Assembly: GCA_050996715.1 (NCBI GenBank)
Contig: JBPCRP010000025.1
Span: 8,032 to 72,031 of the forward strand
From: Propionibacteriaceae bacterium
GTDB taxonomy: Bacteria; Actinomycetota; Actinomycetes; Propionibacteriales; Propionibacteriaceae
Length of the DNA stretch: 64,000 nucleotides
Reading direction: 5' to 3'
Shown piece after piece: positions 1 to 64,000 of this stretch (positions are counted from its first letter, which is position 1; the number at the start of each line of letters is the position of its first letter). Position numbers and translations under genes: made by a program. The notes beneath the pieces were generated by a model. That model did not search any database and was not told where the DNA came from. It was given only the letters and a program-made list of their open reading frames with translations.

Positions 1-1429
1 CGGCATCTGGGGTGAGCGTCCGGGTGGTCGGGGCGTACGCGGCCGCTCCCTCGTCCAGGTCGCGGACCAGTCCGGCTCCCGTCGCCGCGATCACCGCGCA
101 GGCCCGCAGAGTCAGGTTGTCCCCGGCGACGATCTCGGCCTCGCGGCCGAGCACGTCCACGCTGATCTGCTGCCACAGCGCGTTTTTCTCGATACCACCG
201 GAGAACACGAGCCGATTACACGCGACGCCGGCGCGATCGAAGGAGTCGATCACCCCGCGGGTGCCGCAGGCCACCGCCTCCACGGCCGCCCGGTAGAGCT
301 CCTCGCGGGTGGTGCCGAGGGTCAGACCGACGATCGCCCCCCGCAACCGGGGGTCGCGGTAAGGCGTCCGGTTCCCCATGAAAGTGTCCAGGGCCCGCAG
401 CCCGTGGGCGCCGGGATCGACGGCAGCGGCGCCGGCGACGAGAGCGGCAAGGTCGTCCCGGGCCACGCCCATGATGTTCTCCCCGGCCCACTTCAGCACC
501 GATCCGCTGGTGACCTGACCGCCCTCGACCAACCACTTCGAGGTGCGCAGTGCGTGCGGGTAGGGCCCCCACACCTCGGCGGTGGCCACCGGCTCGTCGA
601 CCTCGGCGATGATCGCCGAGGACGTCCCCGACACGATCGAGACCACCCCCGTCGACGCACCGCAGGCCAGCAGCGACACGTGGGCGTCGATCCCGCCGAC
701 GCAGACCGGCGGACCCCCGTCGACCGCTGCGTCGATGCCCAGAGCGACGGCCGCCGCTGCGGTGAGGGGGCCGGCCACCGAGCCCACGGGGGCGATCTCG
801 TCGGGCAGCTTCGCCTCCAGGTCAGCGATCCCGAAGTCCGCGTAGAGCTCGGTGGGGTAGCGCCGCCGGAGAGTGTCGTAGTTGTACTTGCAGACCGCGT
901 TCATCTGCGAACCGACCCAACGGCCGGTGAGCCGGAACGTCAGGTAGTCGATCGCCTCGACGACGCGGGCGGCCCGGGCAAAGGTCTCAGGTTCGTGCTC
1001 CTGGAGCCACATCGCCTTCGGCAGCAGCCACTCCGACGCGTCCGAACCGCCCGCCCAGGCGAGGATCGGGTGCCGTGCGGCGAAGCCGACCGTGCGCGTG
1101 GCCTGCGGGGCGGCCCGGGAGTCCATCCAGAGGATCGCGGGCCGGAGCGGCTGACCCGCCGCGTCGACCACGGCGACGGTCGACGCCGTGGTCGCGGAGG
1201 CGACCGCCACCACCGGACCGGCCGCCCGGCACGCCGGGGTCGCGAACAGCGCCCGACTCGCGTCGGTGATCGCCGTCCACCAGTCCTGTGGGTCCTGCTC
1301 GGCCCAGCCGGCGCGCGGGAACGTCGTGCGGTAGGGCCGGTGGACCGAACCCAGCGACGTGCCGTCGGTGGTGAAGGCGCCGACCCGGGCCCCCTCCGTA
1401 CCGAGGTCGAGGCTGAGCAGGATGCCCAC
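1..1429 (-). CDS. FGGY-family carbohydrate kinase (xylulokinase/ribulokinase-like); 3' end runs off the window
   Basis: Hand translation of the minus strand from GTG at 1429 gives VGILLSLDLGTEGARVGAF...PRAGWAEQDPQDWW, an FGGY N-terminal signature. It is not in the ORF track because it is open at the edge. The start lies 3 nt after the upstream gene's stop. Confidence 0.75.
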   Translation of the reverse strand, partial: MGILLSLDLGTEGARVGAFTTDGTSLGSVHRPYRTTFPRAGWAEQDPQDWWTAITDASRALFATPACRAAGPVVAVASATTASTVAVVDAAGQPLRPAILWMDSRAAPQATRTVGFAARHPILAWAGGSDASEWLLPKAMWLQEHEPETFARAARVVEAIDYLTFRLTGRWVGSQMNAVCKYNYDTLRRRYPTELYADFGIADLEAKLPDEIAPVGSVAGPLTAAAAVALGIDAAVDGGPPVCVGGIDAHVSLLACGASTGVVSIVSGTSSAIIAEVDEPVATAEVWGPYPHALRTSKWLVEGGQVTSGSVLKWAGENIMGVARDDLAALVAGAAAVDPGAHGLRALDTFMGNRTPYRDPRLRGAIVGLTLGTTREELYRAAVEAVACGTRGVIDSFDRAGVACNRLVFSGGIEKNALWQQISVDVLGREAEIVAGDNLTLRACAVIAATGAGLVRDLDEGAAAYAPTTRTLTPDA

Positions 1430-1431
1430 GC

Positions 1432-2490
1432 TCAGCCCGCGAACGGGTCGAAGATCACTTTGGCGGAGAACTCCGAGCGGTCACCGAGCGTGGTCATCAT
1501 GGCCGGGAGATCGGCCAGCGGCAGCTCGTGGGTGATCATGAACTCCCACTTCAGCTCGCCGGTCGCGAGCTTGTCGGCGGCGGTCCGCCACTCGGCGCCG
1601 GGGAAGGGTGCCGAGAACGAGTTCCACGAACCGTGCATGGTGATCTCCAGGCGCATGAACTGGTTCCAGGTCTCCTTCGACAGTTCCACCGGGGCGTGCG
1701 GGATGCCCACGAAGACCACGTGACCCTGCGGTCCGGCGAGGTTCGCGGCCAGGTCGGCGGTCACCGGCACCCCAGCCGACTCGAGCACGATGTCGAAGCC
1801 GCGTCCCGCCAGCGCCTTGGCGTCGGCGTGGGTCTGCACGGCTCCGGTCGCTCCCGCCTCCCGCGCCATCGCCGACTTCTCCTCGCTGAGGTCGATCGTG
1901 ACGATCTCGCTCGCCCCGGCCAGCTTGGCCCACTGCACCGCGAAGAGGCCGATCGGACCCGCACCGACCACCAGCACCCGGTGCCCCGTGCGCAGGCCGG
2001 TCTTCCACAGGGCGTGCAACGCGATGGCCGCCGGGTCGAGCATGGCCGCCGCACGCGGGTCCATCCCGGCGGGCATCGCCAGCAGGTTGCCGACGGGCGA
2101 GACCACGTACTGGGCGTAGGCACCGTCGTTGCGGCTGCCGAAGTAGTCGTAGTTCTCGCACAGCCCGAAGTCGCCGCGCCGGCAGAAATCGCAGTGGTAG
2201 CAGGGAATCAGGGGTGGCACCGAGACCAGGTCGCCGACCTCGAAGCCGGTCACGCCCTCCCCCAGCTGCTCCACCCACCCCGAGAACTCGTGGCCGCAGA
2301 TGATCGGCATCACGTAACCGCCGTTACGCAGCATCCGCGGGATGTCGGAGCCGCAGACCCCGCAGGCCGCGACCTTGAGCAGCACCTCGCCCGGACCCGG
2401 GGACGCCACCGGCACCTCGTGCACCCGGATGTCCCCCGGGGCGTACATCACGGCTGCGGTCATGGTGGTCGGCGTCGTCGCGGGTGTCAT
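1432..2490 (-). CDS. Zn-dependent polyol/alcohol dehydrogenase (MDR family, sorbitol or galactitol-1-P dehydrogenase-like)
   Basis: ORF 1432..2553 carries GVCGSDIP, GHEFSG, a CxxC Zn site and the VVGAGPIGL Rossmann motif. Start placed at internal ATG 2490 (MTPATT...); 2463 is also possible. Confidence 0.85.
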   Translation of the reverse strand: MTPATTPTTMTAAVMYAPGDIRVHEVPVASPGPGEVLLKVAACGVCGSDIPRMLRNGGYVMPIICGHEFSGWVEQLGEGVTGFEVGDLVSVPPLIPCYHCDFCRRGDFGLCENYDYFGSRNDGAYAQYVVSPVGNLLAMPAGMDPRAAAMLDPAAIALHALWKTGLRTGHRVLVVGAGPIGLFAVQWAKLAGASEIVTIDLSEEKSAMAREAGATGAVQTHADAKALAGRGFDIVLESAGVPVTADLAANLAGPQGHVVFVGIPHAPVELSKETWNQFMRLEITMHGSWNSFSAPFPGAEWRTAADKLATGELKWEFMITHELPLADLPAMMTTLGDRSEFSAKVIFDPFAG

Positions 2491-2659
2491 CGGGCTCGCT
2501 CTCGGGTACGGCGGGTGCTGCTGGCCAGCTCCTGGTGGCTGGTTCCGGCTCACCGTAGGCCGCCGCAGCGCGGCCCAGCAACATTCGTGCAGCCAGGTGC
2601 CGATCCGAGCAGGGACGGGTGGGGAGCAGACCCGGCCCCCCGTTCGAGATCATGGCCGC

Positions 2660-4147
2660 ATGGCCCACCTCCCTCGGATCGCGATCTGCGGACTCAGTCT
2701 CGAAGCATCGACGTTCTCACCCGGCCGGACGCGGGTGGCGGACTTCCGCCCCCAACGTGGCCCGCAGGTCCTGTCGGCGCGGCCCTTCTGGTCGCCGGGG
2801 GGGTCGCTCACCGGGGCTGCCGACTGGGTGCCGATCCTCGTGGGAACAGCGATGCCCGGCGGTCCGGTGCCGGCGGCGGACTACGCCGCGCTGAAGGCCG
2901 AGATCCTCGGCGGGCTGCGGGCCGCCGGCTCCCTCGACGGGGTGGTGCTCGACCTGCACGGGGCGATGAGCGTGCTGGAGATGGACGACGCCGAGGGTGA
3001 CCTCGCGGTCGCCGTCCGCGCGGTTGTCGGGCCGGACGTCATCATCAGCACCGGGATGGACCTGCACGGCAACGTCTCCTGGCGGCTCGCCGAGACCCTG
3101 GATCTGCTCACCTGCTACCGGATGGCCCCGCACGAGGACGCGCTGGAGACCAAGGAGCGAGCCGTGGTCAACCTGCTGGCCCGACTCGCGCTGCCGCCCG
3201 CGCGACGCCGGCCGCTGAAGGCCTGGGTACCCGTACCGCTGCTGCTCCCGGGAGAGAAGACCAGCACCCGGCTCGAGCCGGCGGCCTCGCTCTACGCGAT
3301 GGTGCCGGAGGTGGAGGCCCTGGACGGGGTGCTCGACGCGGCGATCTGGATCGGGTACGCCTGGGGTGACGAACCGCGGAACCGCTGCGTGATCATGGTA
3401 ACCGGCGACGACGAGGCCGTCATCACCCGCGAGGCCGAGCGCCTCGCCACCGCCGTCTGGGCGGCCCGCGACGACTTCGTGTTCGTGGCTCCCTCGGCCC
3501 CGTTGGCCGACTGCCTTGACGCCGCGCTGGCCAGCTCGGACCGGCCGTACCTGATCTCCGACTCGGGCGACAACCCCACCGCCGGCGGCACGGGCGACGT
3601 CAGCTGGACCCTGGGCGCGCTGCTCGCCGATCCACGGCTGGCGGCCGACGGTCCCCCGGTGATCTACGCCGCCGTCCACGACGCCGCGGCGGCCGACGCC
3701 TGTGCGGTCGCCGGGGTCGGTGCGATGATCACGATCGTGGTCGGTGGGCACATCGACGACCGACCGTGCGGACCGGTGGAGCTGACGGGCGAGATCCGGC
3801 ACGTCGACCACAGCGACCCCGACGCGCAGACCGAGGTCGTCGTCCGCGCCGGTTCGGTGGACGTGATCATCACCCGCGGCCGCAAGCCGTACCACCTGCT
3901 CGCCGACTTCGAACGCAACGGGCTGGACCCCCGGGCGGCTGACGTCGTGATCGTCAAGATCGGCTACCTCGAGCCGGAGCTCTACGACCTCGCCGCGGAC
4001 TGGATGCTCGCTCTGACCCCCGGCAGCGTCGACCAGGACCTCGTCCGGCTCGGGCACCACCGGATCACCCGTCCGATGTTCCCCTTCGACCCGGGAGCGA
4101 TCGACCCGGACCTGGCGGCCCACCTCGTCCCGTCGGCCGGGACCTGA
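2660..4147 (+). CDS. M81 family metallopeptidase (MlrC-like)
   Basis: In the 2342..4147 ORF the region from MAHLPRIAICGLSLEASTF onward resembles MlrC N- and C-domains. ATG at 2660 is in frame. The upstream part overlaps the divergent ADH gene. Confidence 0.7.
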   Translation: MAHLPRIAICGLSLEASTFSPGRTRVADFRPQRGPQVLSARPFWSPGGSLTGAADWVPILVGTAMPGGPVPAADYAALKAEILGGLRAAGSLDGVVLDLHGAMSVLEMDDAEGDLAVAVRAVVGPDVIISTGMDLHGNVSWRLAETLDLLTCYRMAPHEDALETKERAVVNLLARLALPPARRRPLKAWVPVPLLLPGEKTSTRLEPAASLYAMVPEVEALDGVLDAAIWIGYAWGDEPRNRCVIMVTGDDEAVITREAERLATAVWAARDDFVFVAPSAPLADCLDAALASSDRPYLISDSGDNPTAGGTGDVSWTLGALLADPRLAADGPPVIYAAVHDAAAADACAVAGVGAMITIVVGGHIDDRPCGPVELTGEIRHVDHSDPDAQTEVVVRAGSVDVIITRGRKPYHLLADFERNGLDPRAADVVIVKIGYLEPELYDLAADWMLALTPGSVDQDLVRLGHHRITRPMFPFDPGAIDPDLAAHLVPSAGT

Positions 4148-4172
4148 CCCCGGGGGCTGGCCGGTCGGCGGC

Positions 4173-4637
4173 TCAGGCGCCGGACGGCCGCGGACGGGAT
4201 CGCCGCAGCCAGAGCAGGCCCAGGAACGGCAGGACGAGCGGGACGAAGCCGTAGCCCATCCCGAAGTCCGACCACACCGTCGCGTCGGGGAACGCGGTCG
4301 GGTCGACCAGGGTCAGCGTGCCCACGCCCAGCACGCCGACGAGCTCCACCACGATCGCCACCAGGGCGACGCGGCGCGAGCCCCGCGTCCCCCGGGCCAA
4401 GGAGATGGTCGCCACGACGTAGACCAGGCCGGCGACCGCCGACGCGACGTAGGCCAGCGGGGCCACCTCGAACTTGGTGGCGATCTGAACCGCGGCGCGG
4501 GCGGTCGCGGACAGGGCGAAGACTCCGTAGACCGCGACCAGGACCCGACCCGGGCCGCTGTTGGTCGCCAGCCCCCCGTCGGCCGTCCGCCGGGAGCGGG
4601 TGGATTCGACCGGCCCGGGACGGACCGGCCGGCTCAT
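4173..4637 (-). CDS. small integral membrane protein, unknown function
   Basis: C-terminal 154 aa of ORF 4173..5666 has several hydrophobic helices. An ATGA overlap joins it to the upstream membrane-protein gene. Confidence 0.55.
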   Translation of the reverse strand: MSRPVRPGPVESTRSRRTADGGLATNSGPGRVLVAVYGVFALSATARAAVQIATKFEVAPLAYVASAVAGLVYVVATISLARGTRGSRRVALVAIVVELVGVLGVGTLTLVDPTAFPDATVWSDFGMGYGFVPLVLPFLGLLWLRRSRPRPSGA

Positions 4638-5047
4638 CCGAGCACGCCCCAGAGGTTGAGCAGCCGCAGCGTCATGGCGCCGACCGACGCGGCCGCGACG
4701 GCCAGCACGACCCCGGCGAAGCGGGAGCGGTCGGTGAGCGCCCACACCGTGCCGAGCGGGAGGAGGACGACGATGGCGATGAGGTAGCCGATGGTGGTCC
4801 CGGTCTCGGTCGGACGGAACCCGGCCACGAGCCTGACCCCCGCGACCACCGACTGGACCAGCGTCGCGAGCTCGAGCACCCCCACGCCGATCAGCTGGGC
4901 CCAGCTGATCGGCCGCTTGGCGATAGCGGTGAGCAGACCCCACCCCAGCACGAGCACGGCAAGCGCGATCACGCCGTACGCCAGCTCGCTGATCACGTGC
5001 CGAGGGTAGTAGCCACGCCCGCGATCCAGGAGTTGACTGGCCGCCAT
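4634..5047 (-). CDS. small integral membrane protein, unknown function
   Basis: Hydrophobic 137-aa tail of ORF 4634..5302 (AYGVIALAVLVLGWGLL...). Its stop overlaps the next gene's ATG. Confidence 0.5.
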   Translation of the reverse strand: MAASQLLDRGRGYYPRHVISELAYGVIALAVLVLGWGLLTAIAKRPISWAQLIGVGVLELATLVQSVVAGVRLVAGFRPTETGTTIGYLIAIVVLLPLGTVWALTDRSRFAGVVLAVAAASVGAMTLRLLNLWGVLG

Positions 5048-5921
5048 GAGCACCGTCGACCCGCCACCGACCGACGCCACCCCGCCCGGACCCGCCAGCT
5101 GGGACGAGGACCGGACCGCCTGGTGGCTGACCATCGCCGAACGCCGCGAGCTCCAGCTCGCGCCGGTCTCCGACGCCTTGTTCACCGCGCTGCACCTGCA
5201 GCCGGGTGAACGGGTGCTGGACGTGGGCTGCGGCCCGGGCTCCACGACCCGTCGGGCGCACGAGCAGGTCGGCCCCGACGGCCGGGTCACCGGCACCGAC
5301 ATCTCGGTGGGGATGATCGGGGCCGCCCGTCAGGCCGCCGCCGGACTCGACCTCGAATGGATCGTCGGCGACGCCCAGACCACCGACTTCGGGGCGGGCC
5401 GCTTCGACGTCGTCATGTCGCGATTCGGCGTGATGTTCTTCGACGACGCCGCCGCGGCGTTCGCCAACCTCTCCCGCGCCTGCGCACCTGAGGGCCGGCT
5501 CGGGATGGCGATCTGGAAGCAGCTGCCCGAGGCGCCGATCTTCGCCATCCCGACCCAGGTCATCGCCCGCGTGCTGGCCGACGCCGGCGAGACGATGCCC
5601 GACCCGTCCGGTGGCCCCGGCCCGACCACCCTGGGCCATCGCGACGCCACGGCGGCGCTGCTGCACGACGCCGGCTGGCGCGACCTGCTGTTCACCGACC
5701 CCGACGTCCCCCTCTCCCTGGAGGGCGGAGCCGCACCCGAGGAAGCGGCCGACCTCACGATGGCCGGCGGCCCGGCCGGCTCGCTGCTGCAGGGTCGGTC
5801 CCCCGAGGTGATGGCTGCTGCCCGCATCGCCCTGGTGGCGGCGTACGAGCAGCTGTGGGACGGCACCGGCATCGTCGTCCGCGGAGGGTTCTGGATCATC
5901 ACCGGTCGCCCGGCCAGGTGA
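5046..5921 (+). CDS. class I SAM-dependent methyltransferase
   Basis: Motif I VLDVGCGPGSTT and downstream methyltransferase-fold motifs in the 291-aa ORF. Confidence 0.8.
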   Translation: MSTVDPPPTDATPPGPASWDEDRTAWWLTIAERRELQLAPVSDALFTALHLQPGERVLDVGCGPGSTTRRAHEQVGPDGRVTGTDISVGMIGAARQAAAGLDLEWIVGDAQTTDFGAGRFDVVMSRFGVMFFDDAAAAFANLSRACAPEGRLGMAIWKQLPEAPIFAIPTQVIARVLADAGETMPDPSGGPGPTTLGHRDATAALLHDAGWRDLLFTDPDVPLSLEGGAAPEEAADLTMAGGPAGSLLQGRSPEVMAAARIALVAAYEQLWDGTGIVVRGGFWIITGRPAR

Positions 5922-5975
5922 TCCAGCAGGTCGCTAGTCTGTCGAGTGATCACGGTCGCCTAGCCTGGGCTCTGC

Positions 5976-5993
5976 CCCGGGTGGTCACCCGGG
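5976..5993. promoter_or_regulatory. palindrome CCCGGGTG-GT-CACCCGGG upstream of idi (candidate operator)
   Basis: 8-bp perfect inverted arms with a 2-nt centre, about 40 bp upstream of the idi start. Read directly from the sequence. Confidence 0.3.
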
Positions 5994-6029
5994 ACACGAC
6001 CCATCGGTTGCCAACAGGAGGACGACGTC

Positions 6030-6575
6030 ATGAATGCTCCCGTCGACGCGGTGGTGCTGGTCAACGCCGACGGTGAACGCCTCGGTCAGGTGCCGCGACT
6101 CGAGGTGCACACGACCCAGACCCCCCTGCATCTCGCCTTCTCGCTCTACGCCTTCGACCCCGACGGTCGGTTGCTGCTTACCCGACGAGCGCTCGGCAAG
6201 CGCACCTGGGCGGGTGTGTGGACCAACACCTGCTGCGGGCACCCCCGGCCCGAGGAGGAGATCACCGAGGCCGTGGTCCGGCGGCTCGGCGAGGAGCTCG
6301 CCCTGCAGGTGGACGATCTTCGCTGCGCGCTGCCCGAGTTCGCCTATCGGGCGACCGACGCCAGTGGCATCGTGGAGAACGAGATCTGTCCCGTCTTCGT
6401 CGCCGGGCTCGCCCCGGGGGCCGTTCCCGTACCCGATCCCGACGAGGTGATGGACTGGAGTTTCGTCGACCCCGCCGACCTGCTGACCTCGGCCACCGCG
6501 ACCCCGTTCGCGTTCTCGCCCTGGGCTGTCCTTCAGGTCCGCGAGCTGGCCGCGGTCGGCGCGCTCCGGCGCTGA
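6030..6575 (+). CDS. idi: isopentenyl-diphosphate delta-isomerase, type 1
   Basis: WTNTCCGHP and ENEICPVF motifs characteristic of type 1 IPP isomerase. AGGAGG lies upstream of the ATG. Confidence 0.9.
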   Translation: MNAPVDAVVLVNADGERLGQVPRLEVHTTQTPLHLAFSLYAFDPDGRLLLTRRALGKRTWAGVWTNTCCGHPRPEEEITEAVVRRLGEELALQVDDLRCALPEFAYRATDASGIVENEICPVFVAGLAPGAVPVPDPDEVMDWSFVDPADLLTSATATPFAFSPWAVLQVRELAAVGALRR

Positions 6576-6678
6576 TCCCGCGCCGGTGCATCCGATCCCC
6601 CGACCCCACACGAAGACATGACGAGCACCGTTGCAGCGACGTGATGTCGGCACCCTGTGCCGACCAGAGAGGACGCCC

Positions 6679-7863
6679 GTGACCCTGGTCAACGCACCCA
6701 GCTCAAGCCTCATCAGCCCACGCCCCACCCTGACCCGAACGAACGGCAGCCTCGACGCCACCCTGCGTGAGGTCGACGCCCTGCTCGACCAGGTGGTGAC
6801 GGATCTCGGTGCGCTCTGGGCGACCGGTGAGGGCAGCTACGGCGACCAGCAGCCCGTCGACGTACTGGGCGCCGAGGACCTACCGCAGCAGCTGCAGCGG
6901 CTGCTCGTCGCCGGCGGCAAGCGGATCCGGCCGGCGATGTGCCACTGGGGCTGGGTCAGCGCCGGCGGGGCCGACGCGGCCGGCGGGCCCGCCTCCCCGG
7001 GTCCCGCCCCGAGCTCGCCGACGGAGCCGTCGACCGTCGTCCAGGTCGCGGCCGCGCTCGAGCTCCTGCACGTCTTTGCCCTCATCCACGACGACGTGAT
7101 GGACGAGTCGGAGTCCCGCCGCGGGCAGCCGACCGTCCACGTCCGGGCCAGCCAGCTGCACCAGCTAGCGTGCGCCCACGGTGACGACCGCCGCTTCGGC
7201 GAGAGCATGGCGATCCTGGTCGGCGACCTGGCCCATTCCGAGGCCGACCACCTCGTCTCCGGGCTGCCGGCTCCGCTGCGCCACATCTGGCGGTTCCTGG
7301 TGATCGAGCTCGTCGCCGGACAGCGCCGCGACATCACCGGCAGCGCCGCCGGTCGGCGTGACATGCCCCACGCCCGTCAGGTGGCCCGGATGAAGTCCGG
7401 TGCCTACACCGTGGAGCGGCCGCTGCAGCTGGGCGCGACCGCGGCCGGGGCCGAAGGCGCGGTGCTCGACGCACTCCAGACCTACGGTCGTCACGTCGGC
7501 GAGGCCTTCGCCCTGCGTGACGACATCCTGGGGGTCTGGGGCGACCCCGGGCTGACCGGGAAACCCGCCGGGGACGACCTCGTTGCCGGCAAGCCGACCG
7601 TGATCGTGGCGTTGGCGGACCAACGACTGAAGGGCGCCGACCGCGTGCTGCTCGACCTGATCGGCTCCCCCGACCTCACCCAGGGCCACGTCGCGGTGCT
7701 GCAGCACTCGATCGCCGAGAGCGGGGTGCTGGACGCCGTGGAGTCCATGATCACCGCCGAGCTCGACGCGGCGCTGGCCGTGCTCGACGACCGCCTGCTC
7801 GATCCCGCGGGAGTCGCCGGTCTCACCGACCTCGCCCACCAGATCGCCTGGCGGAACCGGTGA
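6679..7863 (+). CDS. crtE: polyprenyl (geranylgeranyl) diphosphate synthase
   Basis: First Asp-rich motif LIHDDVMDESESRRG and second motif GDDLVAGKPT. GTG at 6679 is preceded by GAGAGGA; the ORF is open from 6631. Confidence 0.85.
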   Translation: MTLVNAPSSSLISPRPTLTRTNGSLDATLREVDALLDQVVTDLGALWATGEGSYGDQQPVDVLGAEDLPQQLQRLLVAGGKRIRPAMCHWGWVSAGGADAAGGPASPGPAPSSPTEPSTVVQVAAALELLHVFALIHDDVMDESESRRGQPTVHVRASQLHQLACAHGDDRRFGESMAILVGDLAHSEADHLVSGLPAPLRHIWRFLVIELVAGQRRDITGSAAGRRDMPHARQVARMKSGAYTVERPLQLGATAAGAEGAVLDALQTYGRHVGEAFALRDDILGVWGDPGLTGKPAGDDLVAGKPTVIVALADQRLKGADRVLLDLIGSPDLTQGHVAVLQHSIAESGVLDAVESMITAELDAALAVLDDRLLDPAGVAGLTDLAHQIAWRNR

Positions 7864-9401
7864 CCCGTCGTGGACCTGAGGTCGCGCGGACGGGGTCCGG
7901 CCAGCCGGTCGTCGTCATCGGGGCCGGTCTGGCGGGGCTCGCCGCCGCCTGTCATCTGCAGGGCGCCGGCTACCAGGTGACCGTGGTCGAGCGGGAGTCG
8001 ATCCCCGGCGGCCGGGCGGGTCGCTTCGAGGACGCCGGCTTCGCCTTCGACACCGGGCCGACCGTGATGACCATGCCAGATCTGGTCTCCGAGGCGCTGC
8101 GGGCCGTCGGGGCCGAGCTGTCCGACGTGCTGCCGATGACCCAGCTCGACCCGGCCTACCGCGCCTGCTTCGCCGACGGCTCCACGATCATGGTCCGTTC
8201 GGGCCACGAGGCGATGCGCGCCGAGATCGAGAAGACCTGCGGCAGCGTCGATGCCGCGGCTTTCGACGAGTTCGTGATCTGGCTGCGTCGGCTCTACCTC
8301 GCCGAGATGCCGCACTTCATCGACCACAACTTCGACTCGCCGCTGGGTCTGCTGCACAAGCCGACCGCGGCGGCGACGCTGCTGCGGCTCGGGGCATTCG
8401 GTCGGCTCGGGAACGCGGTCCGCCGCCGGTTTACCGACCCGCGGCTGCACCGACTGTTCTCCTTCCAGGCCATGTACGCGGGGCTGGCCCCCGACGACGC
8501 CCTCTCGCTCTACGCCGTGATCACCTACATGGACTCGATCAACGGCGTCTACTTTCCCGTCGGCGGCATGCACGCCATCCCGACGGCGATGGCCCTGGCG
8601 GCGGAGAAGGCCGGAGTCGAGTTCCGCTACGGCGAGACGGCGAGTGAGATCCTCCGGCGGCCGCCGAGCTCGGGGACCGGCGGGGTGGCCGGGGTCCGGC
8701 TGCTGGGCGGTGAACAGCTGCGCGCCGACGCCGTGGTCTGCACGCTCGACCTGCCGATCGCCTACGACAAGCTGCTACCCGACCTGAAGCCGCCGCGTGC
8801 GCTCGTCTCCGGTGACTACTCGCCGTCGTGCGTGGTCTGGCACGTCGGGGTCCGCGGACCGCTGGCGCCGGAGGCCGCGCACCACAACATCCACTTCGGT
8901 ACGGCGTGGGGCGAGGCGTTCGACGACCTGCTGAAGCGGGGCGCCCTGATGCGGGACCCCTCGCGGCTGGTGACGATCCCCTCGATCGACGAGCCGTCAC
9001 TGGCTCCGGAGGGCGGATCGACCCTCTTTGTGCTGGAGCCGACGCCGAACCTCTCGAGGTCCCCGGCGCGGGGTGGGCTGGACTGGAAGGCCGAGGCCGG
9101 CCCGATGCGCGACCGGCTGCACACCTTCCTCGGCGCGCAGGGCTATCCCACCGAGGTGGTGACCGAGCGCCTGGTCACCCCACTGGAGTGGCAGGCTGAC
9201 GGCATGGCTCAAGGCACTCCGTTCGCCCTCGCGCACACCTTTGCCCAGACGGGACCGTTCCGGCCCAAGAACGTGGAGCGGCGGGTGCCCGGGATGGTCT
9301 TCGCCGGGTCGAACACCACACCCGGGGTGGGCGTACCGATGGTGCTGATCTCGGGCAAGCTCGCCGCCGCCCGGGTCAGCGACTACCTGGGCGCCCGATG
9401 A
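7860..9401 (+). CDS. crtI: phytoene desaturase
   Basis: N-terminal FAD fold VVVIGAGLAGLAAACHL, 513 aa. A GTGA overlap joins it to the crtE stop. Confidence 0.85.
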   Translation: MTRRGPEVARTGSGQPVVVIGAGLAGLAAACHLQGAGYQVTVVERESIPGGRAGRFEDAGFAFDTGPTVMTMPDLVSEALRAVGAELSDVLPMTQLDPAYRACFADGSTIMVRSGHEAMRAEIEKTCGSVDAAAFDEFVIWLRRLYLAEMPHFIDHNFDSPLGLLHKPTAAATLLRLGAFGRLGNAVRRRFTDPRLHRLFSFQAMYAGLAPDDALSLYAVITYMDSINGVYFPVGGMHAIPTAMALAAEKAGVEFRYGETASEILRRPPSSGTGGVAGVRLLGGEQLRADAVVCTLDLPIAYDKLLPDLKPPRALVSGDYSPSCVVWHVGVRGPLAPEAAHHNIHFGTAWGEAFDDLLKRGALMRDPSRLVTIPSIDEPSLAPEGGSTLFVLEPTPNLSRSPARGGLDWKAEAGPMRDRLHTFLGAQGYPTEVVTERLVTPLEWQADGMAQGTPFALAHTFAQTGPFRPKNVERRVPGMVFAGSNTTPGVGVPMVLISGKLAAARVSDYLGAR

Positions 9402-10306
9402 CCACCGACCAGGTCGGCACCCGGCAGCCCACCCACGCCGACGGGATCATCGCGGCGGAGGGCTACCGACGGGCCGCGCTGCTCACCCGGGAGTTCGGCA
9501 CGACCTACTTCTGGGGGGCGGCACTGCTGCCCAAGGAGCGCCGCAAGCACGTGTACGCGGTCTACGCGCTTTGCCGACTGGCCGACGACATCGTCGACGT
9601 GGTCGACGACGGCGCCGACCCGGCCACGGTCGCGGCGACCCTGACCGCGTTCGGCGAGCACTTCCGCTCCTCGCTCGCGGCCGGCCGCAGTGACGACCCG
9701 GTGCTGGCCGCCGTGGTGCATACCGCGCTGACCTGCGGGATCGACCCCGAGTGCTTCGACCGGTTCTTCGCGGCGATGGCCATGGATCTGACCACCACCT
9801 CCTACGCCACCTTCGACGACCTCTGTGGCTACATGGAGGGGTCGGCGGCGGTGATCGGGGAGATGATGCTGCCGGTGCTCGAGCCGCAGTCGGTGGCCGC
9901 CTACGAGCCGGCCCGGTACCTCGGGCTCGCCTTCCAGCTCACCAACTTCCTGCGCGACGTGGACGAGGATCTCGACCGAGGTCGGATCTACATCCCCACC
10001 GACGACCTGCAGAGGTTCGAGGTGGACATCCACGCCCGCCGGGTCACCGAGCCGTGGCGAGACCTGATGCGCTTCGAGATCACCCGCAACCGAGAGCTTT
10101 ACGAGCTCGCCGACCCGGGGATCACGCTGCTGCCCGCGGCCTCGCAACGCTGTGTGGGCACGGCCCGGGTGCTGTACGCGCAGATCCTGGACCGGATCGA
10201 GGCCGCCGACTACGACGTCTTCTCGGGCCGGGTCCGGGTCCCCACGTGGAAGAAGGGGCTGACCGCCGCCCGTTCGGTGGTCCGCCGCCGCGCCGCCGTC
10301 GGCTGA
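9398..10306 (+). CDS. crtB: phytoene synthase
   Basis: YALCRLADDIVD and LTNFLRDVDEDLDRGRIYIP (squalene/phytoene synthase signatures). An ATGA overlap joins it to crtI. Confidence 0.9.
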   Translation: MTTDQVGTRQPTHADGIIAAEGYRRAALLTREFGTTYFWGAALLPKERRKHVYAVYALCRLADDIVDVVDDGADPATVAATLTAFGEHFRSSLAAGRSDDPVLAAVVHTALTCGIDPECFDRFFAAMAMDLTTTSYATFDDLCGYMEGSAAVIGEMMLPVLEPQSVAAYEPARYLGLAFQLTNFLRDVDEDLDRGRIYIPTDDLQRFEVDIHARRVTEPWRDLMRFEITRNRELYELADPGITLLPAASQRCVGTARVLYAQILDRIEAADYDVFSGRVRVPTWKKGLTAARSVVRRRAAVG

Positions 10307-10333
10307 GAGCCACCGGCGACCCCGCCGAGATCG

Positions 10334-11542
10334 TCAGGTCACCCGGAGCTGGAAGCCACGCAACGCGTAGCCGGCGATGAGGTCGTCCCACTCGATCCGC
10401 GGTTCGCGGCTCATGACGACGTCGTGGCTGAGCAACCGGTGCAGCAGCACGTCCGACTCCAGGATCGCCAGTGGCTGGCCGGGGCACCGATGGGCCCCGT
10501 CGCCGAAGCTCAGCACCGCCTCGTTCACCCCGGGCGGCAAGGTGCGCCCCGGCCGCAGGTCGAACGGGCACTCGCCCACCGTGGCCGGGTCGGCGTTCGC
10601 GGCCCGGACGTCGAGATCCAGCAGGTCGCCCGGTGCGGCGGTGTGCACAGTCGCGTCGTGGTCGAACGACACCGGCTCCTGCACCCGCCGGTACAGGTGC
10701 CCCACGACCGGCTCCAGGCGGATGATTTCGTTGAGCAACGACAGCCGTTCCGGCTGCTCGGCGGCCAGATAGCGCTCGAGCAGCACCCGGTCGGACAGCA
10801 GGTGCCAGGCCGCCATGGCGATGAACTCCCGCGTGGTGACCATGCCCGCGGTTCCGTAGGTCACGCACTCGACAAGGATGTCGGCGTCGGTGTACCCCTC
10901 GGCGATCAGGTGGCTGATCACGTCGCGCTGCGGTTGTCGTCGTCGGGCGCGGATCGCCGGCCGCACGTCGGCCAGATAGAAGCGGACCACCGGCACCAGA
11001 CCCTTGCGGGCCGCCTGCATCCAGTCCCGCCTGGTCCGGCCCAGGTCGCTCCGGGTGATGTCGAACGGCGGCTGGTCGAAGAAGGACTCCAACCGGCGGG
11101 CCATCTTCGGCACCGACGAGTTGGTCAGGCCCACCGCGGCGGCGGTCACCTCCACGGTGTAGAGCAGCGCCAGCTCGTCCAACACCACCGGCCGCCCGGC
11201 CGCGTCGGCGAGCAGCCGGTCGGCGCACTCCTGCATCAGCCCGGTGAACCGGGACGCCACGACCTTGGGGGCGAAGAACCGACCCACCTTGGTCCGCTGC
11301 TCGTCGTGCAACGGCCCGTCGGAGATCAGGATCGGGTGGTGCTTGAGGTAACCCTTGGGGATGGCCTCGGCCGTGAACCCTGCCTGGGTCGTCCGGTGCC
11401 GCTCCCGCAACAGCTGCCGCACGACCGCCGCGGACCGGATCCGCCAGACGTGACCGCCGGTCGCCATCGGGGTCTGCTCCACCGCGGGCGACGACGCGTC
11501 ACCGCTCCGGACCGCCCGGCGCCGGCCGTCGGGTTCGGACAC
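10334..11542 (-). CDS. cytochrome P450
   Basis: Heme-binding loop FGDGAHRCPGQPLA, I-helix AGMVTTRE and ExxR (EIIRLEP). Confidence 0.9.
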   Translation of the reverse strand: MSEPDGRRRAVRSGDASSPAVEQTPMATGGHVWRIRSAAVVRQLLRERHRTTQAGFTAEAIPKGYLKHHPILISDGPLHDEQRTKVGRFFAPKVVASRFTGLMQECADRLLADAAGRPVVLDELALLYTVEVTAAAVGLTNSSVPKMARRLESFFDQPPFDITRSDLGRTRRDWMQAARKGLVPVVRFYLADVRPAIRARRRQPQRDVISHLIAEGYTDADILVECVTYGTAGMVTTREFIAMAAWHLLSDRVLLERYLAAEQPERLSLLNEIIRLEPVVGHLYRRVQEPVSFDHDATVHTAAPGDLLDLDVRAANADPATVGECPFDLRPGRTLPPGVNEAVLSFGDGAHRCPGQPLAILESDVLLHRLLSHDVVMSREPRIEWDDLIAGYALRGFQLRVT

Positions 11543-11570
11543 CCGACGATCCTTCCACAGCCCGGCCGGG

Positions 11571-12605
11571 TCAGGGAACCGCGACCATGAGGCCGTCCGA
11601 GCCGGCTCGGTCCATCGCGGCGAGCGCCGCCGGGATCTCGTCGAGACGGATCACCCGGCCGAGTAGCCGTCCGGGGTCGAGCCGGCCGTCGGTGATCATG
11701 GCCAGCATCGCCGGGTAGTCGGCGGCGGCCATCCCGTGGCTGCCGAAGATCAGCAGCTCGCGACTGATCACCAGGTCCATCGGCACCGGGGGCGCGGCCT
11801 GGTCGCCGAGCAGCAGGCCGACCTGGACATGCCGGCCCCGACGGCGGAGGCTGCGGACCGCGGTGTCGAGCAGGGTGGGCGAGCCGAGGGCGTCGACGCT
11901 CACGTGCGCTCCCCCGAGATCGTGGATCGCTGTGGGCACGTCGATCTCGGTCGGATCCATGATCACGTCGGCGCCGAGGCGCCGGGCCCGGTCGAGAGCC
12001 GTCGGGCTGACGTCGACGGCGATGACCCGGGCTCCCAGCGACCTGCTGATCATGATCGCCGACAGACCGACCCCGCCGCAGCCGAAGATCGCCACCGTCT
12101 CCTCCGGTTGCACCCGGGCGTGTCCGACCAGCGCACGGTACGCCGTGGCGAACCGGCACCCCAGCGACGCCGCGGCCACGAAGCTCAGATCGGCGGGCAG
12201 CCGGACCAGGTTGGCGTCGGCGGCGTACAGCGCGACCTGCTCGGCGAACGAGCCGTCGTGGGTGAATCCGGGCTGGGTCTGGTGCGGGCAGACCTGCGGG
12301 TCCCCCGCCGCACAGATGGGGCAGGTCCCGCAGCCGCAGACGAAGGGCACCGTCACCCGATCGCCGACGGCGAACCGCCGTACTGCCGGGCCGGTACGCA
12401 GCACCGTCCCCGCCAGCTCGTGACCGCCGACGTGGGGGAGCGGTACCGGGTCGTGACCGCGCCAGGCGTGCCAGTCCGACCGGCAGACCCCGGTCGCCCC
12501 GACCGCCACCACCACCCCGTCGACGGGGCAGTCGGGCTCGGGCCATGCGGTCAGGTACGGGGTCGCCCCCACCGCGTCGTAGACCACCGCTCGCACCCGC
12601 CTCAT
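11571..12605 (-). CDS. Zn-dependent alcohol dehydrogenase (MDR family)
   Basis: From MRRVRAVVYD (ATG 12605): GVCRSDWH, GHELAG, CGxCxxC and the GCGGVGL Rossmann motif. The upstream part of the 640-aa ORF is Arg/Pro-rich noise. Confidence 0.85.
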   Translation of the reverse strand: MRRVRAVVYDAVGATPYLTAWPEPDCPVDGVVVAVGATGVCRSDWHAWRGHDPVPLPHVGGHELAGTVLRTGPAVRRFAVGDRVTVPFVCGCGTCPICAAGDPQVCPHQTQPGFTHDGSFAEQVALYAADANLVRLPADLSFVAAASLGCRFATAYRALVGHARVQPEETVAIFGCGGVGLSAIMISRSLGARVIAVDVSPTALDRARRLGADVIMDPTEIDVPTAIHDLGGAHVSVDALGSPTLLDTAVRSLRRRGRHVQVGLLLGDQAAPPVPMDLVISRELLIFGSHGMAAADYPAMLAMITDGRLDPGRLLGRVIRLDEIPAALAAMDRAGSDGLMVAVP

Positions 12606-12617
12606 CCAACAGGACGC

Positions 12618-12674
12618 CCACCAGCCAGCTTCTGCCGCATCCTGTCGGCGTGTCGGACAGCAACTGACTGGTGG
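12618..12674 (+). repeat. intergenic hairpin repeat, family 2 (degenerate copy)
   Basis: CCACCAGCCAG-CTTCTGCCG-CATCCTGTCGGCGTGT-CGGACAGCAA-CTGACTGGTGG. Lies in the divergent ADH/DUF427 region. Confidence 0.7.
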
Positions 12675-12728
12675 CGGTCGCGGTGCGCGGGCGGTGACGT
12701 CGGGGCCTGGCGGTTCGGCGGCAAGGCG

Positions 12729-13508
12729 GTGTTCACTGAAAGCGTGCGAACCGAGGCGAGTGAGCGGTGGGTGCGGGGCTGGATGGGGTCCACCGTCGTG
12801 GTGGAGAGCCGGGATCCGTTGTTGTTCTGGGAGGACGACTTCCCCGTTCCGAGCTACGCGTTCCGAGCCGAAGACGTCAGGACCGAGCTGTTCACCCCGA
12901 CTACGGCGCTGCCCCCCGCACAGCCCTGGTTCTTCCTGCCGCACAGCGAGGTGAAGCGCTGGTACGACCTCGAGGCCGACGGCCGAGTGGTCGAGCACGC
13001 CGCCTGGGAGCTCGCCGACGCGGCCGTAGCCGGGCGGATCGTGGTCAGCTGGCAACCTGGCCTGCTCGACCGGTGGACCGAGGAGGACGCGGAGGTCGCC
13101 AGCCACCCGCAGGACCCGCACCACCGCGTCGACGCCCTGCCGAGCAGTCGGCACGTGGTCGTGTCGGTGGGCGGAGCGGTCCTGGCCGACAGCCGCCATC
13201 CGGTCGTGCTGTTCGAGACCGGGCTGCCGACCCGCTTCTATCTGCCGACGGGCGACGTCGACCTGAGCCGACTGGAGACCAGCGAGAACGCGAGTCACTG
13301 CCCCTACAAGGGGATCGCCGACCGCTACTGGAGCCTGCCGGACGTACCGAACCTCGCCTGGGGTTACACCCGGCCGACCCCGGCCGTCGACGGGATCGCC
13401 GGCCGGATCTGCTTCTACAACGAGCTGGTCGACCTCACCGTCGACGGGGTGGAGCTCCCCCGCGCGGTCTCCCCGTTCTCCGAGACGAAGCACCGCCCCG
13501 GATCCTGA
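12729..13508 (+). CDS. DUF427 domain-containing protein (two DUF427-like halves)
   Basis: The tail of ORF 11736..13508 carries HCPYKGIADRYW (DUF427 signature) and an N-terminal half RWVRGWMGSTVVVESRDPLLFWED. Start is uncertain: GTG 12729 or ATG near 12783. Confidence 0.65.
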   Translation: MFTESVRTEASERWVRGWMGSTVVVESRDPLLFWEDDFPVPSYAFRAEDVRTELFTPTTALPPAQPWFFLPHSEVKRWYDLEADGRVVEHAAWELADAAVAGRIVVSWQPGLLDRWTEEDAEVASHPQDPHHRVDALPSSRHVVVSVGGAVLADSRHPVVLFETGLPTRFYLPTGDVDLSRLETSENASHCPYKGIADRYWSLPDVPNLAWGYTRPTPAVDGIAGRICFYNELVDLTVDGVELPRAVSPFSETKHRPGS

Positions 13509-13575
13509 CGCCGACCAGTCAGTTCCTGCCCGACACGCCGACAGAACGCGGCAGAACCTGACTGGTCGGGGTCAG
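13506..13575 (-). repeat. intergenic hairpin repeat, family 2
   Basis: TGACGCCGACCAGTCAG...CTGACTGGTCGGGGTCA. The terminal TGA and TCA are the stop codons of the two convergent genes. The core CGACACGCCG is the reverse complement of CGGCGTGTCG. Confidence 0.85.
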
Positions 13576-15098
13576 GCGGTGCGGCGGAGCCGGCGTACGG
13601 CGGGGATCCGGGCCGACATCGGCACCGTCCAGAGCTCGTGGCCGGAACGCCCCCAGCCCGCCAGCAGCTGGTTCGCGGCCAGAAAGCCGGTGGTCGTGGC
13701 CCGCTCCATCAAGGCGACCGGGAAGTCGCAGCGGATGCCGTCGCCGGCCAGCACCAGCCGGGGGTCGGGGGTCGACACCTCGGGTCGGGAAGCCCAGGGC
13801 TCGGTCCCCACCAGCGGACAGTCGTCACGGACCAACCACTGCTCGGCGACGGTCTGCGCGGCGGCCGTCTCGGGGTAGATCCGGGTCAGCTGGGTGAGCA
13901 GCTCGGCCCGGACGACGTCGGGTTCGGCGGTCATCGCGTACGCGTGCAGCTCGACGACCGAGCCGTCGTGCGCGGCCGCCCACCGGGCCGCGCCGGCCTC
14001 GAACCGCTCCAGCACGGTGACGTTGTCCAGGGGGCCGAAGCCGCTCGTCCCGAGGAAGGCGAGCCGGTCGGCGTCCACCGGGCGATCCAGCCACAGCCGC
14101 AGCACGCCGAACGGCGGGGCGTCCTGGGTGACGGCGATGCCCTCGCGCCAGCCGGGGGTGCCCAAGGTCTCGGCCCGTCGGACCAGTGCCCGGGTGGTCC
14201 GGAGGTCGGTGGCCAGCACCACCCCGTCGGCGGTGAGTTCTTCGCCGGCCACGGTGACGCTCATCCCCGACGCCGAGGCGGCGACCGCGAGGGCCGGCGT
14301 CCCCGTGCGGATCTCGACGCCGAGGTGACGCAGGTAGGCCCCGAGCGGCGCCCAGAGCGCGGTGTCGTAGTCGTCGGTGGGCACGTCGAAGAGCAGACCC
14401 TCGGCCGAGCCCATGAAGTAGCTGTGGAACATCGCCACCAGCTCCCCGGCCGAGAACTCGCGCGGGTCGGCGAAGAAGCTGCGAGCGAACACCTCCAGTG
14501 CCAGGTGCCGGGCGGTGTCGGGGAAGTTGAGCCGGTCGAGGAACTCCGCCGCGCTCACCCCGTCGTACGCGCTCAGGGTGGCCGGGAAGTCCACGTCGAG
14601 CAGACCCAGCGCCGCGTCGATGTCGACGTGCCGCAGGTCACGCAGCCGGAAGCTGGGACTGGCCAGCACGAACGCGGCCACTCCCCACGGCGGGGTCCTG
14701 GGGATCGCAGCGAACGAGTCCTGAGGCCCGTCGGCGAGCCGCAGCGGATAGTCCGCGATCGCGACGAGCCGCTCGAGCCCGGGGTCGGCCCGGCGGAGCA
14801 GGCTGCGCAGGTTGTAGTACTGCCGGAAGAACGCATGGAATCCGCGACTCATGGTGGCCGGGTCGTCCGCGACGTCGACCGGCCAGGCCCGGACCCGACC
14901 GCCGAGCTCCGCCTCGGCCTCGAGCAGGGTGACGGCAATCCCCCGCTCGGCCAGGCCGGTGGCGGCGGCCAGACCGGCGATCCCACCGCCCACCACGACC
15001 ACCCGCGGCCGTTCGGGACCGGAGCCGCGCGGGGTCGGCGGCAGGTGCCGAACGGCCAGCCGGTCGCGGCCGGGGATCCAGGCGCGTGCAGGAGTCAC
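13572..15098 (-). CDS. FAD-dependent oxidoreductase (amine oxidase / carotenoid desaturase superfamily; possibly CrtU/CrtD-like)
   Basis: VVVVGGGIAGLAAATGLAERGIAVTLLEAEAELGGRV dinucleotide fold, 508 aa. GTG start lies 1 nt after the upstream methyltransferase stop. The carotenoid role is inferred from context only. Confidence 0.75.
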   Translation of the reverse strand: MTPARAWIPGRDRLAVRHLPPTPRGSGPERPRVVVVGGGIAGLAAATGLAERGIAVTLLEAEAELGGRVRAWPVDVADDPATMSRGFHAFFRQYYNLRSLLRRADPGLERLVAIADYPLRLADGPQDSFAAIPRTPPWGVAAFVLASPSFRLRDLRHVDIDAALGLLDVDFPATLSAYDGVSAAEFLDRLNFPDTARHLALEVFARSFFADPREFSAGELVAMFHSYFMGSAEGLLFDVPTDDYDTALWAPLGAYLRHLGVEIRTGTPALAVAASASGMSVTVAGEELTADGVVLATDLRTTRALVRRAETLGTPGWREGIAVTQDAPPFGVLRLWLDRPVDADRLAFLGTSGFGPLDNVTVLERFEAGAARWAAAHDGSVVELHAYAMTAEPDVVRAELLTQLTRIYPETAAAQTVAEQWLVRDDCPLVGTEPWASRPEVSTPDPRLVLAGDGIRCDFPVALMERATTTGFLAANQLLAGWGRSGHELWTVPMSARIPAVRRLRRTA

Positions 15099-15099
15099 C

Positions 15100-15843
15100 T
15101 CAGCGCGGCTTGCGGGCGGCGAAGGTGTGCAGGATGCCGCGCTGCCAGCCCGGCACGGTGCGGACGCGGACGTCGACGAAGCCCACCCGCTGCATCCGGG
15201 CCATGAAGATCTCGGTCGAGTCGAAGTCCATCACGCTGCGCCACAGGTAGCGGTAGAGCCGGATGTGCAGGGAGGTCAGCCAGGCCAGCGGGATCACCGC
15301 GAGCCAGCAGACCAGCGACCAGACGAACTGGTGGCGCGGGCGGCCGGCGACCGAGTACTCCTGGACGACCAAGGTGCCGCCGGGAGCCAGCAGGTCGTAC
15401 GCCGCGGCCAGCACCTCGTCGCGCGCGGTCACGTTGCGGAACAGGTAGGCGGCGAAGATCCCGTCGACCGGCGCCGCGAGACCCCAGCCGTCGCGCGAGC
15501 TGGATAGCTCCTCGGCGCGTCCGGTCACGAAACGCACCCCACGGCGCCACCGCTTCTGCCGGGCCTGGGTGAGCATGCCGGCCGACGCGTCCACCCCGAC
15601 CAGGTCGATGCCGTCGGGCGCCGAGACCGCTTCGCCCAGCTGGGAGAGGATCGCCCGGGTCGAGGCGCCGGAGCCGCAGCCGAGGTCGACCAGGCGTAAC
15701 GGACGGCCGCCCCGCTCCGCGCCCCACTCGGCCATGTCGGCGGCCAGGGTGTCGGCGGCCGAGCGCAGGTGCCGGTGGTAGCCGGGGTTGAGCGCCACCA
15801 TCAGGTCGTAGCGCCCCGCGGCGGCGTCGAACGCCCCGGGCAC
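15100..15843 (-). CDS. class I SAM-dependent methyltransferase (possibly CrtT-like)
   Basis: LVDLGCGSGAST motif I, 247 aa, tightly coupled to the downstream FAD oxidoreductase. Confidence 0.75.
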   Translation of the reverse strand: MPGAFDAAAGRYDLMVALNPGYHRHLRSAADTLAADMAEWGAERGGRPLRLVDLGCGSGASTRAILSQLGEAVSAPDGIDLVGVDASAGMLTQARQKRWRRGVRFVTGRAEELSSSRDGWGLAAPVDGIFAAYLFRNVTARDEVLAAAYDLLAPGGTLVVQEYSVAGRPRHQFVWSLVCWLAVIPLAWLTSLHIRLYRYLWRSVMDFDSTEIFMARMQRVGFVDVRVRTVPGWQRGILHTFAARKPR

Positions 15844-16007
15844 CTCCTCGACGCTGGTGATCGGGGGCGACGCCGGGCTGGTCGGCCGGGTCTGCGTACG
15901 GGTCGGGGCGTACTCGGACCGGTCGATGACACACCTGCTTCGGAACTCGCGGGACGGAAGGCCACAGTGATCCTAACGACCGGCCGCGACTGCACCATGA
16001 TGGGCGG

Positions 16008-16697
16008 ATGCGCGTCGTCGGGGTGATCAGGTCCGGGGCCGGGGTCGCGACCCCGGTGGTGGCTGCCGAGCTGCCCCACGGAGTCGACCCGACCCGGTTG
16101 CTGTGGGAGCGGGGGTACGCCTCGCCCGAGCCGGTCGACGCCGTCCGAGACGCGGCGGGCGAGCTCGTGCTGACCGTACGCGTGACCACGCCGGCCGGAC
16201 CCGAGCCCGAGGTGTGCGACGTCCGCGTTGACGCCGGGCTGACGCTGGCGGCCGAGGAGACACCGGAGATGCGGCAACGCGTGGCGGCGTACGCCGTGGT
16301 GGTGTCGGAGCGGGGCCTGCTCGCCACGGAGTTCTCCGCGCGGACGGCCGCCCCGGGAGGGTGGGGACTGCCGGGTGGCGGCGTCGACCCGGGTGAGGAA
16401 CCGGTGGACGCGGTCCGACGCGAGGTGCACGAGGAGACCGCCCAGCACGTGGTGGTGGGGGCGTTGTTGCAGGTGCAGAGCTCGCACTGGGTCGGCCGGG
16501 CACCCCAGGGCACCGTCGAGGACTTCCACGCCGTCCGGTTGATCTACCGCGCCGAGTGCGCCCACCCCGGCGACCCGGAGGTGCTGGACGTCGACGGCAC
16601 CACCGCCTCAGCCCGCTGGGTACCCCGGGAGCTGATCGCTACGTTGGACTGGACCTCCGGCTGGCGGACCCTGCTCGACGCGTGGCTGACCCCCTGA
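16008..16697 (+). CDS. NUDIX hydrolase
   Basis: Nudix box GGWGLPGGGVDPGEEPVDAVRREVHEETAQ. Confidence 0.85.
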   Translation: MRVVGVIRSGAGVATPVVAAELPHGVDPTRLLWERGYASPEPVDAVRDAAGELVLTVRVTTPAGPEPEVCDVRVDAGLTLAAEETPEMRQRVAAYAVVVSERGLLATEFSARTAAPGGWGLPGGGVDPGEEPVDAVRREVHEETAQHVVVGALLQVQSSHWVGRAPQGTVEDFHAVRLIYRAECAHPGDPEVLDVDGTTASARWVPRELIATLDWTSGWRTLLDAWLTP

Positions 16698-16787
16698 CCT
16701 GCTGACCTGCTGACCTGCTGACCTGCTGACCTGCTGACCTGCTGACCTGCTGACCTGCTGACTGCTGACCTGCTGACTGCTGACCCG
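16695..16787 (+). repeat. 8-bp microsatellite (TGACCTGC)x8 followed by 7/8-bp variants
   Basis: Eight perfect TGACCTGC units from 16695 (the first TGA is the Nudix stop), then TGACTGC, TGACCTGC, TGACTGC and TGACCCGC. Confidence 0.95.
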
Positions 16788-16845
16788 CGGTCCGCCGGAA
16801 CCCGTCGGACCACTGACTCATCCGAACCACCGAGGAGCCACCATC

Positions 16846-17487
16846 GTGCGGACGAAAATCGTCGTCGGACTGGCCGCGGCCGCCATTCTGCTGGCCGGCT
16901 GCGGGTCGAACGGGTCGCAGTCGACCGACCCGCCAGCACCCCAGGCGTCCACCACCCCGCCGGCCGCGTCCGCCACACCGGCCTCGCCCGCACCCTCGCC
17001 GTCGTCGGCCTCCCCGCCGGCCTCCCCACCAGCCTCCCCGTCGGCGGCCTCACCATCGGCGAGCCGGGGGGCCGTCACCAACCCGTGCCAGGTCATCCCG
17101 GCGGCGGCGACGAAGGCGCTGATCGGGTACACGTTCGCGGCGGCGAAGTCGGGCACGGTCGCCGGGAGCAAGCTCTGCAGCTACGTGCCCGCATCGATGG
17201 ACGATCCTTCGCTCATCGCCCAGGAGATCGCGCTCACCGGCGACTTCGACCGTTTCGCGGCCACCGCCGAGGACCAGTTGCCCGGGGCGAAGTCCCGTGA
17301 CATCAAGGTCGACGGCGCCGAGCACGCCAGGTTTGTCACCGCGAAGCTGTCCGGCTCTCCCACGGTCGCGATACTGGCGAGCGCGAACGGCGTGTTCTAC
17401 CAGGTGATCATCGGCGGCGCGAAGCTCGACCTCACCGATGCCCAAAAAGCCGCCACGACGTACGCCACCGCCCTCATCACGGGCTGA
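16846..17487 (+). CDS. secreted lipoprotein with Pro/Ala/Ser-rich linker, unknown function
   Basis: Signal peptide with lipobox LLAGC, PAS-rich linker, then a Cys-containing globular domain. GAGGAG lies upstream of the GTG start. Confidence 0.75.
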   Translation: MRTKIVVGLAAAAILLAGCGSNGSQSTDPPAPQASTTPPAASATPASPAPSPSSASPPASPPASPSAASPSASRGAVTNPCQVIPAAATKALIGYTFAAAKSGTVAGSKLCSYVPASMDDPSLIAQEIALTGDFDRFAATAEDQLPGAKSRDIKVDGAEHARFVTAKLSGSPTVAILASANGVFYQVIIGGAKLDLTDAQKAATTYATALITG

Positions 17488-17495
17488 CGGGCTCA

Positions 17496-17586
17496 GAGGA
17501 AACCAAGTTAACGTGGTGTCCACTCACTGTGCATGGCAGATCTGCCGTGTAGGGCGAGAGGAAACCACGTTAACTTGGTTTCCCAG
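17496..17586. repeat. nested palindromic element (family 4) between convergent genes
   Basis: A perfect 20-bp inverted repeat, GGAAACCAAGTTAACGTGGT (17498-17517) / ACCACGTTAACTTGGTTTCC (17564-17583), encloses the perfect palindrome GGCAGATCTGCC (17535-17546), which is followed by GTGT. Confidence 0.9.
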
Positions 17587-17591
17587 CCCCC

Positions 17592-18962
17592 TCAGTCGAT
17601 GTCGCCGAGCAGGTCCTGGCGGGTGAGGACGCCGACGGGTCGGCCGTCGTCGAGCACGAGCAGGGCGTCGGTCTCCACGAGGGCACTGACCGCGGCGGCC
17701 ACCGGCTCGGAGGCGCCCAGGCTCGGCAACGGCGGTTCCATCACAGTCTCGACGGCGTCGGCCGGGCGTACGGTCCCGGCGAAGAGCGCGCCCAGCAGAC
17801 CCCGTTCGCTGACCGACCCGGCCACCTCGGCCGCCATCACCGGCGGCTCGGCGCGGACGACCGGCACCTGCGAGACGCCGTACTCGCGCAGGATGGCCAC
17901 GGCCTCGGCGATGGTCTCGTTGGGATGGGTGTGCACCAGGGTGGGCAGCGCCCCGGACTTCTCGCGGAGCACGTCCCCAACCGCCCGGACCGACGCGTCG
18001 GCGCGGTGCGCGAACCCGTAGCGGGTCAGCCACTCGTCGTTGAACACCTTGGTCAGGTACCCGCGTCCGGAGTCGGGCAGCAGCACCACGACCACCGCGT
18101 CGGGGTCGTCGAGCTCGGCCGCCAGGCGGACGGCAGCCGCGGTGGCCATCCCGCACGATCCGCCGACCAGCAGCGCCTCCTCGCGGGCCAGACGCCGGGT
18201 CATCGCGAACGAGTCCCCGTCGGAGACCTCGATGACGCGGTCGCAGACGGTCCGGTCGTACGTCGCGGGCCAGAAGTCCTCCCCCACGCCCTCGACCAGG
18301 TAGGGCCGGCCGGTACCACCGGAGTAAACCGAGCCGGTGGGGTCCGCACCGACGACCTGGACCCGGCCGTCGGAGACCTCTTTGAGGTAGCGACCGACCC
18401 CGGAGATGGTTCCGCCGGTGCCGATGCCCGCGACGAAGCGGGTGGTCTTCCCGTCGGTCTGGGCCCAGATCTCGGGACCGGTGGTCTCGTAGTGGCTGCG
18501 CGGGTTGTGCGGGTTGGAGTACTGGTCGGGCTTCCACGCGCCGTCGATCTCGCGGACCAACCGGTCGGAGACCGAGTAGTAGGAGTCCGGATGCTCGGGT
18601 TCGACCGCGGTCGGGCAGACGACCACCCGCGCACCGTACGCCTTGAGCACGTTGCGCTTGTCCTCACTGACCTTGTCGGGGCAGACGAAAACACAGTGGT
18701 AGCCCTTGGACTGGGCGACGATCGCCAAGCCGACGCCCGTGTTGCCGCTGGTCGGCTCCACGATGGTGCCGCCGGGCTTGAGCAGACCCTCGGCCTCGGC
18801 CGCCTCGATCATCCGGACCGCGATCCGGTCCTTCACCGAGCCGCCCGGGTTGAGGTACTCCACCTTGGCGAGCACCAGCGGCTGTGCCCCCTGTGTCACC
18901 CGGGACAGCCGGACGAGTGGGGTGTTGCCGACGAGGTCGATGAGTGAGGTCACATACTGCAC
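17592..18962 (-). CDS. cbs: cystathionine beta-synthase (PLP domain plus tandem CBS domains)
   Basis: LIDLVGNTPLVRL, LNPGGSVKDRIA and GTGGTISG PLP-enzyme motifs, plus a C-terminal CBS pair. 456 aa. Confidence 0.9.
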   Translation of the reverse strand: MQYVTSLIDLVGNTPLVRLSRVTQGAQPLVLAKVEYLNPGGSVKDRIAVRMIEAAEAEGLLKPGGTIVEPTSGNTGVGLAIVAQSKGYHCVFVCPDKVSEDKRNVLKAYGARVVVCPTAVEPEHPDSYYSVSDRLVREIDGAWKPDQYSNPHNPRSHYETTGPEIWAQTDGKTTRFVAGIGTGGTISGVGRYLKEVSDGRVQVVGADPTGSVYSGGTGRPYLVEGVGEDFWPATYDRTVCDRVIEVSDGDSFAMTRRLAREEALLVGGSCGMATAAAVRLAAELDDPDAVVVVLLPDSGRGYLTKVFNDEWLTRYGFAHRADASVRAVGDVLREKSGALPTLVHTHPNETIAEAVAILREYGVSQVPVVRAEPPVMAAEVAGSVSERGLLGALFAGTVRPADAVETVMEPPLPSLGASEPVAAAVSALVETDALLVLDDGRPVGVLTRQDLLGDID

Positions 18963-19004
18963 GACGGTGAGCCTAGTGGCGCCCCCCGCCAGTTACCCAC
19001 GGGT

Positions 19005-19060
19005 AAGTGGTCACTCTTCCGGGGGCCTACGGCGTGTCCCGGGTCGTCTGTGACCACTTT
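19005..19060 (+). repeat. intergenic hairpin repeat, family 1, copy A
   Basis: AAGTGGTCAC...GGCGTGTCCC...GTGACCACTT. About 80% identical to the copies at 37567 and 45029. Confidence 0.85.
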
Positions 19061-19063
19061 CCC

Positions 19064-19128
19064 GAGGTGGGGGGATGGGTTGGGGGGATGGGCGGGGGCG
19101 GATGGGGGGATGGGTGGGGTGGGGCCGC
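19064..19128 (+). repeat. G-tract array (GGGGGGATGGG-type units) flanking family 1 copy A
   Basis: At least 8 runs of G3-6 on the + strand; C-rich on the transcribed minus strand just after the BI-1 stop. Confidence 0.85.
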
Positions 19129-19131
19129 GGG

Positions 19132-19968
19132 TCAGCGGCGCAGGTAGGACAGCAGGCGCAGCATCTCGATGTAGAGCCAGACCATGGTGACGGTCAGTCC
19201 GAACGCACCGCGCCAGGACTCCCTCGCGGGGGCGCCGGCGGCGACGCCCTTTTCGATGTAGTCGAAGTCGAGGATCAGGTTGAGCACACAGAGCACGATC
19301 GCGATCGCGGAGATCCCGACGGCGAGCGGGCTCACCGGGCCGAGCAGGCCGCCGCGGAGGCCGGTGCCGTTGGTGACGAGGACGACGACGAAGTTGATCA
19401 ACATCACCGCAGCAAAGGCGACCGTGGACAAGATGACGATCTTCTGGAACTTTGCGGTCACCCGGATGTTGAAGATCTTGTACGCGGCCAGCGTCACGCC
19501 CGCGGCGACCAGGGTCGCGAACACGGCCTGCACGACGATGCCGGGGTAGATGCTCTCGAAGACGTAGCTGATGATGCCGATGAAGACACCCTCGATCGCG
19601 GCGTAGGCGAGCACGAAGGCCGGGTTGATCACGCGCCGGAGCGAGACGACCAGGACGGCGGCGAAGCCGACCAGGGCCGAGACGATCATCACCGGGGTCT
19701 TGATCGTGTCCGGCACCAGGAACCATCCGACGGCCGCACCGGCGACCAGGATCGCCATGGTCATGATCGTCTTGGTGATCACGTCGTCGAAGGTCATCCG
19801 CCCCTCGGACGGGGAGACCTGCTGCTGGTAGGGGTCGGTTCCGTACGGGCCCTGACCGGAACCCTGGCCGGGGTACGGGGCGAAACCTCGGGCGCCCTGC
19901 TGGCCTCCGCGGCCACCAGGTGTGAACGCGTCCTGCTTGGACAGGATCGGGTTCGAGCTGCGCAACAT
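19132..19968 (-). CDS. Bax inhibitor-1/YccA family membrane protein
   Basis: Gly/Gln/Pro-rich N-terminus followed by 7 hydrophobic helices typical of BI-1/YccA. Start set at the ATG 8 nt after AGGAGGA (19968). Confidence 0.8.
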   Translation of the reverse strand: MLRSSNPILSKQDAFTPGGRGGQQGARGFAPYPGQGSGQGPYGTDPYQQQVSPSEGRMTFDDVITKTIMTMAILVAGAAVGWFLVPDTIKTPVMIVSALVGFAAVLVVSLRRVINPAFVLAYAAIEGVFIGIISYVFESIYPGIVVQAVFATLVAAGVTLAAYKIFNIRVTAKFQKIVILSTVAFAAVMLINFVVVLVTNGTGLRGGLLGPVSPLAVGISAIAIVLCVLNLILDFDYIEKGVAAGAPARESWRGAFGLTVTMVWLYIEMLRLLSYLRR

Positions 19969-20063
19969 GGGCATTTCCTCCTGGGAGTCGTACACCCGAC
20001 CTGGATGTCCGTAGTCCAATCGTACCCAGCCCGCGGGCCCCATCGCTGAGGACGAGCTGTGAG

Positions 20064-20137
20064 TGCCCCCGGTGGGACTCGAACCCACACTGCAGCGGGT
20101 TTAAGCCGCCTGCCTCTGCCGGTTGGGCTACGGGGGC
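20064..20137 (-). tRNA. tRNA with anticodon UAA (Leu/UUA by anticodon), but a 74-nt class I-like fold
   Basis: Hand fold: acceptor GCCCCCG/CGGGGGC, anticodon arm GGCGG-CUUAAAC-CCGCU, 5-nt variable loop, T arm GUGGG-UUCGAGU-CCCAC, A73. Confidence 0.75.
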
Positions 20138-20171
20138 CCGGTCGTGGCGCCGGTCTCGACCGCTCGGAAGG

Positions 20172-21854
20172 CTAGCCGCTCGGGCTGGGCGCCGGGGTGA
20201 CCGTCGCCGCACGATCCCCGAGCCGCGCCTTGGTGCTCGGCGAGAGACCGGCCAGGTCACCGGTGCGGATCCGGTTCTCGATGGTGACCGAGCCGTCGGT
20301 GGCGAACCGGACCGGCTGCACGCCGGTGATCAACCCGGTGGCTGCGTCGGCGTAGAAGAAGTAGCTGTCGGCCCGGTGACGAGGCGGGCTGATCGGGGTG
20401 CTCAACGCGGTCAGGGTCTGCTGCGCGATGCCGCCGGCGGTCCCCATCTGCAGGGCCACCGTCCAGGACCCATCGGCGTGCCACCGGACCTGAGGGCCGA
20501 TCTCGCTGTGCATGTGCCCCCAGGCCAGCAGGTTCACGGGCGGGTCGTCGGCCGCGACGATCGGCGCCGCCGCCCGCGGCTGGTGGACGCTGAGCACGTC
20601 GACACGTCGGTCGGCCGATCGACCGCGGGCGACCGCCAGCAACCGCTCCCCCAGTTCCGCCTCGGTCTCCGGCCGCTGCTGGATGCGGCTGATGCTGAAG
20701 GGGATCTGCAGTTCGGGGTCGTCGTCGCCCAGGAAGCTCACCCCGGCCGCGTCCACGACCTGACCGTCGAGCACGACCGCCCCGGCCCGGGCCAGCTGGG
20801 CGTCGGTGACGTCGGAGTCGTGGTTTCCGGTCGAGTCCAGGAAGGGGATGGTGCTCACGGCCTCGTCGGTGTTCCCCGGACCCGCGACCGGTACGTCACG
20901 ACTCATCGCCACCTCACGGGTGATGCAGCTGCGCTCGACGGCCGACCCGTTGATGGTGTCGTCGCCGGAGCTGAAGATCACCGTCGGCCGGGTCGAGCGC
21001 ACCAGCGTCGTGTAGACCCGGGTCATCGCCTGGCTGCAGTGCAGGTCGCTGAAGCCGAAGATCATCCGCTCCCCGGTGCGGGGGGCCGGCCAGCGGTTGC
21101 GCTGGAGGACCAGGTTGGCCTCTGCCGTGCTGACGTACGCGTCGACCGCGGCGAGCTGACGGTTGGCGAGCAGCCGAGCGCCGGAGATGCCGCGGTTGAG
21201 CACGTCGGCGAGCACCGGGTTGTTCACGGTCAGGCCGGCGACCGCGGTCCCGTCGGCGACGGTGACCGGGTAGCGCAGCTCACCGCCCCGCTCCGGCGGA
21301 GCCAGGCAGGAGCCGACCACCAGGACGACCACGGTGGCGTACGCCAGCAGACCACGACGGGTGCTGGTCTGGCCGAGGGCGTGCGGGGTGAGGAAACCGC
21401 CGCGGACCCGCCAGCAGCCGCCGACGGCGACGAGAACGACCTCGGCGACCACCGCCTTGACGCCGGCAGAGACGGCCAGCTCCTCCCCGACTCCACGCAG
21501 GGTGCCGCCGGGGTCGGCGTAGAGGGTCGCGTAGGCCGCCAGCACCTGGTCGCCGTTCAGCGTGGTGCCGACCCCGTCCTCGGTCCCGAGTCCGCCGACG
21601 TGCACCTCGAGCCCGATGGGGCCGAGGCTCCGCGGCAGCTGGGCGTCACCGAGCGGTCCGAGGTCGACCCGCACCTCGCCGTCGTAGGTGGTGGCGAACC
21701 TCGATCGATGCGGACCGAGGTAGTCGGTGGTGTGCGCCGTTCCGATCCCCCAGGCGACCGCCAGCGGCAGTGCGAGCAGGGCGAGCACCCAGACCAGGCC
21801 GAGCGCGCGCAGCAGTTGCCGCCCGATCGACCGCAACCCGGTTCGCACCGCCAA
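20172..21854 (-). CDS. membrane-anchored metallophosphoesterase
   Basis: N-terminal TM helices; calcineurin-like motifs GDDTING, GNHDSD and WGHMH. The TTG/GTG start is uncertain. Confidence 0.75.
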   Translation of the reverse strand: MAVRTGLRSIGRQLLRALGLVWVLALLALPLAVAWGIGTAHTTDYLGPHRSRFATTYDGEVRVDLGPLGDAQLPRSLGPIGLEVHVGGLGTEDGVGTTLNGDQVLAAYATLYADPGGTLRGVGEELAVSAGVKAVVAEVVLVAVGGCWRVRGGFLTPHALGQTSTRRGLLAYATVVVLVVGSCLAPPERGGELRYPVTVADGTAVAGLTVNNPVLADVLNRGISGARLLANRQLAAVDAYVSTAEANLVLQRNRWPAPRTGERMIFGFSDLHCSQAMTRVYTTLVRSTRPTVIFSSGDDTINGSAVERSCITREVAMSRDVPVAGPGNTDEAVSTIPFLDSTGNHDSDVTDAQLARAGAVVLDGQVVDAAGVSFLGDDDPELQIPFSISRIQQRPETEAELGERLLAVARGRSADRRVDVLSVHQPRAAAPIVAADDPPVNLLAWGHMHSEIGPQVRWHADGSWTVALQMGTAGGIAQQTLTALSTPISPPRHRADSYFFYADAATGLITGVQPVRFATDGSVTIENRIRTGDLAGLSPSTKARLGDRAATVTPAPSPSG

Positions 21855-22509
21855 AGCCTAAAGAACCAGCAGGGCCTGGGGAGCGGTCGCGGCTAACTGG
21901 TCGATCCCTTCCGTCGACGGAAAGGATCGACCACCTCGGGCACGCAGATCCGTCGAGGTCGACCTTCCGGGGGTGGATCGCGTGGGCGCCGAGCACCAGG
22001 TCGATGAAGAGCTGGCCCTGGCAGTGGTCGATCTCGTGCTGCAGGGCGCGGGCCTCGAAGGCGTCGGTGAGGATCTCCACCGTCGTACCGGAACCGGGGA
22101 GCTGGCCCGTCACCCGGACCCGTGAGGCGCGTTTCACGTCACCGGTCAGGTCGGGGACCGACATGCAGCCCTCACGGGCCTTCTCGTTGCGGGAGGAGTC
22201 GGCGAGCACGGCGTTGACCAGCACGATCAGACCGTGGCTCGTGCGGGCCTTGGGGTGTGCGCTGACGTCGACGCAGAACGCCTGGGCCGAGACCCCGACC
22301 TGGGGCGCGGCGAGACCGACGCAGCCCGGCGAGACCCGCATGGTGGCGACGAGGTCGGCGCACAGCGTGAGGGTCGCAGGATCGGTCGGGTCGAGCAGAT
22401 CGCCCACCCGGCCGAGCACCGGGTCCGGGGCCTGGAGCACGGGTCGGACCGCACCCTCGGGCAGGTTGATGTCCGCGAGCCCCGCGCGGTCGGGGAGGGG
22501 CAGGCTCAC
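21646..22509 (-). CDS. def: peptide deformylase with anomalous C-terminal extension (true end uncertain)
   Basis: CVGLAAPQVG, EGCMSVP and QHEIDH motifs. The ORF continues about 125 aa past HEIDH with collapsed GC3 and overlaps the next gene by 209 nt. Confidence 0.7.
   Translation of the reverse strand: MSLPLPDRAGLADINLPEGAVRPVLQAPDPVLGRVGDLLDPTDPATLTLCADLVATMRVSPGCVGLAAPQVGVSAQAFCVDVSAHPKARTSHGLIVLVNAVLADSSRNEKAREGCMSVPDLTGDVKRASRVRVTGQLPGSGTTVEILTDAFEARALQHEIDHCQGQLFIDLVLGAHAIHPRKVDLDGSACPRWSILSVDGRDRPVSRDRSPGPAGSLGFGGANRVAVDRAATAARARPGLGARPARTAAGGRLGDRNGAHHRLPRSASIEVRHHLRRRGAGRPRTAR
21899..21932. other. 34-bp near-perfect palindrome inside the def tail
   Basis: GGTCGATCCCTTCCGTC|GACGGAAAGGATCGACC; 16 of 17 arm positions pair. 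Confidence 0.85.
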
Positions 22510-23030
22510 AGCTCGTCGCGCTCGAGGGGACGCAGGGTGACGTCGACCCCGAGCTCACCCGCCGCGACCTCCAGACCGGCCGCCAGGTCGGCGGGGTCGA
22601 GCTCCGGCGGCAGGTCGACCTCGGCGGCGAGCACGTAGAGCTCACCGCTGATCCGGGTGGTGAGGTCGGTGATGTTGCCACCGTGGTCGGCGACCACGGT
22701 GGTCAGGCGCGAGACGATGCCCAACCGGTCCCCACCGTGCACGGTCAGCAGGTAGGACGGGCCGAACGGGGGCAGCTCCTCCTCCGGTGGGACCTCGCGG
22801 ACCGTGACGTCCAGCCCGTCGTGCCGCAGCTCGGCGAAGTGCTGGGTGACCTGGTCCGCCGTCGCCTCCCCCGCACAGATCAGCGTCATGGCGAAGTGGC
22901 CCCGCAGCAGGGTCATCGAGGAGTCTTCGAGATTCATTTCGGCGGCGGCGAGCGCGGCGGCGGACTGGGCGATGATCCCGGGACGGTCGTGCCCGACCAC
23001 GGTGACGGCGAGGTAGCTCACCTGGGACAT
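22506..23030 (-). CDS. tandem ACT-domain protein (GcvR-like)
   Basis: Two ACT-like halves (VTVVGHDRPGIIA... and LTVHGGDRLGIVS...). Overlaps the def start by 4 nt. Confidence 0.7.
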   Translation of the reverse strand: MSQVSYLAVTVVGHDRPGIIAQSAAALAAAEMNLEDSSMTLLRGHFAMTLICAGEATADQVTQHFAELRHDGLDVTVREVPPEEELPPFGPSYLLTVHGGDRLGIVSRLTTVVADHGGNITDLTTRISGELYVLAAEVDLPPELDPADLAAGLEVAAGELGVDVTLRPLERDEL

Positions 23031-23072
23031 CCTGTCAGCAGCAGCCGGGTCAACGGGAACCGTCGACGACGG

Positions 23073-24038
23073 TCAGGCGCTCAGCCGGCCGGACCGGTGC
23101 TCCTGGGCCCGCAGCAACGCCAGGGCGATGCCGTCGAGGATGTCGGACTCACTGATCAGCCACTGGTCGGTCCCGACCCGGCGCCCGATCCGGTCGGCGA
23201 TGACCGCACCGCCGGTGATCACGTCGGCACGACCGGGGTGCATGGAGGGGAACCGGCGGATCTGCTCGGCGCTCAGCGCACCCAGCCGGTCGAGCAGCCG
23301 GTGCAGGCTCCGGGTGTCGATCACGGCGCCGTGGACCTGCGTCCGGTCGTAGCTGGTCAGGTTGAGGTGGACCGCGGCCAACGTGGTCGCGGTGCCGGCC
23401 ACCCCGACCCAGGTGCGGACGGCACCGAGGTCGATGCCGGCGGACCCGAGAAGCCCGTCGACGTACTGCATCGCCGCGGTGATCTGGTGCAGCCCCGGCG
23501 GGCTCTGGGTGAGGAAGCGCTCGGTGATCCGGACCGAACCCATGTCCAGCGACACCGCATGAACGATGGTGCCGTCGGCGCGACCGACCACGAGCTCGGT
23601 GGAGCCGCCGCCGACGTCCACGACCAGGATCGGGTCCGGGTAGTGCTGGGGGCCGTACGGCAGCTGGCTGAGCGCACCGACGAAGGAGAGCTGGGCCTCG
23701 GTCGCACCGCTGATCACGTCAGGTGCGACCCCGAGCCGGGCCTGCACGCCCGCGAAGAATTCGTCCCGGTTGCGGGCGTCCCGGCTGGCGGAGGTGGCGA
23801 CGAAGTGCAGGTCGGCGGTCCCGACGTCATGGGCGGCGATCACCGCCGCGTACGTCTCGACGGCTTCGAACGTGCGCCGTAGCGCGTCGGGGTGGAACTG
23901 CCCGGTCGCGTCGATGCCCTGGCCGAGCCGGACGATCTCGAGCCGGCGTTCGCGTTCGATCAGGCCGCCGGACCCGTCGGGGTCGGCGATCAGCAGTCGG
24001 ATGGAGTTGGTTCCGCAGTCGATGGCGGCGACAGTCAC
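23073..24038 (-). CDS. ppx: exopolyphosphatase, Ppx/GppA family
   Basis: AAIDCGTNSIRLLIAD and DVGGGSTE actin-fold ATPase motifs. 321 aa. Confidence 0.85.
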   Translation of the reverse strand: MTVAAIDCGTNSIRLLIADPDGSGGLIERERRLEIVRLGQGIDATGQFHPDALRRTFEAVETYAAVIAAHDVGTADLHFVATSASRDARNRDEFFAGVQARLGVAPDVISGATEAQLSFVGALSQLPYGPQHYPDPILVVDVGGGSTELVVGRADGTIVHAVSLDMGSVRITERFLTQSPPGLHQITAAMQYVDGLLGSAGIDLGAVRTWVGVAGTATTLAAVHLNLTSYDRTQVHGAVIDTRSLHRLLDRLGALSAEQIRRFPSMHPGRADVITGGAVIADRIGRRVGTDQWLISESDILDGIALALLRAQEHRSGRLSA

Positions 24039-24640
24039 AAATGGCTCCCAGAAGGTCGGGGCTCGCCGTTGAGACAGGGCTTGTTCCAGTACGGGCCGAT
24101 CAGCGTGACGGCTTCGTCACCGAACGGGTTCACTCCCGGGCCCGCCGCGAGGGCGTGCGCCGCGAGGGCGTGCAGACATTTGACCCGATCAGGCATCCCG
24201 CCCGCACTCACCCCCGAGATCTCGGGCACGTCGTCGAGTCGGGACCGGTCGGTCAGGTACGCCTGATGAGCCGCAGCGTAGCGCTGAGCCAGTTCCGGGT
24301 CGTCGGGGAGGCGGGCCGCCATCTGGGTCATCACCCCGTTCGACTCCAACGTGGAGCACGCCGAGGACGCCCGCGGGCAGGTGAGGTAGTAGGTGGTCGG
24401 GAACGGCGTGCCGTCCGCCAACCGGGGGGCGGTGGCCACCACGTCGGGCTGCCCGCAGGGACAGCGGTGCGCGATCCGGGCGAGGTCGCGGGGGCTGCGA
24501 CCGAGTTGTACGGTGCCCGCGGCGACGTCGGCTGCGGTGACCGCGTCCGCCTGGCTCGGGGTGTCGGCCGGGGCGGTGCTGGACGGCGGGGCGGTGCTGG
24601 ACGGCGGGGCGGCGCCGGACGGCGGGGCGGGGCTGGTCAT
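24035..24640 (-). CDS. DUF501 domain-containing protein
   Basis: CPCGQP...TTYYLTCP...GGMPDRVKCLH pattern and position next to ppx, as in mycobacterial Rv1025/Rv1026. Start set at ATG 24640. Confidence 0.7.
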   Translation of the reverse strand: MTSPAPPSGAAPPSSTAPPSSTAPADTPSQADAVTAADVAAGTVQLGRSPRDLARIAHRCPCGQPDVVATAPRLADGTPFPTTYYLTCPRASSACSTLESNGVMTQMAARLPDDPELAQRYAAAHQAYLTDRSRLDDVPEISGVSAGGMPDRVKCLHALAAHALAAGPGVNPFGDEAVTLIGPYWNKPCLNGEPRPSGSHL

Positions 24641-24667
24641 CACCCCCAGTCTTGCAGCCGGCTCGGG

Positions 24668-24694
24668 ACTCCCCAAACTCCCCAAACTCCCCAT
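24668..24694 (+). repeat. 9-bp tandem repeat ACTCCCCAA x3
   Basis: ACTCCCCAA ACTCCCCAA ACTCCCCAT, directly abutting family 3 copy 1. Confidence 0.9.
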
Positions 24695-24750
24695 TTTGCG
24701 CACAGTGGTCCACCGAAACCGGTTGCTGGGGGCCATTGTGCGCAAAATGG
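24691..24750. repeat. intergenic hairpin repeat, family 3, copy 1
   Basis: CCATTTTGCGCACAGTGG...CCATTGTGCGCAAAATGG. Lies in the divergent DUF501/rbsK region. Confidence 0.85.
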
Positions 24751-24823
24751 CGAAGGAGGCGGGCGGTACGGTGCTGGCTCACGCCGCGCCGGACGACGTC
24801 GGCGCCGGACGAAGGAGTCGGAC

Positions 24824-25747
24824 GTGACCGCACGGGTGATCGTGGTGGGCAGCATCAACGCGGACGTGACGGCGACGGCCAGCCCGCTCCCCCGGCCGGG
24901 CGAGACCCTGGTCGGGGACAGCTTCGATCTCGTGCTCGGCGGCAAGGGCAGCAACCAGGCGGTGGCCGCGGCTCGGGCCGAGGTAGAGACCGTGATGGTG
25001 GGCTGCGTCGGCGCGGACGCCTTCAAGGAGCTGACCCTCGGTGCGCTCGGGGCAGAGGGGATCGACCTGAGCCTGGTCGAGACCGTCGGCGACCGCACCG
25101 GCATCGCCCACATCCGGGTGAACGGTGAGACGGGTCAGAACGACATCGTCATCGTTCCGTTCGCCAACGCCGAGCTCACCCCCGAGCGGGTGGAGCGGCT
25201 GCTGCCTCCGGGCGGCACGGATGCGGACGCGGACACGGTCTTGCTGCTGCAGCTCGAGGTGCCGACGGCGACCACCGTGCGGGCGGCCCAGCTCGGCCGC
25301 GAACGCGGCTGGACCGTGATCCTCGATCCCGCCCCGGCGCTGACGCTGCCCGAGGAGATCTGGGCGCACGTCGACGTGGTCAAGCCCAACGAGACCGAGG
25401 CCGGCATCTTCAGCGGCGTCGAGGTGACCGACCGGGCGAGCGCCGAGCAGGCGGGTCGTTGGTTCGTCGAACGGGGCGTCGAGCACGTGATCATCACCCG
25501 CGGGGCGCAGGGGCTGCTCGAGGTGTCGGCCGACGGTGCGACCGAATGGGAACCGAGGCGGGTGCAGGCGGTCGACAGCACGGCCGCGGGCGACTCGTTC
25601 TCGGGCAACCTGGCCGCGGCCCTGGCCCAGGGACGGCCCTGGGAGGAGTCGGTACGCCGCGCGCGAGCCGCCGGGACGTACGCCGTCACGGTGGCCGGAG
25701 CGAGCCCCAGCATGCCGCGACCGGCCGATTTGGAGCCGTACCTGTGA
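24824..25747 (+). CDS. rbsK: ribokinase (PfkB family)
   Basis: VVGSINADV, LGGKGSNQAVAAAR and DSTAAGDSFSG motifs. GTG 24824 follows AAGGAG. Confidence 0.85.
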   Translation: MTARVIVVGSINADVTATASPLPRPGETLVGDSFDLVLGGKGSNQAVAAARAEVETVMVGCVGADAFKELTLGALGAEGIDLSLVETVGDRTGIAHIRVNGETGQNDIVIVPFANAELTPERVERLLPPGGTDADADTVLLLQLEVPTATTVRAAQLGRERGWTVILDPAPALTLPEEIWAHVDVVKPNETEAGIFSGVEVTDRASAEQAGRWFVERGVEHVIITRGAQGLLEVSADGATEWEPRRVQAVDSTAAGDSFSGNLAAALAQGRPWEESVRRARAAGTYAVTVAGASPSMPRPADLEPYL

Positions 25748-25815
25748 CGCCGACCAGTCACTTCCCGCCGGAACCCCGGCGTGTCGGCGGGAAAAGCTGA
25801 CTGGTCGCGGGGTCA
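25745..25815 (+). repeat. intergenic hairpin repeat, family 2
   Basis: TGACGCCGACCAGTCA-CTTCCCGCCG-GAACCCCGGCGTGT-CGGCGGGAAAAG-CTGACTGGTCGCGGGGTCA. Its ends are the rbsK and ftsB-like stop codons. Confidence 0.9.
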
Positions 25816-26451
25816 GCGGGGCTTGGTGCCGTCTGGGGTGATCACGGGGGGCGTAGTCGGCTGCGGAGCTGGGGCCGGGTCGTCCGCCGCCTGGGCCGAT
25901 CCCCACAGCGTCGCCCACCAGGCCGGCTTGTCCTCGGCGATCTGCGCGCCCTGGGTGTCGATCTCCACGCCGCCGTCGAGCGGCTTCCCGTCCGGGCCGA
26001 TCACCTTGTAGCCGGTCTCCCCCGGGACGACCCAGCCCAGCCGCTGCCGGGCCTGCGCCTTTACGAAGTCGGGGTCGTTCCACTTGGCGAGCTCGCCCTG
26101 CAGGTCAGCGATAGTGGCCTCCTGCGCGACTATCTGCTGTCGGGTCTCGGTGATGTGGGTGCGTTGGCTCACGTAGATCCGCAGGCTCGACGCATACGAA
26201 ATCACCAGCACCATCAGCACCACCCCGAGCGCGATGGCGCGGGTGGTCAGACTGGACCGACGGCGTCCGGCGGCAGCGATGGCGGCGGACGCCGTCGCAT
26301 CGGCCGGGCTCGGGGTCGCCGCGGCCGTAGTAGACCCCCCACCCGGCCCGACCCGTTTCCGGTTCGTCGACGTGGCCCCGGAGCGGGTCGGGGTCCGAGA
26401 GGTGCCCCGACCGGGCCCCGTTCCAGGACGGGACGACGGTCGGCTCGGCAC
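25813..26451 (-). CDS. septum formation initiator family protein (FtsB/DivIC-like)
   Basis: Single TM helix, then a coiled coil and ...WNDPDFVKAQARQRLGWVVPGE. Sits downstream of eno, as Rv1024 does. Confidence 0.8.
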   Translation of the reverse strand: MPSRPSSRPGTGPGRGTSRTPTRSGATSTNRKRVGPGGGSTTAAATPSPADATASAAIAAAGRRRSSLTTRAIALGVVLMVLVISYASSLRIYVSQRTHITETRQQIVAQEATIADLQGELAKWNDPDFVKAQARQRLGWVVPGETGYKVIGPDGKPLDGGVEIDTQGAQIAEDKPAWWATLWGSAQAADDPAPAPQPTTPPVITPDGTKPR

Positions 26452-26460
26452 CCACCCAGG

Positions 26461-27813
<1,353 letters not shown>

Positions 27814-27924
27814 CTAGCGGGGCCCGCTGACCTCACCACCCCCACTCCGGTGTTCCGCCGTTCTGCGCAGGATGACCCCTCGAACCCCCCGGCACGGGGT
27901 CAGCCCGCGCAGACCAGCGGCGGG

Positions 27925-28530
27925 TCAGCGCGTACAGAAGGCCGGTGCCCGACCCACGTTGGCGACGTAGCGGGCCGAGACCCACAGGTCGTCGGTGGTG
28001 AGGTACCAGATCTTGTTCCCGTTGACGGTCTGGCCGTCGAGCTTGCAGACCAGGGACAGCCGCGTGCCCGTGGTGTACGCGCCGTGGGCGTTCGCCCGGG
28101 TGGTCGGGGCCTCCCGGCGCACCAGGATGGCCGTGGTGACGCGCCCGGTCGTCGTCGTGTCGTCTCCGCAGGTCGGCACGGTCGTGGATCCGACGAGATC
28201 GACGTAGGCCGCCGAGACCCACTGGTTCGCAGCCGGCAGCCGGTACCAGATGTTCGACACGTTGCCGTCGTCGGGATCACCCTTGTAGATCACCGATCCG
28301 TCGACCTGGCAGGTGATCGGGAAGACCTTCCCCTTCGCGACCGTGCCCAGGTTCTTTGAGAACGGGGTCGGCAGGCTGCGGGCGATCAGGCCGCCGTTCG
28401 CCGTGGCCCGGCCGTGCGGCTCGGCGGTCTGGGCGGACGCTGGGACGGCGAGGGCAACGCCGGTGGCGGCGACGGTCGCCAGGACGGCGAGACCGGTACG
28501 GACAGCGGTGGGGACAGCGGTGGGGATCAT
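27925..28530 (-). CDS. secreted protein with two SH3b-like repeats
   Basis: Signal peptide MIPTAVP...ASA. Two repeats of the form ARSLPT..G....C...G..V.G...WY....WVSA.YV. AGGAGG lies upstream of ATG 28530. Confidence 0.7.
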   Translation of the reverse strand: MIPTAVPTAVRTGLAVLATVAATGVALAVPASAQTAEPHGRATANGGLIARSLPTPFSKNLGTVAKGKVFPITCQVDGSVIYKGDPDDGNVSNIWYRLPAANQWVSAAYVDLVGSTTVPTCGDDTTTTGRVTTAILVRREAPTTRANAHGAYTTGTRLSLVCKLDGQTVNGNKIWYLTTDDLWVSARYVANVGRAPAFCTR

Positions 28531-28612
28531 CGGTGAACCTCCTGAAAGGAATGGATGTTTCTGATCTGCTACGTGACAACGCGTCACAAGGTGTCTCGTA
28601 GGTGCCGTCCCG

Positions 28613-29173
28613 TCAGAGGCAGAGCTCCGGCGCAGCACCGACGTTCGCGACGTAGCGGGCCGCGACCCACCGACCGTCGGTCAGGTGGTACCAGAGGGAG
28701 TTGCCGGCGACGGTGTCTCCCTCCCACTTGCAGATGATGGTGATCTCGGCTCCGCTGGCGACTGTGCCGTGGGCGGCGGTCCGGGTGGTCGGGGCCTCAC
28801 GCCGGGTCAGCGTCGCCGTGGTGCGCCCGGTGTAGCGGGCCGAGCTGCCGCAGTAGGCGGGCGGCGCCCCGATGTTCTCCACGTAGCGCGCGGACACCCA
28901 GGTGCTGCCCTCGCTCGGGGTGCGGTACCACAGCGAGTTGCCCCCGACGGTGCTCCCGCGGAGCTTGCAGAGCAGGGTGACGCGCTCGCCCTCGGCGTAG
29001 GTGCCGAAGTCGGTCGAGGCGGTCGTGGGAAGCGACCGGGCAATGACACCCCCGCGGGCGACGACCCGGCCCTGGGCGAGGGTTTCCGCCGACGCCGGGG
29101 TGGCGACGGCGGCCCCGGCGACCATGGTGCTGGCCAACGCGCCGAGGACAAGACTGATGGGACGGACGAGCAT
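28613..29173 (-). CDS. secreted protein with two SH3b-like repeats (paralog of 27925..28530)
   Basis: Same two-repeat architecture and shared end ...WVAARYVANVGAAPELC, compared with ...WVSARYVANVGRAPAFC in the neighbour. Confidence 0.7.
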   Translation of the reverse strand: MLVRPISLVLGALASTMVAGAAVATPASAETLAQGRVVARGGVIARSLPTTASTDFGTYAEGERVTLLCKLRGSTVGGNSLWYRTPSEGSTWVSARYVENIGAPPAYCGSSARYTGRTTATLTRREAPTTRTAAHGTVASGAEITIICKWEGDTVAGNSLWYHLTDGRWVAARYVANVGAAPELCL

Positions 29174-29260
29174 GACGACCTCCTGGACTGGTGCGGAACT
29201 CTCTGTTCATAGAGAGGCCGCTCCCGGCCAGAAATTTGCGTCGTTACGCGATCGGTACCG

Positions 29261-29644
29261 TCAGCGGCCGCGCCGCCGGCTCCAGCCGTGGGCGAGGTTG
29301 ACCCCGACGATGCCGGCCCAGGCCACGATCAGTCCGGGAAGGTCGGTGACACCTGCGGCGATGCCCGAGATGGGGATGCCGGCGCCGACCGAGACGATCG
29401 CCAGCACGAAGCTCTGGGTGCGCGCGGCCTTCTCGTCCTCGCGGTCCTCCTGTCGACGTTCGGCCTCGCCGCGGACCTCGGCCGTACGGTAGGCCGCCAG
29501 CTCCTCGACCCGCTCGGCCAGACCGGCCGCGATGTGGTCCTCGTATTCGGGCCCGAGTTCGAGGCGGGCTTGGAGGGCCGCTTCGACGTCGCGCCGGATC
29601 TCGTACCGCTGCCCGGCCGGCCGTTCTCCCCCACCTTGGCTCAT
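29261..29644 (-). CDS. small membrane protein with charged N-terminal helix, unknown function
   Basis: 127-aa ORF: Glu/Arg-rich N-terminal half, then two hydrophobic segments. Confidence 0.5.
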   Translation of the reverse strand: MSQGGGERPAGQRYEIRRDVEAALQARLELGPEYEDHIAAGLAERVEELAAYRTAEVRGEAERRQEDREDEKAARTQSFVLAIVSVGAGIPISGIAAGVTDLPGLIVAWAGIVGVNLAHGWSRRRGR

Positions 29645-29691
29645 GATCGGAATCTAGCGCTCAGGGGAACCGGTGTCAGGAGAGCTCGGTG

Positions 29692-30405
29692 TCAGGAGGA
29701 TTTGGTGTCAGGAGAACCCGGTGGCGCGGTCTCGGTGGCGCGGACCCGAGCCTCCAACCCGCGGAGGGCGTCGCGCAGCGACTGGTCGGGGTCGACGCCG
29801 GCGGTGTGCGCCTCGGCCACCAGCGCGAGGATCTGCTCCCCCACCGTGCCCTGCGTGGCCCTCGGAGCGAGCGGCACCGGCACCCCTCGGGCCCGGGACC
29901 GGCTGATGATCTTGGTCGCGCGGGCCAGCGACGGCAGGTCGGGGATCCCCTCGAGCACCGACCGACGACCCTTCTCGACCGCCTTGCGGGCTTCCCAGCT
30001 GGCGTCGAGGTCAGCCAGACTGGTTCCGGCGCCGACCTCCTCGCCGGCGAAGACGTGCGGGTGCCGGGTCACGAGCTTGTCGGCGATCCCGGCGGCGACC
30101 CGGGCCATAGTGACCTCACGATCGGCTTCGGCCGCGATCACCACGTGGAAGATCACCTGCAGCAGCAGGTCCCCGAGCTCCTCGACAAGATGATCATGCC
30201 GGTTCGGGTCAGGACCATCAGTACCGTTCGTGGTGCCGGGCAGGTTCTCGATCGCCTCGACGACCTCGTAGCTCTCCTCCAGCAGGTAGGGCACCAGCGA
30301 CCGGTGGGTCTGCTCGGCGTCCCACGGGCAGTCGACGCGAAGCCGGTCGACGACCTCGACCAGCCGCCGCACCTCGGTGGCGTCCCGCTCGGGCTGCGTG
30401 CTCAC
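29692..30405 (-). CDS. mazG: MazG nucleoside triphosphate pyrophosphohydrolase
   Basis: CPWDAEQTHRSL and EESYEVVEAIE MazG motifs. Position next to mfd. Confidence 0.85.
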   Translation of the reverse strand: MSTQPERDATEVRRLVEVVDRLRVDCPWDAEQTHRSLVPYLLEESYEVVEAIENLPGTTNGTDGPDPNRHDHLVEELGDLLLQVIFHVVIAAEADREVTMARVAAGIADKLVTRHPHVFAGEEVGAGTSLADLDASWEARKAVEKGRRSVLEGIPDLPSLARATKIISRSRARGVPVPLAPRATQGTVGEQILALVAEAHTAGVDPDQSLRDALRGLEARVRATETAPPGSPDTKSS

Positions 30406-30449
30406 CTCGGTGAGGTTATCGAGGTCCGGTACGCGATGAGTCGCTCCGC

Positions 30450-31004
30450 TCAGCCGGCCGGGGTCGGCGTGGCGGCGGGGCTGGAGAGCGAACCCGGCTT
30501 GGCGACGAGCCCGGTCTGGCCGTTCACGGTGGTCCAGGTGCCGTAGCGCGGGTTGACCGTCACGTCGGCGGTCGCCAGCTGCTTCGTGTACGCGTCTGCG
30601 CCCAGCTTCTCGGCGATGATCTGCTCGTCGGCCAGGTCGTAGGCGACCCCCTTGGCCGCGGCCACCGCGAGTAGCTTCTCACCGGACGCGTCGCCGGTGA
30701 GCCGGGCGTCCCGCTCGGCGTCGGTGATGGTGATGTTGCGCTGGGCGGCGAGGCCGTCGCAGATGACGCCGCGGATCAGCGCGTCGATGACCGCCTGCTT
30801 GTTCACCTGGGCCTGGGTGCCGAAGGCCTGCTGGACCCCGTCGTACGCGCGGTTTACCTGGCTCTCGGTGATCCGCTTATCGCCGACCTCGGCGGCGACC
30901 CCAGGAGCTCCCCCGGCGCAGCCGGTCAGCGCGAGCGTGCTGGCGCACACCGCGGCGGCGAGCAGAGCGCGGGCACGGGTCACGAACATGGATCTCCTGG
31001 TCAT
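30450..31004 (-). CDS. lipoprotein with SurA N-terminal-like chaperone domain
   Basis: Lipobox LALTGC, then ...VGDKRITESQV... resembling SurA_N-type domains. Confidence 0.6.
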   Translation of the reverse strand: MTRRSMFVTRARALLAAAVCASTLALTGCAGGAPGVAAEVGDKRITESQVNRAYDGVQQAFGTQAQVNKQAVIDALIRGVICDGLAAQRNITITDAERDARLTGDASGEKLLAVAAAKGVAYDLADEQIIAEKLGADAYTKQLATADVTVNPRYGTWTTVNGQTGLVAKPGSLSSPAATPTPAG

Positions 31005-31067
31005 CAGTCACAACGATCGAACGGGCGGGCGAAGCCGGAGCCGATCCTACCCACCCGTCGAACTGCG

Positions 31068-31131
31068 CCGAGCAGTCAGAACCTGTCGCGACACGCGGAG
31101 AAACGCGGGAGGACGTGCCTGGTCGGCGGGG

Positions 31132-31134
<3 letters not shown>
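31068..31134 (-). repeat. intergenic hairpin repeat, family 2 (diverged copy)
   Basis: CCGAGCAGTCAG...CGCGACACGCGG...CCTGGTCGGCGGGGTCA. The terminal TCA is the mfd stop codon. Confidence 0.7.
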
Positions 31135-34725
<3,591 letters not shown>

Positions 34726-34740
34726 TCGTGAAGCCTAGAC

Positions 34741-34828
34741 GGCCCAAAAGGACGACTCGATCGTGGAGGGGCTCCGGCGCTGAGCGTGAACGGCAGCGGC
34801 CCAACGGATCGAACCGTCCTTTTGGGCC
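34741..34828 (+). repeat. intergenic inverted-repeat element, family 5, copy 1
   Basis: GGCCCAAAAGGACG...GCTGAGCGTGAACGGC...CGTCCTTTTGGGCC. Confidence 0.85.
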
Positions 34829-34905
34829 GCGATAGAGCGACCTCGCCGGTTGCCGATGACCCGCGTGGCCTGGGCGGCCGAGGAGTGAGGGCGCACCCTG
34901 GATCG

Positions 34906-35529
34906 GTGACCGCACCCTTTCCCGACTGGTTCTTCGACCGGGACGACCCCGGCCCCGACGCCGGGTTCTATCGGCCGCCACGGTGGGTCACCCACATCGA
35001 CGACGGGGCGATCGCGGCCGTCGGCACGCTGTACGCCGACCTCGGGGTCGACCGCGCCGGGCGGGTGCTCGACCTGATGTCGTCGTGGGTCTCGCACCTG
35101 CGGCGGGCTCCCGCCGAGCTGGTGGTGCTGGGCATGAACGCCGCCGAGCTGGCTGCGAACCCGCTGGCGACCGAGGCGGTAGTCCGCGACCTCAACGCCG
35201 ACCCGACTCTCCCGTTCGCGGACGCGACCTTCGACGCCGTGCTGTGCTGCGTGTCGATCGACTACCTGATCCACCCGGTGGCCGTGCTTGCCGAGACGGC
35301 CCGCGTCCTGCGGCCCGGCGCCCCGGTCGTGCTCACCTTCAGCAACCGCTGCTTCCCGACCAAGGCCGTTCACGGGTGGCTCGCCGCCAGTGAGCAAGGC
35401 CGACTCGACATCGTCGCTGCATACCTCCGACGGGCCGGTGGGTTCACCGAGCCGACGGCCGAGCTGCGTACCCCGAATCGGGCGTACCGCGGCGATCCGC
35501 TCTACGCCGTGGTCGCCCGCCGGAGCTGA
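34906..35529 (+). CDS. class I SAM-dependent methyltransferase
   Basis: VLDLMSSWVSHL and Methyltransf_11-like motifs. GTG 34906 was chosen because the upstream part of the ORF is the family 5 repeat. Confidence 0.7.
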   Translation: MTAPFPDWFFDRDDPGPDAGFYRPPRWVTHIDDGAIAAVGTLYADLGVDRAGRVLDLMSSWVSHLRRAPAELVVLGMNAAELAANPLATEAVVRDLNADPTLPFADATFDAVLCCVSIDYLIHPVAVLAETARVLRPGAPVVLTFSNRCFPTKAVHGWLAASEQGRLDIVAAYLRRAGGFTEPTAELRTPNRAYRGDPLYAVVARRS

Positions 35530-35667
35530 CGTGCTCGCCCACGCCGTCGAGGCTGTGACACGCGTTCAGAACCCGAAGCGTGGCCCGACCTCGACCGCGT
35601 CACCCCAGGACGACGGCCCGACCGTGGCTCGGGATCCGAGCGGGCCGCCACAGAATTCGAGCTGGGC

Positions 35668-35982
35668 TCAGGAGCCGATCCGCCCGACGGGGCCGACACC
35701 GACCGAGAACGGCCGGATGCTCATCGCCGGGGTCCCGGCATTGCGCTCCGGGTTGAACGGCGTCACCGCGTCACCCCAGCCGGCCTTGGCCGCGTACGTG
35801 GGCGAGTTGACCAGAACCGGGGTGATCCTGGTGCACCGGCGCCGTGACGGGTGGTGGTCGGCGTCCTTGGTCGGCGTCCTTGGTCGGCGTCCTTGGTCGA
35901 CTTCTGATGCACGACCGCGCCGGCGCACTGTCCCCGGGAACCGCTGACTATCCAGGGCAGATGCTCCGTGGAAAGTGACCAT
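35668..35982 (-). other. possible small CDS or gene remnant; only the 3' half looks coding
   Basis: High GC3 from ITPVLVNSPTYAAKAGWGDAVTPFNPERNAG... to the stop. The 5' part has low GC3 and contains the 13-bp repeats. An antisense frame shares third positions, so the call is weak. Confidence 0.3.
35856..35894. repeat. 13-bp tandem repeat GGTCGGCGTCCTT x3
   Basis: Three perfect units plus the partial GGTCG. The unit length is not a multiple of 3. Confidence 0.95.
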
Positions 35983-35985
35983 TTC

Positions 35986-35999
35986 CCACGTATACGTGG
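35986..35999. promoter_or_regulatory. perfect 14-bp palindrome CCACGTATACGTGG
   Basis: Read directly from the sequence. It sits 4 nt upstream (minus sense) of ATG 35982 and downstream of the pth stop. Confidence 0.5.
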
Positions 36000-36048
36000 C
36001 AACCCGACAACGGCAACAGGACGTGCGCCGCTGCCGAGCGGTGCGACC

Positions 36049-36627
36049 TCAGGAGTTGAAGCGGCTCTGGGTGCGCTCGAGGCCGTCACTGATCAGGGAC
36101 TCGACGGCGTCGGCAGCCCGGCCGACCTCGATCTCCACGTCGGCACGCATCGCCGCCGGGAAAGGGGTTAGCACGAAAGAGGCCGGGTCCTGGCGACCGG
36201 GCGGACGGCCGATACCGAAGCGGACGCGATAGAAGTCGCCGGTGCCCAAGGTCTGGCGGATCGATCGGAGCCCGTTGTGACCGTTGTCGCCACCGCCGAG
36301 CTTGACCCGGAGCTGGCCGGGGTCGATGTCGAGCTCGTCGTGGATCGCCACGACCTGCTCGGGGGCGAACTTGTAGAACTGAGCGACCTTGACCACGGCC
36401 TGGCCGGACTCGTTCATGAAGGTCCGGGGCTTGACCACCACGATGCGAGTGCTGTCGGGGCCCAGCGGCCCGAGACGGCCCTCGGCCACCTCGGCGCGCA
36501 CGCCCTTGGGGGCCGAGAACCGAGCGCCGGCCCGGCGAGCCAGCTCGTCGGCGACCAGAAACCCGACGTTGTGCCGGTGAGATGCGTAGGTGGGACCCGG
36601 GTTACCGAGTCCCACCACCAGCCACAT
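36049..36627 (-). CDS. pth: peptidyl-tRNA hydrolase
   Basis: MWLVVGLGNPGPTYASHRHNVGF... canonical Pth N-terminus. 192 aa. Confidence 0.95.
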   Translation of the reverse strand: MWLVVGLGNPGPTYASHRHNVGFLVADELARRAGARFSAPKGVRAEVAEGRLGPLGPDSTRIVVVKPRTFMNESGQAVVKVAQFYKFAPEQVVAIHDELDIDPGQLRVKLGGGDNGHNGLRSIRQTLGTGDFYRVRFGIGRPPGRQDPASFVLTPFPAAMRADVEIEVGRAADAVESLISDGLERTQSRFNS

Positions 36628-36672
36628 CTGTTCGGTGATCTTCGTCTGTGACCGCAGCTCGCGAGAGCAGGG

Positions 36673-37347
36673 TCAGGAGGCGGTGGCCTCGGCGGGCTCC
36701 TTGGCCTCGTCGCCGACAGCCTCTCCAGTACCCTCGGACTCCTCGTCGACGGTCGGCGCGATACCGGCCTCGGACTCGGCCTCGGCGAGCTCGGCCTCCA
36801 GCGACTCGGCGGACTGCCGCTGGGTGACGTTGATGATCAGCGTCTCGGGGTCGATCTCCAGGATCGAGCCGGACGGCAGCTTGAGGTCCTTGGCCAGGAT
36901 CTGGGTACCGGCCTCAAGGCCCTCGATGTCGACCTCGATCTGGGTCGGGATGTGGGTCGCTTCGGCCTCGATGGGCACGGAGTTGGCGCCGACCACGACG
37001 AGGCTGCCGGGGGCGGCTTCGCCGACGATCGCGATGGCGACGTCCACGGTGACCTTCTCGCCCCGACGGACGATCAACAGATCGACGTGCTCGATGGTGC
37101 CCCTCAGCGGGTCGCGCTGGACCTGCTTGGGCAGCGCGAGCTGGTCGGTGCCGTTGATGCCGACCGACAGCAGCGCGTTGGCCTGGCGCAGCGCGAGAGC
37201 GGTCTCGTGACCCGGCAGGCTGATGTGGACGGGATCGGTGCCGTGACCGTAGAGAACGGCGGGAACCAGGTGGGCACGGCGAATCCGGCGTGCGGCACCC
37301 TTGCCGAACTCGGTCCGCAGTTCGGCAGTGAGCTTGACCTCGGGCAC
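36673..37347 (-). CDS. rplY: 50S ribosomal protein L25/general stress protein Ctc
   Basis: VKLTAELRTEFGKGAARRIRRAHLVPAVLYGHG plus an acidic C-terminal tail. GTG 37347 lies 8 nt after CAGGAG. Confidence 0.9.
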   Translation of the reverse strand: MPEVKLTAELRTEFGKGAARRIRRAHLVPAVLYGHGTDPVHISLPGHETALALRQANALLSVGINGTDQLALPKQVQRDPLRGTIEHVDLLIVRRGEKVTVDVAIAIVGEAAPGSLVVVGANSVPIEAEATHIPTQIEVDIEGLEAGTQILAKDLKLPSGSILEIDPETLIINVTQRQSAESLEAELAEAESEAGIAPTVDEESEGTGEAVGDEAKEPAEATAS

Positions 37348-37566
37348 GAACGGAACTCCTGAAACTAGCGAATGATCATGGATGGGCGTCGACACCGACG
37401 AGGTGGACGCAGGTGCGCGACCAGCAGGTCGAGCACCAGCACGGAGTCCAGTGCCACCCTGTCGATCACGGTCTGCACGACCCTCGCCGAGGCAACCTGG
37501 CTACCTTAGCCCAGCCGTCCGCACGGCGAAAGTCGCGATCACTCCTGGACGCCATTACCGACCAGT

Positions 37567-37625
37567 AAGTGGTCACTTTTGGCGGCCGTACCGGCGTGGC
37601 GTGGGTCGACTGTGACCACTTTCGC
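37567..37625 (+). repeat. intergenic hairpin repeat, family 1, copy B
   Basis: AAGTGGTCACTTTTGGCGGCCGTACCGGCGTGGCGTGGGTCGACTGTGACCACTTTCGC, followed by G-tracts at 37628-37672. Confidence 0.85.
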
Positions 37626-37681
37626 GAGGGGGTGGGGGCCGGCGGGGGTGGGGGCCGGCGGGTGGTGGGGGTACGAGTGGG

Positions 37682-38659
37682 TCAGGACTGGCCGTTGAAG
37701 AGGCTGGTCACCGAACCGTCTTCGAACACCTCGTGGATGGCGCGGGCGATCAGCGGGGCAATCGAGAGCACGGTCAGCTTGGCGAAGCGACGCTCCGGCG
37801 GGATGGGCAGCGTGTTGGTCACGATGACTTCCTCGAAGGCCGACGCGGTCAACCGCTCCACTGCGGGCCCGGAGAGCACCGGGTGGGTGGCGGCCGCGAC
37901 GACCTTTTTGGCCCCTCGCGACATCAGCGCCTCGGCGGCCTGGCAGACCGTGCCGGCGGTGTCGATCATGTCGTCGACGAGCAGGCAGACCCGGCCCTCG
38001 ACGTCACCGACGACCTCGTGCACCGCGACCGTGTTGGCCACGTTGGGGTCGCGACGCTTGTGGATGATCGCCAGCTGGGTGCCGAGCCGGTCGGTCCACA
38101 TGTCGGCCAGCCGGACCCGACCCGCGTCCGGGCTGACCACGGTCATCTCAGAGGTGTCGTAGTTGGCCTGCACGTAGTTGGCCATCAGCGGGAGCGCCCA
38201 CAGGTGATCGACCGGTCCGTCGAAGAACCCCTGGATCTGAGCGGCGTGCAGGTCGACCGACATCAGTCGATTCGCCCCCGCGGTCTTGAACAGGTCGGCG
38301 ACCAGCCGGGCCGAGATCGGCTCCCGACCGGCGTGCTTCTTGTCCTGACGCGCGTAGGGATAGAACGGCGCCACCACCGTGATCCGCTTGGCCGACGCCC
38401 GCTTCAGCGCGTCGACCATGATCAGCTGCTCCATGATCCACTCGTTCACCGGCGCCGCGTGACTCTGGATCACGAACGCGTCGCAACCGCGGACCGACTC
38501 CTCGAAACGGACGTAGATCTCGGAGTTGGCGTAGTTCAGCGCCCGGGTGGGGACGATGCCGACGTCCATCAGGTCGGCGATCTCCTGGGTCAGCTCGGGG
38601 TAGGCCCGACCGCTGAACAGCATCAGGTACTTGCTGTTGGGACGTTTGACCGCAGTCAT
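37682..38659 (-). CDS. prs: ribose-phosphate pyrophosphokinase
   Basis: PYARQDKK, VSPDAGRV and DDMIDTAGT motifs. 325 aa. Confidence 0.95.
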   Translation of the reverse strand: MTAVKRPNSKYLMLFSGRAYPELTQEIADLMDVGIVPTRALNYANSEIYVRFEESVRGCDAFVIQSHAAPVNEWIMEQLIMVDALKRASAKRITVVAPFYPYARQDKKHAGREPISARLVADLFKTAGANRLMSVDLHAAQIQGFFDGPVDHLWALPLMANYVQANYDTSEMTVVSPDAGRVRLADMWTDRLGTQLAIIHKRRDPNVANTVAVHEVVGDVEGRVCLLVDDMIDTAGTVCQAAEALMSRGAKKVVAAATHPVLSGPAVERLTASAFEEVIVTNTLPIPPERRFAKLTVLSIAPLIARAIHEVFEDGSVTSLFNGQS

Positions 38660-40233
38660 GACTGCTCGCTCTCGATCTGTCGATCATGGTGCTGCTGATC
38701 ATGCCGGGCCCGTTCGTGCTGGGCCTGCTCCGGTCGGGCCTGCTCCTGTCGGGCCTGCTCCTGTCGGGCCTGCTCCTGCTGGGCCTGCTCGGCCGCCGCG
38801 GCGGTCTTGGTGCCAGCTCGCTTGCGGGCGACCCAACCGCGGACGTTGCGTTGGCTGCCGCGGGCCACGGCCAGCTCGCCGGCGCCGACGGGCATGGTGA
38901 TGGTCGAGCCGGCCGCGACGTACGCGCCGTCGGCCACCTCGCACGGCGCCACCAGGGTCGAGTCGCTGCCGACGAAGGAGTAGCGGCCCACGTGGGTCGA
39001 GCTCTTGGTGACGCCGTCGTAGTTGGCGAAGATCACCCCGGCGCCGATATTGGCACCCTCGTCGATCACCGCGTCACCGGCGTAGGTGAGGTGTGGGACT
39101 TTCGCCCCCGGTCCGATCCGGGCGTTCTTGGTCTCCACGAAGGTGCCGATCTTGCCCTGGGCCCCCACCGTTGTGCCCGGCCGGAGGGAGGCGTACGGCC
39201 CGACGCTGGCCCCCGCGCCGATCACGGCGAGCACCGCCTGGGTCCGGACGACCGACGCGCCCTCCCCCACCTCGGTGTCGACCAGGGTGACCTCGGGGCC
39301 GATCGTCGCGCCGGCCGCGATCGAGGTCGCACCCTCCAGGAACGTCCCGGGGCGCAGGGTGACGTCGGTGCCGAGGTCGACGGTGCGGTGGATCCAGGTG
39401 GTGCTCGGGTCCTCGATGCTCACCCCGGCTCGCATCCACCCCGCGCAGATTCGCCGGTTCAGCTCCCCCGCCACGGCCTGCAGCTGCACCCGGTCGTTGA
39501 CACCCTCGATCTGCCAGTGGTCCGGGGTGACGTGGGCGTGGACGACGAGCCCTTGCGACCGGGCGTATTCGACGACGTCGGTGAGGTAGAGCTCGCCGCT
39601 CGGGCCGTTCGGGGCCAGCCGGGTGAGAGCCTCGCTCAGCAGGTCGGCGTCGAAGGCGATCACGCCGGAGTTGATCTCCCGGCCGGCCCGCTGCACCGGG
39701 TCCGCGTCGCGGTGCTCCACGATGCCCTGGATCGCCCCGGTGGCGTCCCGGACGATCCGGCCGTACCCCGTCGGGTCGACCACCTCGGCGCTCAGGACCG
39801 TGACCGCGGCCCCGGCCTCTCGGTGGGCGTTCAGGAGCGCGACCACGGTGTCCCCCGTCAGCAGCGGTACGTCGCCGAGGGTGACCAGCACGTCGCCGCT
39901 GAGCTCGCCCAGCTCCTCGAGCGCGCACCGGACGGCGTACCCAGTGCCGTATGCCGCATCCCCCTGGGTGACCGGCTGCACGTGCGGCGCGATCTCGCTC
40001 AGGTGCGCCACGACCTGCTCGCGCTGGTGGCCGACGACCACGGCGATCCGGGTCGACTCGACCGCGGCCGCAGCGTCGATCGCGTGGCTGAGCAGCGAGT
40101 GCCCGGCGATCTTGTGCAGCACCTTGGCCCGGGTCGACCGCATTCGGGTGCCCTCCCCGGCGGCCAGCACGATCACGGCGGCGACACCACGACCCGGTTC
40201 AGTCGGCGCGGCGGACTCGGGCGTGGACGACAC
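38656..40233 (-). CDS. glmU: bifunctional UDP-N-acetylglucosamine pyrophosphorylase / glucosamine-1-phosphate N-acetyltransferase with repeat-containing C-terminal tail
   Basis: VLAAGEGTRMRS, left-handed beta-helix hexapeptide repeats, then a Q/E/A/R tail. An ATGA overlap joins it to prs. Confidence 0.9.
   Translation of the reverse strand: MSSTPESAAPTEPGRGVAAVIVLAAGEGTRMRSTRAKVLHKIAGHSLLSHAIDAAAAVESTRIAVVVGHQREQVVAHLSEIAPHVQPVTQGDAAYGTGYAVRCALEELGELSGDVLVTLGDVPLLTGDTVVALLNAHREAGAAVTVLSAEVVDPTGYGRIVRDATGAIQGIVEHRDADPVQRAGREINSGVIAFDADLLSEALTRLAPNGPSGELYLTDVVEYARSQGLVVHAHVTPDHWQIEGVNDRVQLQAVAGELNRRICAGWMRAGVSIEDPSTTWIHRTVDLGTDVTLRPGTFLEGATSIAAGATIGPEVTLVDTEVGEGASVVRTQAVLAVIGAGASVGPYASLRPGTTVGAQGKIGTFVETKNARIGPGAKVPHLTYAGDAVIDEGANIGAGVIFANYDGVTKSSTHVGRYSFVGSDSTLVAPCEVADGAYVAAGSTITMPVGAGELAVARGSQRNVRGWVARKRAGTKTAAAAEQAQQEQARQEQARQEQARPEQAQHERARHDQQHHDRQIESEQS
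38721..38795. repeat. 15-bp tandem repeat (about 5 units) encoding (QEQAR)n in the GlmU tail
   Basis: GGGCCTGCTCC(G/T)GTC-type units on the + strand. In frame (5 aa per unit). Confidence 0.9.
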
Positions 40234-40277
40234 AGGACTCCCTCACACTGAACGGTCGGCAGGTACGGGTGCCGAGG

Positions 40278-40356
40278 CTCCCCGGGTAGGAGTCGAACCT
40301 ACGTCGCTGATCCTGATTCAAAGTCAGGCGGGCCCTGCCGGCAGACCAACCGGGGA
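40278..40356 (-). tRNA. tRNA-Gln (anticodon UUG), 79 nt with irregular D/variable regions
   Basis: Acceptor UCCCCGG/CCGGGGA with U1:A72 and G73, anticodon arm CCUGA-CUUUGAA-UCAGG, T arm GUAGG-UUCGACU-CCUAC. The variable region is 9 nt. Confidence 0.75.
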
Positions 40357-40438
40357 TTGCGCGGCCCAGCGTACGCATCGGGGCGGTTCCGCGCATGCCG
40401 TCGGGTCCGGACGAGACGCGACCCCCGACACTGGGGAC

Positions 40439-41092
40439 ATGGTGGAGCAGACCCCCGGACGGGCCAGGAAACCTGGTCGGGTCCGGATGACGAGGGCCCA
40501 GCGCCGAGAACAGCTGATCGACGTGGGCCGGGCGCTGTTCGCCGAACGGGGGTTCGACGCCGCCTCGGTGGAGGAGATCGCCGCGAACGCCGGGGTCAGC
40601 AAGCCGGTGGTCTACGAGCACTTCAGCGGCAAGGAGGGCCTGTACGCGGTGGTGGTGGATCGCGAGGTCCGCACCCTGCTCGACGGCATCCACACCTCGC
40701 TCAGCGCCGGGTCGACCGGCCAGCGCGAGCTCGTCGAACGGGCGGCCTTGGCTCTGCTCGACTACATCGACGGCCATACCGACGGATTCCAGGTGCTGGC
40801 CCGCAACTCCCCGCTCGGCAGCAGCGGCGGGTCGTTCGCCACGGTGCTCGGGGACGTGGCCACCCAGGTCACCGACCTGCTCGCCGCGGAGTTCGAGCGC
40901 CGCCGGTTCGACCCCGACACCGCCCCGATCTACGCCCAGATGCTGGTCGGGATGGTGGCGATGACCGGTCAGTGGTGGCTGGAGGAGCGCACGCCGGGCA
41001 AGGCGGAGGTGGCCGCCCACCTGGTCAACCTGGCCTGGAACGGCCTGCACAACCTCGAGGCCAGACCGACGTTGCCCGCCCGGCCCGCCTGA
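40439..41092 (+). CDS. TetR family transcriptional regulator
   Basis: HTH FAERGFDAASVEEIAANAGVSKPVVYEHFSGKEGLY. Sits next to glmU, as Rv1019 does. Confidence 0.85.
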   Translation: MVEQTPGRARKPGRVRMTRAQRREQLIDVGRALFAERGFDAASVEEIAANAGVSKPVVYEHFSGKEGLYAVVVDREVRTLLDGIHTSLSAGSTGQRELVERAALALLDYIDGHTDGFQVLARNSPLGSSGGSFATVLGDVATQVTDLLAAEFERRRFDPDTAPIYAQMLVGMVAMTGQWWLEERTPGKAEVAAHLVNLAWNGLHNLEARPTLPARPA

Positions 41093-41101
41093 GTCGTTTC
41101 G

Positions 41102-41137
41102 CCGACTGATTCCTCTCGTCTGCGAGGAATCAATCGG
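41102..41137. terminator. hairpin between convergent genes (candidate bidirectional terminator)
   Basis: CCGACTGATTCCTC-TCGTCTGC-GAGGAATCAATCGG; 13 of 14 positions pair. No U-tract. Confidence 0.45.
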
Positions 41138-41145
41138 TGGGGCGC

Positions 41146-42213
41146 TCAGCGGTGGGCCGGACCCTCCCCGAAGGGGAACCGGGTCGCCGCGACCTGGACG
41201 TGGGTGAGGCTGACTTCGGTGGCGTCCTCCTCCCAGGCGACCTGCAGGGCGGTGTGGGCGAGCTGCAGCGGGAGCCGGATGTTGCCGTCCGAGCCGAGGT
41301 AGCGGTCCCAGATCGCGGCCAGGGCGGGCTCGGTGAGGACGACCGCGACCGCGGCGGGATCGGGCTCGACGAGGCTGCCGCTCACCCGTTCGGCGAGGAT
41401 CCGGGTCAGCGCGGCCTGGTCGGGCAGGGCGGGGACGGCGACGGCGGTGGTCAGCGCCCCGGTGTCACGGGGGAAGTCTGCGCGCTCCAGGTAGTGGTCG
41501 TGAACGGCCACCATCCAGCCGCCGCCGACCTCGGAGACCAAGGTGGGCAACACGTGGGCGAAGAACGGCCCGATCAGCGAGGTGCGGTCGCCGACCGGCG
41601 TCTCGAGCCAGGCGTCGCTGTCGTCGAGCACGATCACCGGCTGCCCACCGCGGCCCGAGACCACCGCCAGCAGGTGCTGCAGGGTGCCGATGATCTCTGA
41701 CGTGCTCGGCTCCGCACGGACGGTCAGCACGCTCTCGACCTCGGCCGCCGCGTCGCCGACCAACAACCAGCGCGGCAGCCCGACGCCGTAGTGGTGGCGT
41801 TCTCGACGCTCGCGCGTGACGGGGGCGGCCACGGCAGCGACCGCCCGGGACCGGTCCTCGGCCGACATCGACTGCGCGGTCTGCGCCTGCCGGAGCAGCA
41901 GGGCGATCATGTGCGCGGCGAACCGGCCGACGTCGCGGACCAGCTCATCGGCCTCGGCCGCAACCGGGATCCGCAGGTCGGCCACCGCGTCGGCGAGCTG
42001 GTCGAGGCAATAGGTGATCATGCTCGACTTGCCCATGCCGCTGCGTCCGGTAACCGCGGCCCGACCACCGTCGCGCATCTCGCGGACGAGCACCGCCTCG
42101 GCGGTCGCGGTGCCGGTGAGCTCGTCGAACGGCACGTGCAGCAGCCCCAACCCCGGCCGGACGGGTCGGGCGTCGAAGACCTGCGCGGCCACCAGCTCAC
42201 CGAGATCGATCAT
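41146..42213 (-). CDS. Orc1/Cdc6-like AAA+ P-loop ATPase, no DNA-binding domain recognised
   Basis: Walker A GRSGMGKSS, Walker B PVIVLDDSD, and a lid-like SDGNIRLPLQLAHTALQVAWEEDATEVSLTHVQVA. Confidence 0.65.
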   Translation of the reverse strand: MIDLGELVAAQVFDARPVRPGLGLLHVPFDELTGTATAEAVLVREMRDGGRAAVTGRSGMGKSSMITYCLDQLADAVADLRIPVAAEADELVRDVGRFAAHMIALLLRQAQTAQSMSAEDRSRAVAAVAAPVTRERRERHHYGVGLPRWLLVGDAAAEVESVLTVRAEPSTSEIIGTLQHLLAVVSGRGGQPVIVLDDSDAWLETPVGDRTSLIGPFFAHVLPTLVSEVGGGWMVAVHDHYLERADFPRDTGALTTAVAVPALPDQAALTRILAERVSGSLVEPDPAAVAVVLTEPALAAIWDRYLGSDGNIRLPLQLAHTALQVAWEEDATEVSLTHVQVAATRFPFGEGPAHR

Positions 42214-42297
42214 GGGTGGTCTACCACCGTCGGGGGCCGGCTCATGGCTTCAGCCTGGCAGACGCCACCCACAGAACCGGCCCACCGGATCGGTGGG

Positions 42298-43239
42298 TCA
42301 CAGCACCGGGTCGACCACCGCGTACACCTTGCGGGGTCGTCCGGTGCCCGAGGCCAGCTCGGAGGAGGTCACCAGCCGGGCGTCCTCGAGCTTGCGCAGC
42401 ATCCGGGTGGCGTGCGGACGCGTCCAGCCGAGCCGGTCGAGCAGTCGCTGGTCGCTCGCGCTCGCCCCGCCCAGCTGCTGCAGCTCGGCGGCGAGCTCCA
42501 CCGCCGGACGGCCACCGACCTCCTCGAGCCGGGTGCGGAGCTCACTGCGCATCGCCGCCAGTGAGCCGACGAGCTCGGGCCGGGCCAGCGCCGTCCGGGC
42601 GGTGTCGAGCAGGGCGCGGGGTTGCCGGGCGGCGGCGGCGGCCACCACCTCGTCGAGGAGCACACCGGGCAGCTCGTCGGCCCCGGCGGCCCGGGTCTTG
42701 AGCAGCAACCTCGACGCCTCGGCGGTGAGCTCGGGCAGATTCACGACCCGCTCGAAGAAGGCGTTGGCCGGGGGCAGCAGCAGGGTGGCCCGCTCGTCGT
42801 CGCGGGCGGTGACCACCCAGCGCAGCGGGGTCGTCCACAGCTCGTCGCGCAGCCGACCGAAGAGCTGGTGGGTCTGCGCGGCCTCGGGCAGCCCGTCGAG
42901 GACCACCACCGGACGATCCGGTACGGCCCGGAGCCGGTCGATGCCGCTCCGCGGGTCGTCGGTGGGGTCGAGCTCGAGACCGGTCAGCACCCGTCGGAGC
43001 ACCCCGGCCGCCGATCCCGCCGCTCGGCCGTCGACGAACACGCAGCGCACGTCGGCCCGGCGCCACTGCCGCTGCAGCTGTCGGACCAGCGACGTCGTCC
43101 CGGAGCCGCTCGGCCCGATCACCGCCACGTTGAGGCCGTGCCGGACCGCGGCATCGACCTGCTCCCGCTCGGTCTCCCGGTCGGTGAACAGCTCCGCGTC
43201 AGCGTTGTTGTCGAGCAGCGGGCGTCCGGTCCAGTTCAT
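42298..43239 (-). CDS. AAA+/Orc1-Cdc6-like protein with deviant Walker A and C-terminal winged helix
   Basis: FTDRETEREQV...VAVIGPSGSGTTSL (Lys replaced by Thr), Walker B VVVLDGLPE, and C-terminal wHTH LLDRLGWTRPHATRMLRKLEDARLV...GRPRKVY. Confidence 0.65.
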   Translation of the reverse strand: MNWTGRPLLDNNADAELFTDRETEREQVDAAVRHGLNVAVIGPSGSGTTSLVRQLQRQWRRADVRCVFVDGRAAGSAAGVLRRVLTGLELDPTDDPRSGIDRLRAVPDRPVVVLDGLPEAAQTHQLFGRLRDELWTTPLRWVVTARDDERATLLLPPANAFFERVVNLPELTAEASRLLLKTRAAGADELPGVLLDEVVAAAAARQPRALLDTARTALARPELVGSLAAMRSELRTRLEEVGGRPAVELAAELQQLGGASASDQRLLDRLGWTRPHATRMLRKLEDARLVTSSELASGTGRPRKVYAVVDPVL

Positions 43240-43268
43240 GCACTGATTGTACTGTACGTTTAGTGCAT
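43238..43268. promoter_or_regulatory. AT-rich 31-bp quasi-palindrome plus TACAAT -10 box at the start of the AAA+ operon
   Basis: ATGCACTGATTGTACTGTACGTTTAGTGCAT is symmetric at 22 of 31 positions. On the minus strand TACAAT (43246-43251) ends 6 nt before ATG 43239, and no SD is present. Confidence 0.5.
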
Positions 43269-43352
43269 GGACGTGGAGGAGTCCCTGCGATGAGCTGAGG
43301 GCCCACGGACGGTCAGTATCGCTGACCGTTCAGACTTATCCCAGGAGGACCC

Positions 43353-43724
43353 GTGCTCACCCATTCCCCGGCTTTCAGCGGCTTCGCCGTCGACGACACC
43401 GACGCGGCCCGCACGTTCTACGCCGACACGCTCGGGCTGACCGTGACCGAGAGTCACGGCATCCTCCGGCTGCACCTGGAGGGTGGCGGCCAGGTGATCG
43501 CCTACCCGAAGCCCGGCCACGTCCCGGCGAGCTTCACCATCCTCAACTTCCCGGTGCCCGACGTCGACGCCGCGGTCGACGAGCTGGTCGCCCGCGGCGT
43601 CACCATGCAGGTCTATGAGGGCATGACCGACGAAAAGGGCGTGATGCGCGATCGCGGCCCGACCATCGCCTGGTTCGCCGATCCGGCCGGCAACATCCTC
43701 TCGGTGATCGACGAGAACGCCTGA
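43353..43724 (+). CDS. VOC/glyoxalase family protein
   Basis: 123 aa with a glyoxalase-fold pattern ([19 protein letters not shown]...[12 protein letters not shown]). AGGAGG lies before the GTG. Confidence 0.8.
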
Positions 43725-43818
43725 GGCTCCGGGCGCACCCGGCGGCGACTTGCTCGCCGCCGGGCAGCAGACGTACGATCTGTATCGTTCTAGTCAATCG
43801 ATTCCGAATGCAGGCACC

Positions 43819-45015
43819 ATGACCACCGCCCTGGCCCCCACCTCCCGCACGGCCCCCCTCGGCAACCGGCTGGCGGCCATCGCGGTGACGACGCTTTTCG
43901 CGGTCAACGGGATGTTGCTGGGTGGGTACGGCGGTGTGCTGCCGTCGCTCCGGCTGCGCCTCGACCTCGACGCGACCCAGATCGCCATCGCCTTGTTCGC
44001 CGGCGGTCTGGCGGGCATCGGCTCGATGCAGGTGGGCGGCCGGTTGGCCGACTCCTTGGGCGCCAAACGAGTCGCCCTGTGCGCGCTGCCGATCCTCATC
44101 GCCGCCGTACTGGTGATCGCCGCGGCGCCCACCTTCCCGGTGCTGGTGCTCGGCGCGATGCTGATCGGGCTCGGTAACGGCGCGATGGACGTGGCGATGA
44201 ACGCGCTCGGGGTCCAGGTCGAGGCAGCTCGCCAGAAACCGATCATGAGCTTCTTCCACGCCTTCTTCTCCGTCGGCAACTTCGTCGGTGCCGGCACTGT
44301 GCTGCTGATCTCGTACGTCTTCGACCTCGACGGCACCGCAGTGATCGTGCCGGTGCTGCTCAGCCTGGCCGTGGTGGCCGTCATCGTGCTCGGCGTCCTC
44401 ACCCGGATCACCCCGCAGGCCGCGGTCGTGCCGCACCGGGTCGACGGGGTGGCAACCAAGATCCCCGCCGCCGCCTACCTGCTCGGTCTGATGGCGCTGG
44501 GCTTCGGCCTGTCGGAGGGTACGGCGGTCGACTGGTCCTCGCTGCACGTCACCGACGTGGCCCGGGTCGACTCCACCACCGGCTCGCTCGGCCTGGTCGC
44601 GGTGAGCGGCTTCATGGTCGTCATCCGGTTGCTGGGCGACCGGCTCGTCACCCGCTTCGGCCGCCGCGCGGTGGTGCGCTTCGGGGGTGCCTGCGCTGCC
44701 CTCGGCTACCTCATGGTGACGCTGGTGAGCTCGTTGCCGCTGCTGGTGGCGGGCTGGGCGCTGGTCGGTTTCGGGGTCGGCATGATCGCCCCGCAGGTCT
44801 ACGCCGTCGCCGGGCACCTGGGGGGCGGCCGGGTGCTGGCGGTCGTGGTGACCTTCGGGTACGCCGCCTTCCTGATGGGCCCGGGCGTGATCGGCTTCGT
44901 CGTCAACCACGTGGGCATCCACCACGCCATGGCCGTCCCCGCGGTGCTCTGCGTGGGGATCGTCGGTCTTGCGGCCGTGCTGCCCCGGCAGGACGTCGAC
45001 CTCACGGCCCGCTGA
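43819..45015 (+). CDS. MFS transporter
   Basis: About 12 predicted TM helices. Start set at ATG 43819 (MTTALAPTS...). Confidence 0.8.
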   Translation: MTTALAPTSRTAPLGNRLAAIAVTTLFAVNGMLLGGYGGVLPSLRLRLDLDATQIAIALFAGGLAGIGSMQVGGRLADSLGAKRVALCALPILIAAVLVIAAAPTFPVLVLGAMLIGLGNGAMDVAMNALGVQVEAARQKPIMSFFHAFFSVGNFVGAGTVLLISYVFDLDGTAVIVPVLLSLAVVAVIVLGVLTRITPQAAVVPHRVDGVATKIPAAAYLLGLMALGFGLSEGTAVDWSSLHVTDVARVDSTTGSLGLVAVSGFMVVIRLLGDRLVTRFGRRAVVRFGGACAALGYLMVTLVSSLPLLVAGWALVGFGVGMIAPQVYAVAGHLGGGRVLAVVVTFGYAAFLMGPGVIGFVVNHVGIHHAMAVPAVLCVGIVGLAAVLPRQDVDLTAR

Positions 45016-45028
45016 CCCCTTCCGCCGG

Positions 45029-45091
45029 GCGAAAGTGGTCACTTTTGGGGCCCACCGCGGCGTGTCCCGAGTCGTTGGTGACCACTTTCGC
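45029..45091 (+). repeat. intergenic hairpin repeat, family 1, copy C
   Basis: GCGAAAGTGGTCAC...GCGGCGTGTCCCGAGTCG...GTGACCACTTTCGC (14-bp perfect arms), then GGGGTGGGGGG. Confidence 0.9.
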
Positions 45092-45133
45092 AAGGGGTGG
45101 GGGGCGCGAGCGGCGTGACCTAGACTCCGCGAG

Positions 45134-45631
45134 ATGAGCGAGAGCCCGCGGGACGAGGTGGACAGCCTGGTCACCGCGTGGCAGCGCGAGCACCCCGAGC
45201 TGGACGTGGAGCCGCTGCAGGTGCTCTCCCGGATCAGCCGGCTCGCCCGCCACCTGGACCGGCAACGGCGGCGGGCGTTCGAGGCCCACGGCCTGGAGTC
45301 GTGGGAGTTCGACGTGCTGGCGGCGCTGCGTCGGGCGGGGGCGCCGTACCGCCTCTCCCCCGGGACGCTGCTGCGCGAGACGATGGTGACCTCCGGCACC
45401 ATGACCAACCGCGTCGACCGGCTGGTCGCCCGCGGGTTGGTGGCCCGCGAGGAGCAGCCCGGCGACCGGCGCGGTGTGCTGGTCCGGCTGACCGACGACG
45501 GCCGGACGACGGTGGACGCAGCGTTCGCGGACCTGCTCGCCGCCGAGCACGAGCTGCTCGCCGGGCTCAGCCCCGACCAGCGCGCCGCCCTGGCGGGGTC
45601 TCTGCGGGTGCTGCTCGCGCCGTACGTCTGA
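45134..45631 (+). CDS. MarR family transcriptional regulator
   Basis: wHTH region LSPGTLLRETMVTSGTMTNRVDRLVARGLVAREEQPGDRRGVLVRLT. Confidence 0.85.
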   Translation: MSESPRDEVDSLVTAWQREHPELDVEPLQVLSRISRLARHLDRQRRRAFEAHGLESWEFDVLAALRRAGAPYRLSPGTLLRETMVTSGTMTNRVDRLVARGLVAREEQPGDRRGVLVRLTDDGRTTVDAAFADLLAAEHELLAGLSPDQRAALAGSLRVLLAPYV

Positions 45632-45698
45632 CCGCAGCTCCCCGGGTGCGGCGGCTGGGTCGGCGGCTCAGTCAGCGGCTGGGTCGGGTGTCGGCGGC

Positions 45699-46640
45699 TC
45701 AGTCGGCGGCGGGGAGCAGCCCCGCGAGCCGGACCTCGACCACCACGAGCAGGGCGCAGATGACCCCGGTCGCCAGCTCGGGGACCGGGGTGAAGGTCGC
45801 CCCCAGGAGCAGCAGCACCGCACCCAGGAAGGGCGCCGCCGTCCGCGGGCTCGGGTCGTGGCGACGCAGGTGGATCAGCCAGAGCACGGTCAGCAGGAGC
45901 GCCACCGGGCCGGTGACCAGCGCCGCCGACCACGACCATGATCAACCCGCCGGTGGCGTGCTCGACCTCGACGACCTCCCCGCGCACTCTCCAACGCCAC
46001 GGTGGTCGACAGGATCGTCTCCCCTAACACGATGATGAAGAACAGCCCGTAGCGCTCGGCCACGTGGTGGGGGTGCCAGCTGGTCGCCCCGGCGTGTTCG
46101 GCGAAGGCGGGCACGGCGAGCTCGAGCACCACACCCAGCAGGAACAGCGGGACTTTGAGCCCGGCCGGCACGAGCAGCAGGGTCACCCAGAACAGCTGCA
46201 CCACGAGGATCCCGACCGCGTAGCGGCGGCAGGTGACTCCATGCACCGGGTCCGCCCGAGCGGCCCGCAACCACTGCGCGACCAGGGCGACCCGCATGAT
46301 CACGTAGCCCACCACACCCAGGGTGAAGTCGCCGGCCGCCATCGACTCGACGCCCGCCGCCAGCACCAGCGACCCGAAAATCTGCAGGATGGTCAGCAGC
46401 CGGTAGCCGACGTCGTCGTTGTCGTAGGCCGAGGCGAACCACGTGAAATTGAGCCAGGCCCCAGATCGCGAAGAAGACCATCGCGAAGTTCGCCACGCCC
46501 GACCCGACGTGGTCCGCGGAGATCGAGTGGTGCAGCACGGCGGCGATCTGGGCCACCGCGACCACGAAGCACAGGTCGGTCAGCAACTCCAGCGGGGAGG
46601 CTACCCGGTGGTTCTCGCCCTGGTCGTGTGGCCGCAGCGG
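45699..46640 (-). pseudogene. low-temperature-requirement A (LtrA)-like membrane protein, disrupted by about 3 frameshifts
   Basis: LtrA-like pieces in three frames: LELLTDLCFVVAVAQ...FAMVFFAIW | AWLNFTWFASAYDNDDVGYRLL...ETILSTTVALE | VVEVEHATGGLIMVVVGGA | LVTGPVALLLTVLWL.... The 5' limit is approximate. Confidence 0.65.
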
Positions 46641-46711
46641 TCGCAGCAGGCCGGGGTGACGTTCGACCGTGTGCGCACGGACGGCAGGCTAGCCAGTGCG
46701 GCCGGTGGAGT

Positions 46712-46799
46712 GGACCAAAAGGACGGCTCAACCCATCTCGTCCGGGCCGTTCACGCTCAGCACCACGTGGTGCTCGGCAACGAACCGGCCTTTTGGTCC
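46712..46799 (-). repeat. intergenic inverted-repeat element, family 5, copy 2 (inverted relative to copy 1)
   Basis: GGACCAAAAGGACGG...GCCGTTCACGCTCAGC...CCGGCCTTTTGGTCC. The centre is the reverse complement of that in copy 1. Confidence 0.85.
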
Positions 46800-46845
46800 A
46801 GATCGTGACGGGGACCGTCGTGTGCCCCGCGACGCGCGGGACCAC

Positions 46846-47796
46846 TCAGCCGATCACCCGGGCGCCGTGGGCGGGAGCCGCGGCCCGCCGCACCGTCCGG
46901 CACACGCCTTCGGCGGTGAGCCCGACGCTGAGGTCGATCGCCGCCGACTCGTCGACCGCCAGGAACGCGCAGGTCGGACCCGACCCCGACACGACAGCGC
47001 CGACGGCCCCGAGCTCACGGCCCGCCGCCAGCACCTGCCGGAGTCGGGGTTGCAGGTGCAGGGCCGGCCACTGCAGGTCGTTGACCAGCGCGGCACCGAC
47101 GTCGCGCGGGTTGCCCCCGCGCAGCGCGTTCATCAGGTCGGGTGGGATCTCGAACGGGGTCCGGCCCGGCTCGGGATCCATCGCATCGAACCGGCGGTAG
47201 ACCGCTGGCGTGGACAGGCCGTGGTGCCCGAAGGCGAGCACCCAGTCGTACGCCCCCCGGGCCAGGGCCGGAGCCACGACTTCGCCGCGGCCGCTGCCCA
47301 CCGCCGTACCGCCGAGCAGGGCGAAGGGGACGTCGCTGCCCAGCTCACTGCCGAGCTCGACCAGGTGCTCCAACGGCACGTCGAGGTCCCACAGGGTCGC
47401 GCAGGCGAGCAGGGCCGCGGCGGCGTCGGCGGACCCGCCGGCCAGCCCGCCCGCCACGGGGATGTTCTTGGTGATCGCCAGCCGCACCCCGAGCTGGTCC
47501 TCGCGGCCGAGCTGCTCGAGCCCGTACCGCTCCGCGAGCAGCTGGGCCGCCCGGACGGCGAGATTCGTGTGGTCGGTCGGGACGAGGTCGGCACCCTCCC
47601 CGGTGACCGTGACCTCGAACCGGCCCGGGTCCGACCACTCGGCGCTGACCTCGTCGTAGAGGGCCACGGCCTGGTAGACGGTGGCCAACGGGTGGTAACC
47701 GTCGGGCCGGACCGGGCCGACCTTCAACGCCAGATTGACCTTGGCCGGCGCCCGCACCCGGACGCCCACGGCGGCGGGGGGAAGCGGTGAGACCAT
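46846..47796 (-). CDS. ispE: 4-diphosphocytidyl-2-C-methyl-D-erythritol kinase
   Basis: RAPAKVNLALKVG and the GHMP kinase motif PVAGGLAGGSADAAA. Confidence 0.9.
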   Translation of the reverse strand: MVSPLPPAAVGVRVRAPAKVNLALKVGPVRPDGYHPLATVYQAVALYDEVSAEWSDPGRFEVTVTGEGADLVPTDHTNLAVRAAQLLAERYGLEQLGREDQLGVRLAITKNIPVAGGLAGGSADAAAALLACATLWDLDVPLEHLVELGSELGSDVPFALLGGTAVGSGRGEVVAPALARGAYDWVLAFGHHGLSTPAVYRRFDAMDPEPGRTPFEIPPDLMNALRGGNPRDVGAALVNDLQWPALHLQPRLRQVLAAGRELGAVGAVVSGSGPTCAFLAVDESAAIDLSVGLTAEGVCRTVRRAAAPAHGARVIG

Positions 47797-47855
47797 CGCC
47801 CGAGGCTAGACGGGCCGTTCGCGGCCGCCCCGGACGGGGGACGGATTGCGCCCGG

Positions 47856-48701
47856 TCAGACCTTGAGCGCTTCGGCGATCCGGGCGAACTGGGTGATGGT
47901 CAGCGTCTCGCCCCGGGCCTGCGGGTCGACGCCGGCGGCGAGCAGTCGCTCCGCGGCGGCGCCGGACGAGCCGACGAGCCCGGCCAGCGCCGAACGCAGC
48001 ATCTTGCGGCGCTGGGCGAAGGCGGTGTCGATCACGGCGAAGACCTCGGTCCGGGTCGCGGTGGTCTCCGGCGGTTCGCGCCGACGAAGCGCGACCAGGC
48101 CCGACTCGACGTTGGGCACGGGCCAGAAGACGCTCGGCGCGACGCTACCGACCCGTTGGGTGGCGGCGTACCAGGCCAGCTTGGCCGAAGGGACGCCGTA
48201 GGTCCGCGAGCCCGGCCCGGCCGCCAACCGGTCCGCGACCTCGGCCTGGACCATGACCAGCCCGCGGTCCCAGCTGCCGAACGCGGCCAGCAGGTGCAGC
48301 AGGACCGGGACCGACACGTTGTAGGGCAGGTTGGCCACCACCGCGGTCGGGGCGTGCGGGAGGGTGGCGATTCGCAGGGCGTCGGCGGTGATCACGTCGA
48401 GCCGGTCGGCCCGGGCGGGCATCTGCTCGGCGACGGTCCCGGCCAGCGCCCCGGCCAGCGACTCGTCGATCTCCACCGCGACCACCCGGTCGGCCACCTC
48501 GAGCAGCCCCAGGGTGAGCGAGCCGAGGCCCGGGCCGATTTCGAGCACCACGTCGCCCGGGCCCACGCCCGAGGTGGCGACGATCCGGCGGACGGTGTTC
48601 TGGTCGACGACGAAGTTCTGCCCCCGCCGCTTGGTCGGACGAAGGTCGAGCCGGGCGGCGATCGAGCGGACGGTGGTGGCGTCGAGCAGGCCGCCGCTCA
48701 T
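47856..48701 (-). CDS. rsmA: 16S rRNA (adenine1518/1519-N6)-dimethyltransferase
   Basis: [17 protein letters not shown] and [15 protein letters not shown] 48701 was chosen to avoid overlap with rpfB; the ORF is open to 48779. Confidence 0.9.
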
Positions 48702-48738
48702 CGCCGACCCCGCCCCGGTACGGCCGGGGGTCCGGAGA

Positions 48739-49902
48739 TCAGCCGATGCCGAGCTTGGCCGTGCACGCCGGCCACGCACCCCAGCCCTGGGCCGCCTGGA
48801 CGCGCTTGGCCACGGCGATCTGCGCCTGGCGGCTGGCGTTGTTCGGCATCCCGGAGCCGCCGTACCCGTGCCAGGTCGACAAGGTGAACTGCAGGCCCCC
48901 GTAGAAGCCGTTGCCGGTGTTGATCGACCAGTTGCCGCCGGACTCGCACTGGGCGATCTTGTCCCACACGCTGCCCGAGGCCACGCTCGGGCTGCCGCCG
49001 GAGCTCTTCGTCCGGCTGGAGGAGCTGGAGGACGACCTTGAGGAGGAGGTGGACTTCTTCGGGGCCGCCGGGCGCACCTTGGTGCCGACCAGCACGATCT
49101 TGGTCCGGGGCTCCGTGGTGATCGTGGAAGCGCCCTTCTTGCTGCTCTTGAGCTTCCCGTCGTAACGGGTCTCGACGTAGGTCGTGGTCCGGGTTCCGTT
49201 GCGGCCCGTGGTGTCGACCTTGGTCGTGCCCTTGCTCAGCTTGCTGGTGTTCTTGCGCACCACGTCGAAGTCGACCGCGGTCTTCTTGGTGACCTTCTTC
49301 TTGTCCACCTTGACGAAGGTGACCCGCGACCCGTCCTTGATCACGGTGGCCCGCTTGGGGCTGAGCAGGTCGTCACCGTCGGGGGTGATCTTGGCGGCAG
49401 CGAGCGCGTCGGCAACGGTGGCGCCGGTGGTCTGCACCTTGGTGGTCTTGCCGCCGGCCTTGACGCTGACCGTCTTGAGGGTGTTCACGTCGATGGCCAG
49501 GCCCTGGCGACCGATCGGCGCCGAGCGGCTGGTCGAGAGCTTGGCCCCCTCGGACTGCAGACCCACGGCGGCCAGGGCGCTGTTCACGTCGCGCGCGGTG
49601 GTCCAGAACGACTTCGTCGCACCGTCTACGTCGAGGGTCACCTGACGGCCGTACTGCACCGAGATGAGCTGCCCGTCGGTCACGGCCGCGTCGGCCGCGG
49701 GCGCCACCAGGTCGTGCTCACCGACGGTGATGCCCTGCTGGCTGAGGACGTCGGCGACGCTCCCCGACAGGGTGCTCACCTGGGTCTTCTGGCCGTCGAC
49801 GGCCACGGTGACGTCCTTGTGGACTGCGGAGTAGCCGAAGGCTCCACCGGCGACGGCGAGGGCCGCCACACCGGCGATGGCTGCGGGAATGACTTTGCGC
49901 AC
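48739..49902 (-). CDS. rpfB: resuscitation-promoting factor RpfB (DUF348 x3, G5, Rpf transglycosylase-like domain)
   Basis: C-terminal [28 protein letters not shown]-terminal TM helix, repeated DUF348-like modules and a Ser-rich linker. Confidence 0.9.
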
Positions 49903-50044
49903 AGTTCTCCAGAGGGGCGCGCCGCAGACGGCGACGACCCCGGGTTGAGGACATATGGAGCGCGGGCCGATCCTTGACCGAGGCCCGCGAGATCACAAAA
50001 GCATAACGGCGGAGTGTCGCTCTGCCCAATTGCGCAAACGGCGG

Positions 50045-50656
50045 CTATAACCAGTGACCGCGGTGGATCAGTTCGGCCGCGGGACGGCGTGGCCGTCGGG
50101 CCGGCGAACCGGGCGTACCGCTGGAGCCCACCGGACGTCCCACGGCAACCACGCCGACGCTCTGCCGGTCGCTCGGCACCCCGAACGCGGCGCGGACGGC
50201 GTCCTGCCGGTCCACCGGCACCCCGAAGAAGCAGCCGCCGAGCTCCGCGTCCACGGCGCTGAGCAGCAGGGCGAGCGACGCCATCCCTGCGTCGACCCAC
50301 CAGTACGGCGCCGACCAGCGGTCGGGGTCGCGGTCGGTCCAGCCCTTGTCGGGCTCGGCGTACCGGTCGAGGTAGGCCTGCTCACTGGTCCAGACCAGGA
50401 TCAGCAGCGGCGCCGTCTGCATCCCGTCCAGCCAGCGGCTCGTCGCGCGCGCGGCGCCCGGGGCGGTGGCGGACCAGAAGCGGTCGCGGTCCTCGGGGCG
50501 GTCGAGCACCAGGAACGCCACGCCCTGGGTGAACCCGGCCGACGGCGTCCGGCGGGCGGCGGCGAGCAGGCTCTCGATGATCTCCGGCGGTACGGCGACG
50601 TCCGGGTCGAAGCGGCGCACCATCCGCCGCCGGGCGAGGACGTCAGCGAGCTCCAT
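50045..50656 (-). CDS. nitroreductase family protein
   Basis: RRMVRRFDPD...RTPSAGFTQG pattern. 203 aa. The last sense codon is TTA. Confidence 0.75.
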   Translation of the reverse strand: MELADVLARRRMVRRFDPDVAVPPEIIESLLAAARRTPSAGFTQGVAFLVLDRPEDRDRFWSATAPGAARATSRWLDGMQTAPLLILVWTSEQAYLDRYAEPDKGWTDRDPDRWSAPYWWVDAGMASLALLLSAVDAELGGCFFGVPVDRQDAVRAAFGVPSDRQSVGVVAVGRPVGSSGTPGSPARRPRRPAAELIHRGHWL

Positions 50657-51548
50657 CGGTCGCCTCGGTCGGGCACTGCTCCCAGGCCCCGCCGAACGCG
50701 GCGTCGGTGTTGGCGGCGATCGCCGTACACAGGTCCGCGAGGTCGTCCCCGCGGACCTCGGCCATCGCCCGGACCGTGTGCGGGACCAGGTAGGAGGCGT
50801 TCGGCCGGCCGCGGAACGGCGTCGGGGTCAGGTAGGGCGCGTCGGTCTCGACCAGAATCTGGTTCCGCGGGGCGATGGCCAGCGCGTCTCGGAGGGGCTG
50901 GGCGTTGCCGAAGGTGACGGTGCCGGCGAAGGACAGGTAGGCCCCGCGGTCCAGGCACGCCCGGGCGAAGTCGGCGTCGCCGGAGAAGCAGTGCATGACC
51001 ACCCGCTCCGGCACCCCTTCCGCGTCGAGCACGTCGAGGATGTCGGCGTGGGCGTCGCGGTCGTGGATGACCAGCGTGCGGCCGTACGCGTGGGCGAGGG
51101 CGATGTGCGCGGCGAACGACTCCCGCTGCCGAGCGATTCCGGCCTCGTCGCGGGTCCGGAACCGGTCCATCCCGGTCTCACCGACGGCCCGGACATGGGG
51201 GTGGGCGGCGAGCGCCTCGATCGCGGCGAGGGCGGCCGGGAGGTCGGTACCCGGCTGCGCGGCGTCATTCGGATGCACCGCCACGGCGGCCACCACGCTC
51301 GGGAACCGCTCCGCCGCCGCCACCGCCCAGCGGGAGCTCGCCACATCGCACCCGACCTGGACGATCCGGGTGACGCCGACCGCTGCCGCCTCGGCGATCG
51401 CGAGCTCGGGGGGCAGATCGGTCCGGCCGTCGGCCACATCGAGGTGGCAGTGGTTGTCCACCACCGCCACGGGAAGGGGCTCGGGACGGGGCGGCCGCTC
51501 CAGGTTCCGCCGCTGCCCCTGCTCGCTCACCTCGGCCCGCCGATCCAC
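50643..51548 (-). CDS. tatD: TatD family metal-dependent hydrolase
   Basis: VDNHCHLD and further His/Asp metal-ligand motifs. Position upstream of rpfB, as Rv1008 is. Confidence 0.85.
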   Translation of the reverse strand: MDRRAEVSEQGQRRNLERPPRPEPLPVAVVDNHCHLDVADGRTDLPPELAIAEAAAVGVTRIVQVGCDVASSRWAVAAAERFPSVVAAVAVHPNDAAQPGTDLPAALAAIEALAAHPHVRAVGETGMDRFRTRDEAGIARQRESFAAHIALAHAYGRTLVIHDRDAHADILDVLDAEGVPERVVMHCFSGDADFARACLDRGAYLSFAGTVTFGNAQPLRDALAIAPRNQILVETDAPYLTPTPFRGRPNASYLVPHTVRAMAEVRGDDLADLCTAIAANTDAAFGGAWEQCPTEATDGAR

Positions 51549-51563
51549 CCGGCCACCCTAAGC

Positions 51564-51627
51564 CGCCATTTTGTGCACAATGACCCCGACCAGGCGGGCC
51601 GATGGGGTCATTGTGTTCAAAATGGCG
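51564..51627. repeat. intergenic hairpin repeat, family 3, copy 2
   Basis: CGCCATTTTGTGCACAATGACCCC-GACCAGGCGGGCCGAT-GGGGTCATTGTGTTCAAAATGGCG (24-bp arms, 1 mismatch). Confidence 0.9.
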
Positions 51628-51629
51628 GG

Positions 51630-52547
51630 TCAGGGGGTACGGCGGGCGGCCAGGGCGGCGTCGTAGAGGGCGTTCTTGGCCAGGCCGGTCTCGGCAGCGA
51701 CGGCGGCGACGGCGGGTTTGAGCTTCTCGCCCGCCGCGACCCGTTCGGCGACCTGGGCCACCGCAGCAGGCAGGTCCACCACCGGCGGCGCGGCGCCGGC
51801 CACGACCAGCGTCACCTCGCCCCGGACGCCGTCGGCGGCCCACCCGGCCAGCGCCGCCACCCCGCCCCGCCGGACCTCCTCGTAGGTCTTGGTCAGCTCC
51901 CGACACACCGCCCCGGCCCGCTCGGGCCCGAACGCCTCGGCCATCGCCGTCAACGTCTCGGCGGTCCGGTGGGGGGCCTCGAAGAAGATCATCGTGCGCG
52001 GCTCGGCGGCCAGCTCGGCCAGCCGGCGGGACCGCTCACCGGGCTTCCGGGGCAGGAAACCCTCGAAGCAGAACCGGTCCGACGGCAGCCCTGAGACGGC
52101 CAGGGCGGTCAGCACCGCCGACGGCCCCGGTACGGCGGTGACCGCCACCTCGGCCGCCACGGCCGCGGCGACCAACCGGTAGCCCGGGTCCGACACGCTG
52201 GGCATGCCGGCGTCGGTGACCAGGACCACCGTCGCCCCACCCCGGAGCTCGGCCAGCAGGGTCTCGGTCCGGGCGGCCTCGTTGCCCTCGAAGTAGGACA
52301 CGACGCGGCCGGCCGGGGCGGGTGCTCCCATCCGCTGCAGCAGTCCGTGCAGCCGCCGGGTGTCCTCCGCGGCGACCACGTCGGCCGACGCCAGGGCGGC
52401 CAGCAGCCGCGGCGACGCGTCGGTCACGTCCCCGATCGGCGTCCCCGCCAGCACCAGCCGGCCCGCCCCCGACTCAGCCCTCGGCCCCGCCCCCGACCCA
52501 GCCCCCGACCCGGCCCCCGGCCGGTCACCGCCATCCCCGCGCTCCAC
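51630..52547 (-). CDS. rsmI: 16S rRNA (cytidine1402-2'-O)-methyltransferase
   Basis: LVLAGTPIGDVTDASPRLLAALASADVVAAEDTR and tetrapyrrole-methylase-fold motifs. The N-terminal Gly/Ser-rich extension is uncertain. Confidence 0.85.
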   Translation of the reverse strand: MERGDGGDRPGAGSGAGSGAGPRAESGAGRLVLAGTPIGDVTDASPRLLAALASADVVAAEDTRRLHGLLQRMGAPAPAGRVVSYFEGNEAARTETLLAELRGGATVVLVTDAGMPSVSDPGYRLVAAAVAAEVAVTAVPGPSAVLTALAVSGLPSDRFCFEGFLPRKPGERSRRLAELAAEPRTMIFFEAPHRTAETLTAMAEAFGPERAGAVCRELTKTYEEVRRGGVAALAGWAADGVRGEVTLVVAGAAPPVVDLPAAVAQVAERVAAGEKLKPAVAAVAAETGLAKNALYDAALAARRTP

Positions 52548-52595
52548 GCCGTCACCGTCTCACGCGGCGCCCCGCACCGAGGTCGGAGACCTACC

Positions 52596-54248
52596 ATGGG
52601 CGCCGTGACGAGCGACGTGCTGATCGACCCAGCCGCGCCCCCGACCCTGCCGGCCGCACCCCCCGCCCTGCCGCCGGGCCCGCCACAGCGTTGGCGCCCG
52701 GCCAGCACCATCGACCGCCTGCGGGTCCCGATGCCCACCGACCGGATCACCGGTTGGGTTGTCACCGCAGTGATCACCGCGATCGCCTTCGCGATTCGGC
52801 TGCCGCGACTCGCGGTCCCCAACAAGCTGGTCTTCGACGAGACCTACTACGCCAAGGACGCCTACTCGCTGCTCCGTTTCGGTTACGAGCGCTCCTGGCC
52901 CCAAGACGCCAACGACCAGGTCACCGCCGGCCACGTCGACGTGATGAACAGCGGGTCCGCCTTCATCGTGCATCCGCCGGTCGGCAAGTGGTTGATCGCC
53001 GGCGGCGAGCAGATCTTCGGGATGAACTCGTTCGGCTGGCGCTTCGCCTCGCTGGTCTTCGGCTCCCTGTTGATCTTCGTGCTGATCCGACTCGTCCGCC
53101 GGGTGTCCCGCTCGACCCTGATCGGCGGGCTCGCCGGCCTGCTGCTCACCTTCGACGGGTTGCACTTCGTGATGTCCCGCACCGCGCTGCTGGACATCTT
53201 CCTGGCCTTCTTCCTGGTGGCCGGGGTCTCGTGTTTGGCCGCGGATCGGGACTGGTTCCGGGAGCGGTTGGCGCGTCACCTGGAACGCCACCAGCTGACC
53301 GATCTCGGGGGCCGGTTCGGACCGGCGCTGATCATCCGCCCGTGGCGGATCGCCGCCGGACTCTGCTTCGGGCTGGCCCTGGGCACCAAGTGGAACACCC
53401 TTTACGTGCTCGCCGCCTTCGCGCTGCTGTCGCTGGCCTGGGACCTCGGGGCCCGCCGGCTGGCCGGAGCCGGCTGGCGGTCGTCGCTGGCGCTGCTCCG
53501 CGACGGTGCCCCGGCGTTCGTGTCCTTGATCGTGCTCAGCGTCGGGGTCTACGTCGCCACCTGGGGCGGCTGGTTCGCGACCTCCGGCGGGTACGACCGG
53601 CACTGGGGGGCCGAGCACCCCGGCGCCCGCACGATCACGATGTTCGGGGACAGCTTGGCCTCCTTCCTGCACTACCAGAAGGAGATCTACGCCTTCCACA
53701 CCGGCGACTACATCAACCACGCGACCCATACCTACGCCGCCGACCCGTGGGGGTGGCTGATCATCGCGCGGCCGATCGGGATCGACGCGGTCAACGACAT
53801 CCAGCCCGGTACGGCGGGGTGCCCCGGCCCCGACACCTGCCTGCAGGTGATCAGTGGGATCGGGACGCCGGCCCTGTGGTGGGCGGCGGTGATCGCGATC
53901 GTGGCGGCGGTCGTGCTCTGGGTCGGCCGCCGCGACTGGCGGTTCGGCATCCCCGTGGTCGGGGTGCTGAGCGGCTGGCTGCCGTGGTTCGCCTACGACA
54001 CCCGGCCGCTGTTCTTCTTCTACGCCATCGCGATCATCCCCTTCTCGGTGATGGCGGTGGCCCTGGGCCTGGGCTACCTCGCCGGGCCGGCCGACGGCAG
54101 CAACCGCCGCCTCGTCGGCTGCGTCGTGGCCGGGGCCTTCCTGGCGATCGTGGCGGCCAACTTCGCCTACTTCTATCCGATCCTCACCGACGAGACGTTG
54201 CTGCGCTCGCAGTGGCTCTCCCGGATGTGGTTCCGGGTCTGGATCTGA
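52596..54248 (+). CDS. pmt: dolichyl/polyprenyl-phosphate-mannose protein mannosyltransferase
   Basis: FDETYYAKDAYSLL, multiple TM helices and a PMT_2-like pattern. ATG 52596. Confidence 0.85.
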   Translation: MGAVTSDVLIDPAAPPTLPAAPPALPPGPPQRWRPASTIDRLRVPMPTDRITGWVVTAVITAIAFAIRLPRLAVPNKLVFDETYYAKDAYSLLRFGYERSWPQDANDQVTAGHVDVMNSGSAFIVHPPVGKWLIAGGEQIFGMNSFGWRFASLVFGSLLIFVLIRLVRRVSRSTLIGGLAGLLLTFDGLHFVMSRTALLDIFLAFFLVAGVSCLAADRDWFRERLARHLERHQLTDLGGRFGPALIIRPWRIAAGLCFGLALGTKWNTLYVLAAFALLSLAWDLGARRLAGAGWRSSLALLRDGAPAFVSLIVLSVGVYVATWGGWFATSGGYDRHWGAEHPGARTITMFGDSLASFLHYQKEIYAFHTGDYINHATHTYAADPWGWLIIARPIGIDAVNDIQPGTAGCPGPDTCLQVISGIGTPALWWAAVIAIVAAVVLWVGRRDWRFGIPVVGVLSGWLPWFAYDTRPLFFFYAIAIIPFSVMAVALGLGYLAGPADGSNRRLVGCVVAGAFLAIVAANFAYFYPILTDETLLRSQWLSRMWFRVWI

Positions 54249-56065
54249 TGCGCATCCTCCGCCTGCGGGCCCTTCGTGCCTCCCGAGCCCTCCGTACCTC
54301 CCGAGCCCTCCGTGCCTCCCAAGCCCTCCGGTCCCCTCGAGCCCTCCGGTCCCCTCGGCCTCCTCGACCCTCTCCGCCCCCTCGGCGACGCCGGGGTCGG
54401 CGGGGTCGGCGGGCCGCTCCCGTGCTGATCGCCCTGCTGCTCGTCGGTGCGGCCGGCTGCACCGGCGGCGGGAGCGACGCGCCCAGCCCCACCCCGACCG
54501 TCGGCGTACCGCAGCGCGACATCAACGCCCACGACCGCGCCGACCTGCAGCACGGCGGCACCTTGCGGCAGCCCGTCGCGACGATCGCCGGAACGTGGAA
54601 CCCGCTGAGCACCGACGGGGATTCCGCCGATCTCGACACGATCCGCGAGCCCTTGCTGCCGCACTTCTTCAGCTACGACGCGGCGGGGGTCCCGACGCCT
54701 GACCCCGACTACCTCGTGTCGGCGACGCAGACGGCCGCGAGCCCGACCACGGTCGCCTACGTGCTGAATCCCGCCGCGGTCTGGGGTGACGGTTCGCCGG
54801 TCGACGGCGACGACATGATCGCCACCTGGCGGGCGTGCAACGGCACCGACCGCGGCTTCCGGTGTGCCCGGACCGCGGAGTTCAGCCAGATCGCGTCGGT
54901 GACCACGGCCGCCGACAAGTTCCACGTCACCGTCACGTTCAAGGGCGTCTACCCCGATTGGACCGAGGTCTTCGACAGCCCCGGCGTGCTCAAGGCCGAG
55001 AGCGTGGCCGACGCCACCACGTTCAACACGGGGTGGCGGAGCATCCACAACGACTGGTTAGCCGGCCCGTTCCGCTTTGACCAGTACGACGCCGGTGCCA
55101 AGATCCTGACCGAGGTGCCCAACCAGCGCTGGTGGGGCGACCCGCCGCTGCTGGACCAGCTGCTCTTCCGCGCCATCGCTCCGGCCGACCAGGCCGCCGC
55201 CTACACCGATCACCAGCTCGACGCGTACCGGATCGACCCGACGACCTACGCCCAGGTCGCCAAGCTGCCCGGCACCACCATCCGGCAGGCGCCGGGCGAG
55301 GTGGTCCGGGAGCTGCTGGTCAACACCGGATCGGGGGTGCTGGCCGACGGGATCGTCCGGCAGGCCGTGGCCCGCTCGATCGACCGGGGTGCCCTGGGTG
55401 CCACCGACCTGCAGGGCACGGGCTGGACGATCAGCCCACTCGGCAACCACGTCTTCCTGCCCGGCCAGCCGGGGTACGCCGACAATGCGGCCGCCGGCGG
55501 GATCACCTTTGACCCCGACCGGGCCCAGGCCGACCTGGACGCCGCCGGCTGGGTCCGCGGCGCCGATGGCGTTCGGGCCAAGGGCGCGGCGGTGCTGCAG
55601 CTCACCATCCTGCAGTCCGACGACGATCCGGCGGCCGCGAGGGAGGCCCGGCTGCTCGCGACCCAGCTCGACGCCGTGGGGGTCAAGGCCGAGGTGGTCT
55701 CGGTGGCCGCCGACAAGGTCGCGGCACGGCTGCAGACGCACGCGTTCCAGATCGCCGCGGTCAGTCGGACGGTGAGCCGTTCGCCGTACGACTCCCTGGC
55801 CGTCTACGTCAGTGGCGCCGCCGCCAACCGCACCCAGCTGAAGCTGCCCGAGCTCGACACTTTGGTGGCCCAGGTGGCCACCCAGTCCGACCCCGCCCAG
55901 CGGGCCGCGGCCGCCAACCGGGCCGACGTGTTGCTGTGGTCCGCGGCCGCCTCGCTCCCCCTCTACCAACGCCCCGACTTCGTGGCCACGGTGCCGACCG
56001 TGGCCAACTTCGGCGCGTTCGGGCTCAGCACCATCTCCTACGAGGACGTCGGCTACCTCCGCTGA
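54248..56065 (+). CDS. ABC transporter substrate-binding lipoprotein (family 5, peptide/nickel type) with repeat-containing N-terminus
   Basis: Lipobox LLVGAAGC, then an SBP_bac_5-like body. The ATG overlaps the pmt stop (TGATG). The true start may be downstream of the 18-bp repeats. Confidence 0.75.
   Translation: MRILRLRALRASRALRTSRALRASQALRSPRALRSPRPPRPSPPPRRRRGRRGRRAAPVLIALLLVGAAGCTGGGSDAPSPTPTVGVPQRDINAHDRADLQHGGTLRQPVATIAGTWNPLSTDGDSADLDTIREPLLPHFFSYDAAGVPTPDPDYLVSATQTAASPTTVAYVLNPAAVWGDGSPVDGDDMIATWRACNGTDRGFRCARTAEFSQIASVTTAADKFHVTVTFKGVYPDWTEVFDSPGVLKAESVADATTFNTGWRSIHNDWLAGPFRFDQYDAGAKILTEVPNQRWWGDPPLLDQLLFRAIAPADQAAAYTDHQLDAYRIDPTTYAQVAKLPGTTIRQAPGEVVRELLVNTGSGVLADGIVRQAVARSIDRGALGATDLQGTGWTISPLGNHVFLPGQPGYADNAAAGGITFDPDRAQADLDAAGWVRGADGVRAKGAAVLQLTILQSDDDPAAAREARLLATQLDAVGVKAEVVSVAADKVAARLQTHAFQIAAVSRTVSRSPYDSLAVYVSGAAANRTQLKLPELDTLVAQVATQSDPAQRAAAANRADVLLWSAAASLPLYQRPDFVATVPTVANFGAFGLSTISYEDVGYLR
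54269..54358 (+). repeat. 18-bp tandem repeat x5 encoding ([SP]RALR[AST])n
   Basis: GCCCT(T/C)CG(T/G)(G/A/T)CC(T/C)C(C/T)C(G/A)(A/G) units. In frame with the SBP ORF, upstream of its signal-peptide hydrophobic core. Confidence 0.9.
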
Positions 56066-56173
56066 TCCCTGCGCAGGCAGTGCTGGCCGTGCTCTCGCCG
56101 CGTCCTGAACCCTGGGTCGCGGGTTCGACCGCCGGGTACGGCGTGGTGCGCCAGGGACGGCGTCGCGGCCGGC

Positions 56174-57346
56174 TCACCGTGCCGGTCGCCAGGCCAGCCC
56201 GGTCAGCCGCACCGAGAGCTCCGGGGTGCGCACCTGCTGGGTGGCGCTGTCGTAGAGCACCAGCCTCCCGTCCTGCAGCACCGCCAGCCACCGGGACGTG
56301 AGCCAGACGGCGAACTGCGGCGACGAGCCGTACCCGTCGGGGGGGTCGGTGAAGCTGTGCACGACCTTGCCGTCGCTGAGCCGGGCCACCCGGGACGTGG
56401 TCGCACCGTCGACGCGGTGCAGCACCGACACGGCGAAACGGCCGTCGGGGGAGATGAGCCCGACCGACTCGAACACCGGCTGGGCCCGTCCGAGCCGGCG
56501 GCGTTCCCCGGTCGAGCGGAGGTAGATCTCGTCCCAGCACCGGTGGGCGTCGTCGCACTCGGTGAGTCGGTAGTGCCGTGGACCCACCGCGGTGACGACG
56601 CCGATGGTGATCCGTCGCAGCGGCCCCGGGTAGGCCTGCCACATCCCGCCCACGTCGGAGAGCAGCAGGCCGCCGCGGCCGTCGGGGCCGAACGACCCGG
56701 TGGCGGTGACCGTCGGGCCGACCACCTGCCCGCGGCCGTCCACCAGGCGCATGGTCTCCCGCTCGCCGTAGGTACCGACCCAGACGTGCCCGTCAGGCCC
56801 CGGAAGCACCGCATCACTGGACCTCAGCAGGCCCGTCAGTGCCGCGGGGCCCCTCCCGACGCGGACGATGACCCCCGGTACCGCGTCCAGGGAACGAAGC
56901 ACCAGGCCGTCGGCCGTGGGCGCCAGCTCCACCGGCGCGGTGCTGCCGAGCTCGACGCCGTCGGTCCGCCGGACGTCCCCGCTGGCCACGTCAATCGCGA
57001 ACAGGGTGCTCGACCCGTAGGCGTAGAGAACCCCGAGGTCCAGTCCCGGAGCCAACGGCCCGGAACCGCGCGTCACCACCGGCCGGGTCGCCGACCCCGT
57101 CGGGCCCGGGGTGGCGGAGACGGTCGGCGAGACGGACCACGTCGGCCGCTGGACCGGGGGCGACGGAGACGGCGGGGGCATCACCGAGGGATCGTCGCGA
57201 TGAGCAGTGAGCGAGAAGCCGACCAGGACCAGGACCACCACACCGAGGAGCCCCAGCAGCAGGCCGCGTCGACCCGGCGACGGCGGCGGCCCGGAGTCGA
57301 GCAGCTCGGGGCCACCCGGTGCGTCCCCGCCCCGACCCTCCAGCAC
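56174..57346 (-). CDS. membrane-anchored hypothetical protein (possibly beta-propeller-like ectodomain)
   Basis: N-terminal TM helix LLLGLLGVVVLVLVGF, a Pro/Ser linker, then repeated beta-rich segments. No family was recognised. Confidence 0.5.
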   Translation of the reverse strand: MLEGRGGDAPGGPELLDSGPPPSPGRRGLLLGLLGVVVLVLVGFSLTAHRDDPSVMPPPSPSPPVQRPTWSVSPTVSATPGPTGSATRPVVTRGSGPLAPGLDLGVLYAYGSSTLFAIDVASGDVRRTDGVELGSTAPVELAPTADGLVLRSLDAVPGVIVRVGRGPAALTGLLRSSDAVLPGPDGHVWVGTYGERETMRLVDGRGQVVGPTVTATGSFGPDGRGGLLLSDVGGMWQAYPGPLRRITIGVVTAVGPRHYRLTECDDAHRCWDEIYLRSTGERRRLGRAQPVFESVGLISPDGRFAVSVLHRVDGATTSRVARLSDGKVVHSFTDPPDGYGSSPQFAVWLTSRWLAVLQDGRLVLYDSATQQVRTPELSVRLTGLAWRPAR

Positions 57347-57451
57347 CCGCCCAGTATGGGTCGCCGGACGTCGCTGCGCGGTGTCGACCAGCGGCTCCAG
57401 GGACTCGCTCCGGAGGATCTCCCGCCGCGTCTGGTCCCAGGATCCGCGTCG

Positions 57452-57811
57452 CTACGGTCGCTGCAGGGGCTCCAGGAGGGCCGCGGCCAGGTGCTCGGGC
57501 GCGCCGGGAACCAGCCGGTAGTAGGCCCACTTGCCGCGCTGCTCGCGGGTGAGCAGCCCGGTGTCCACCAGGAGCTTCATGTGGTGGGAGACGGTCGGCT
57601 GGGACAGTCCGACCGGGCCGGTCAGGTCGCAGATGCACGCCTCACCGTCGACGCTTCGGGCCACCAGGGACAGCAGCCGCAGCCGGGCCGGATCGGCGAC
57701 CGCCTTCAACCGCGCGGCGAGCTGCTCGGCTTCGGACACGTCGAGCGCCGCCGGGATCCCGGCACCGCAACACGCCAGGTCGAGCACCGTCAGCTCGCGC
57801 GTGGTCGTCAT
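57452..57811 (-). CDS. arsR: ArsR/SmtB family metalloregulator
   Basis: LADPARLRLLSLV...ACICDL...LSQPTVSHHMKLLVDTGLL. 119 aa from ATG 57811. Confidence 0.85.
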   Translation of the reverse strand: MTTTRELTVLDLACCGAGIPAALDVSEAEQLAARLKAVADPARLRLLSLVARSVDGEACICDLTGPVGLSQPTVSHHMKLLVDTGLLTREQRGKWAYYRLVPGAPEHLAAALLEPLQRP

Positions 57812-57842
57812 GCACCGAGTCTGCCACACCGATTGACAGTCG

Positions 57843-57873
57843 TCGATGCGTAAGGCATGCTCGGTCGCATCGA
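57843..57873. promoter_or_regulatory. candidate ArsR operator in the divergent arsR/arsM promoter
   Basis: TCGATGCG-N15-CGCATCGA inverted repeat with a central GCATGC. TTGACA lies at 57833-57838. Confidence 0.45.
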
Positions 57874-57898
57874 TAGGCGTCAATAGAAGGGGAGCCGA

Positions 57899-58678
57899 GT
57901 GATGGCCACGGTCAAAGAGATCCAGGAGCAGGTGCGGACCCGCTATGCGGCCGCGGCGGTGGCGGTCAGCCATGGACTGGTCGGCCAGGGGTCCGCGTCG
58001 TGCTGCGGTCCGGTGGCGGACGCGTTCGACCAGGACGGTCAGGTGTTCGGCGCGGGTCGCTACGCCGACGCCGACACCGGCGAGCTGCCGGACGCGGCCG
58101 TGCTGGCCAGCCTGGGGTGCGGCAATCCTGTCGAGGTCGCTGACCTCCGCGCAGGCGAGCGGGTGCTCGACCTCGGCTCCGGTGGTGGCATTGACGTGCT
58201 GCTGTCCGCCCGGCGGGTCGGTCCGACCGGTTACGCCTACGGGGTCGACATGACCCCGGAGATGCTCGAGCTGGCCCGCGCGAACGCCGCGAGGGCCGGC
58301 GCCACCAACGTCGAGTTCGTGCACGGCCAGATCGAGGACCTGCCGCTGCCCGACGCCGCGGTGGACGTGGTGATCTCCAACTGTGTGGTCAACCTGTCCG
58401 GCGACAAGGCGCGGGTGCTGGCCGAGATCTTCCGGGTGCTGGCCCCGGGCGGACGGATCGGGATCTCCGACGTGGTCGCCGAGGACCAGCTGACCGTGGC
58501 TGACCGGGCCGCCCGGGGGTCGTTCTCCGGCTGCATCGCCGGCGCCCTGTCGAGACAGGAGTACCTCGACGGTCTCGCCGCCGCCGGGTTCATCGACGCG
58601 TCGGTCAGGTTCACCCACGAGGCCGAGCCGCAGATGCACGCCGCGATCATCCAAGCCACCAAACCTGCGGGTGAGTGA
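57899..58678 (+). CDS. arsM: arsenite S-adenosylmethionine methyltransferase
   Basis: SCCG...LGCGNP...VLDLGSGGGIDV...SNCVVNL...GC pattern of ArsM with conserved Cys residues. Confidence 0.85.
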   Translation: MMATVKEIQEQVRTRYAAAAVAVSHGLVGQGSASCCGPVADAFDQDGQVFGAGRYADADTGELPDAAVLASLGCGNPVEVADLRAGERVLDLGSGGGIDVLLSARRVGPTGYAYGVDMTPEMLELARANAARAGATNVEFVHGQIEDLPLPDAAVDVVISNCVVNLSGDKARVLAEIFRVLAPGGRIGISDVVAEDQLTVADRAARGSFSGCIAGALSRQEYLDGLAAAGFIDASVRFTHEAEPQMHAAIIQATKPAGE

Positions 58679-59786
58679 CACCGTTGACGACACCCGCACT
58701 CCCGGGCCAGGGGTAATCGACACCGGCCCGGTGCTGCGCCGGCTGTCGGTGCTGGACCGGTGGCTGCCCGCCTGGATCCTGGCCGCCATGGCCCTCGGTC
58801 TGCTGCTCGGCCGGCTGATCCCGGGACTGGCCGAGGCGCTGGACGCGGTCAAGGTCGGGTCGGTGTCGCTGCCGATCGCGGTCGGTCTGCTCGTGATGAT
58901 GTATCCGGTGCTCGCCAAGGTCCGCTACACCGACACCGGGACCGTGCTGCGGGACCGGCGGCTGATGGTCGCCTCGCTGGCCATCAACTGGCTGCTGGCG
59001 CCGGCGTTCATGTTCACCCTGGCCTGGTTGTTCCTGCCCGACCTGCCCGAGTACCGCACCGGGCTGATCATCGTCGGCCTCGCCCGCTGCATCGCGATGG
59101 TGCTGATCTGGAACGACCTGGCCTGCGGCGACCGCGAGGCGGCCGCCGTCCTGGTGGCGGTCAACTCCGTCTTCCAGGTCGTCGCGTTCGGGGCGTTGGG
59201 CTGGTTCTATCTGCAGGTGCTGCCAGGCTGGCTCGGCCTGCCCACCACCACCACCGGGTTCTCGGTCTGGGCGATCACCGTCAGTGTGCTGATCTTCCTC
59301 GGCATCCCGCTGGTCGCCGGCTATCTCACCCGCACCTTCGGGGAGAGGACGCGGGGCCGGGACTGGTACGAGTCGACCGTGCTGCCCCAGATCGGGCCGT
59401 GGGCCCTCTACGGACTGCTGTTCACCATCGTGGTGCTGTTCGCTCTCCAGGGCCACACCATCAGCGAACGGCCCCTGGACGTGGTCCGGATCGCCCTGCC
59501 GCTGCTGGTCTACTTCGCCGTCGTCTTCACCGCCGGCATGGTGCTCGGCCGCGCCCTGAAGCTGGGCTACCCCCGCACCACCACGTTGGCGTTCACCGCC
59601 GCCGGCAACAATTTCGAGCTGGCTATCGCCGTTGCGATCGCCACCTTCGGCGTCACCTCCGGCCAGGCTCTCGCCGGAGTCGTCGGGCCGCTGATCGAGG
59701 TGCCCGCCCTGGTCGGACTGGTCTACGTCGCTCTGTGGGCCCGCCGCCACTTCCCGACCACCAGCCGACAGGAGGTCCGCCGGTGA
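58671..59786 (+). CDS. acr3: ACR3 family arsenite efflux transporter
   Basis: LSVLDRWLPAWIL... and 10 TM helices with an ACR3-like pattern. Overlaps arsM by 8 nt. Confidence 0.85.
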   Translation: MSDTVDDTRTPGPGVIDTGPVLRRLSVLDRWLPAWILAAMALGLLLGRLIPGLAEALDAVKVGSVSLPIAVGLLVMMYPVLAKVRYTDTGTVLRDRRLMVASLAINWLLAPAFMFTLAWLFLPDLPEYRTGLIIVGLARCIAMVLIWNDLACGDREAAAVLVAVNSVFQVVAFGALGWFYLQVLPGWLGLPTTTTGFSVWAITVSVLIFLGIPLVAGYLTRTFGERTRGRDWYESTVLPQIGPWALYGLLFTIVVLFALQGHTISERPLDVVRIALPLLVYFAVVFTAGMVLGRALKLGYPRTTTLAFTAAGNNFELAIAVAIATFGVTSGQALAGVVGPLIEVPALVGLVYVALWARRHFPTTSRQEVRR

Positions 59787-60205
59787 CCCGGGTGCTGTTC
59801 GTCTGCGTCAAGAACGGCGGCAAGTCCCAGCTGGCCGCCGGTTTGTTCCGCCATGCCGTTGCCCGTGACCCGGACCGAGGCACGTGGCAGGTCGAGTCGG
59901 CCGGCACGAAGGCGGGCACCACGCTGAACGAGTTGTCGGTGGAATCGTTGGCTGAGGTCGGGGTCGACATCACCGACCAGCAGCCCCGGCAGCTGACCCG
60001 CGAGCTGCAGCAGGCCGCGGACGTGGTCGTCACCGTCGGCGAAGCCGACGTCGAGCCGCTGCCCGGACCTACCTACGAGACCTGGGAGATCGACGAGCCG
60101 TCGCTGCGGGGCATCGACGGGATCGACCGGATGCGGCTGGTCCGCGACGACATCACCCGACACGTCCACGATCTCCACCACCGCCTCACCAGCAACCCTT
60201 CCTGA
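59783..60205 (+). CDS. arsC: arsenate reductase, LMW-PTP fold, mycothiol-transferase type
   Basis: VLFVCVKNGGKSQ resembles the corynebacterial ArsC1/C2 motif FVCVGNGGKSQ. A GTGA overlap joins it to acr3. Confidence 0.75.
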   Translation: MTRVLFVCVKNGGKSQLAAGLFRHAVARDPDRGTWQVESAGTKAGTTLNELSVESLAEVGVDITDQQPRQLTRELQQAADVVVTVGEADVEPLPGPTYETWEIDEPSLRGIDGIDRMRLVRDDITRHVHDLHHRLTSNPS

Positions 60206-60386
60206 CCTCAACGTCTGATCCCCGAGGGAAACCCCGCCGCGGGTGAGCCGTCTGTGGTCTTGCCGTGGCTTCGGCGTCGTGTCGGCATCCAGCATCATTT
60301 CCTTGCAGTCTGCGGGACGGAGGCGATACGGCCGCGGGTTCCGGCGTACGTCCCCGGCGTGGCTGCAGCACTGGCACCTCTCCGGT

Positions 60387-60653
60387 TTACGACCGGTAGG
60401 CGTCGGCGCGACCACGAATGTCAAGCACCATCACGAGCCGCCGACCGTCGTCGATGCGGTATCGGATCCGATAACTGCTGCGTCGCGCGACCCATTGTCC
60501 GGCGAACGGTGCTCGCAACGGCGTCCCCACTCGGTGGGGGTTGTCGCGAAGGGGTCCGTCGAGGAGCTCCCCTGCTGCCGCGGCCACCGCTACGGGAAGT
60601 TCATCGGTCAGGGCTCGGCGCGCTGGGCGGGCGACTTCCAGGTCGTACCTCAC
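60387..60653 (-). CDS. type II toxin, RelE/ParE family
   Basis: 88 aa; ...LRDNPHRVGTPLRAPFAGQWVARRSSYRIRYRIDD..RLVMVLDIRGRADAY. Confidence 0.8.
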   Translation of the reverse strand: MRYDLEVARPARRALTDELPVAVAAAAGELLDGPLRDNPHRVGTPLRAPFAGQWVARRSSYRIRYRIDDGRRLVMVLDIRGRADAYRS

Positions 60654-60949
60654 AGCCTGCCGTTGGCGCGTCGCATTCGCTCAGCGACGAGGTCGCCCAT
60701 GTCCTCACCGCTCGTCGCCTCGCCGGCAGCGAGCGACTCTTCGGCCTCGGCAAGCCGCTCTTGGTCGACCGGATCGCTGAGGAGGGCGAGAGTCTCCATG
60801 ATCGATTCGTAGTCGTCGATCGAGAGGACCACAGCGGTGGGCGTGCCGTTGCGGGTGATGGTGAGCGTGTCGTGGGTTCGGGCCACGTCGTCGACCAGGG
60901 CAGAGAGGCGGTCGCGGACCGTCGCGAGAGGCAGCGTCCTCATAGCCAT
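60650..60949 (-). CDS. type II antitoxin, Phd/YefM family
   Basis: MAMRTLPLATVRDRLSALVDDVARTHDTLTITRNGTPTAVVLSIDDYESIMETL. Overlaps the toxin start by 4 nt. Confidence 0.8.
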   Translation of the reverse strand: MAMRTLPLATVRDRLSALVDDVARTHDTLTITRNGTPTAVVLSIDDYESIMETLALLSDPVDQERLAEAEESLAAGEATSGEDMGDLVAERMRRANGRL

Positions 60950-61002
60950 GATTGTCGCCAACGGCGCGGACGTGCTGGGAGCGTGTGGGTCGTCAGGTGT
61001 CC

Positions 61003-64000
61003 TCAGCCGTCGATGGGCTCCGAGGTGCTCGGCAGGAACGTGAATCCGAAGCTCCGGTCGGCCAAGCTGAGCGCGTCCGGGTCCAACCGGTACGCGGGCA
61101 GCACCCCCGGCCCGCAGGCCGCCGTCCCGATGCCGTGCTCCCGGTGGTCCAGGGTGAGGTGCAGGCGTCCGTCGGGGGCCAGGTCGTAGGTGTGGTCGGC
61201 CGCGGCCAGGGCGGCGGTCGACCACGGCCGGGCCGCGAAGGAGAACCCGTCGTCGGCGCGCACCGTCAACCACGAGCCGGTGTCGGGATCGGTGAGGACC
61301 AGCGCCCCGGTGACCACCCGGGCGCCGTTCTCCTGCGGCCGGACGTACGGCTCCTGCAGGTCGGCGACCGAGGACCGCCACCAGCCGAGCCGCTGGCCCT
61401 GGCCGGTGTCGGGGTAGCGCTGGCCCGGGCCGTAGCCGGCCCAGCCGACGTCGCGCCAGCCGCCGTCGACGGTCAGCTGGACCCCGATCCGCGCCCACGT
61501 CGGACCCCAGTGCTCCCCCACCTGGAGGGTCGCCGCCACGCTGAGCGCGTCCCCGTCACTGGTCCAGCGCCAGGTCACGTCGACGAACGCGTCGGTGACC
61601 GCCGGCCCGACCCGCTGGGTGACCACGAGCGCGTCCCCGTCGACCGCCACGTCCAGCAGCCGGGTGACCAGCCGATCGAGGCCCTGGGCCGTCCAGCCGT
61701 CGGCGTCGCACGCCTGATCGGTGAAGTCGCGGCCGAGGTCGTTGTCGGTCGGCGCCCGCCACAGGTCGAGAACAGGTCCCTCGACCGCGTGGCCGCCGAG
61801 CCGCACCAGCGCTCCGGCCGCATCGAAATGTCCCGGACCGAGCGTCCACCCCGCGTCGCTGCGCTCCGGGGCCGAGGTGCCGGAGCTGGCTGGGACTTCG
61901 GCGGTGCCCGACCCGGCCAGGCCGGCGGGCGCCTGGGCCCACGCGACCTCGTGACCGAGCGGGGCCCACGGCAGGTCGACCCCGACGACCGCGGAGACCG
62001 TCAACACTGACGGCCCCTCGGGTCGTTGGTCGCGCGTCTCGTCCGGCAGGTCGTAGGTCACCGAGCCACCGGCGGGGCAGGACAGCGGTCCCACCGGGCC
62101 GCTGGCCACCGTCCCCTCCGGACCGTCGATCCGCCACTGCAGCACCAGATGATCACCGTCGGCGTGGTCGAAACCGCTGCGCACGGTGACCGTCTGCCAC
62201 TGCTCGTCGATGATCATCTTCACCGGCGCGACGACGGTCTTCCAGTCCCCCAGCGCCGGCCGCGGCCGGCGGTCCGCGTCGACCAGGCCGTCGCAGACGA
62301 AGTTGCCGTCGTGCACGACCTCGCCGAAGTCGCCGCCGTAGGCGAAGTAGGGCTCGACCGTGCCGTCGCTCCCCCGGTGCTCGGCCCGGATGCCGTGCTC
62401 GACCCACTCCCACACGAAGCCGCCGTTCAACCGTTCGTGGGCGTCGAAAAGATCCTGGTACTCGGTCATCCCACCCGGCCCGTTGCCCATGGCGTGCACG
62501 AACTCGCACTGGATGAACGGCAGCGCGCGTCGGTGCGCATCGGTTGTCTCGTCGAGCGGTCCGCTCGGGGTGGCGGCCGGCTCCGATCGGTTCCCGATCT
62601 GGGCGACCTCGTCGTGCGGCGCGTACATCCGGGAGTAGACGTCGACGTAGGTGCTGGCCCAGTCGCCTTCGTAGTGGACGAAACGCGACGGGTCGCGCTC
62701 CTTGGTCCAGTGCGCCATCGCCTCCAGGTTGGACCCGACGTGGCTCTCGTTGCCCAGCGACCAGCCGATCACGCACGGCCGGTTCTTGTCGCGTTCGACG
62801 GTTCGCCGCATCCGGTCGAGGTACGCCGGCGCCCAGACCGGGTCGGCGGACGGGTTGTCCCGCCAGGCCGCGAACAAGAAGCCGTGCGTCTCCAGGTCGC
62901 ACTCGTCGATCACCCAGAAGCCGAGCTCGTCGGCCAGCTCGAGCAGGTCGGGGTGCGGGGGGTAGTGCGAGGTGCGGATCGCGTTCACGTTGTGCTGCTT
63001 CATCAGCCGCAGCTCGGCGCGCAGCCGCTCGTAGGGCACCGCCCGACCATGATCAGGATCGTGCTCGTGCCGGTTGACCCCGCGGAACATGACCGGCTTG
63101 CCGTTGACCGTGATCGTGCCGTCCCAGCCGACCGTCCGGAAGCCGACCCACTCGGTGATCACCTCGGTGGGGGAAGTGATCACCAGCGCATAGCGCCGCG
63201 GCGTCTCGGCCGTCCAGCCCTGCACCGGTCCGACCATGATCGTCTCTCCGGGGCGACCGCGTACCCCCAGCTCGGCGATCTCGACCGTGGTGTCCTCGGC
63301 GGTCTGCCCGGTCTGCCCGGTCGGCCCGGTCGGCTCGGCGGTGTTCCGGGTCAGCTCGACCCGCAGCGTCCCGGTGCCGTCGTCGGCGTACCCGGCGTGG
63401 ATCTGCAGGTCCTCCACCGACCCGGCGGGATGAGCCAGCAGGGTGACGTCGCGAAAGATGCCCGGCAGCCACCACATGTCCTGGTCCTCGAGGTAGGAGG
63501 AGGCCGAGAACTGCGCCACCCGGACGGCGAGCAGGTTGGACCCGGGTCGGAGCACCCCGGTGACGTCGAACTCCTGGACCAGTCGGCTGCCGCGGGTCTG
63601 CCCGAGCCGGACGCCGTTGAGCCAGACCTCCCCGGTGTTGTCGATGCCGTCGAAGCGCAGCCGGGCGCCATCGGTGAAGCCGTCCGCGACGTCGAAGCGG
63701 AGCCGATAGTCCCCCACCGGGTTGGCGTCCGGCGGGTGCGGCGGGTCGACCGGGAACGGGAACTTCACGTTCGTGTACGCGGGCGCCCCGTAGCCATGGC
63801 GTCCCGGCCCCGGCAACGGCCAACTCGACGGCACCGGCAGCTCGTCCCAGGCGTGGTCGTCGAGCTCGGGGTCCTCGAACCCGGGGAGGGCCGTGGCCAC
63901 GGTCGTGGCGTAGCGGAACCGCCAACTGCCGTTCAGCGAGCGGCTGGGCAGACTCGTGGTGAACCGGGCCCGGGAACTGACGGTGCCTTCGCTGGGTGCG
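61003..64000 (-). CDS. beta-galactosidase, glycoside hydrolase family 2 (LacZ-like); 5' end beyond the window
   Basis: YTNVKFPFPVDPP, SYLEDQDMWWLPGIFRDV, NESHVG and FVHAMGNGPGG motifs. The reading frame stays open upstream of 63900 (SLNGSWRFRY...). Confidence 0.9.
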   Translation of the reverse strand, partial: APSEGTVSSRARFTTSLPSRSLNGSWRFRYATTVATALPGFEDPELDDHAWDELPVPSSWPLPGPGRHGYGAPAYTNVKFPFPVDPPHPPDANPVGDYRLRFDVADGFTDGARLRFDGIDNTGEVWLNGVRLGQTRGSRLVQEFDVTGVLRPGSNLLAVRVAQFSASSYLEDQDMWWLPGIFRDVTLLAHPAGSVEDLQIHAGYADDGTGTLRVELTRNTAEPTGPTGQTGQTAEDTTVEIAELGVRGRPGETIMVGPVQGWTAETPRRYALVITSPTEVITEWVGFRTVGWDGTITVNGKPVMFRGVNRHEHDPDHGRAVPYERLRAELRLMKQHNVNAIRTSHYPPHPDLLELADELGFWVIDECDLETHGFLFAAWRDNPSADPVWAPAYLDRMRRTVERDKNRPCVIGWSLGNESHVGSNLEAMAHWTKERDPSRFVHYEGDWASTYVDVYSRMYAPHDEVAQIGNRSEPAATPSGPLDETTDAHRRALPFIQCEFVHAMGNGPGGMTEYQDLFDAHERLNGGFVWEWVEHGIRAEHRGSDGTVEPYFAYGGDFGEVVHDGNFVCDGLVDADRRPRPALGDWKTVVAPVKMIIDEQWQTVTVRSGFDHADGDHLVLQWRIDGPEGTVASGPVGPLSCPAGGSVTYDLPDETRDQRPEGPSVLTVSAVVGVDLPWAPLGHEVAWAQAPAGLAGSGTAEVPASSGTSAPERSDAGWTLGPGHFDAAGALVRLGGHAVEGPVLDLWRAPTDNDLGRDFTDQACDADGWTAQGLDRLVTRLLDVAVDGDALVVTQRVGPAVTDAFVDVTWRWTSDGDALSVAATLQVGEHWGPTWARIGVQLTVDGGWRDVGWAGYGPGQRYPDTGQGQRLGWWRSSVADLQEPYVRPQENGARVVTGALVLTDPDTGSWLTVRADDGFSFAARPWSTAALAAADHTYDLAPDGRLHLTLDHREHGIGTAACGPGVLPAYRLDPDALSLADRSFGFTFLPSTSEPIDG

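Follow-up and report, generated by a model that had tools for sequence, protein, structure and literature searches.

A 64,000-nt stretch of a Propionibacteriaceae MAG with 72% G+C DNA, referred to here as the window, carries 13 long hairpins in its non-coding gaps. This raises the question of whether they are dispersed DNA elements of the REP/MITE type or RNA terminators that evolved independently of one another. A first-pass annotation had favored the former and had treated the hairpins as variants of a common scaffold.

Thirteen intergenic hairpins in the window

Each of the 13 annotated hairpins was found in its place. Twelve correspond to the multi-copy families F1 (three copies), F2 (four), F3 (two), and F5 (two) plus the single-copy F4; the thirteenth (~41095-41140) is related to none of families F1-F5. 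In window coordinates, the elements and the G-rich tails beside two of them are:

12617..12675, plus strand: F2a, 59 nt; core on the plus strand; between divergent ADH and DUF427 genes
13511..13569, minus strand: F2b, 59 nt; arms CCGACCAGTCAG/CTGACTGGTCGG; core on the minus strand
17498..17583, unstranded: F4, 86-nt hairpin, one copy in the window; convergent stops 10 and 8 nt off
19005..19059, plus strand: F1a, 55 nt; arms AAGTGGTCAC/GTGACCACTT; GGCGTGTC core on the plus strand
19060..19124, plus strand: G-rich tail of F1a; tandem repeat TGGGGGGATGGGC, 2.9 copies, at 19068-19106
24691..24750, unstranded: F3a, near-perfect hairpin of 60 nt; arm CCATTTTGCGCACAGTGG; divergent DUF501 and pfkB genes on either side
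25750..25808, plus strand: F2c, 59 nt; flanked by the stops of the convergent genes pfkB and divIC
31068..31126, minus strand: F2d, degenerate 59-nt copy; minus-strand core variant GCGTGTC; 5 nt after the mfd stop
34741..34828, plus strand: F5a, hairpin of 88 nt; arms GGCCCAAAAGGACG; mfd and a methyltransferase gene, divergent, on either side
37567..37621, plus strand: F1b, 55 nt; core variant GGCGTGGCGTG; between prs and the L25 gene
37622..37671, plus strand: G-rich tail of F1b (TCGCGAGGGGGTGGGGG); tandem repeat GGGGGTGGGGGCCGGC, 2.7 copies, at 37628-37671
41095..41140, unstranded: lone hairpin; between the convergent stops of TetR and AAA-ATPase genes; no second copy
45033..45087, plus strand: F1c, 55 nt; GGCGTGTC core; 17 nt after the stop of an MFS gene, sense to transcription
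46712..46799, minus strand: F5b, 88 nt; interior inverted relative to F5a; 46 nt after the ispE stop
51566..51625, unstranded: F3b, 60-nt hairpin; 4 nt after the stop of an rsmI-like gene

The positional claims of the annotation hold. All 13 elements lie in gaps of a codon-usage gene map, 10 are 3' of at least one gene, and three (F2a, F3a, and F5a) are between divergent genes. Window copies 3' of genes often follow the stop codon by 2-17 nt; overall, the commonest spacing is 2-20 nt, and convergent gene pairs are frequent; F2b, for instance, occupies the spacer of two convergent stop codons, 2 nt from either, and its pairing spans 13490-13590. The genes that flank the elements have core housekeeping roles (mfd, prs, L25, and eno). 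As also claimed, F1 occurs in both orientations relative to transcription: F1c is in sense orientation, and F1b as well as F1a, which is flanked by two minus-strand genes, are antisense. F2a and F2b, which are 89% identical, are inverted with respect to each other. A C-rich tandem repeat at 24668-24693 adjoins F3a.

Folded as single strands, 10 of the 13 elements are far beyond dinucleotide shuffles, with z from -3.4 to -10.3, the latter for F4, in which either arm is a 24-nt quasi-palindrome, GGAAACCAnGTTAACnTGGTkTCC. Against the same kind of shuffles, F1c, F2a, and F2d, whose interiors are degenerate, score between -1.1 and -1.8. Hairpin-plus-U-tract terminators were not above chance in 2 x 20 kb (1 and 7 sites vs 3.8 and 4.1 in shuffles) and, as regards L-shaped terminators, the scan placed no site on a full element.

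The families are distinct, and two share an apex motif

Similarity within families is beyond chance (alignment z of 8-21) and is not significant between families (z ≤ 3.1). Family lengths are unequal (55, 59, 60, 86, and 88 nt), the families are not mutually alignable, and an F1 covariance model, with which F1a scored 46.8 bits, did not detect F2-F5. The view that the five families represent covariation on a common scaffold is therefore not supported, since the core that was said to unite them joins F1 and F2 only; true covariation is found inside F1 across genomes and not among families.

That core had been claimed for F1, F2, F4, and F5. For the first two the claim stands: GGCGTGTC occurs six times in the window on both strands, five of these occurrences are within F1 or F2 copies, near the apex, and the remaining two F1/F2 copies have close variants of it. 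For F4 and F5 the likeness is at chance level, because their "cores" GCCGTGTAGG and GAGCGTGAAC shrink to [GC]CGTG, for which DNA of this composition has an expectation of 0.58 per 87 nt. We also considered homology between F1 and F2, which we rejected since their global alignment is insignificant and F2 is missed by the F1 model. Another candidate, the flanking GGGGTCAG, is no element motif: it is the stop-codon context CTGACCC, which occurs with or without an element and is found at 11 of the ~55 TGA stops in the window.

Discrete gain or loss of elements between related species

In relatives ~85% identical in DNA, F2c, F3a, and F5a are absent from otherwise collinear sites, which shows that such species differ by the gain or loss of whole elements. 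The comparison of F2c with the related locus L121 reveals a clean 58-nt indel with a boundary ambiguity of ≤3 nt, the empty spacer being 7 nt between two convergent stops, an insertion that recombination would leave unexplained. F3a is also absent in L121 and, since the corresponding gap in the more distant L110 is just 61 nt, was probably gained. F5a is absent at the orthologous L106 site. The junctions of F2c and F5a have a 2-3-nt ambiguity (CG/CGC), which is compatible with a very short target duplication.

Other copies are shared. Orthologs of F1a and F4 are present in L109, where F4 retains both its units in direct instead of inverted orientation, and F4 is absent in L110. The start of an F2d ortholog is visible at a contig end in L106. 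No F1 copy was found in the gap of L107 or L108 orthologous to that of F1b, and no G-rich tract of the F1a type was seen beside the L109 ortholog, whose contig starts 23 nt from the arm. Contig ends in related MAGs fall on or close to elements, which fits with assembly breaks caused by repeats. An F4-like design is seen in M. panaciterrae, at L108 6351-6444. In relatives with 78-79% identity, orthologous gaps contain no exceptional hairpins (z ~0), which argues that there is no conserved need for a hairpin at these sites.

F1 is an old family whose pairing is maintained by compensatory change

F1 arms match 103 stretches, almost all of them actinobacterial, where chance would give ~6 by an estimate of ours that uses pattern length and the size of the collection. 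The carriers are Propionibacteriales and a few other actinobacterial groups and include the cultured genera Microlunatus (with M. flavus and M. spumicola), Nocardioides, Brevibacterium, and Cellulomonas; F1 is an old family common to these groups. Arms are conserved and interiors variable among genomes, as in MITE families. All 104 matches checked (103 loci) are intergenic, in gene contexts that are convergent (20), tandem (35), or divergent (7) for the 62 that could be classified, and usually 10-60 nt after a stop where gene calls are good. In contrast to this spread of F1, among the genomes sampled F2-F5 turned up in no lineage other than that of the window, and a scan of JGI metagenomes for F2 arms gave ~10 matches, one or two of them F2-like, which is essentially chance.

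Pairing in F1 is maintained by compensatory change. In the inner stem, 79% of cells are paired vs 37-47% when the partner is slid, and the covariation score of 0.276 compares with 0.13 in shuffles, none of 500 of which reaches it. Compensatory change is also found at orthologous loci (L032/L058 and L018/L039). The spacer between the half-sites, which are 35 bp apart, covaries, an indication that the pairing is intrastrand.

The orientation of the F1 loop relative to transcription is random (25 sense, 23 antisense), and mismatches in transcript sense include 65 of the G-U type vs 56 of the A-C type, an absence of G-U excess that leaves no RNA-strand signature. In one 2.8-Mb contig, six of six copies have one chromosomal orientation regardless of that of the neighboring genes, the argument for constant orientation being based on 6+3 copies; a replication-strand test by local GC skew gave 11 vs 5. 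Around 100 copies, there is no excess of 2-8-nt direct repeats at offsets 0-12.

Near-identical copies in the MFD09368 genome point to a recent burst of F1. Other copies share their locus in at least five species, e.g., just upstream of the GNAT gene beside rplJ, and their behavior is that of stable and possibly functional sites, not of active mobile DNA. A composite arrangement in L069 (a 201-nt direct repeat with F1 in each copy and a 2-kb segment between) was discarded as a candidate element, as the segment contains a GSDH-family gene and an ORF that matches nothing in Pfam, and the repeat has the look of a spacer that was duplicated.

Search for an enzyme, a parent element, or a known family

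No transposase of any kind was found beside an element. A tblastn search for IS200 TnpA/RAYT in the window and ~1 Mb of related loci found nothing, a weak negative since the probe sequences were approximate; a weak match in L029 looks like a short-chain dehydrogenase. The DUF427 gene between the inverted F2a and F2b was considered as a mobilizing gene and dismissed, as it lacks the signature of a nuclease or transposase. In ~0.8 Mb of F1 loci, F1 arms were not found around any longer element or ORF. The plasmid collection yielded a single match, weak and partial (E 0.4, 31 nt), and no feature is annotated beneath it. No regulator gene is consistently adjacent to the elements.

The statement that the sequences belong to no named repeat family is borne out by our searches. 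At gathering score Rfam recognizes two tRNAs only, and even at E ≤ 5 all that the elements match is miRNA hairpins, spuriously and with scores well under the threshold. Neither the M. phosphovorus genome paper nor the literature searched by topic and arm sequence gave a description of these repeats. Integron attC sites have RYYYAAC/GTTRRRY ends and occur in cassette arrays near an integron integrase; the arms found here differ from these ends, and there is no integrase among the 30 element-flanking window genes scanned.

Origin of the elements

Taken as a whole, the evidence argues for dispersed REP/MITE-like DNA over independent RNA terminators, as the annotation had proposed, on the basis of 1) near-identical copies at unrelated loci, 2) three copies missing from collinear sites, 3) some 100 occurrences of F1 elsewhere, 4) random loop orientation, and 5) the lack of canonical terminators above chance. 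We consider it probable that the elements are several unrelated 55-90 bp non-coding hairpin repeat families in intergenic spacers, the actinobacterial counterparts of REP/REPIN and MITE elements. Their copies would be made in trans by an enzyme encoded outside the window. Because duplications are absent, the elements rely on hairpins, and there is a hint of constant chromosomal orientation, this enzyme would be of the single-strand HUH/Y1 type (RAYT or IS200-like) rather than a DDE transposase. Elements would insert with no duplication just past stop codons and be transcribed as 3'-UTR hairpins, which, in a genome that has no canonical terminators, probably end transcripts or shield their 3' ends in both directions, so that insertions at gene ends would be tolerated or useful. 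The GGCGTGTC apex of F1 and F2 may be a lineage-specific recognition determinant of the mobilizing enzyme.

A bolder proposal, to which we give only limited credence, is that F1, with F2 as a sister design, is the substrate of an Actinomycetota-specific REP-like system, in which a dedicated factor would recognize an invariant 10-12-bp base and a lineage-specific apex (GGCGTGTCG in the window lineage, GAATCGATCAAG in others). This factor might be a domesticated single-strand DNA enzyme or an RNA-binding factor conserved across Propionibacteriales. If true, such a system would account for cross-family conservation, duplication-free insertion, constant chromosomal orientation, and one apex in two otherwise unrelated families.

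Two alternatives appear unlikely to us. One is that the elements are RNA structures selected by the host, i.e., terminators or 3'-end protecting or processing hairpins, which would resemble each other because of a conserved RNA-binding factor or nuclease and would spread by recombination. This would fit the location just past stops of 10 of the 13 elements in the window and of most F1 copies in other genomes, stems of ~20 bp or more kept by compensatory change even at orthologous loci, the shortage of canonical terminators, and arms of F1 that are conserved across bacterial families. Against it stand the copies in divergent promoter regions (three in the window and 7 of 62 for F1), the absence of a U-tract, an asymmetric loop with no preferred orientation and no G-U excess, relatives whose orthologous spacers suffice with ~7-60 nt and no hairpin, and the clean insertion of F2c. 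The other, just as improbable, is that the elements are classical MITEs, deletion derivatives of an IS with ~20-bp terminal inverted repeats (cGAAAGTGGTCACnnACGACA in F1) to which a DDE transposase acting in trans would bind. Conserved arms around variable interiors, discrete insertions, and the short junction ambiguities would all agree with this; the lack of direct-repeat excess around F1, the absence of a longer element or ORF between the same arms in ~0.8 Mb of F1 loci, and the near-silent plasmid collection speak against it, as does a length of 55-60 bp, below the 70-300 bp given for MITEs (PMC3733652).

That a nucleoid-associated or regulatory protein binds the elements as double-stranded DNA is very improbable, since most are at gene 3' ends rather than promoters, the F1 spacer covaries, and no regulator gene accompanies them, with F4 as the most plausible case: its 24-bp palindromic arms, both retained in direct orientation in L109 and paralleled in M. 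panaciterrae, could equally be protein-binding sites.

If dispersed DNA is the correct reading, the families are an undescribed, yet unsurprising counterpart of REP/MITE elements known from other bacteria; we found no description of such repeats in high-G+C Actinomycetota in Rfam or the literature searched. With an element every 3 kb across 39 kb, such repeats could account for a large share of the scarce intergenic DNA of this genome, and they alter gene 3' ends and spacers. Sites that are filled in one species and empty in a close relative might be used as strain markers. The presence of F1 in cultured genera makes two questions testable, namely how transcripts end without canonical terminators and which enzyme moves palindromes that have no tag.

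Comparison with known systems

REP sequences are defined as imperfect palindromes of 20-40 bp with a stem of 5-13 bp, a loop of 2-20 nt, and a GTAG/CGTC tag (PMC2817692; PMC3116915; PMC3733652). Like the REP/REPIN elements of Proteobacteria, those in the window are short, non-coding, multi-copy palindromes with several families per genome, almost only extragenic and mainly downstream of genes or between convergent ones, which form single-strand hairpins and lack target duplications; REPs, too, are thought to act as RNA 3'-end structures. They differ in length (55-88 nt vs 20-40 nt) and in their stems of 10 to ~35 bp with internal loops, and F1, F3, F4, and F5 have no GTAG/CGTC tag. In three of the four F2 copies the stem is preceded on its 5' side by GACG; this belongs to the stop-codon context TGACG in F2b and F2c, and we rejected membership of F2 among CGTC-tagged REPs. 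The elements are not REP doublets, since their arms, except those of F4, are not themselves hairpins. REP/REPIN elements are mobilized by RAYT (Y1/HUH) transposases, with a RAYT gene that is flanked by the repeats in the same genome, whereas the search with approximate probes found none in the window and ~1 Mb of loci. Tagged REP superfamilies have been reported in eight phyla, Actinobacteria not being mentioned, and REP-like sequences without terminal motifs in M. tuberculosis and D. radiodurans (PMC3733652).

A second comparison is with the untagged stem-loop/TIR families around TIRYT genes, which are also moderately abundant, long inverted-repeat palindromes with no conserved tag, some with self-complementary arms as in F4 (PMC3733652). 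In those families, the arms flank a tyrosine-transposase gene, and none was seen here; the GGGGWSAS of some TIRs matches GGGGTCAG beside F2 and F3, a link that we discarded since it is here the general CTGACCC context of stop codons. Untagged stem-loop sequence families were reportedly the subject of studies by Petrillo et al. in 2006 and Cozzuto et al. in 2008.

With bacterial MITEs (Correia/NEMIS of Neisseria, RUP, ERIC, and Nezha), the elements share terminal inverted repeats, a short non-coding interior, and insertion next to genes. MITEs fold as strong RNA hairpins that can stabilize mRNA or speed its degradation (PMC3733652), and the folding is common to the elements here. The F1 consensus arms are within the 15-30 bp of MITE terminal inverted repeats, and arms measure 12-14 nt in F2, ~20 nt in F3, and 14 nt in F5. 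Unlike MITEs, the elements are smaller, gave no parent insertion sequence in ~0.8 Mb of F1 loci and the plasmid collection, and lack a target-site duplication, as F1 shows no direct-repeat excess and the F2c filled/empty pair allows ≤3 nt.

Finally, U-tract-less "I-shaped" terminators have been proposed for mycobacteria and other high-G+C actinobacteria as individually evolved hairpins unrelated in sequence. The elements resemble them in being G+C-rich hairpins with no U-tract, located just after stops and often common to two convergent genes, but differ in forming multi-copy families with conserved sequence and insertion polymorphism.

Hairpin families in the window

Since plain ORF lists are uninformative at the 72% G+C of the window, we used a gene map based on codon usage, which overlooked one peptide deformylase gene that was identified through synteny. 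Among the genes of the window are core actinobacterial ones such as mfd, the L25 gene, prs, glmU, eno, divIC, ppx, and ispE, along with two tRNAs. Its Mfd, cystathionine beta-synthase, and ribokinase match proteins encoded on a 73.8-kb contig of a Propionibacteriaceae MAG at 100% identity, and its closest relatives by Mfd identity are GCA_019695475.1 at 93%, then Microlunatus and Friedmanniella at 79% or less. On this map, the 13 hairpins of the first-pass annotation were all confirmed at their given coordinates and lie in intergenic gaps. Single-strand folding was far stronger than for shuffled sequences in 10 of the 13 (z from -3.4 to -10.3), and by the same measure the interiors of F1c, F2a, and F2d are decayed. 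Alignment z scores were 8 to 21 within families, with no significant score between them. On the basis of this similarity, within families only, the set is best described as four multicopy families (F1, F2, F3, and F5), F4, which is single in the window, and a unique hairpin at 41.1 kb without a second copy. The earlier idea of one scaffold with arms covarying across five families is not supported since the families do not align with each other. Three elements (F2a, F3a, and F5a) occupy spacers between divergent genes, and the remaining ones lie 3' of a gene, several of them very close to the stop codon.

Start of elements relative to the stop codon
F2b, F2c, F2d, and F3b: 2 to 5 nt past the stop codon
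F4 and the unique hairpin: 8 to 11 nt past the stop codon
F1c: 17 nt past the stop codon

F2a and F2b (12617-13569) are the most alike F2 pair (89%) and are inverted around a single DUF427 gene, an arrangement suggestive of gene conversion or of copying between neighboring sites. The DUF427 gene itself was considered as a mobilizing gene and rejected, as it has no nuclease or transposase signature.

The first-pass annotation also held that F1, F2, F4, and F5 share a core, which stands for only two of these families. Five of the six occurrences of GGCGTGTC in the window (both strands) lie close to the apex of an F1 or F2 copy, the other two F1/F2 copies have close variants, and the same core is found in F1 copies of MFD09368, Microlunatus flavus, and two further loci (L080 and L090). 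Judged from this distribution, the link between F1 and F2 is genuine, although the families are otherwise unalignable. In contrast, the F4 and F5 "cores" come down to [GC]CGTG, of which 0.58 are expected per 87 nt. A second candidate motif, GGGGTCAG, adjoins F2 and F3 and matches GGGGWSAS, the motif of repeats around some tyrosine transposases (PMC3733652). We rejected it because it corresponds to a general stop-codon context: TGA is used at ~55 of 59 readable stops, 11 of which show the extended context CTGACCC with or without an element. When present on both sides, this context produces palindromic-looking flanks between convergent genes.

F1 is widespread and its pairing is maintained

Scanning one genome per species for exact F1 arms (AAGTGGTCAC, 30 to 40 nt, GTGACCACTT) returned 103 stretches, against a chance expectation of ~6 estimated from pattern length and collection size; about as many matches came from unrelated phyla. 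The remaining matches belong to Propionibacteriaceae (including Microlunatus and Friedmanniella) and Nocardioidaceae, with a few in Brevibacterium, Cellulomonas, Gulosibacter, Jiangellaceae, Geodermatophilaceae, and Mycobacteriales MAGs. Individual carriers include Brevibacterium sp. LE-L (CP189759), Nocardioides sp. YIM B13467, the Friedmanniella MAG CBDCLF01, Microlunatus flavus, and M. spumicola. Aligned with each other, the copies give the consensus cGAAAGTGGTCAC-nnACgACA-loop-TGTCGTnn-GTGACCACTTTCg, in which conservation of the 10-nt arms is built in by the search pattern and the neighboring pairs are not so constrained. These neighboring pairs covary, with standard pairing in 79% of cells versus 37 to 47% when the 3' partner is slid, and a covariation score of 0.276 versus 0.13 for shuffles that was reached by none of 500. 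Single pairs alternate among AU, GC, UA, and CG, and orthologous copies show double compensatory changes (e.g., loci L032 and L058).

Every F1 copy lies between genes, which are convergent in 20 cases, tandem in 35, and divergent in 7, and where gene calls are good the distance from a stop codon upstream is usually 10 to 60 nt. A covariance model detected 12 extra copies in 750 kb of flanks and, in the window, only the three known copies. At this density, a genome would contain between tens and about two hundred copies. The loop types GGCGTGTCG, GAATCGATCAAG, and palindromic GGATTTCGGCCGAATCC each occur in many species and loci. At least nine near-identical copies in MFD09368 would be the sign of a recent burst in that genome. 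Part of the family is old and stable since some copies hold a fixed position shared by at least five species. One such copy, in L061 (4363-4437), L024, L062, L015, and L086, is directly upstream of GCTGTGAGGATGGGCCGATGCATCC, conserved in at least five species, which in L061 continues into the beginning of an ORF for a GNAT-like acetyltransferase, divergent from rplJ; this copy is fixed and not a terminator. In another locus, L069, a 201-nt direct repeat (1505-1705 and 3697-3897; 92%) with an F1 hairpin in each copy surrounds a 2-kb segment, which encodes a GSDH-family protein and an ORF without Pfam match, has no transposase, and is inserted between genes for an aldehyde dehydrogenase and a DAO/GCV_T-domain oxidoreductase.

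The pairing constraint is not bound to one transcribed strand

We considered whether the elements might be oriented RNA genes, which the data do not fit. The asymmetric portion of F1 points along the incoming transcript in 25 cases and against it in 23, mismatches in the transcript sense show no G-U excess (65 G-U-type and 56 A-C-type), there are no U-tracts at the elements, and Rfam has nothing for them. These findings show that the F1 pairing constraint is independent of any one transcribed strand, in keeping with either a DNA palindrome or a hairpin working in both directions. Given their position at gene ends and a genome without canonical terminators (not above chance in the 40 kb scanned), the elements would likely serve, secondarily, as 3'-end hairpins that work in both directions.

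Elements are gained or lost between relatives

Three contigs from species with ~85% DNA identity are collinear with the window. At the F2c site, L121 reads CCTCTGA-CGCGGAGTCAG and the window CCTGTGA-[58 nt]-CGCGGGGTCAG. The difference is a clean indel within the 7 nt that separate two stop codons, and its junction is ambiguous by at most 3 nt. F3a is absent from the 55-nt divergent spacer of L121, and since L110, a more distant relative, has just 61 nt in this gap, it is most simply a gain. F5a is absent upstream of mfd in L106. F1a and F4 are present in L109, with pairing-preserving substitutions, and in L110 (88% CBS identity) a 26-nt spacer takes the place of F4 and a different hairpin that of F1a. 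L106 also has F2d, within which its contig stops, 25 nt past the mfd stop. The hairpin is not a conserved requirement at these sites since orthologous spacers in 78 to 79% relatives have ordinary folding energies. In a check for target duplications, no excess of 2- to 8-nt direct repeats was found at any offset around 100 F1 copies.

Contigs of related MAGs end within or ~25 nt from elements (the end of L106 at an F2d-like and the start of L109 at an F1a-like element), which would be expected of repeats that interrupt the assembly of short reads. At the F2d site, gene content or order differs in L121 (11017-11427), where a nucleoside:H+ symporter gene beside a SurA-like gene is found in the place that mfd has in the window.

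Tandem repeats and other palindromes

The window also contains the following repeats.

16685-16785: octamer tandem array of GCTGACCT, 12.9 units, 92% matches
19068-19124: short G-rich tandem repeat adjoining F1a
21895-21934: near-perfect 40-nt palindrome, 3' end of the peptide deformylase gene
24569-24636: 18-nt repeat, 3.8 units, 5' end of a DUF501 gene, missing in L121
24668-24693: C-rich tandem repeat adjoining F3a
35855-35899: perfect 13-nt array, 3.5 units, in the 519-nt gap 35530-36048
37628-37671: short G-rich tandem repeat adjoining F1b
38705-38790: 15/30-nt repeat within the 3' end of glmU

The octamer array begins at the stop codon of gene 16008-16697 and occupies the spacer, so that TGA recurs in every frame. 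The G-runs beside F1a and F1b could form quadruplexes. The tandem-repeat tails of F1a, F1b, and F3a look hypervariable since no G-rich tract adjoins the F1a ortholog of L109 in the 23 nt between its arm and the contig start. At the peptide deformylase palindrome, the window is ~48 nt longer than L121; L121 contains a homolog of the left arm only, the right arm being new, which suggests a local inverted duplication in place rather than a family member. Microlunatus panaciterrae (L108) has its own long palindromes (6351-6444, 14935-15062, and 17757-17873), one 94-nt element consisting of two GTTTCCCWAGTCGACTWGGGAAAC units in a design that resembles F4, as well as repeats of the unit GCCCTTCGACAGGCTCAGGGCGCG.

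Mobility and relation to known repeats

On one contig, the six F1 copies between 0.93 and 2.67 Mb all have their core on the same strand, with neighboring genes in both directions, and the three window copies agree too. A constant chromosomal orientation is thus suggested, albeit by a thin sample (p ~0.03 for six of six). Using approximate IS200 TnpA and RAYT probe sequences, no transposase was found near the elements or in the window and ~1 Mb of loci. A search of ~0.8 Mb of F1 loci found no longer element bounded by the arms. The only match in a plasmid collection was weak and partial, and no annotated feature lies under it. JGI metagenome contigs contain essentially no F2 arms, and F2 to F5 thus appear restricted to the lineage of the window. 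We found no description of these repeats in the literature.

Taken together, the elements fit nonautonomous palindromic repeats of the REP/MITE kind, and the first-pass view of them as dispersed DNA is upheld by discrete gain or loss and by the strand-independent pairing constraint. As for how they move, the lack of duplication on insertion, the need for a hairpin, and a possibly constant strand orientation favor a mechanism in which they would insert by a single-strand HUH-type reaction. Unlike tagged REPs, they have no tag, are too long, and no RAYT was seen in the stretches searched; unlike MITEs, they show no duplication and no parent IS was found. Since they thus depart from the defining features of both, the closest category is the untagged stem-loop families noted for M. 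tuberculosis and D. radiodurans (Di Nocera et al., PMC3733652).

Follow-up and report, generated by a model that had tools for sequence, protein, structure and literature searches.

Paired Orc1/Cdc6-like AAA+ genes of Actinomycetota and their upstream dyad: a candidate autorepressed conflict or addiction-type module

Results

The locus

The window analyzed here is a stretch of 64,000 nucleotides from contig JBPCRP010000025.1 of a Propionibacteriaceae bacterium. Two adjacent minus-strand genes, A and B, form the locus of interest (Table 1), and reading of the open reading frames returned both genes, their motifs and the gap between them exactly as the original prediction had described them. The A protein carries the motif FTDRETEREQV, a Walker A sequence (GPSGSGTTS) in which Lys48 is replaced by Thr within GSGTTS, and the Walker B sequence VVVLDG. 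In B, Walker A (GRSGMGKSS, containing GMGKSS) and Walker B (VIVLDDSD, containing LDDSD) are both intact, and the lid, SDGNIRLPLQLAHTALQVA...VSLTHVQVA, carries a sensor-2-like NIR.

Table 1. Features of the A-B locus in the window.
Feature	Position	Strand	Description	Evidence
Gene A	42298..43239	-	313 aa; ORC/Cdc6-like AAA+ protein with predicted C-terminal winged helix	ORF, motifs, AF2, Foldseek
Gene B	41146..42213	-	355 aa; ORC/Cdc6-like AAA+ ATPase without predicted wHTH	ORF, AF2, Foldseek
A-B spacer	42214..42297	-	84 nt; specific to the window's clade	Direct sequence reading
Conserved AT-rich element, GCACTAAACGTACAGTACAATCAGTGC-ATG	43240..43266	-	Abuts the A start codon; imperfect dyad	
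GC-rich stem-loop CCCACCG-atc-CGGTGGG	42281-42297		Directly after the A stop codon; putative	Direct reading
Palindrome ACGGTCAG-N5-CTGACCGT	43309-43329		Perfect in the window; not conserved in nearest relatives	

Predicted folds and family assignment

Both proteins were modeled with AF2 (A: pLDDT 88, pTM 0.76; B: pLDDT 88, pTM 0.87). The MarR-like winged helix originally predicted at the end of A was borne out by weak Pfam matches to MarR/PadR, accompanied by weak TrmB matches, in the C-terminal region and by confidently modeled helices (residues 264-286) and a beta-hairpin (residues 290-308) at the same place (pLDDT 83-96), giving a predicted winged helix-turn-helix (wHTH) span of 264-308. 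The B model stops after the lid and lacks a wHTH, in agreement with the expectation that this protein has no DNA-binding domain. It contains a helical insertion of ~100 aa after beta-2 (residues ~89-187, six helices); in the A model, the helices between beta-2 and Walker B occupy residues 71-104. The helices after beta-2 in both models are candidates for an initiator-specific motif.

Foldseek searches with these models upheld the description of the proteins as Orc1/Cdc6-like. For both, the best matches were chains of 2qby (Sulfolobus Cdc6/Orc1), with eukaryotic Orc1 and Cdc6 ranking next. The best match of A was 2qby_B/A, and its top 16 were all Cdc6, Orc1 or ORC chains (E 1.5e-10 to 5e-8). 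For B, 2qby_A (E 7e-7) was followed by Drosophila Orc1, and Orc4 was also in the list. Lower ranks for both proteins included TnsC and MuB, and plant NLR structures were found among the A matches. The proposed paralogy of A and B was recovered by profile-profile alignment with hhalign, running from Walker B through the lid (probability 96%, E 3.5e-9). Taken together, these analyses support the view that A and B are distantly paralogous AAA+ proteins whose predicted folds are nearest to archaeal Orc1/Cdc6.

Profile searches of PDB sequences returned mostly matches confined to the P-loop (RecA, dynein and ABC transporters); the sole full-length match was a weak one to 2qby_A (E 6e-4). Neither protein reached a curated Orc1/Cdc6 cutoff: B scored 23.8 bits against TIGR02928 (cutoff 181.3), over the lid only, and A scored 13.1 bits against PRK00411 (cutoff 417). 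Three overlapping Pfam families exceeded their cutoffs over residues 12-183 of A, namely NACHT (29.9 bits; cutoff 26.7), nSTAND1 (29.7; cutoff 27.1) and AAA_22 (30.7; cutoff 27), and B gave matches below cutoff to nSTAND1 (19.5 bits) and AAA_22. In relatives of the pair, PF24389 covers the P-loop stretch only (24.1 bits in P0010, with a cutoff of 27; 35.2 bits over 17 residues in P0046). No STAND-type C-terminal repeat or sensor domain (TPR, WD40, LRR or other) was found in A or B beyond the lid and wHTH, and family members are of uniform length (~330-350 aa). With PADLOC-DB v2.0.0, A matched only mad8, over the P-loop (residues 20-86, E 8e-5), with no full-length component match, and B matched only a Type I specificity subunit over a short stretch (E 7e-4). 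Pfam, NCBIfam and PADLOC thus hold no named family for A or B, returning generic P-loop, AAA_16, AAA_22, NACHT and nSTAND1 matches that assign neither protein to a characterised family. The module is unnamed in all three, in line with the original prediction, which matched the pair to no named system.

A conserved two-gene operon

B lies directly after A in ~72 of 80 reference-genome loci, almost all from Actinomycetota, and the same operon order was found in independent metagenome contigs. Most family members have a 4-nt overlap between A and B, as opposed to the spacer of the window (73 nt in locus L086 as called there, where B was given an earlier start). Matches to the pair family occur in at least 219 of 185,579 species-representative genomes, nearly all of them Actinomycetota, and are patchily distributed. 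All-against-all clustering of ORFs from 86 loci showed that only A and B recur: no third gene or effector is conserved with the pair, and no nuclease, transposase, replication, helicase, primase or other mobile-element gene is conserved beside it, which extends to the family what had been noted for nucleases, transposases and replication genes at the window locus. These data show an A-B operon that is conserved across Actinomycetota, usually overlaps by 4 nt and has no third conserved partner. Its recurrence as an operon, combined with the purifying selection described below, is far beyond chance. The original prediction would have been refuted had homologs failed to occur together; because the pair co-occurs as a conserved operon, it stands on this point.

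The recurrent neighbours of the pair are genes of sub-clade synteny (AP endonuclease, G6PDH, thiolase and SGNH hydrolase), and the flanking genes show no recurrent KAP_NTPase among their Pfam families. Nearest neighbours are mostly housekeeping or metabolic, with mobile-element or defence genes at ~6-10%, a raw count without background control. At some loci the neighbours include integrases (adjoining the pair in ~7 independent loci), SLFN/AlbA_2, Type I HsdR, MADS-like genes and a reverse transcriptase; a RES-like ORF recurs beside the pair in R. fascians, and a Mu-transposase C-terminal domain was found in 2 of 135 neighbouring genes. The last observation, the AAA_22 matches (above cutoff for A, sub-threshold for B) and the lower-ranked TnsC and MuB structures are consistent with transposition-target or helper ATPases of the TniB/TnsC/MuB/IstB type, borne by a transposon or left over from one. 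Nevertheless, we consider this reading extremely improbable and effectively refuted by the absence of an associated transposase or element ends: no transposase is conserved beside the pair across the 86 loci, TnsC and MuB rank below ORC/Cdc6 structures in the searches with either protein, A has a predicted ORC-style C-terminal wHTH, and the pair is vertically inherited in the window's lineage.

In the window, the pair is flanked by TetR and glyoxalase genes, with no transposase. It lies between accessory-type genes, which themselves lie between conserved housekeeping genes, and this synteny is common to GCA_019695475.1. The accessory block within a housekeeping neighbourhood that was originally proposed therefore holds as a description of gene layout; inheritance of the pair is vertical here, its dS being equal to that of the flanking genes. 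Given this synteny and dS, recent horizontal acquisition in the window is unsupported, and the pair is both vertically inherited and selectively maintained in this lineage. No relatives were found in 50,697 INPHARED phage genomes or in IMG/VR, and just one of 72,556 plasmids carries the pair, namely pFiD188, the linear virulence plasmid of Rhodococcus fascians; a phage or plasmid origin was rejected on these counts. No description of the pair emerged from literature searches on the pair itself, on its pFiD188 protein accessions or on PF24389. The six new actinobacterial systems of bioRxiv 2025.01.08.631966 are unrelated to it.

Catalytic asymmetry and selection

In the family alignment, the Walker A Lys is kept in 184 of 206 A copies and lost in the other 22, and the Lys-to-Thr change is confined to the window protein and its two closest relatives. 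A conserved catalytic acid after the Walker B Asp is absent across the A family, the position being occupied by D (77 copies), G (63), E (23), S (21), N (11) or H (6). The B family, which comprises 678 clusters at 50% identity, has the Walker A Lys in all 212 copies aligned there, and its DD[ST]D motif is essentially invariant. Because A recurrently loses the Lys and has no conserved acid while the motifs of B do not vary, the alignments suggest that a degenerate A beside an intact B is a family-level tendency, without being absolute, and that the K-to-T change is a clade peculiarity. The earlier proposal of a dead DNA-binding subunit working with a live ATPase is thereby supported in part, as regards the asymmetry; the substitution on which it was based is, however, limited to the window's clade.

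Both genes are under purifying selection (dN/dS 0.14-0.18 for A and 0.11 for B). Pseudogenisation of A through K48T was rejected in view of this dN/dS and of the retention of the change in three genomes.

Rare fusions of B to effector domains

A protein search with the B alignment returned nine proteins. Effector fusions are rare, with two among the 150 best B representatives and one more, and their frequency is poorly sampled. P0268 joins B to a CAP12/PCTIR TIR domain (E 1e-21); the gene before it is a true A (hhalign 100%), and HsdM adjoins it. In P0278, B is joined to an alpha/beta-hydrolase, and an A-type gene again precedes it. P0128 consists of Trypsin_2 and a B that is 42% identical to that of the window, at a locus lacking A. 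These rare fusions lend support to the sensor/effector idea raised in the original prediction.

A dyad upstream of A

The palindrome that had been put forward upstream of A as a target for EMSA is absent from the two nearest relatives, and it was therefore rejected as a conserved site. Conservation lies closer to the gene: the AT-rich element that abuts the A start codon is the only intergenic part conserved in loci L086 and L088.

Across the family, an AT-rich dyad of ~29 bp (CTAAC-N4-CTTAC-N-GTAAG-N4-GTTAG) occurs at a fixed distance before the A start codon. Its centre lies 14.5-18.5 nt before the start, and 42% of loci, versus 2% of control windows, have 11 or more of the 14 arm positions paired. 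Over 1.2 Mb, a profile of the element found a single site at each locus, invariably the one at the A promoter, and this held for loci outside profile building as well. The dyad is present at the B-TIR locus, at the B-hydrolase locus and on pFiD188, and absent from the A-less trypsin-B locus. Variants of this putative operator co-vary with the recognition helix and wing of A. Promoter-like motifs coincide with it: of 60 loci, 39 have TAnnnT at a distance of 5-8 nt from the start, versus 0.4% of random positions and 9% of composition-matched shuffles, and 19 have TTG another 16-19 nt upstream, versus 0.6% of shuffles. Only one of the 60 loci has a Shine-Dalgarno-like motif. A strict sigma-70 consensus scan detected TTGTCT-18-TATAGT in L006, ending 6 nt before the ATG, whereas the window, L011 and L089 gave no match. 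What is new here is this dyad, which, judged from these motifs, overlaps a promoter of the leaderless type. In principle, it could be an RNA hairpin and not a protein-binding site.

The window's own element has a -10-like TACAAT at 43246-43251, 6 nt from the ATG. It is diverged, its dyad symmetry is weak and the family profile misses it, so that its homology is argued from position and from a left half-site that partly resembles variants such as L029. We take it to be, in all probability, a diverged local form of the operator/promoter dyad seen across the family.

A site of this kind might also serve replication initiation or partition of a mobile or integrated element, with A as an Orc1-like initiator or centromere-binding adaptor at the dyad and B as a loader or motor ATPase. 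The best structural match, 2qby, is an Orc1-1/Orc1-3 heterodimer on origin DNA, and a cis site directly beside the gene is seen at archaeal origins and in cassettes of the parC-parMR type; the adjacent integrases and the linear pFiD188 would fit as well. We nonetheless judge such a role very unlikely, given the single plasmid copy, the lack of phage and IMG/VR relatives, the lack of any conserved helicase, primase, transposase or other mobile-element gene, and the stable syntenic site among housekeeping genes. The dyad is moreover single, with no repeat array, and coincides with promoter hexamers, and the effector fusions are a misfit.

The operator and gene order could also be those of a pure toxin-antitoxin-like addiction module, in which B would be a toxic ATPase and A its DNA-binding antitoxin and autorepressor, stabilising the carrier replicon or region and conferring no immunity. 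The layout is that of type II systems (DNA-binding gene first, enzyme second, 4-nt overlap, palindromic putative operator on the promoter), and on pFiD188 the pair directly follows a RES toxin module, with a Phd/RelE toxin-antitoxin module nearby. Orphan A with the operator and without B is tolerated at three loci, and the six contexts reached via B-family proteins held no B of typical length without A, the sole A-less B being the trypsin fusion; however, these are low counts, from a set of loci mostly ascertained via A. The proteins are also far larger than usual toxin-antitoxin components and are paralogous AAA+ subunits, and plasmid carriage is limited to pFiD188. We therefore regard pure addiction as improbable.

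Discussion

A conserved, unnamed gene pair with its own palindromic control site and rare fusions to cell-killing domains is a candidate for a new immune or addiction-type system. We interpret the pair as an autorepressed, ATP-driven conflict or addiction-type module, a reading that we consider evenly poised between right and wrong. In this model, A very probably binds the ~29-bp dyad through its winged helix, likely as a dimer, and the dyad would extend from the -35 to the -10 region of the leaderless promoter that drives the operon. By binding there, A would repress the operon and keep the complex at one place on the chromosome. The nucleotide site of A may be a non-catalytic or dispensable regulatory site and B the catalytically competent ATPase, and the two may form an ORC-like hetero-oligomer, with A restraining or positioning B. 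The rare fusions suggest an NTPase-centred conflict system that acts in defence against phages or plasmids, in abortive infection or in toxin-antitoxin-like addiction, and in which a trigger would release or activate B and its ATP-dependent assembly would deliver the output. In the rare variants this output would come from the fused TIR, trypsin-like protease or alpha/beta-hydrolase domain; in the minimal form, B might act on DNA via its large helical insertion, consume ATP or work through an unlinked partner. The window's lineage carries a variant with Thr in the A P-loop, the 84-nt spacer, and a putative operator and a recognition helix that have both diverged.

Several observations weigh against a role in conflict. 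The minimal pair has no recognisable effector, the fusions are rare, and PADLOC yields only the partial mad8 P-loop match. The mostly housekeeping neighbours provide a weaker context than that of typical defence-island residents, and in the window itself the upstream element is diverged, undetected by the family profile and weakly symmetric. Stable vertical inheritance would fit a cellular regulatory role equally well. In such a role, the pair would be an ATP-dependent transcriptional switch with no part in conflict: A would be a nucleotide-gated repressor, B would remodel or recycle A in response to a physiological cue, for instance stress or DNA damage, and the output would be gene expression only. 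A dyad that overlaps the promoter and would be autoregulatory, the housekeeping neighbourhood, purifying selection like that on flanking genes and the effector-less minimal pair all agree with this. Sulfolobus Orc1-2 is a precedent for a damage-responsive regulator. PMC10123103 likewise reports Orc1/Cdc6 homologues that act in this way. Nevertheless, the operator profile finds one site per locus, at the pair's own promoter, so no regulon is visible within the ~16 kb covered per locus, and B fusions to TIR, protease and hydrolase domains are hard to square with pure regulation. The distribution is also patchy (219 matches in 185,579 species representatives). A purely regulatory switch is, in our estimation, unlikely.

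The minimal pair could already be a complete, effector-less ORC-like machine: a degenerate/active heteromer on one dyad that acts directly on DNA when triggered, with the fusions as later add-ons. It might, for example, assemble on, or remodel, invading or replicating DNA in an ATP-dependent manner via the B insertion. Such a machine, made of replication-initiator parts, would give Actinomycetota a mechanistically new class of immunity or addiction, and we put it forward as a speculation that is probably wrong.

Similar to archaeal Orc1/Cdc6, which give the best fold match for both proteins, A combines an AAA+ base, a lid and a C-terminal winged helix in its predicted structure; the lid GNPR/NIR resembles GDAR, two paralogues occur together, and the gene lies beside a presumed DNA site. 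In contrast, sequence similarity is marginal (TIGR02928, 23.8 bits vs 181; 2qby_A, E 6e-4), the hosts are bacteria that use DnaA, there is no MCM partner, and one promoter-overlapping dyad stands in place of origin-recognition-box arrays. B also lacks a wHTH, and variants of the pair carry the rare TIR, protease and hydrolase fusions.

Active and degenerate Orc/Cdc6 paralogues have been seen together before. Operons described in PMC10853773 (NAR 2024) encode an active Orc/Cdc6, to which TIR, STAND or pentapeptide repeats are often fused, a second Orc/Cdc6 with Walker A intact and Walker B disrupted, and a KAP NTPase; that paper gives this class one sentence, no name and no experiment. The pair shares with it the active and degenerate paralogues in one operon, an intact Walker A beside a Walker B without the catalytic acid in most A copies, and, in P0268, a TIR fused to the active copy. 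Compared by description only, the pair differs in having no conserved KAP NTPase, fusions that are rare and not frequent, and a degenerate copy with a predicted wHTH and putative operator; window A differs further in that the Walker A Lys is also lost. In BREX, BrxC/BrxB (and the iSTAND of PglW) likewise combine an active ATPase of the ORC/Cdc6 type with an inactive STAND/ORC-like partner, a theme that goes with wHTH DNA binding in a defence context (PMC12839542). However, BrxC is 1200-1300 aa long with extra domains, the PglX methyltransferase and PglZ that BREX requires are absent here, no PADLOC BREX model matched, and in the pair the wHTH is borne by the degenerate and not by the active subunit.

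Type II toxin-antitoxin and regulator-controlled defence operons resemble the pair in their two translationally coupled genes with the DNA-binding product first, palindromic putative operator on the promoter and patchy distribution, a likeness extended by the toxin-antitoxin neighbours on pFiD188. The pair differs in its large paralogous AAA+ proteins and in a DNA-binding subunit that has its own nucleotide-binding domain. STAND sensors (NACHT, NB-ARC, Avs and bNACHT) share the P-loop core, as reflected by A exceeding the NACHT and nSTAND1 cutoffs, the plant NLRs among its Foldseek matches and the swapping of effectors (TIR, protease) in relatives. In contrast to these single large multidomain proteins, the pair is split into two of ~330 aa without a C-terminal repeat or sensor domain, its ORC/Cdc6 matches outrank the NLRs, and it has a predicted sequence-specific wHTH and operator.

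In conclusion, if our reading is true, the pair would be an unnamed, compact two-gene conflict or addiction module in Actinomycetota, a phylum with a poorly charted set of defences, and it would be built from replication-initiator-type ATPases and not from nucleases or classic STAND sensors. The dyad, a clean and testable cis element that co-varies with the recognition helix, offers a handle on how an inactive/active AAA+ pair may be regulated, and the copy on pFiD188 of Rhodococcus fascians offers a cultivable entry point. The pair may thereby serve as a minimal model for the recurring theme of degenerate and active ORC/Cdc6 paralogues in BREX and related systems.

Results and discussion

Genes A and B form a conserved operon of ORC/Cdc6-like paralogues that combines catalytic asymmetry, a single promoter-overlapping dyad and purifying selection. 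An ORF check of the window found both minus-strand reading frames where the original prediction had put them, with the motifs that it had quoted. The window is actinobacterial in composition (GC about 71%). Pfam searches identified Pth, ribosomal L25, Prs, GlmU and a TetR regulator on one flank of the pair, and a glyoxalase, an MFS transporter and a MarR regulator followed by IspE and RsmA on the other. The GlmU ORF carries a low-complexity extension that is unusual for this protein.

Features of the window and of relative loci (L-numbers)
Feature	Coordinates	Strand	Description
GlmU ORF	38656..40233	-	
GlmU C-terminal tail	38656-38760		QEQAR-like repeats (…AEQAQQEQARQEQARQEQARPEQAQHERARH…); GPAPV repeats read on the opposite strand
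B	41146..42213	-	355 aa; 84 nt from A
A-B spacer	42214-42297		84 nt in the window clade vs 4-nt overlap in most family members; closes with GGTGGtagaCCACC just ahead of the B ATG
Stem-loop	42281-42297		GC-rich, CCCACCG-atc-CGGTGGG; directly after the A stop codon, opening the spacer
A	42298..43239	-	313 aa
Conserved element abutting the A ATG	43240-43266		27 nt, GCACTAAACGTACAGTACAATCAGTGC; sole conserved part of a diverged intergenic region
Inverted repeat	43309-43329		Perfect 8-bp repeat, ACGGTCAG-cgata-CTGACCGT; divergent intergenic region of A and glyoxalase
L012	4306-7905	+	Full-length Type I restriction subunit HsdR (PADLOC REase_I, E 0), immediately upstream of A
L003	5659-7554	-	In L003-L005, pair flanked by a tyrosine integrase and a Schlafen/AlbA_2 protein
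L094 (metagenomic contig)	3525-5009	-	Pair flanked by an HTH_17 excisionase-like gene and by an RVT_1 reverse transcriptase of 494 aa, which may be of group II intron, retron or defence-associated type
L081 (Solirubrobacteraceae MAG)	3087-5483	-	798-aa ORF adjoining B; PADLOC mad3 E 6e-73, mad8 E 2e-33
L020, L064, L083	about 8000-9050		Orphan A
pFiD188 (L089)	NC_021080.1 38666-43469		Pair WP_015586100/WP_015586101; Walker A of A is GTGRTS

Curated libraries returned only generic matches for either protein. A passes the Pfam cutoffs for AAA_22, NACHT and nSTAND1, with overlapping matches in residues 12-183, and has weak MarR/PadR matches at its C-terminus. B falls just under the cutoff for AAA_16, and its match to TIGR02928 (orc1/cdc6) covers the lid only and is far under cutoff. 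AlphaFold2 models built from family alignments were confident (pLDDT 88 for both; pTM 0.76 for A and 0.87 for B). Foldseek searches of the PDB with these models ranked full-length archaeal Cdc6/Orc1 first for A (2qby_B/A, E 1.5e-10) and for B (2qby_A, E 7e-7), followed by eukaryotic Orc1/Cdc6, with NLRs, RuvB, HslU, TnsC and MuB further down. The model of A has an ORC-style C-terminal winged helix (wHTH); that of B stops after the lid and contains, behind beta-2, a helical insertion some 100 aa long. By modelled fold, both proteins belong to the ORC/Cdc6 clade. They are distant paralogues, which hhalign aligned (probability 96%, E 3.5e-9) from Walker B through the lid. The only PADLOC match of A is weak and partial, to the mad8 P-loop, and the ORF adjoining B in L081 probably merges two MADS-like genes into one frame; whether A and Mad8 are distantly linked may therefore merit a look.

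Relatives of A number in the hundreds at 35-46% identity, and the B family comprises 678 clusters at 50% identity, all of similar length close to 350 aa. Searching a single genome for each species returned 219 relatives, nearly all Actinomycetota, including Solirubrobacterales, Acidimicrobiia, Mycobacteriales (with Rhodococcus), Nakamurella, Frankiaceae and Gaiellaceae. A B-type ORF lies immediately 3′ of A in about 72 of 80 fetched loci, typically with a 4-nt overlap, and contexts reached through B again had A upstream. In five of the eight exceptions the contig ends right after A. The other three showed no B remnant by tblastn or six-frame HMM search; their orphan A genes keep the upstream dyad, which suggests that A can be maintained as a DNA-binding protein without B. 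Clustering of all ORFs within 8 kb on either side revealed no third conserved gene. Housekeeping and metabolic functions predominate among the nearest neighbours. About 6 of 135 are integrases or transposases, and a few are defence genes (Type I HsdR, MADS-like genes, PDC candidates). Defence or mobile surroundings occur at a minority of loci, L012 and L003-L005 among them.

Neither IMG/VR nor a set of 50,697 phage genomes yielded a relative. The sole plasmid with the pair is pFiD188, a linear virulence plasmid from Rhodococcus fascians D188, on which the two genes carry the annotations 'ATPase AAA' and 'ATP-binding protein'. There the pair lies directly downstream of a hypothetical gene and a RES-family NAD+ phosphorylase gene (a RES toxin module), with a Phd/YefM-RelE/ParE pair about 2 kb away and Lsr2 and TetR genes downstream. 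These surroundings resemble a maintenance-module cluster. That the pair is purely a TA-like addiction module is in our judgement quite improbable.

The original prediction had paired a "dead" A with a "live" B, and this holds as a family-wide tendency, although the Lys-to-Thr change itself is a lineage peculiarity common only to the window A and two relatives at 86-88% identity. Of 206 A sequences, 184 have K at the Walker A position, whereas 13 have R, 5 have T, 3 have S and 1 has V; the non-K copies are scattered over several sub-groups. The position that follows the Walker B Asp is free to vary and holds D, G, E, S, N or H. The Walker A Lys of B is kept in all 212 sequences aligned there (of 222; the other 10 are N-terminally truncated fragments), and its Walker B DD[ST]D, H238, Y241, R276 and R313 are essentially invariant. 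On these residue counts, the nucleotide site of A, and not that of B, is under relaxed catalytic constraint throughout the family. dN/dS was 0.14-0.18 for A and 0.11 for B, with 0.10, 0.12 and 0.20 for the flanking ispE, TetR and MarR genes; A in the K48T clade is not decaying. Relative to the L086 genome, one of the two nearest relatives, dS was 0.39-0.43 for A and B and 0.31-0.39 for flanking genes; the other two A comparisons, involving L088, gave 0.48 and 0.61. GCA_019695475.1 has the pair at the same site.

The palindrome originally noted upstream of A, at 43309-43329, proved not to be conserved, being absent from both nearest relatives; it may instead serve the glyoxalase/MFS side, or the neighbouring MarR/TetR regulators, as an operator. 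A new element, which had escaped the original prediction, abuts the A start codon. Family-wide, the 35 nt or so before A are AT-rich (GC 0.3-0.45 vs 0.6-0.7 just upstream) and hold a dyad with the consensus CTAAC-N4-CTTAC-N-GTAAG-N4-GTTAG, centred 14.5-18.5 nt ahead of the start codon. In 42% of loci, vs 2% of control windows, 11 or more of the 14 arm positions were paired. Over 1.2 Mb, the dyad profile matched once per locus, each time at this place before the A start, also in loci outside its training set. It misses the window copy, which is too diverged and whose dyad symmetry is weak.

A TAnnnT box lies 5-8 nt before the start in 39 of 60 loci (0.4% of random positions; 9% of composition-matched shuffles), TTG occurs 16-19 nt further upstream in 19 of 60 (0.6% in shuffles), and a Shine-Dalgarno-like motif occurs in one of 60 (control not applicable). 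A strict sigma-70 scan found TTGTCT-18-TATAGT in L006, ending 6 nt ahead of the ATG, and no promoter in L011, pFiD188 or the window. This box geometry indicates a probable leaderless transcript with its core promoter inside the dyad. Operator variants co-vary with the wHTH of A: TAGC-N-GCTA cores pair with a G[VW]SRQRA[QA]QV recognition helix and CTAAC-N-GT[AT]A[AG] cores with a GGRQK/GGRRK wing (GR-QK in L028), while the window has a unique GTAC-A-GTAC core and a unique RPHATRML helix. We infer that A would bind the dyad and autorepress the operon. Within the window, the stem-loop and GGTGGtagaCCACC of the A-B spacer could serve as an intercistronic attenuator or in translational control. A purely regulatory ATP switch, for which the operator has to be set against the effector fusions of B, seems unlikely.

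Such fusions are rare, with two among the best 150 B representatives plus one more. P0268 joins B to a C-terminal CAP12/PCTIR TIR domain (E 1e-21); it adjoins HsdM and DUF5131, and the gene ahead of it, overlapping by 4 nt, is a true A (hhalign 100%) with GIGLTS as its Walker A. P0278 joins B to an alpha/beta-hydrolase behind an A-type gene. P0128 joins an N-terminal trypsin-like protease to a B 42% identical to that of the window; its locus has a divergent HTH_17 gene in place of A. The dyad lies upstream of A in the TIR locus, the hydrolase locus and pFiD188, and is missing from the A-less locus. Exchange of TIR, protease and hydrolase domains attached to an NTPase is the hallmark of conflict systems centred on NTPases, as known for STAND, CBASS and Pycsar effectors, and the B fusions point to such a system. 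Such effector swapping has been discussed for Orc/Cdc6 proteins (PMC10853773), and a one-sentence mention in the same paper is the nearest described thing to the pair. It describes operons of an active Orc/Cdc6, in many cases fused to TIR, STAND or pentapeptide repeats, with a second Orc/Cdc6 whose Walker A is intact and Walker B disrupted, and with a KAP NTPase. By description, that class agrees in the A/B asymmetry and the TIR variant, but no KAP gene lies beside our pair.

Both proteins fall short of the curated sequence thresholds for Orc1/Cdc6 initiators, whose function is defined by origin arrays and a helicase partner; the pair has neither. A mobile-element replication or partition module is very improbable. 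TniB, TnsC, MuB and IstB have a transposase partner, whereas the pair has none, and a role as transposition ATPases is scarcely credible even with TnsC and MuB among the lower structural matches. The sensor repeats of STAND immune receptors are missing from A and B, and BREX BrxC/BrxB share only the active-plus-inactive theme.

Based on these observations, we predict that A dimers would sit on the dyad and repress the leaderless operon. A and B may assemble into a hetero-oligomer, with degenerate A on the DNA holding active B in check or in position. A trigger would then free or activate B, and an ATP-driven B assembly would deliver the output, which in the rare variants would be the fused effector. 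That the pair is a conflict/addiction module we regard as an evenly balanced proposition, and as the likeliest of the readings considered; what chiefly weakens it is that the neighbourhoods are housekeeping ones, that inheritance is stable and vertical, and that the minimal form lacks an effector.

Conclusion

In conclusion, A-B is a real, conserved and unnamed two-gene module and a candidate member of the ORC/Cdc6-STAND-type NTPase conflict systems, set apart by its split degenerate/active paralogue pair and its strikingly conserved self-operator. The copy in the window is intact and selectively maintained, and is atypical in its K48T change, its 84-nt spacer and its diverged operator.
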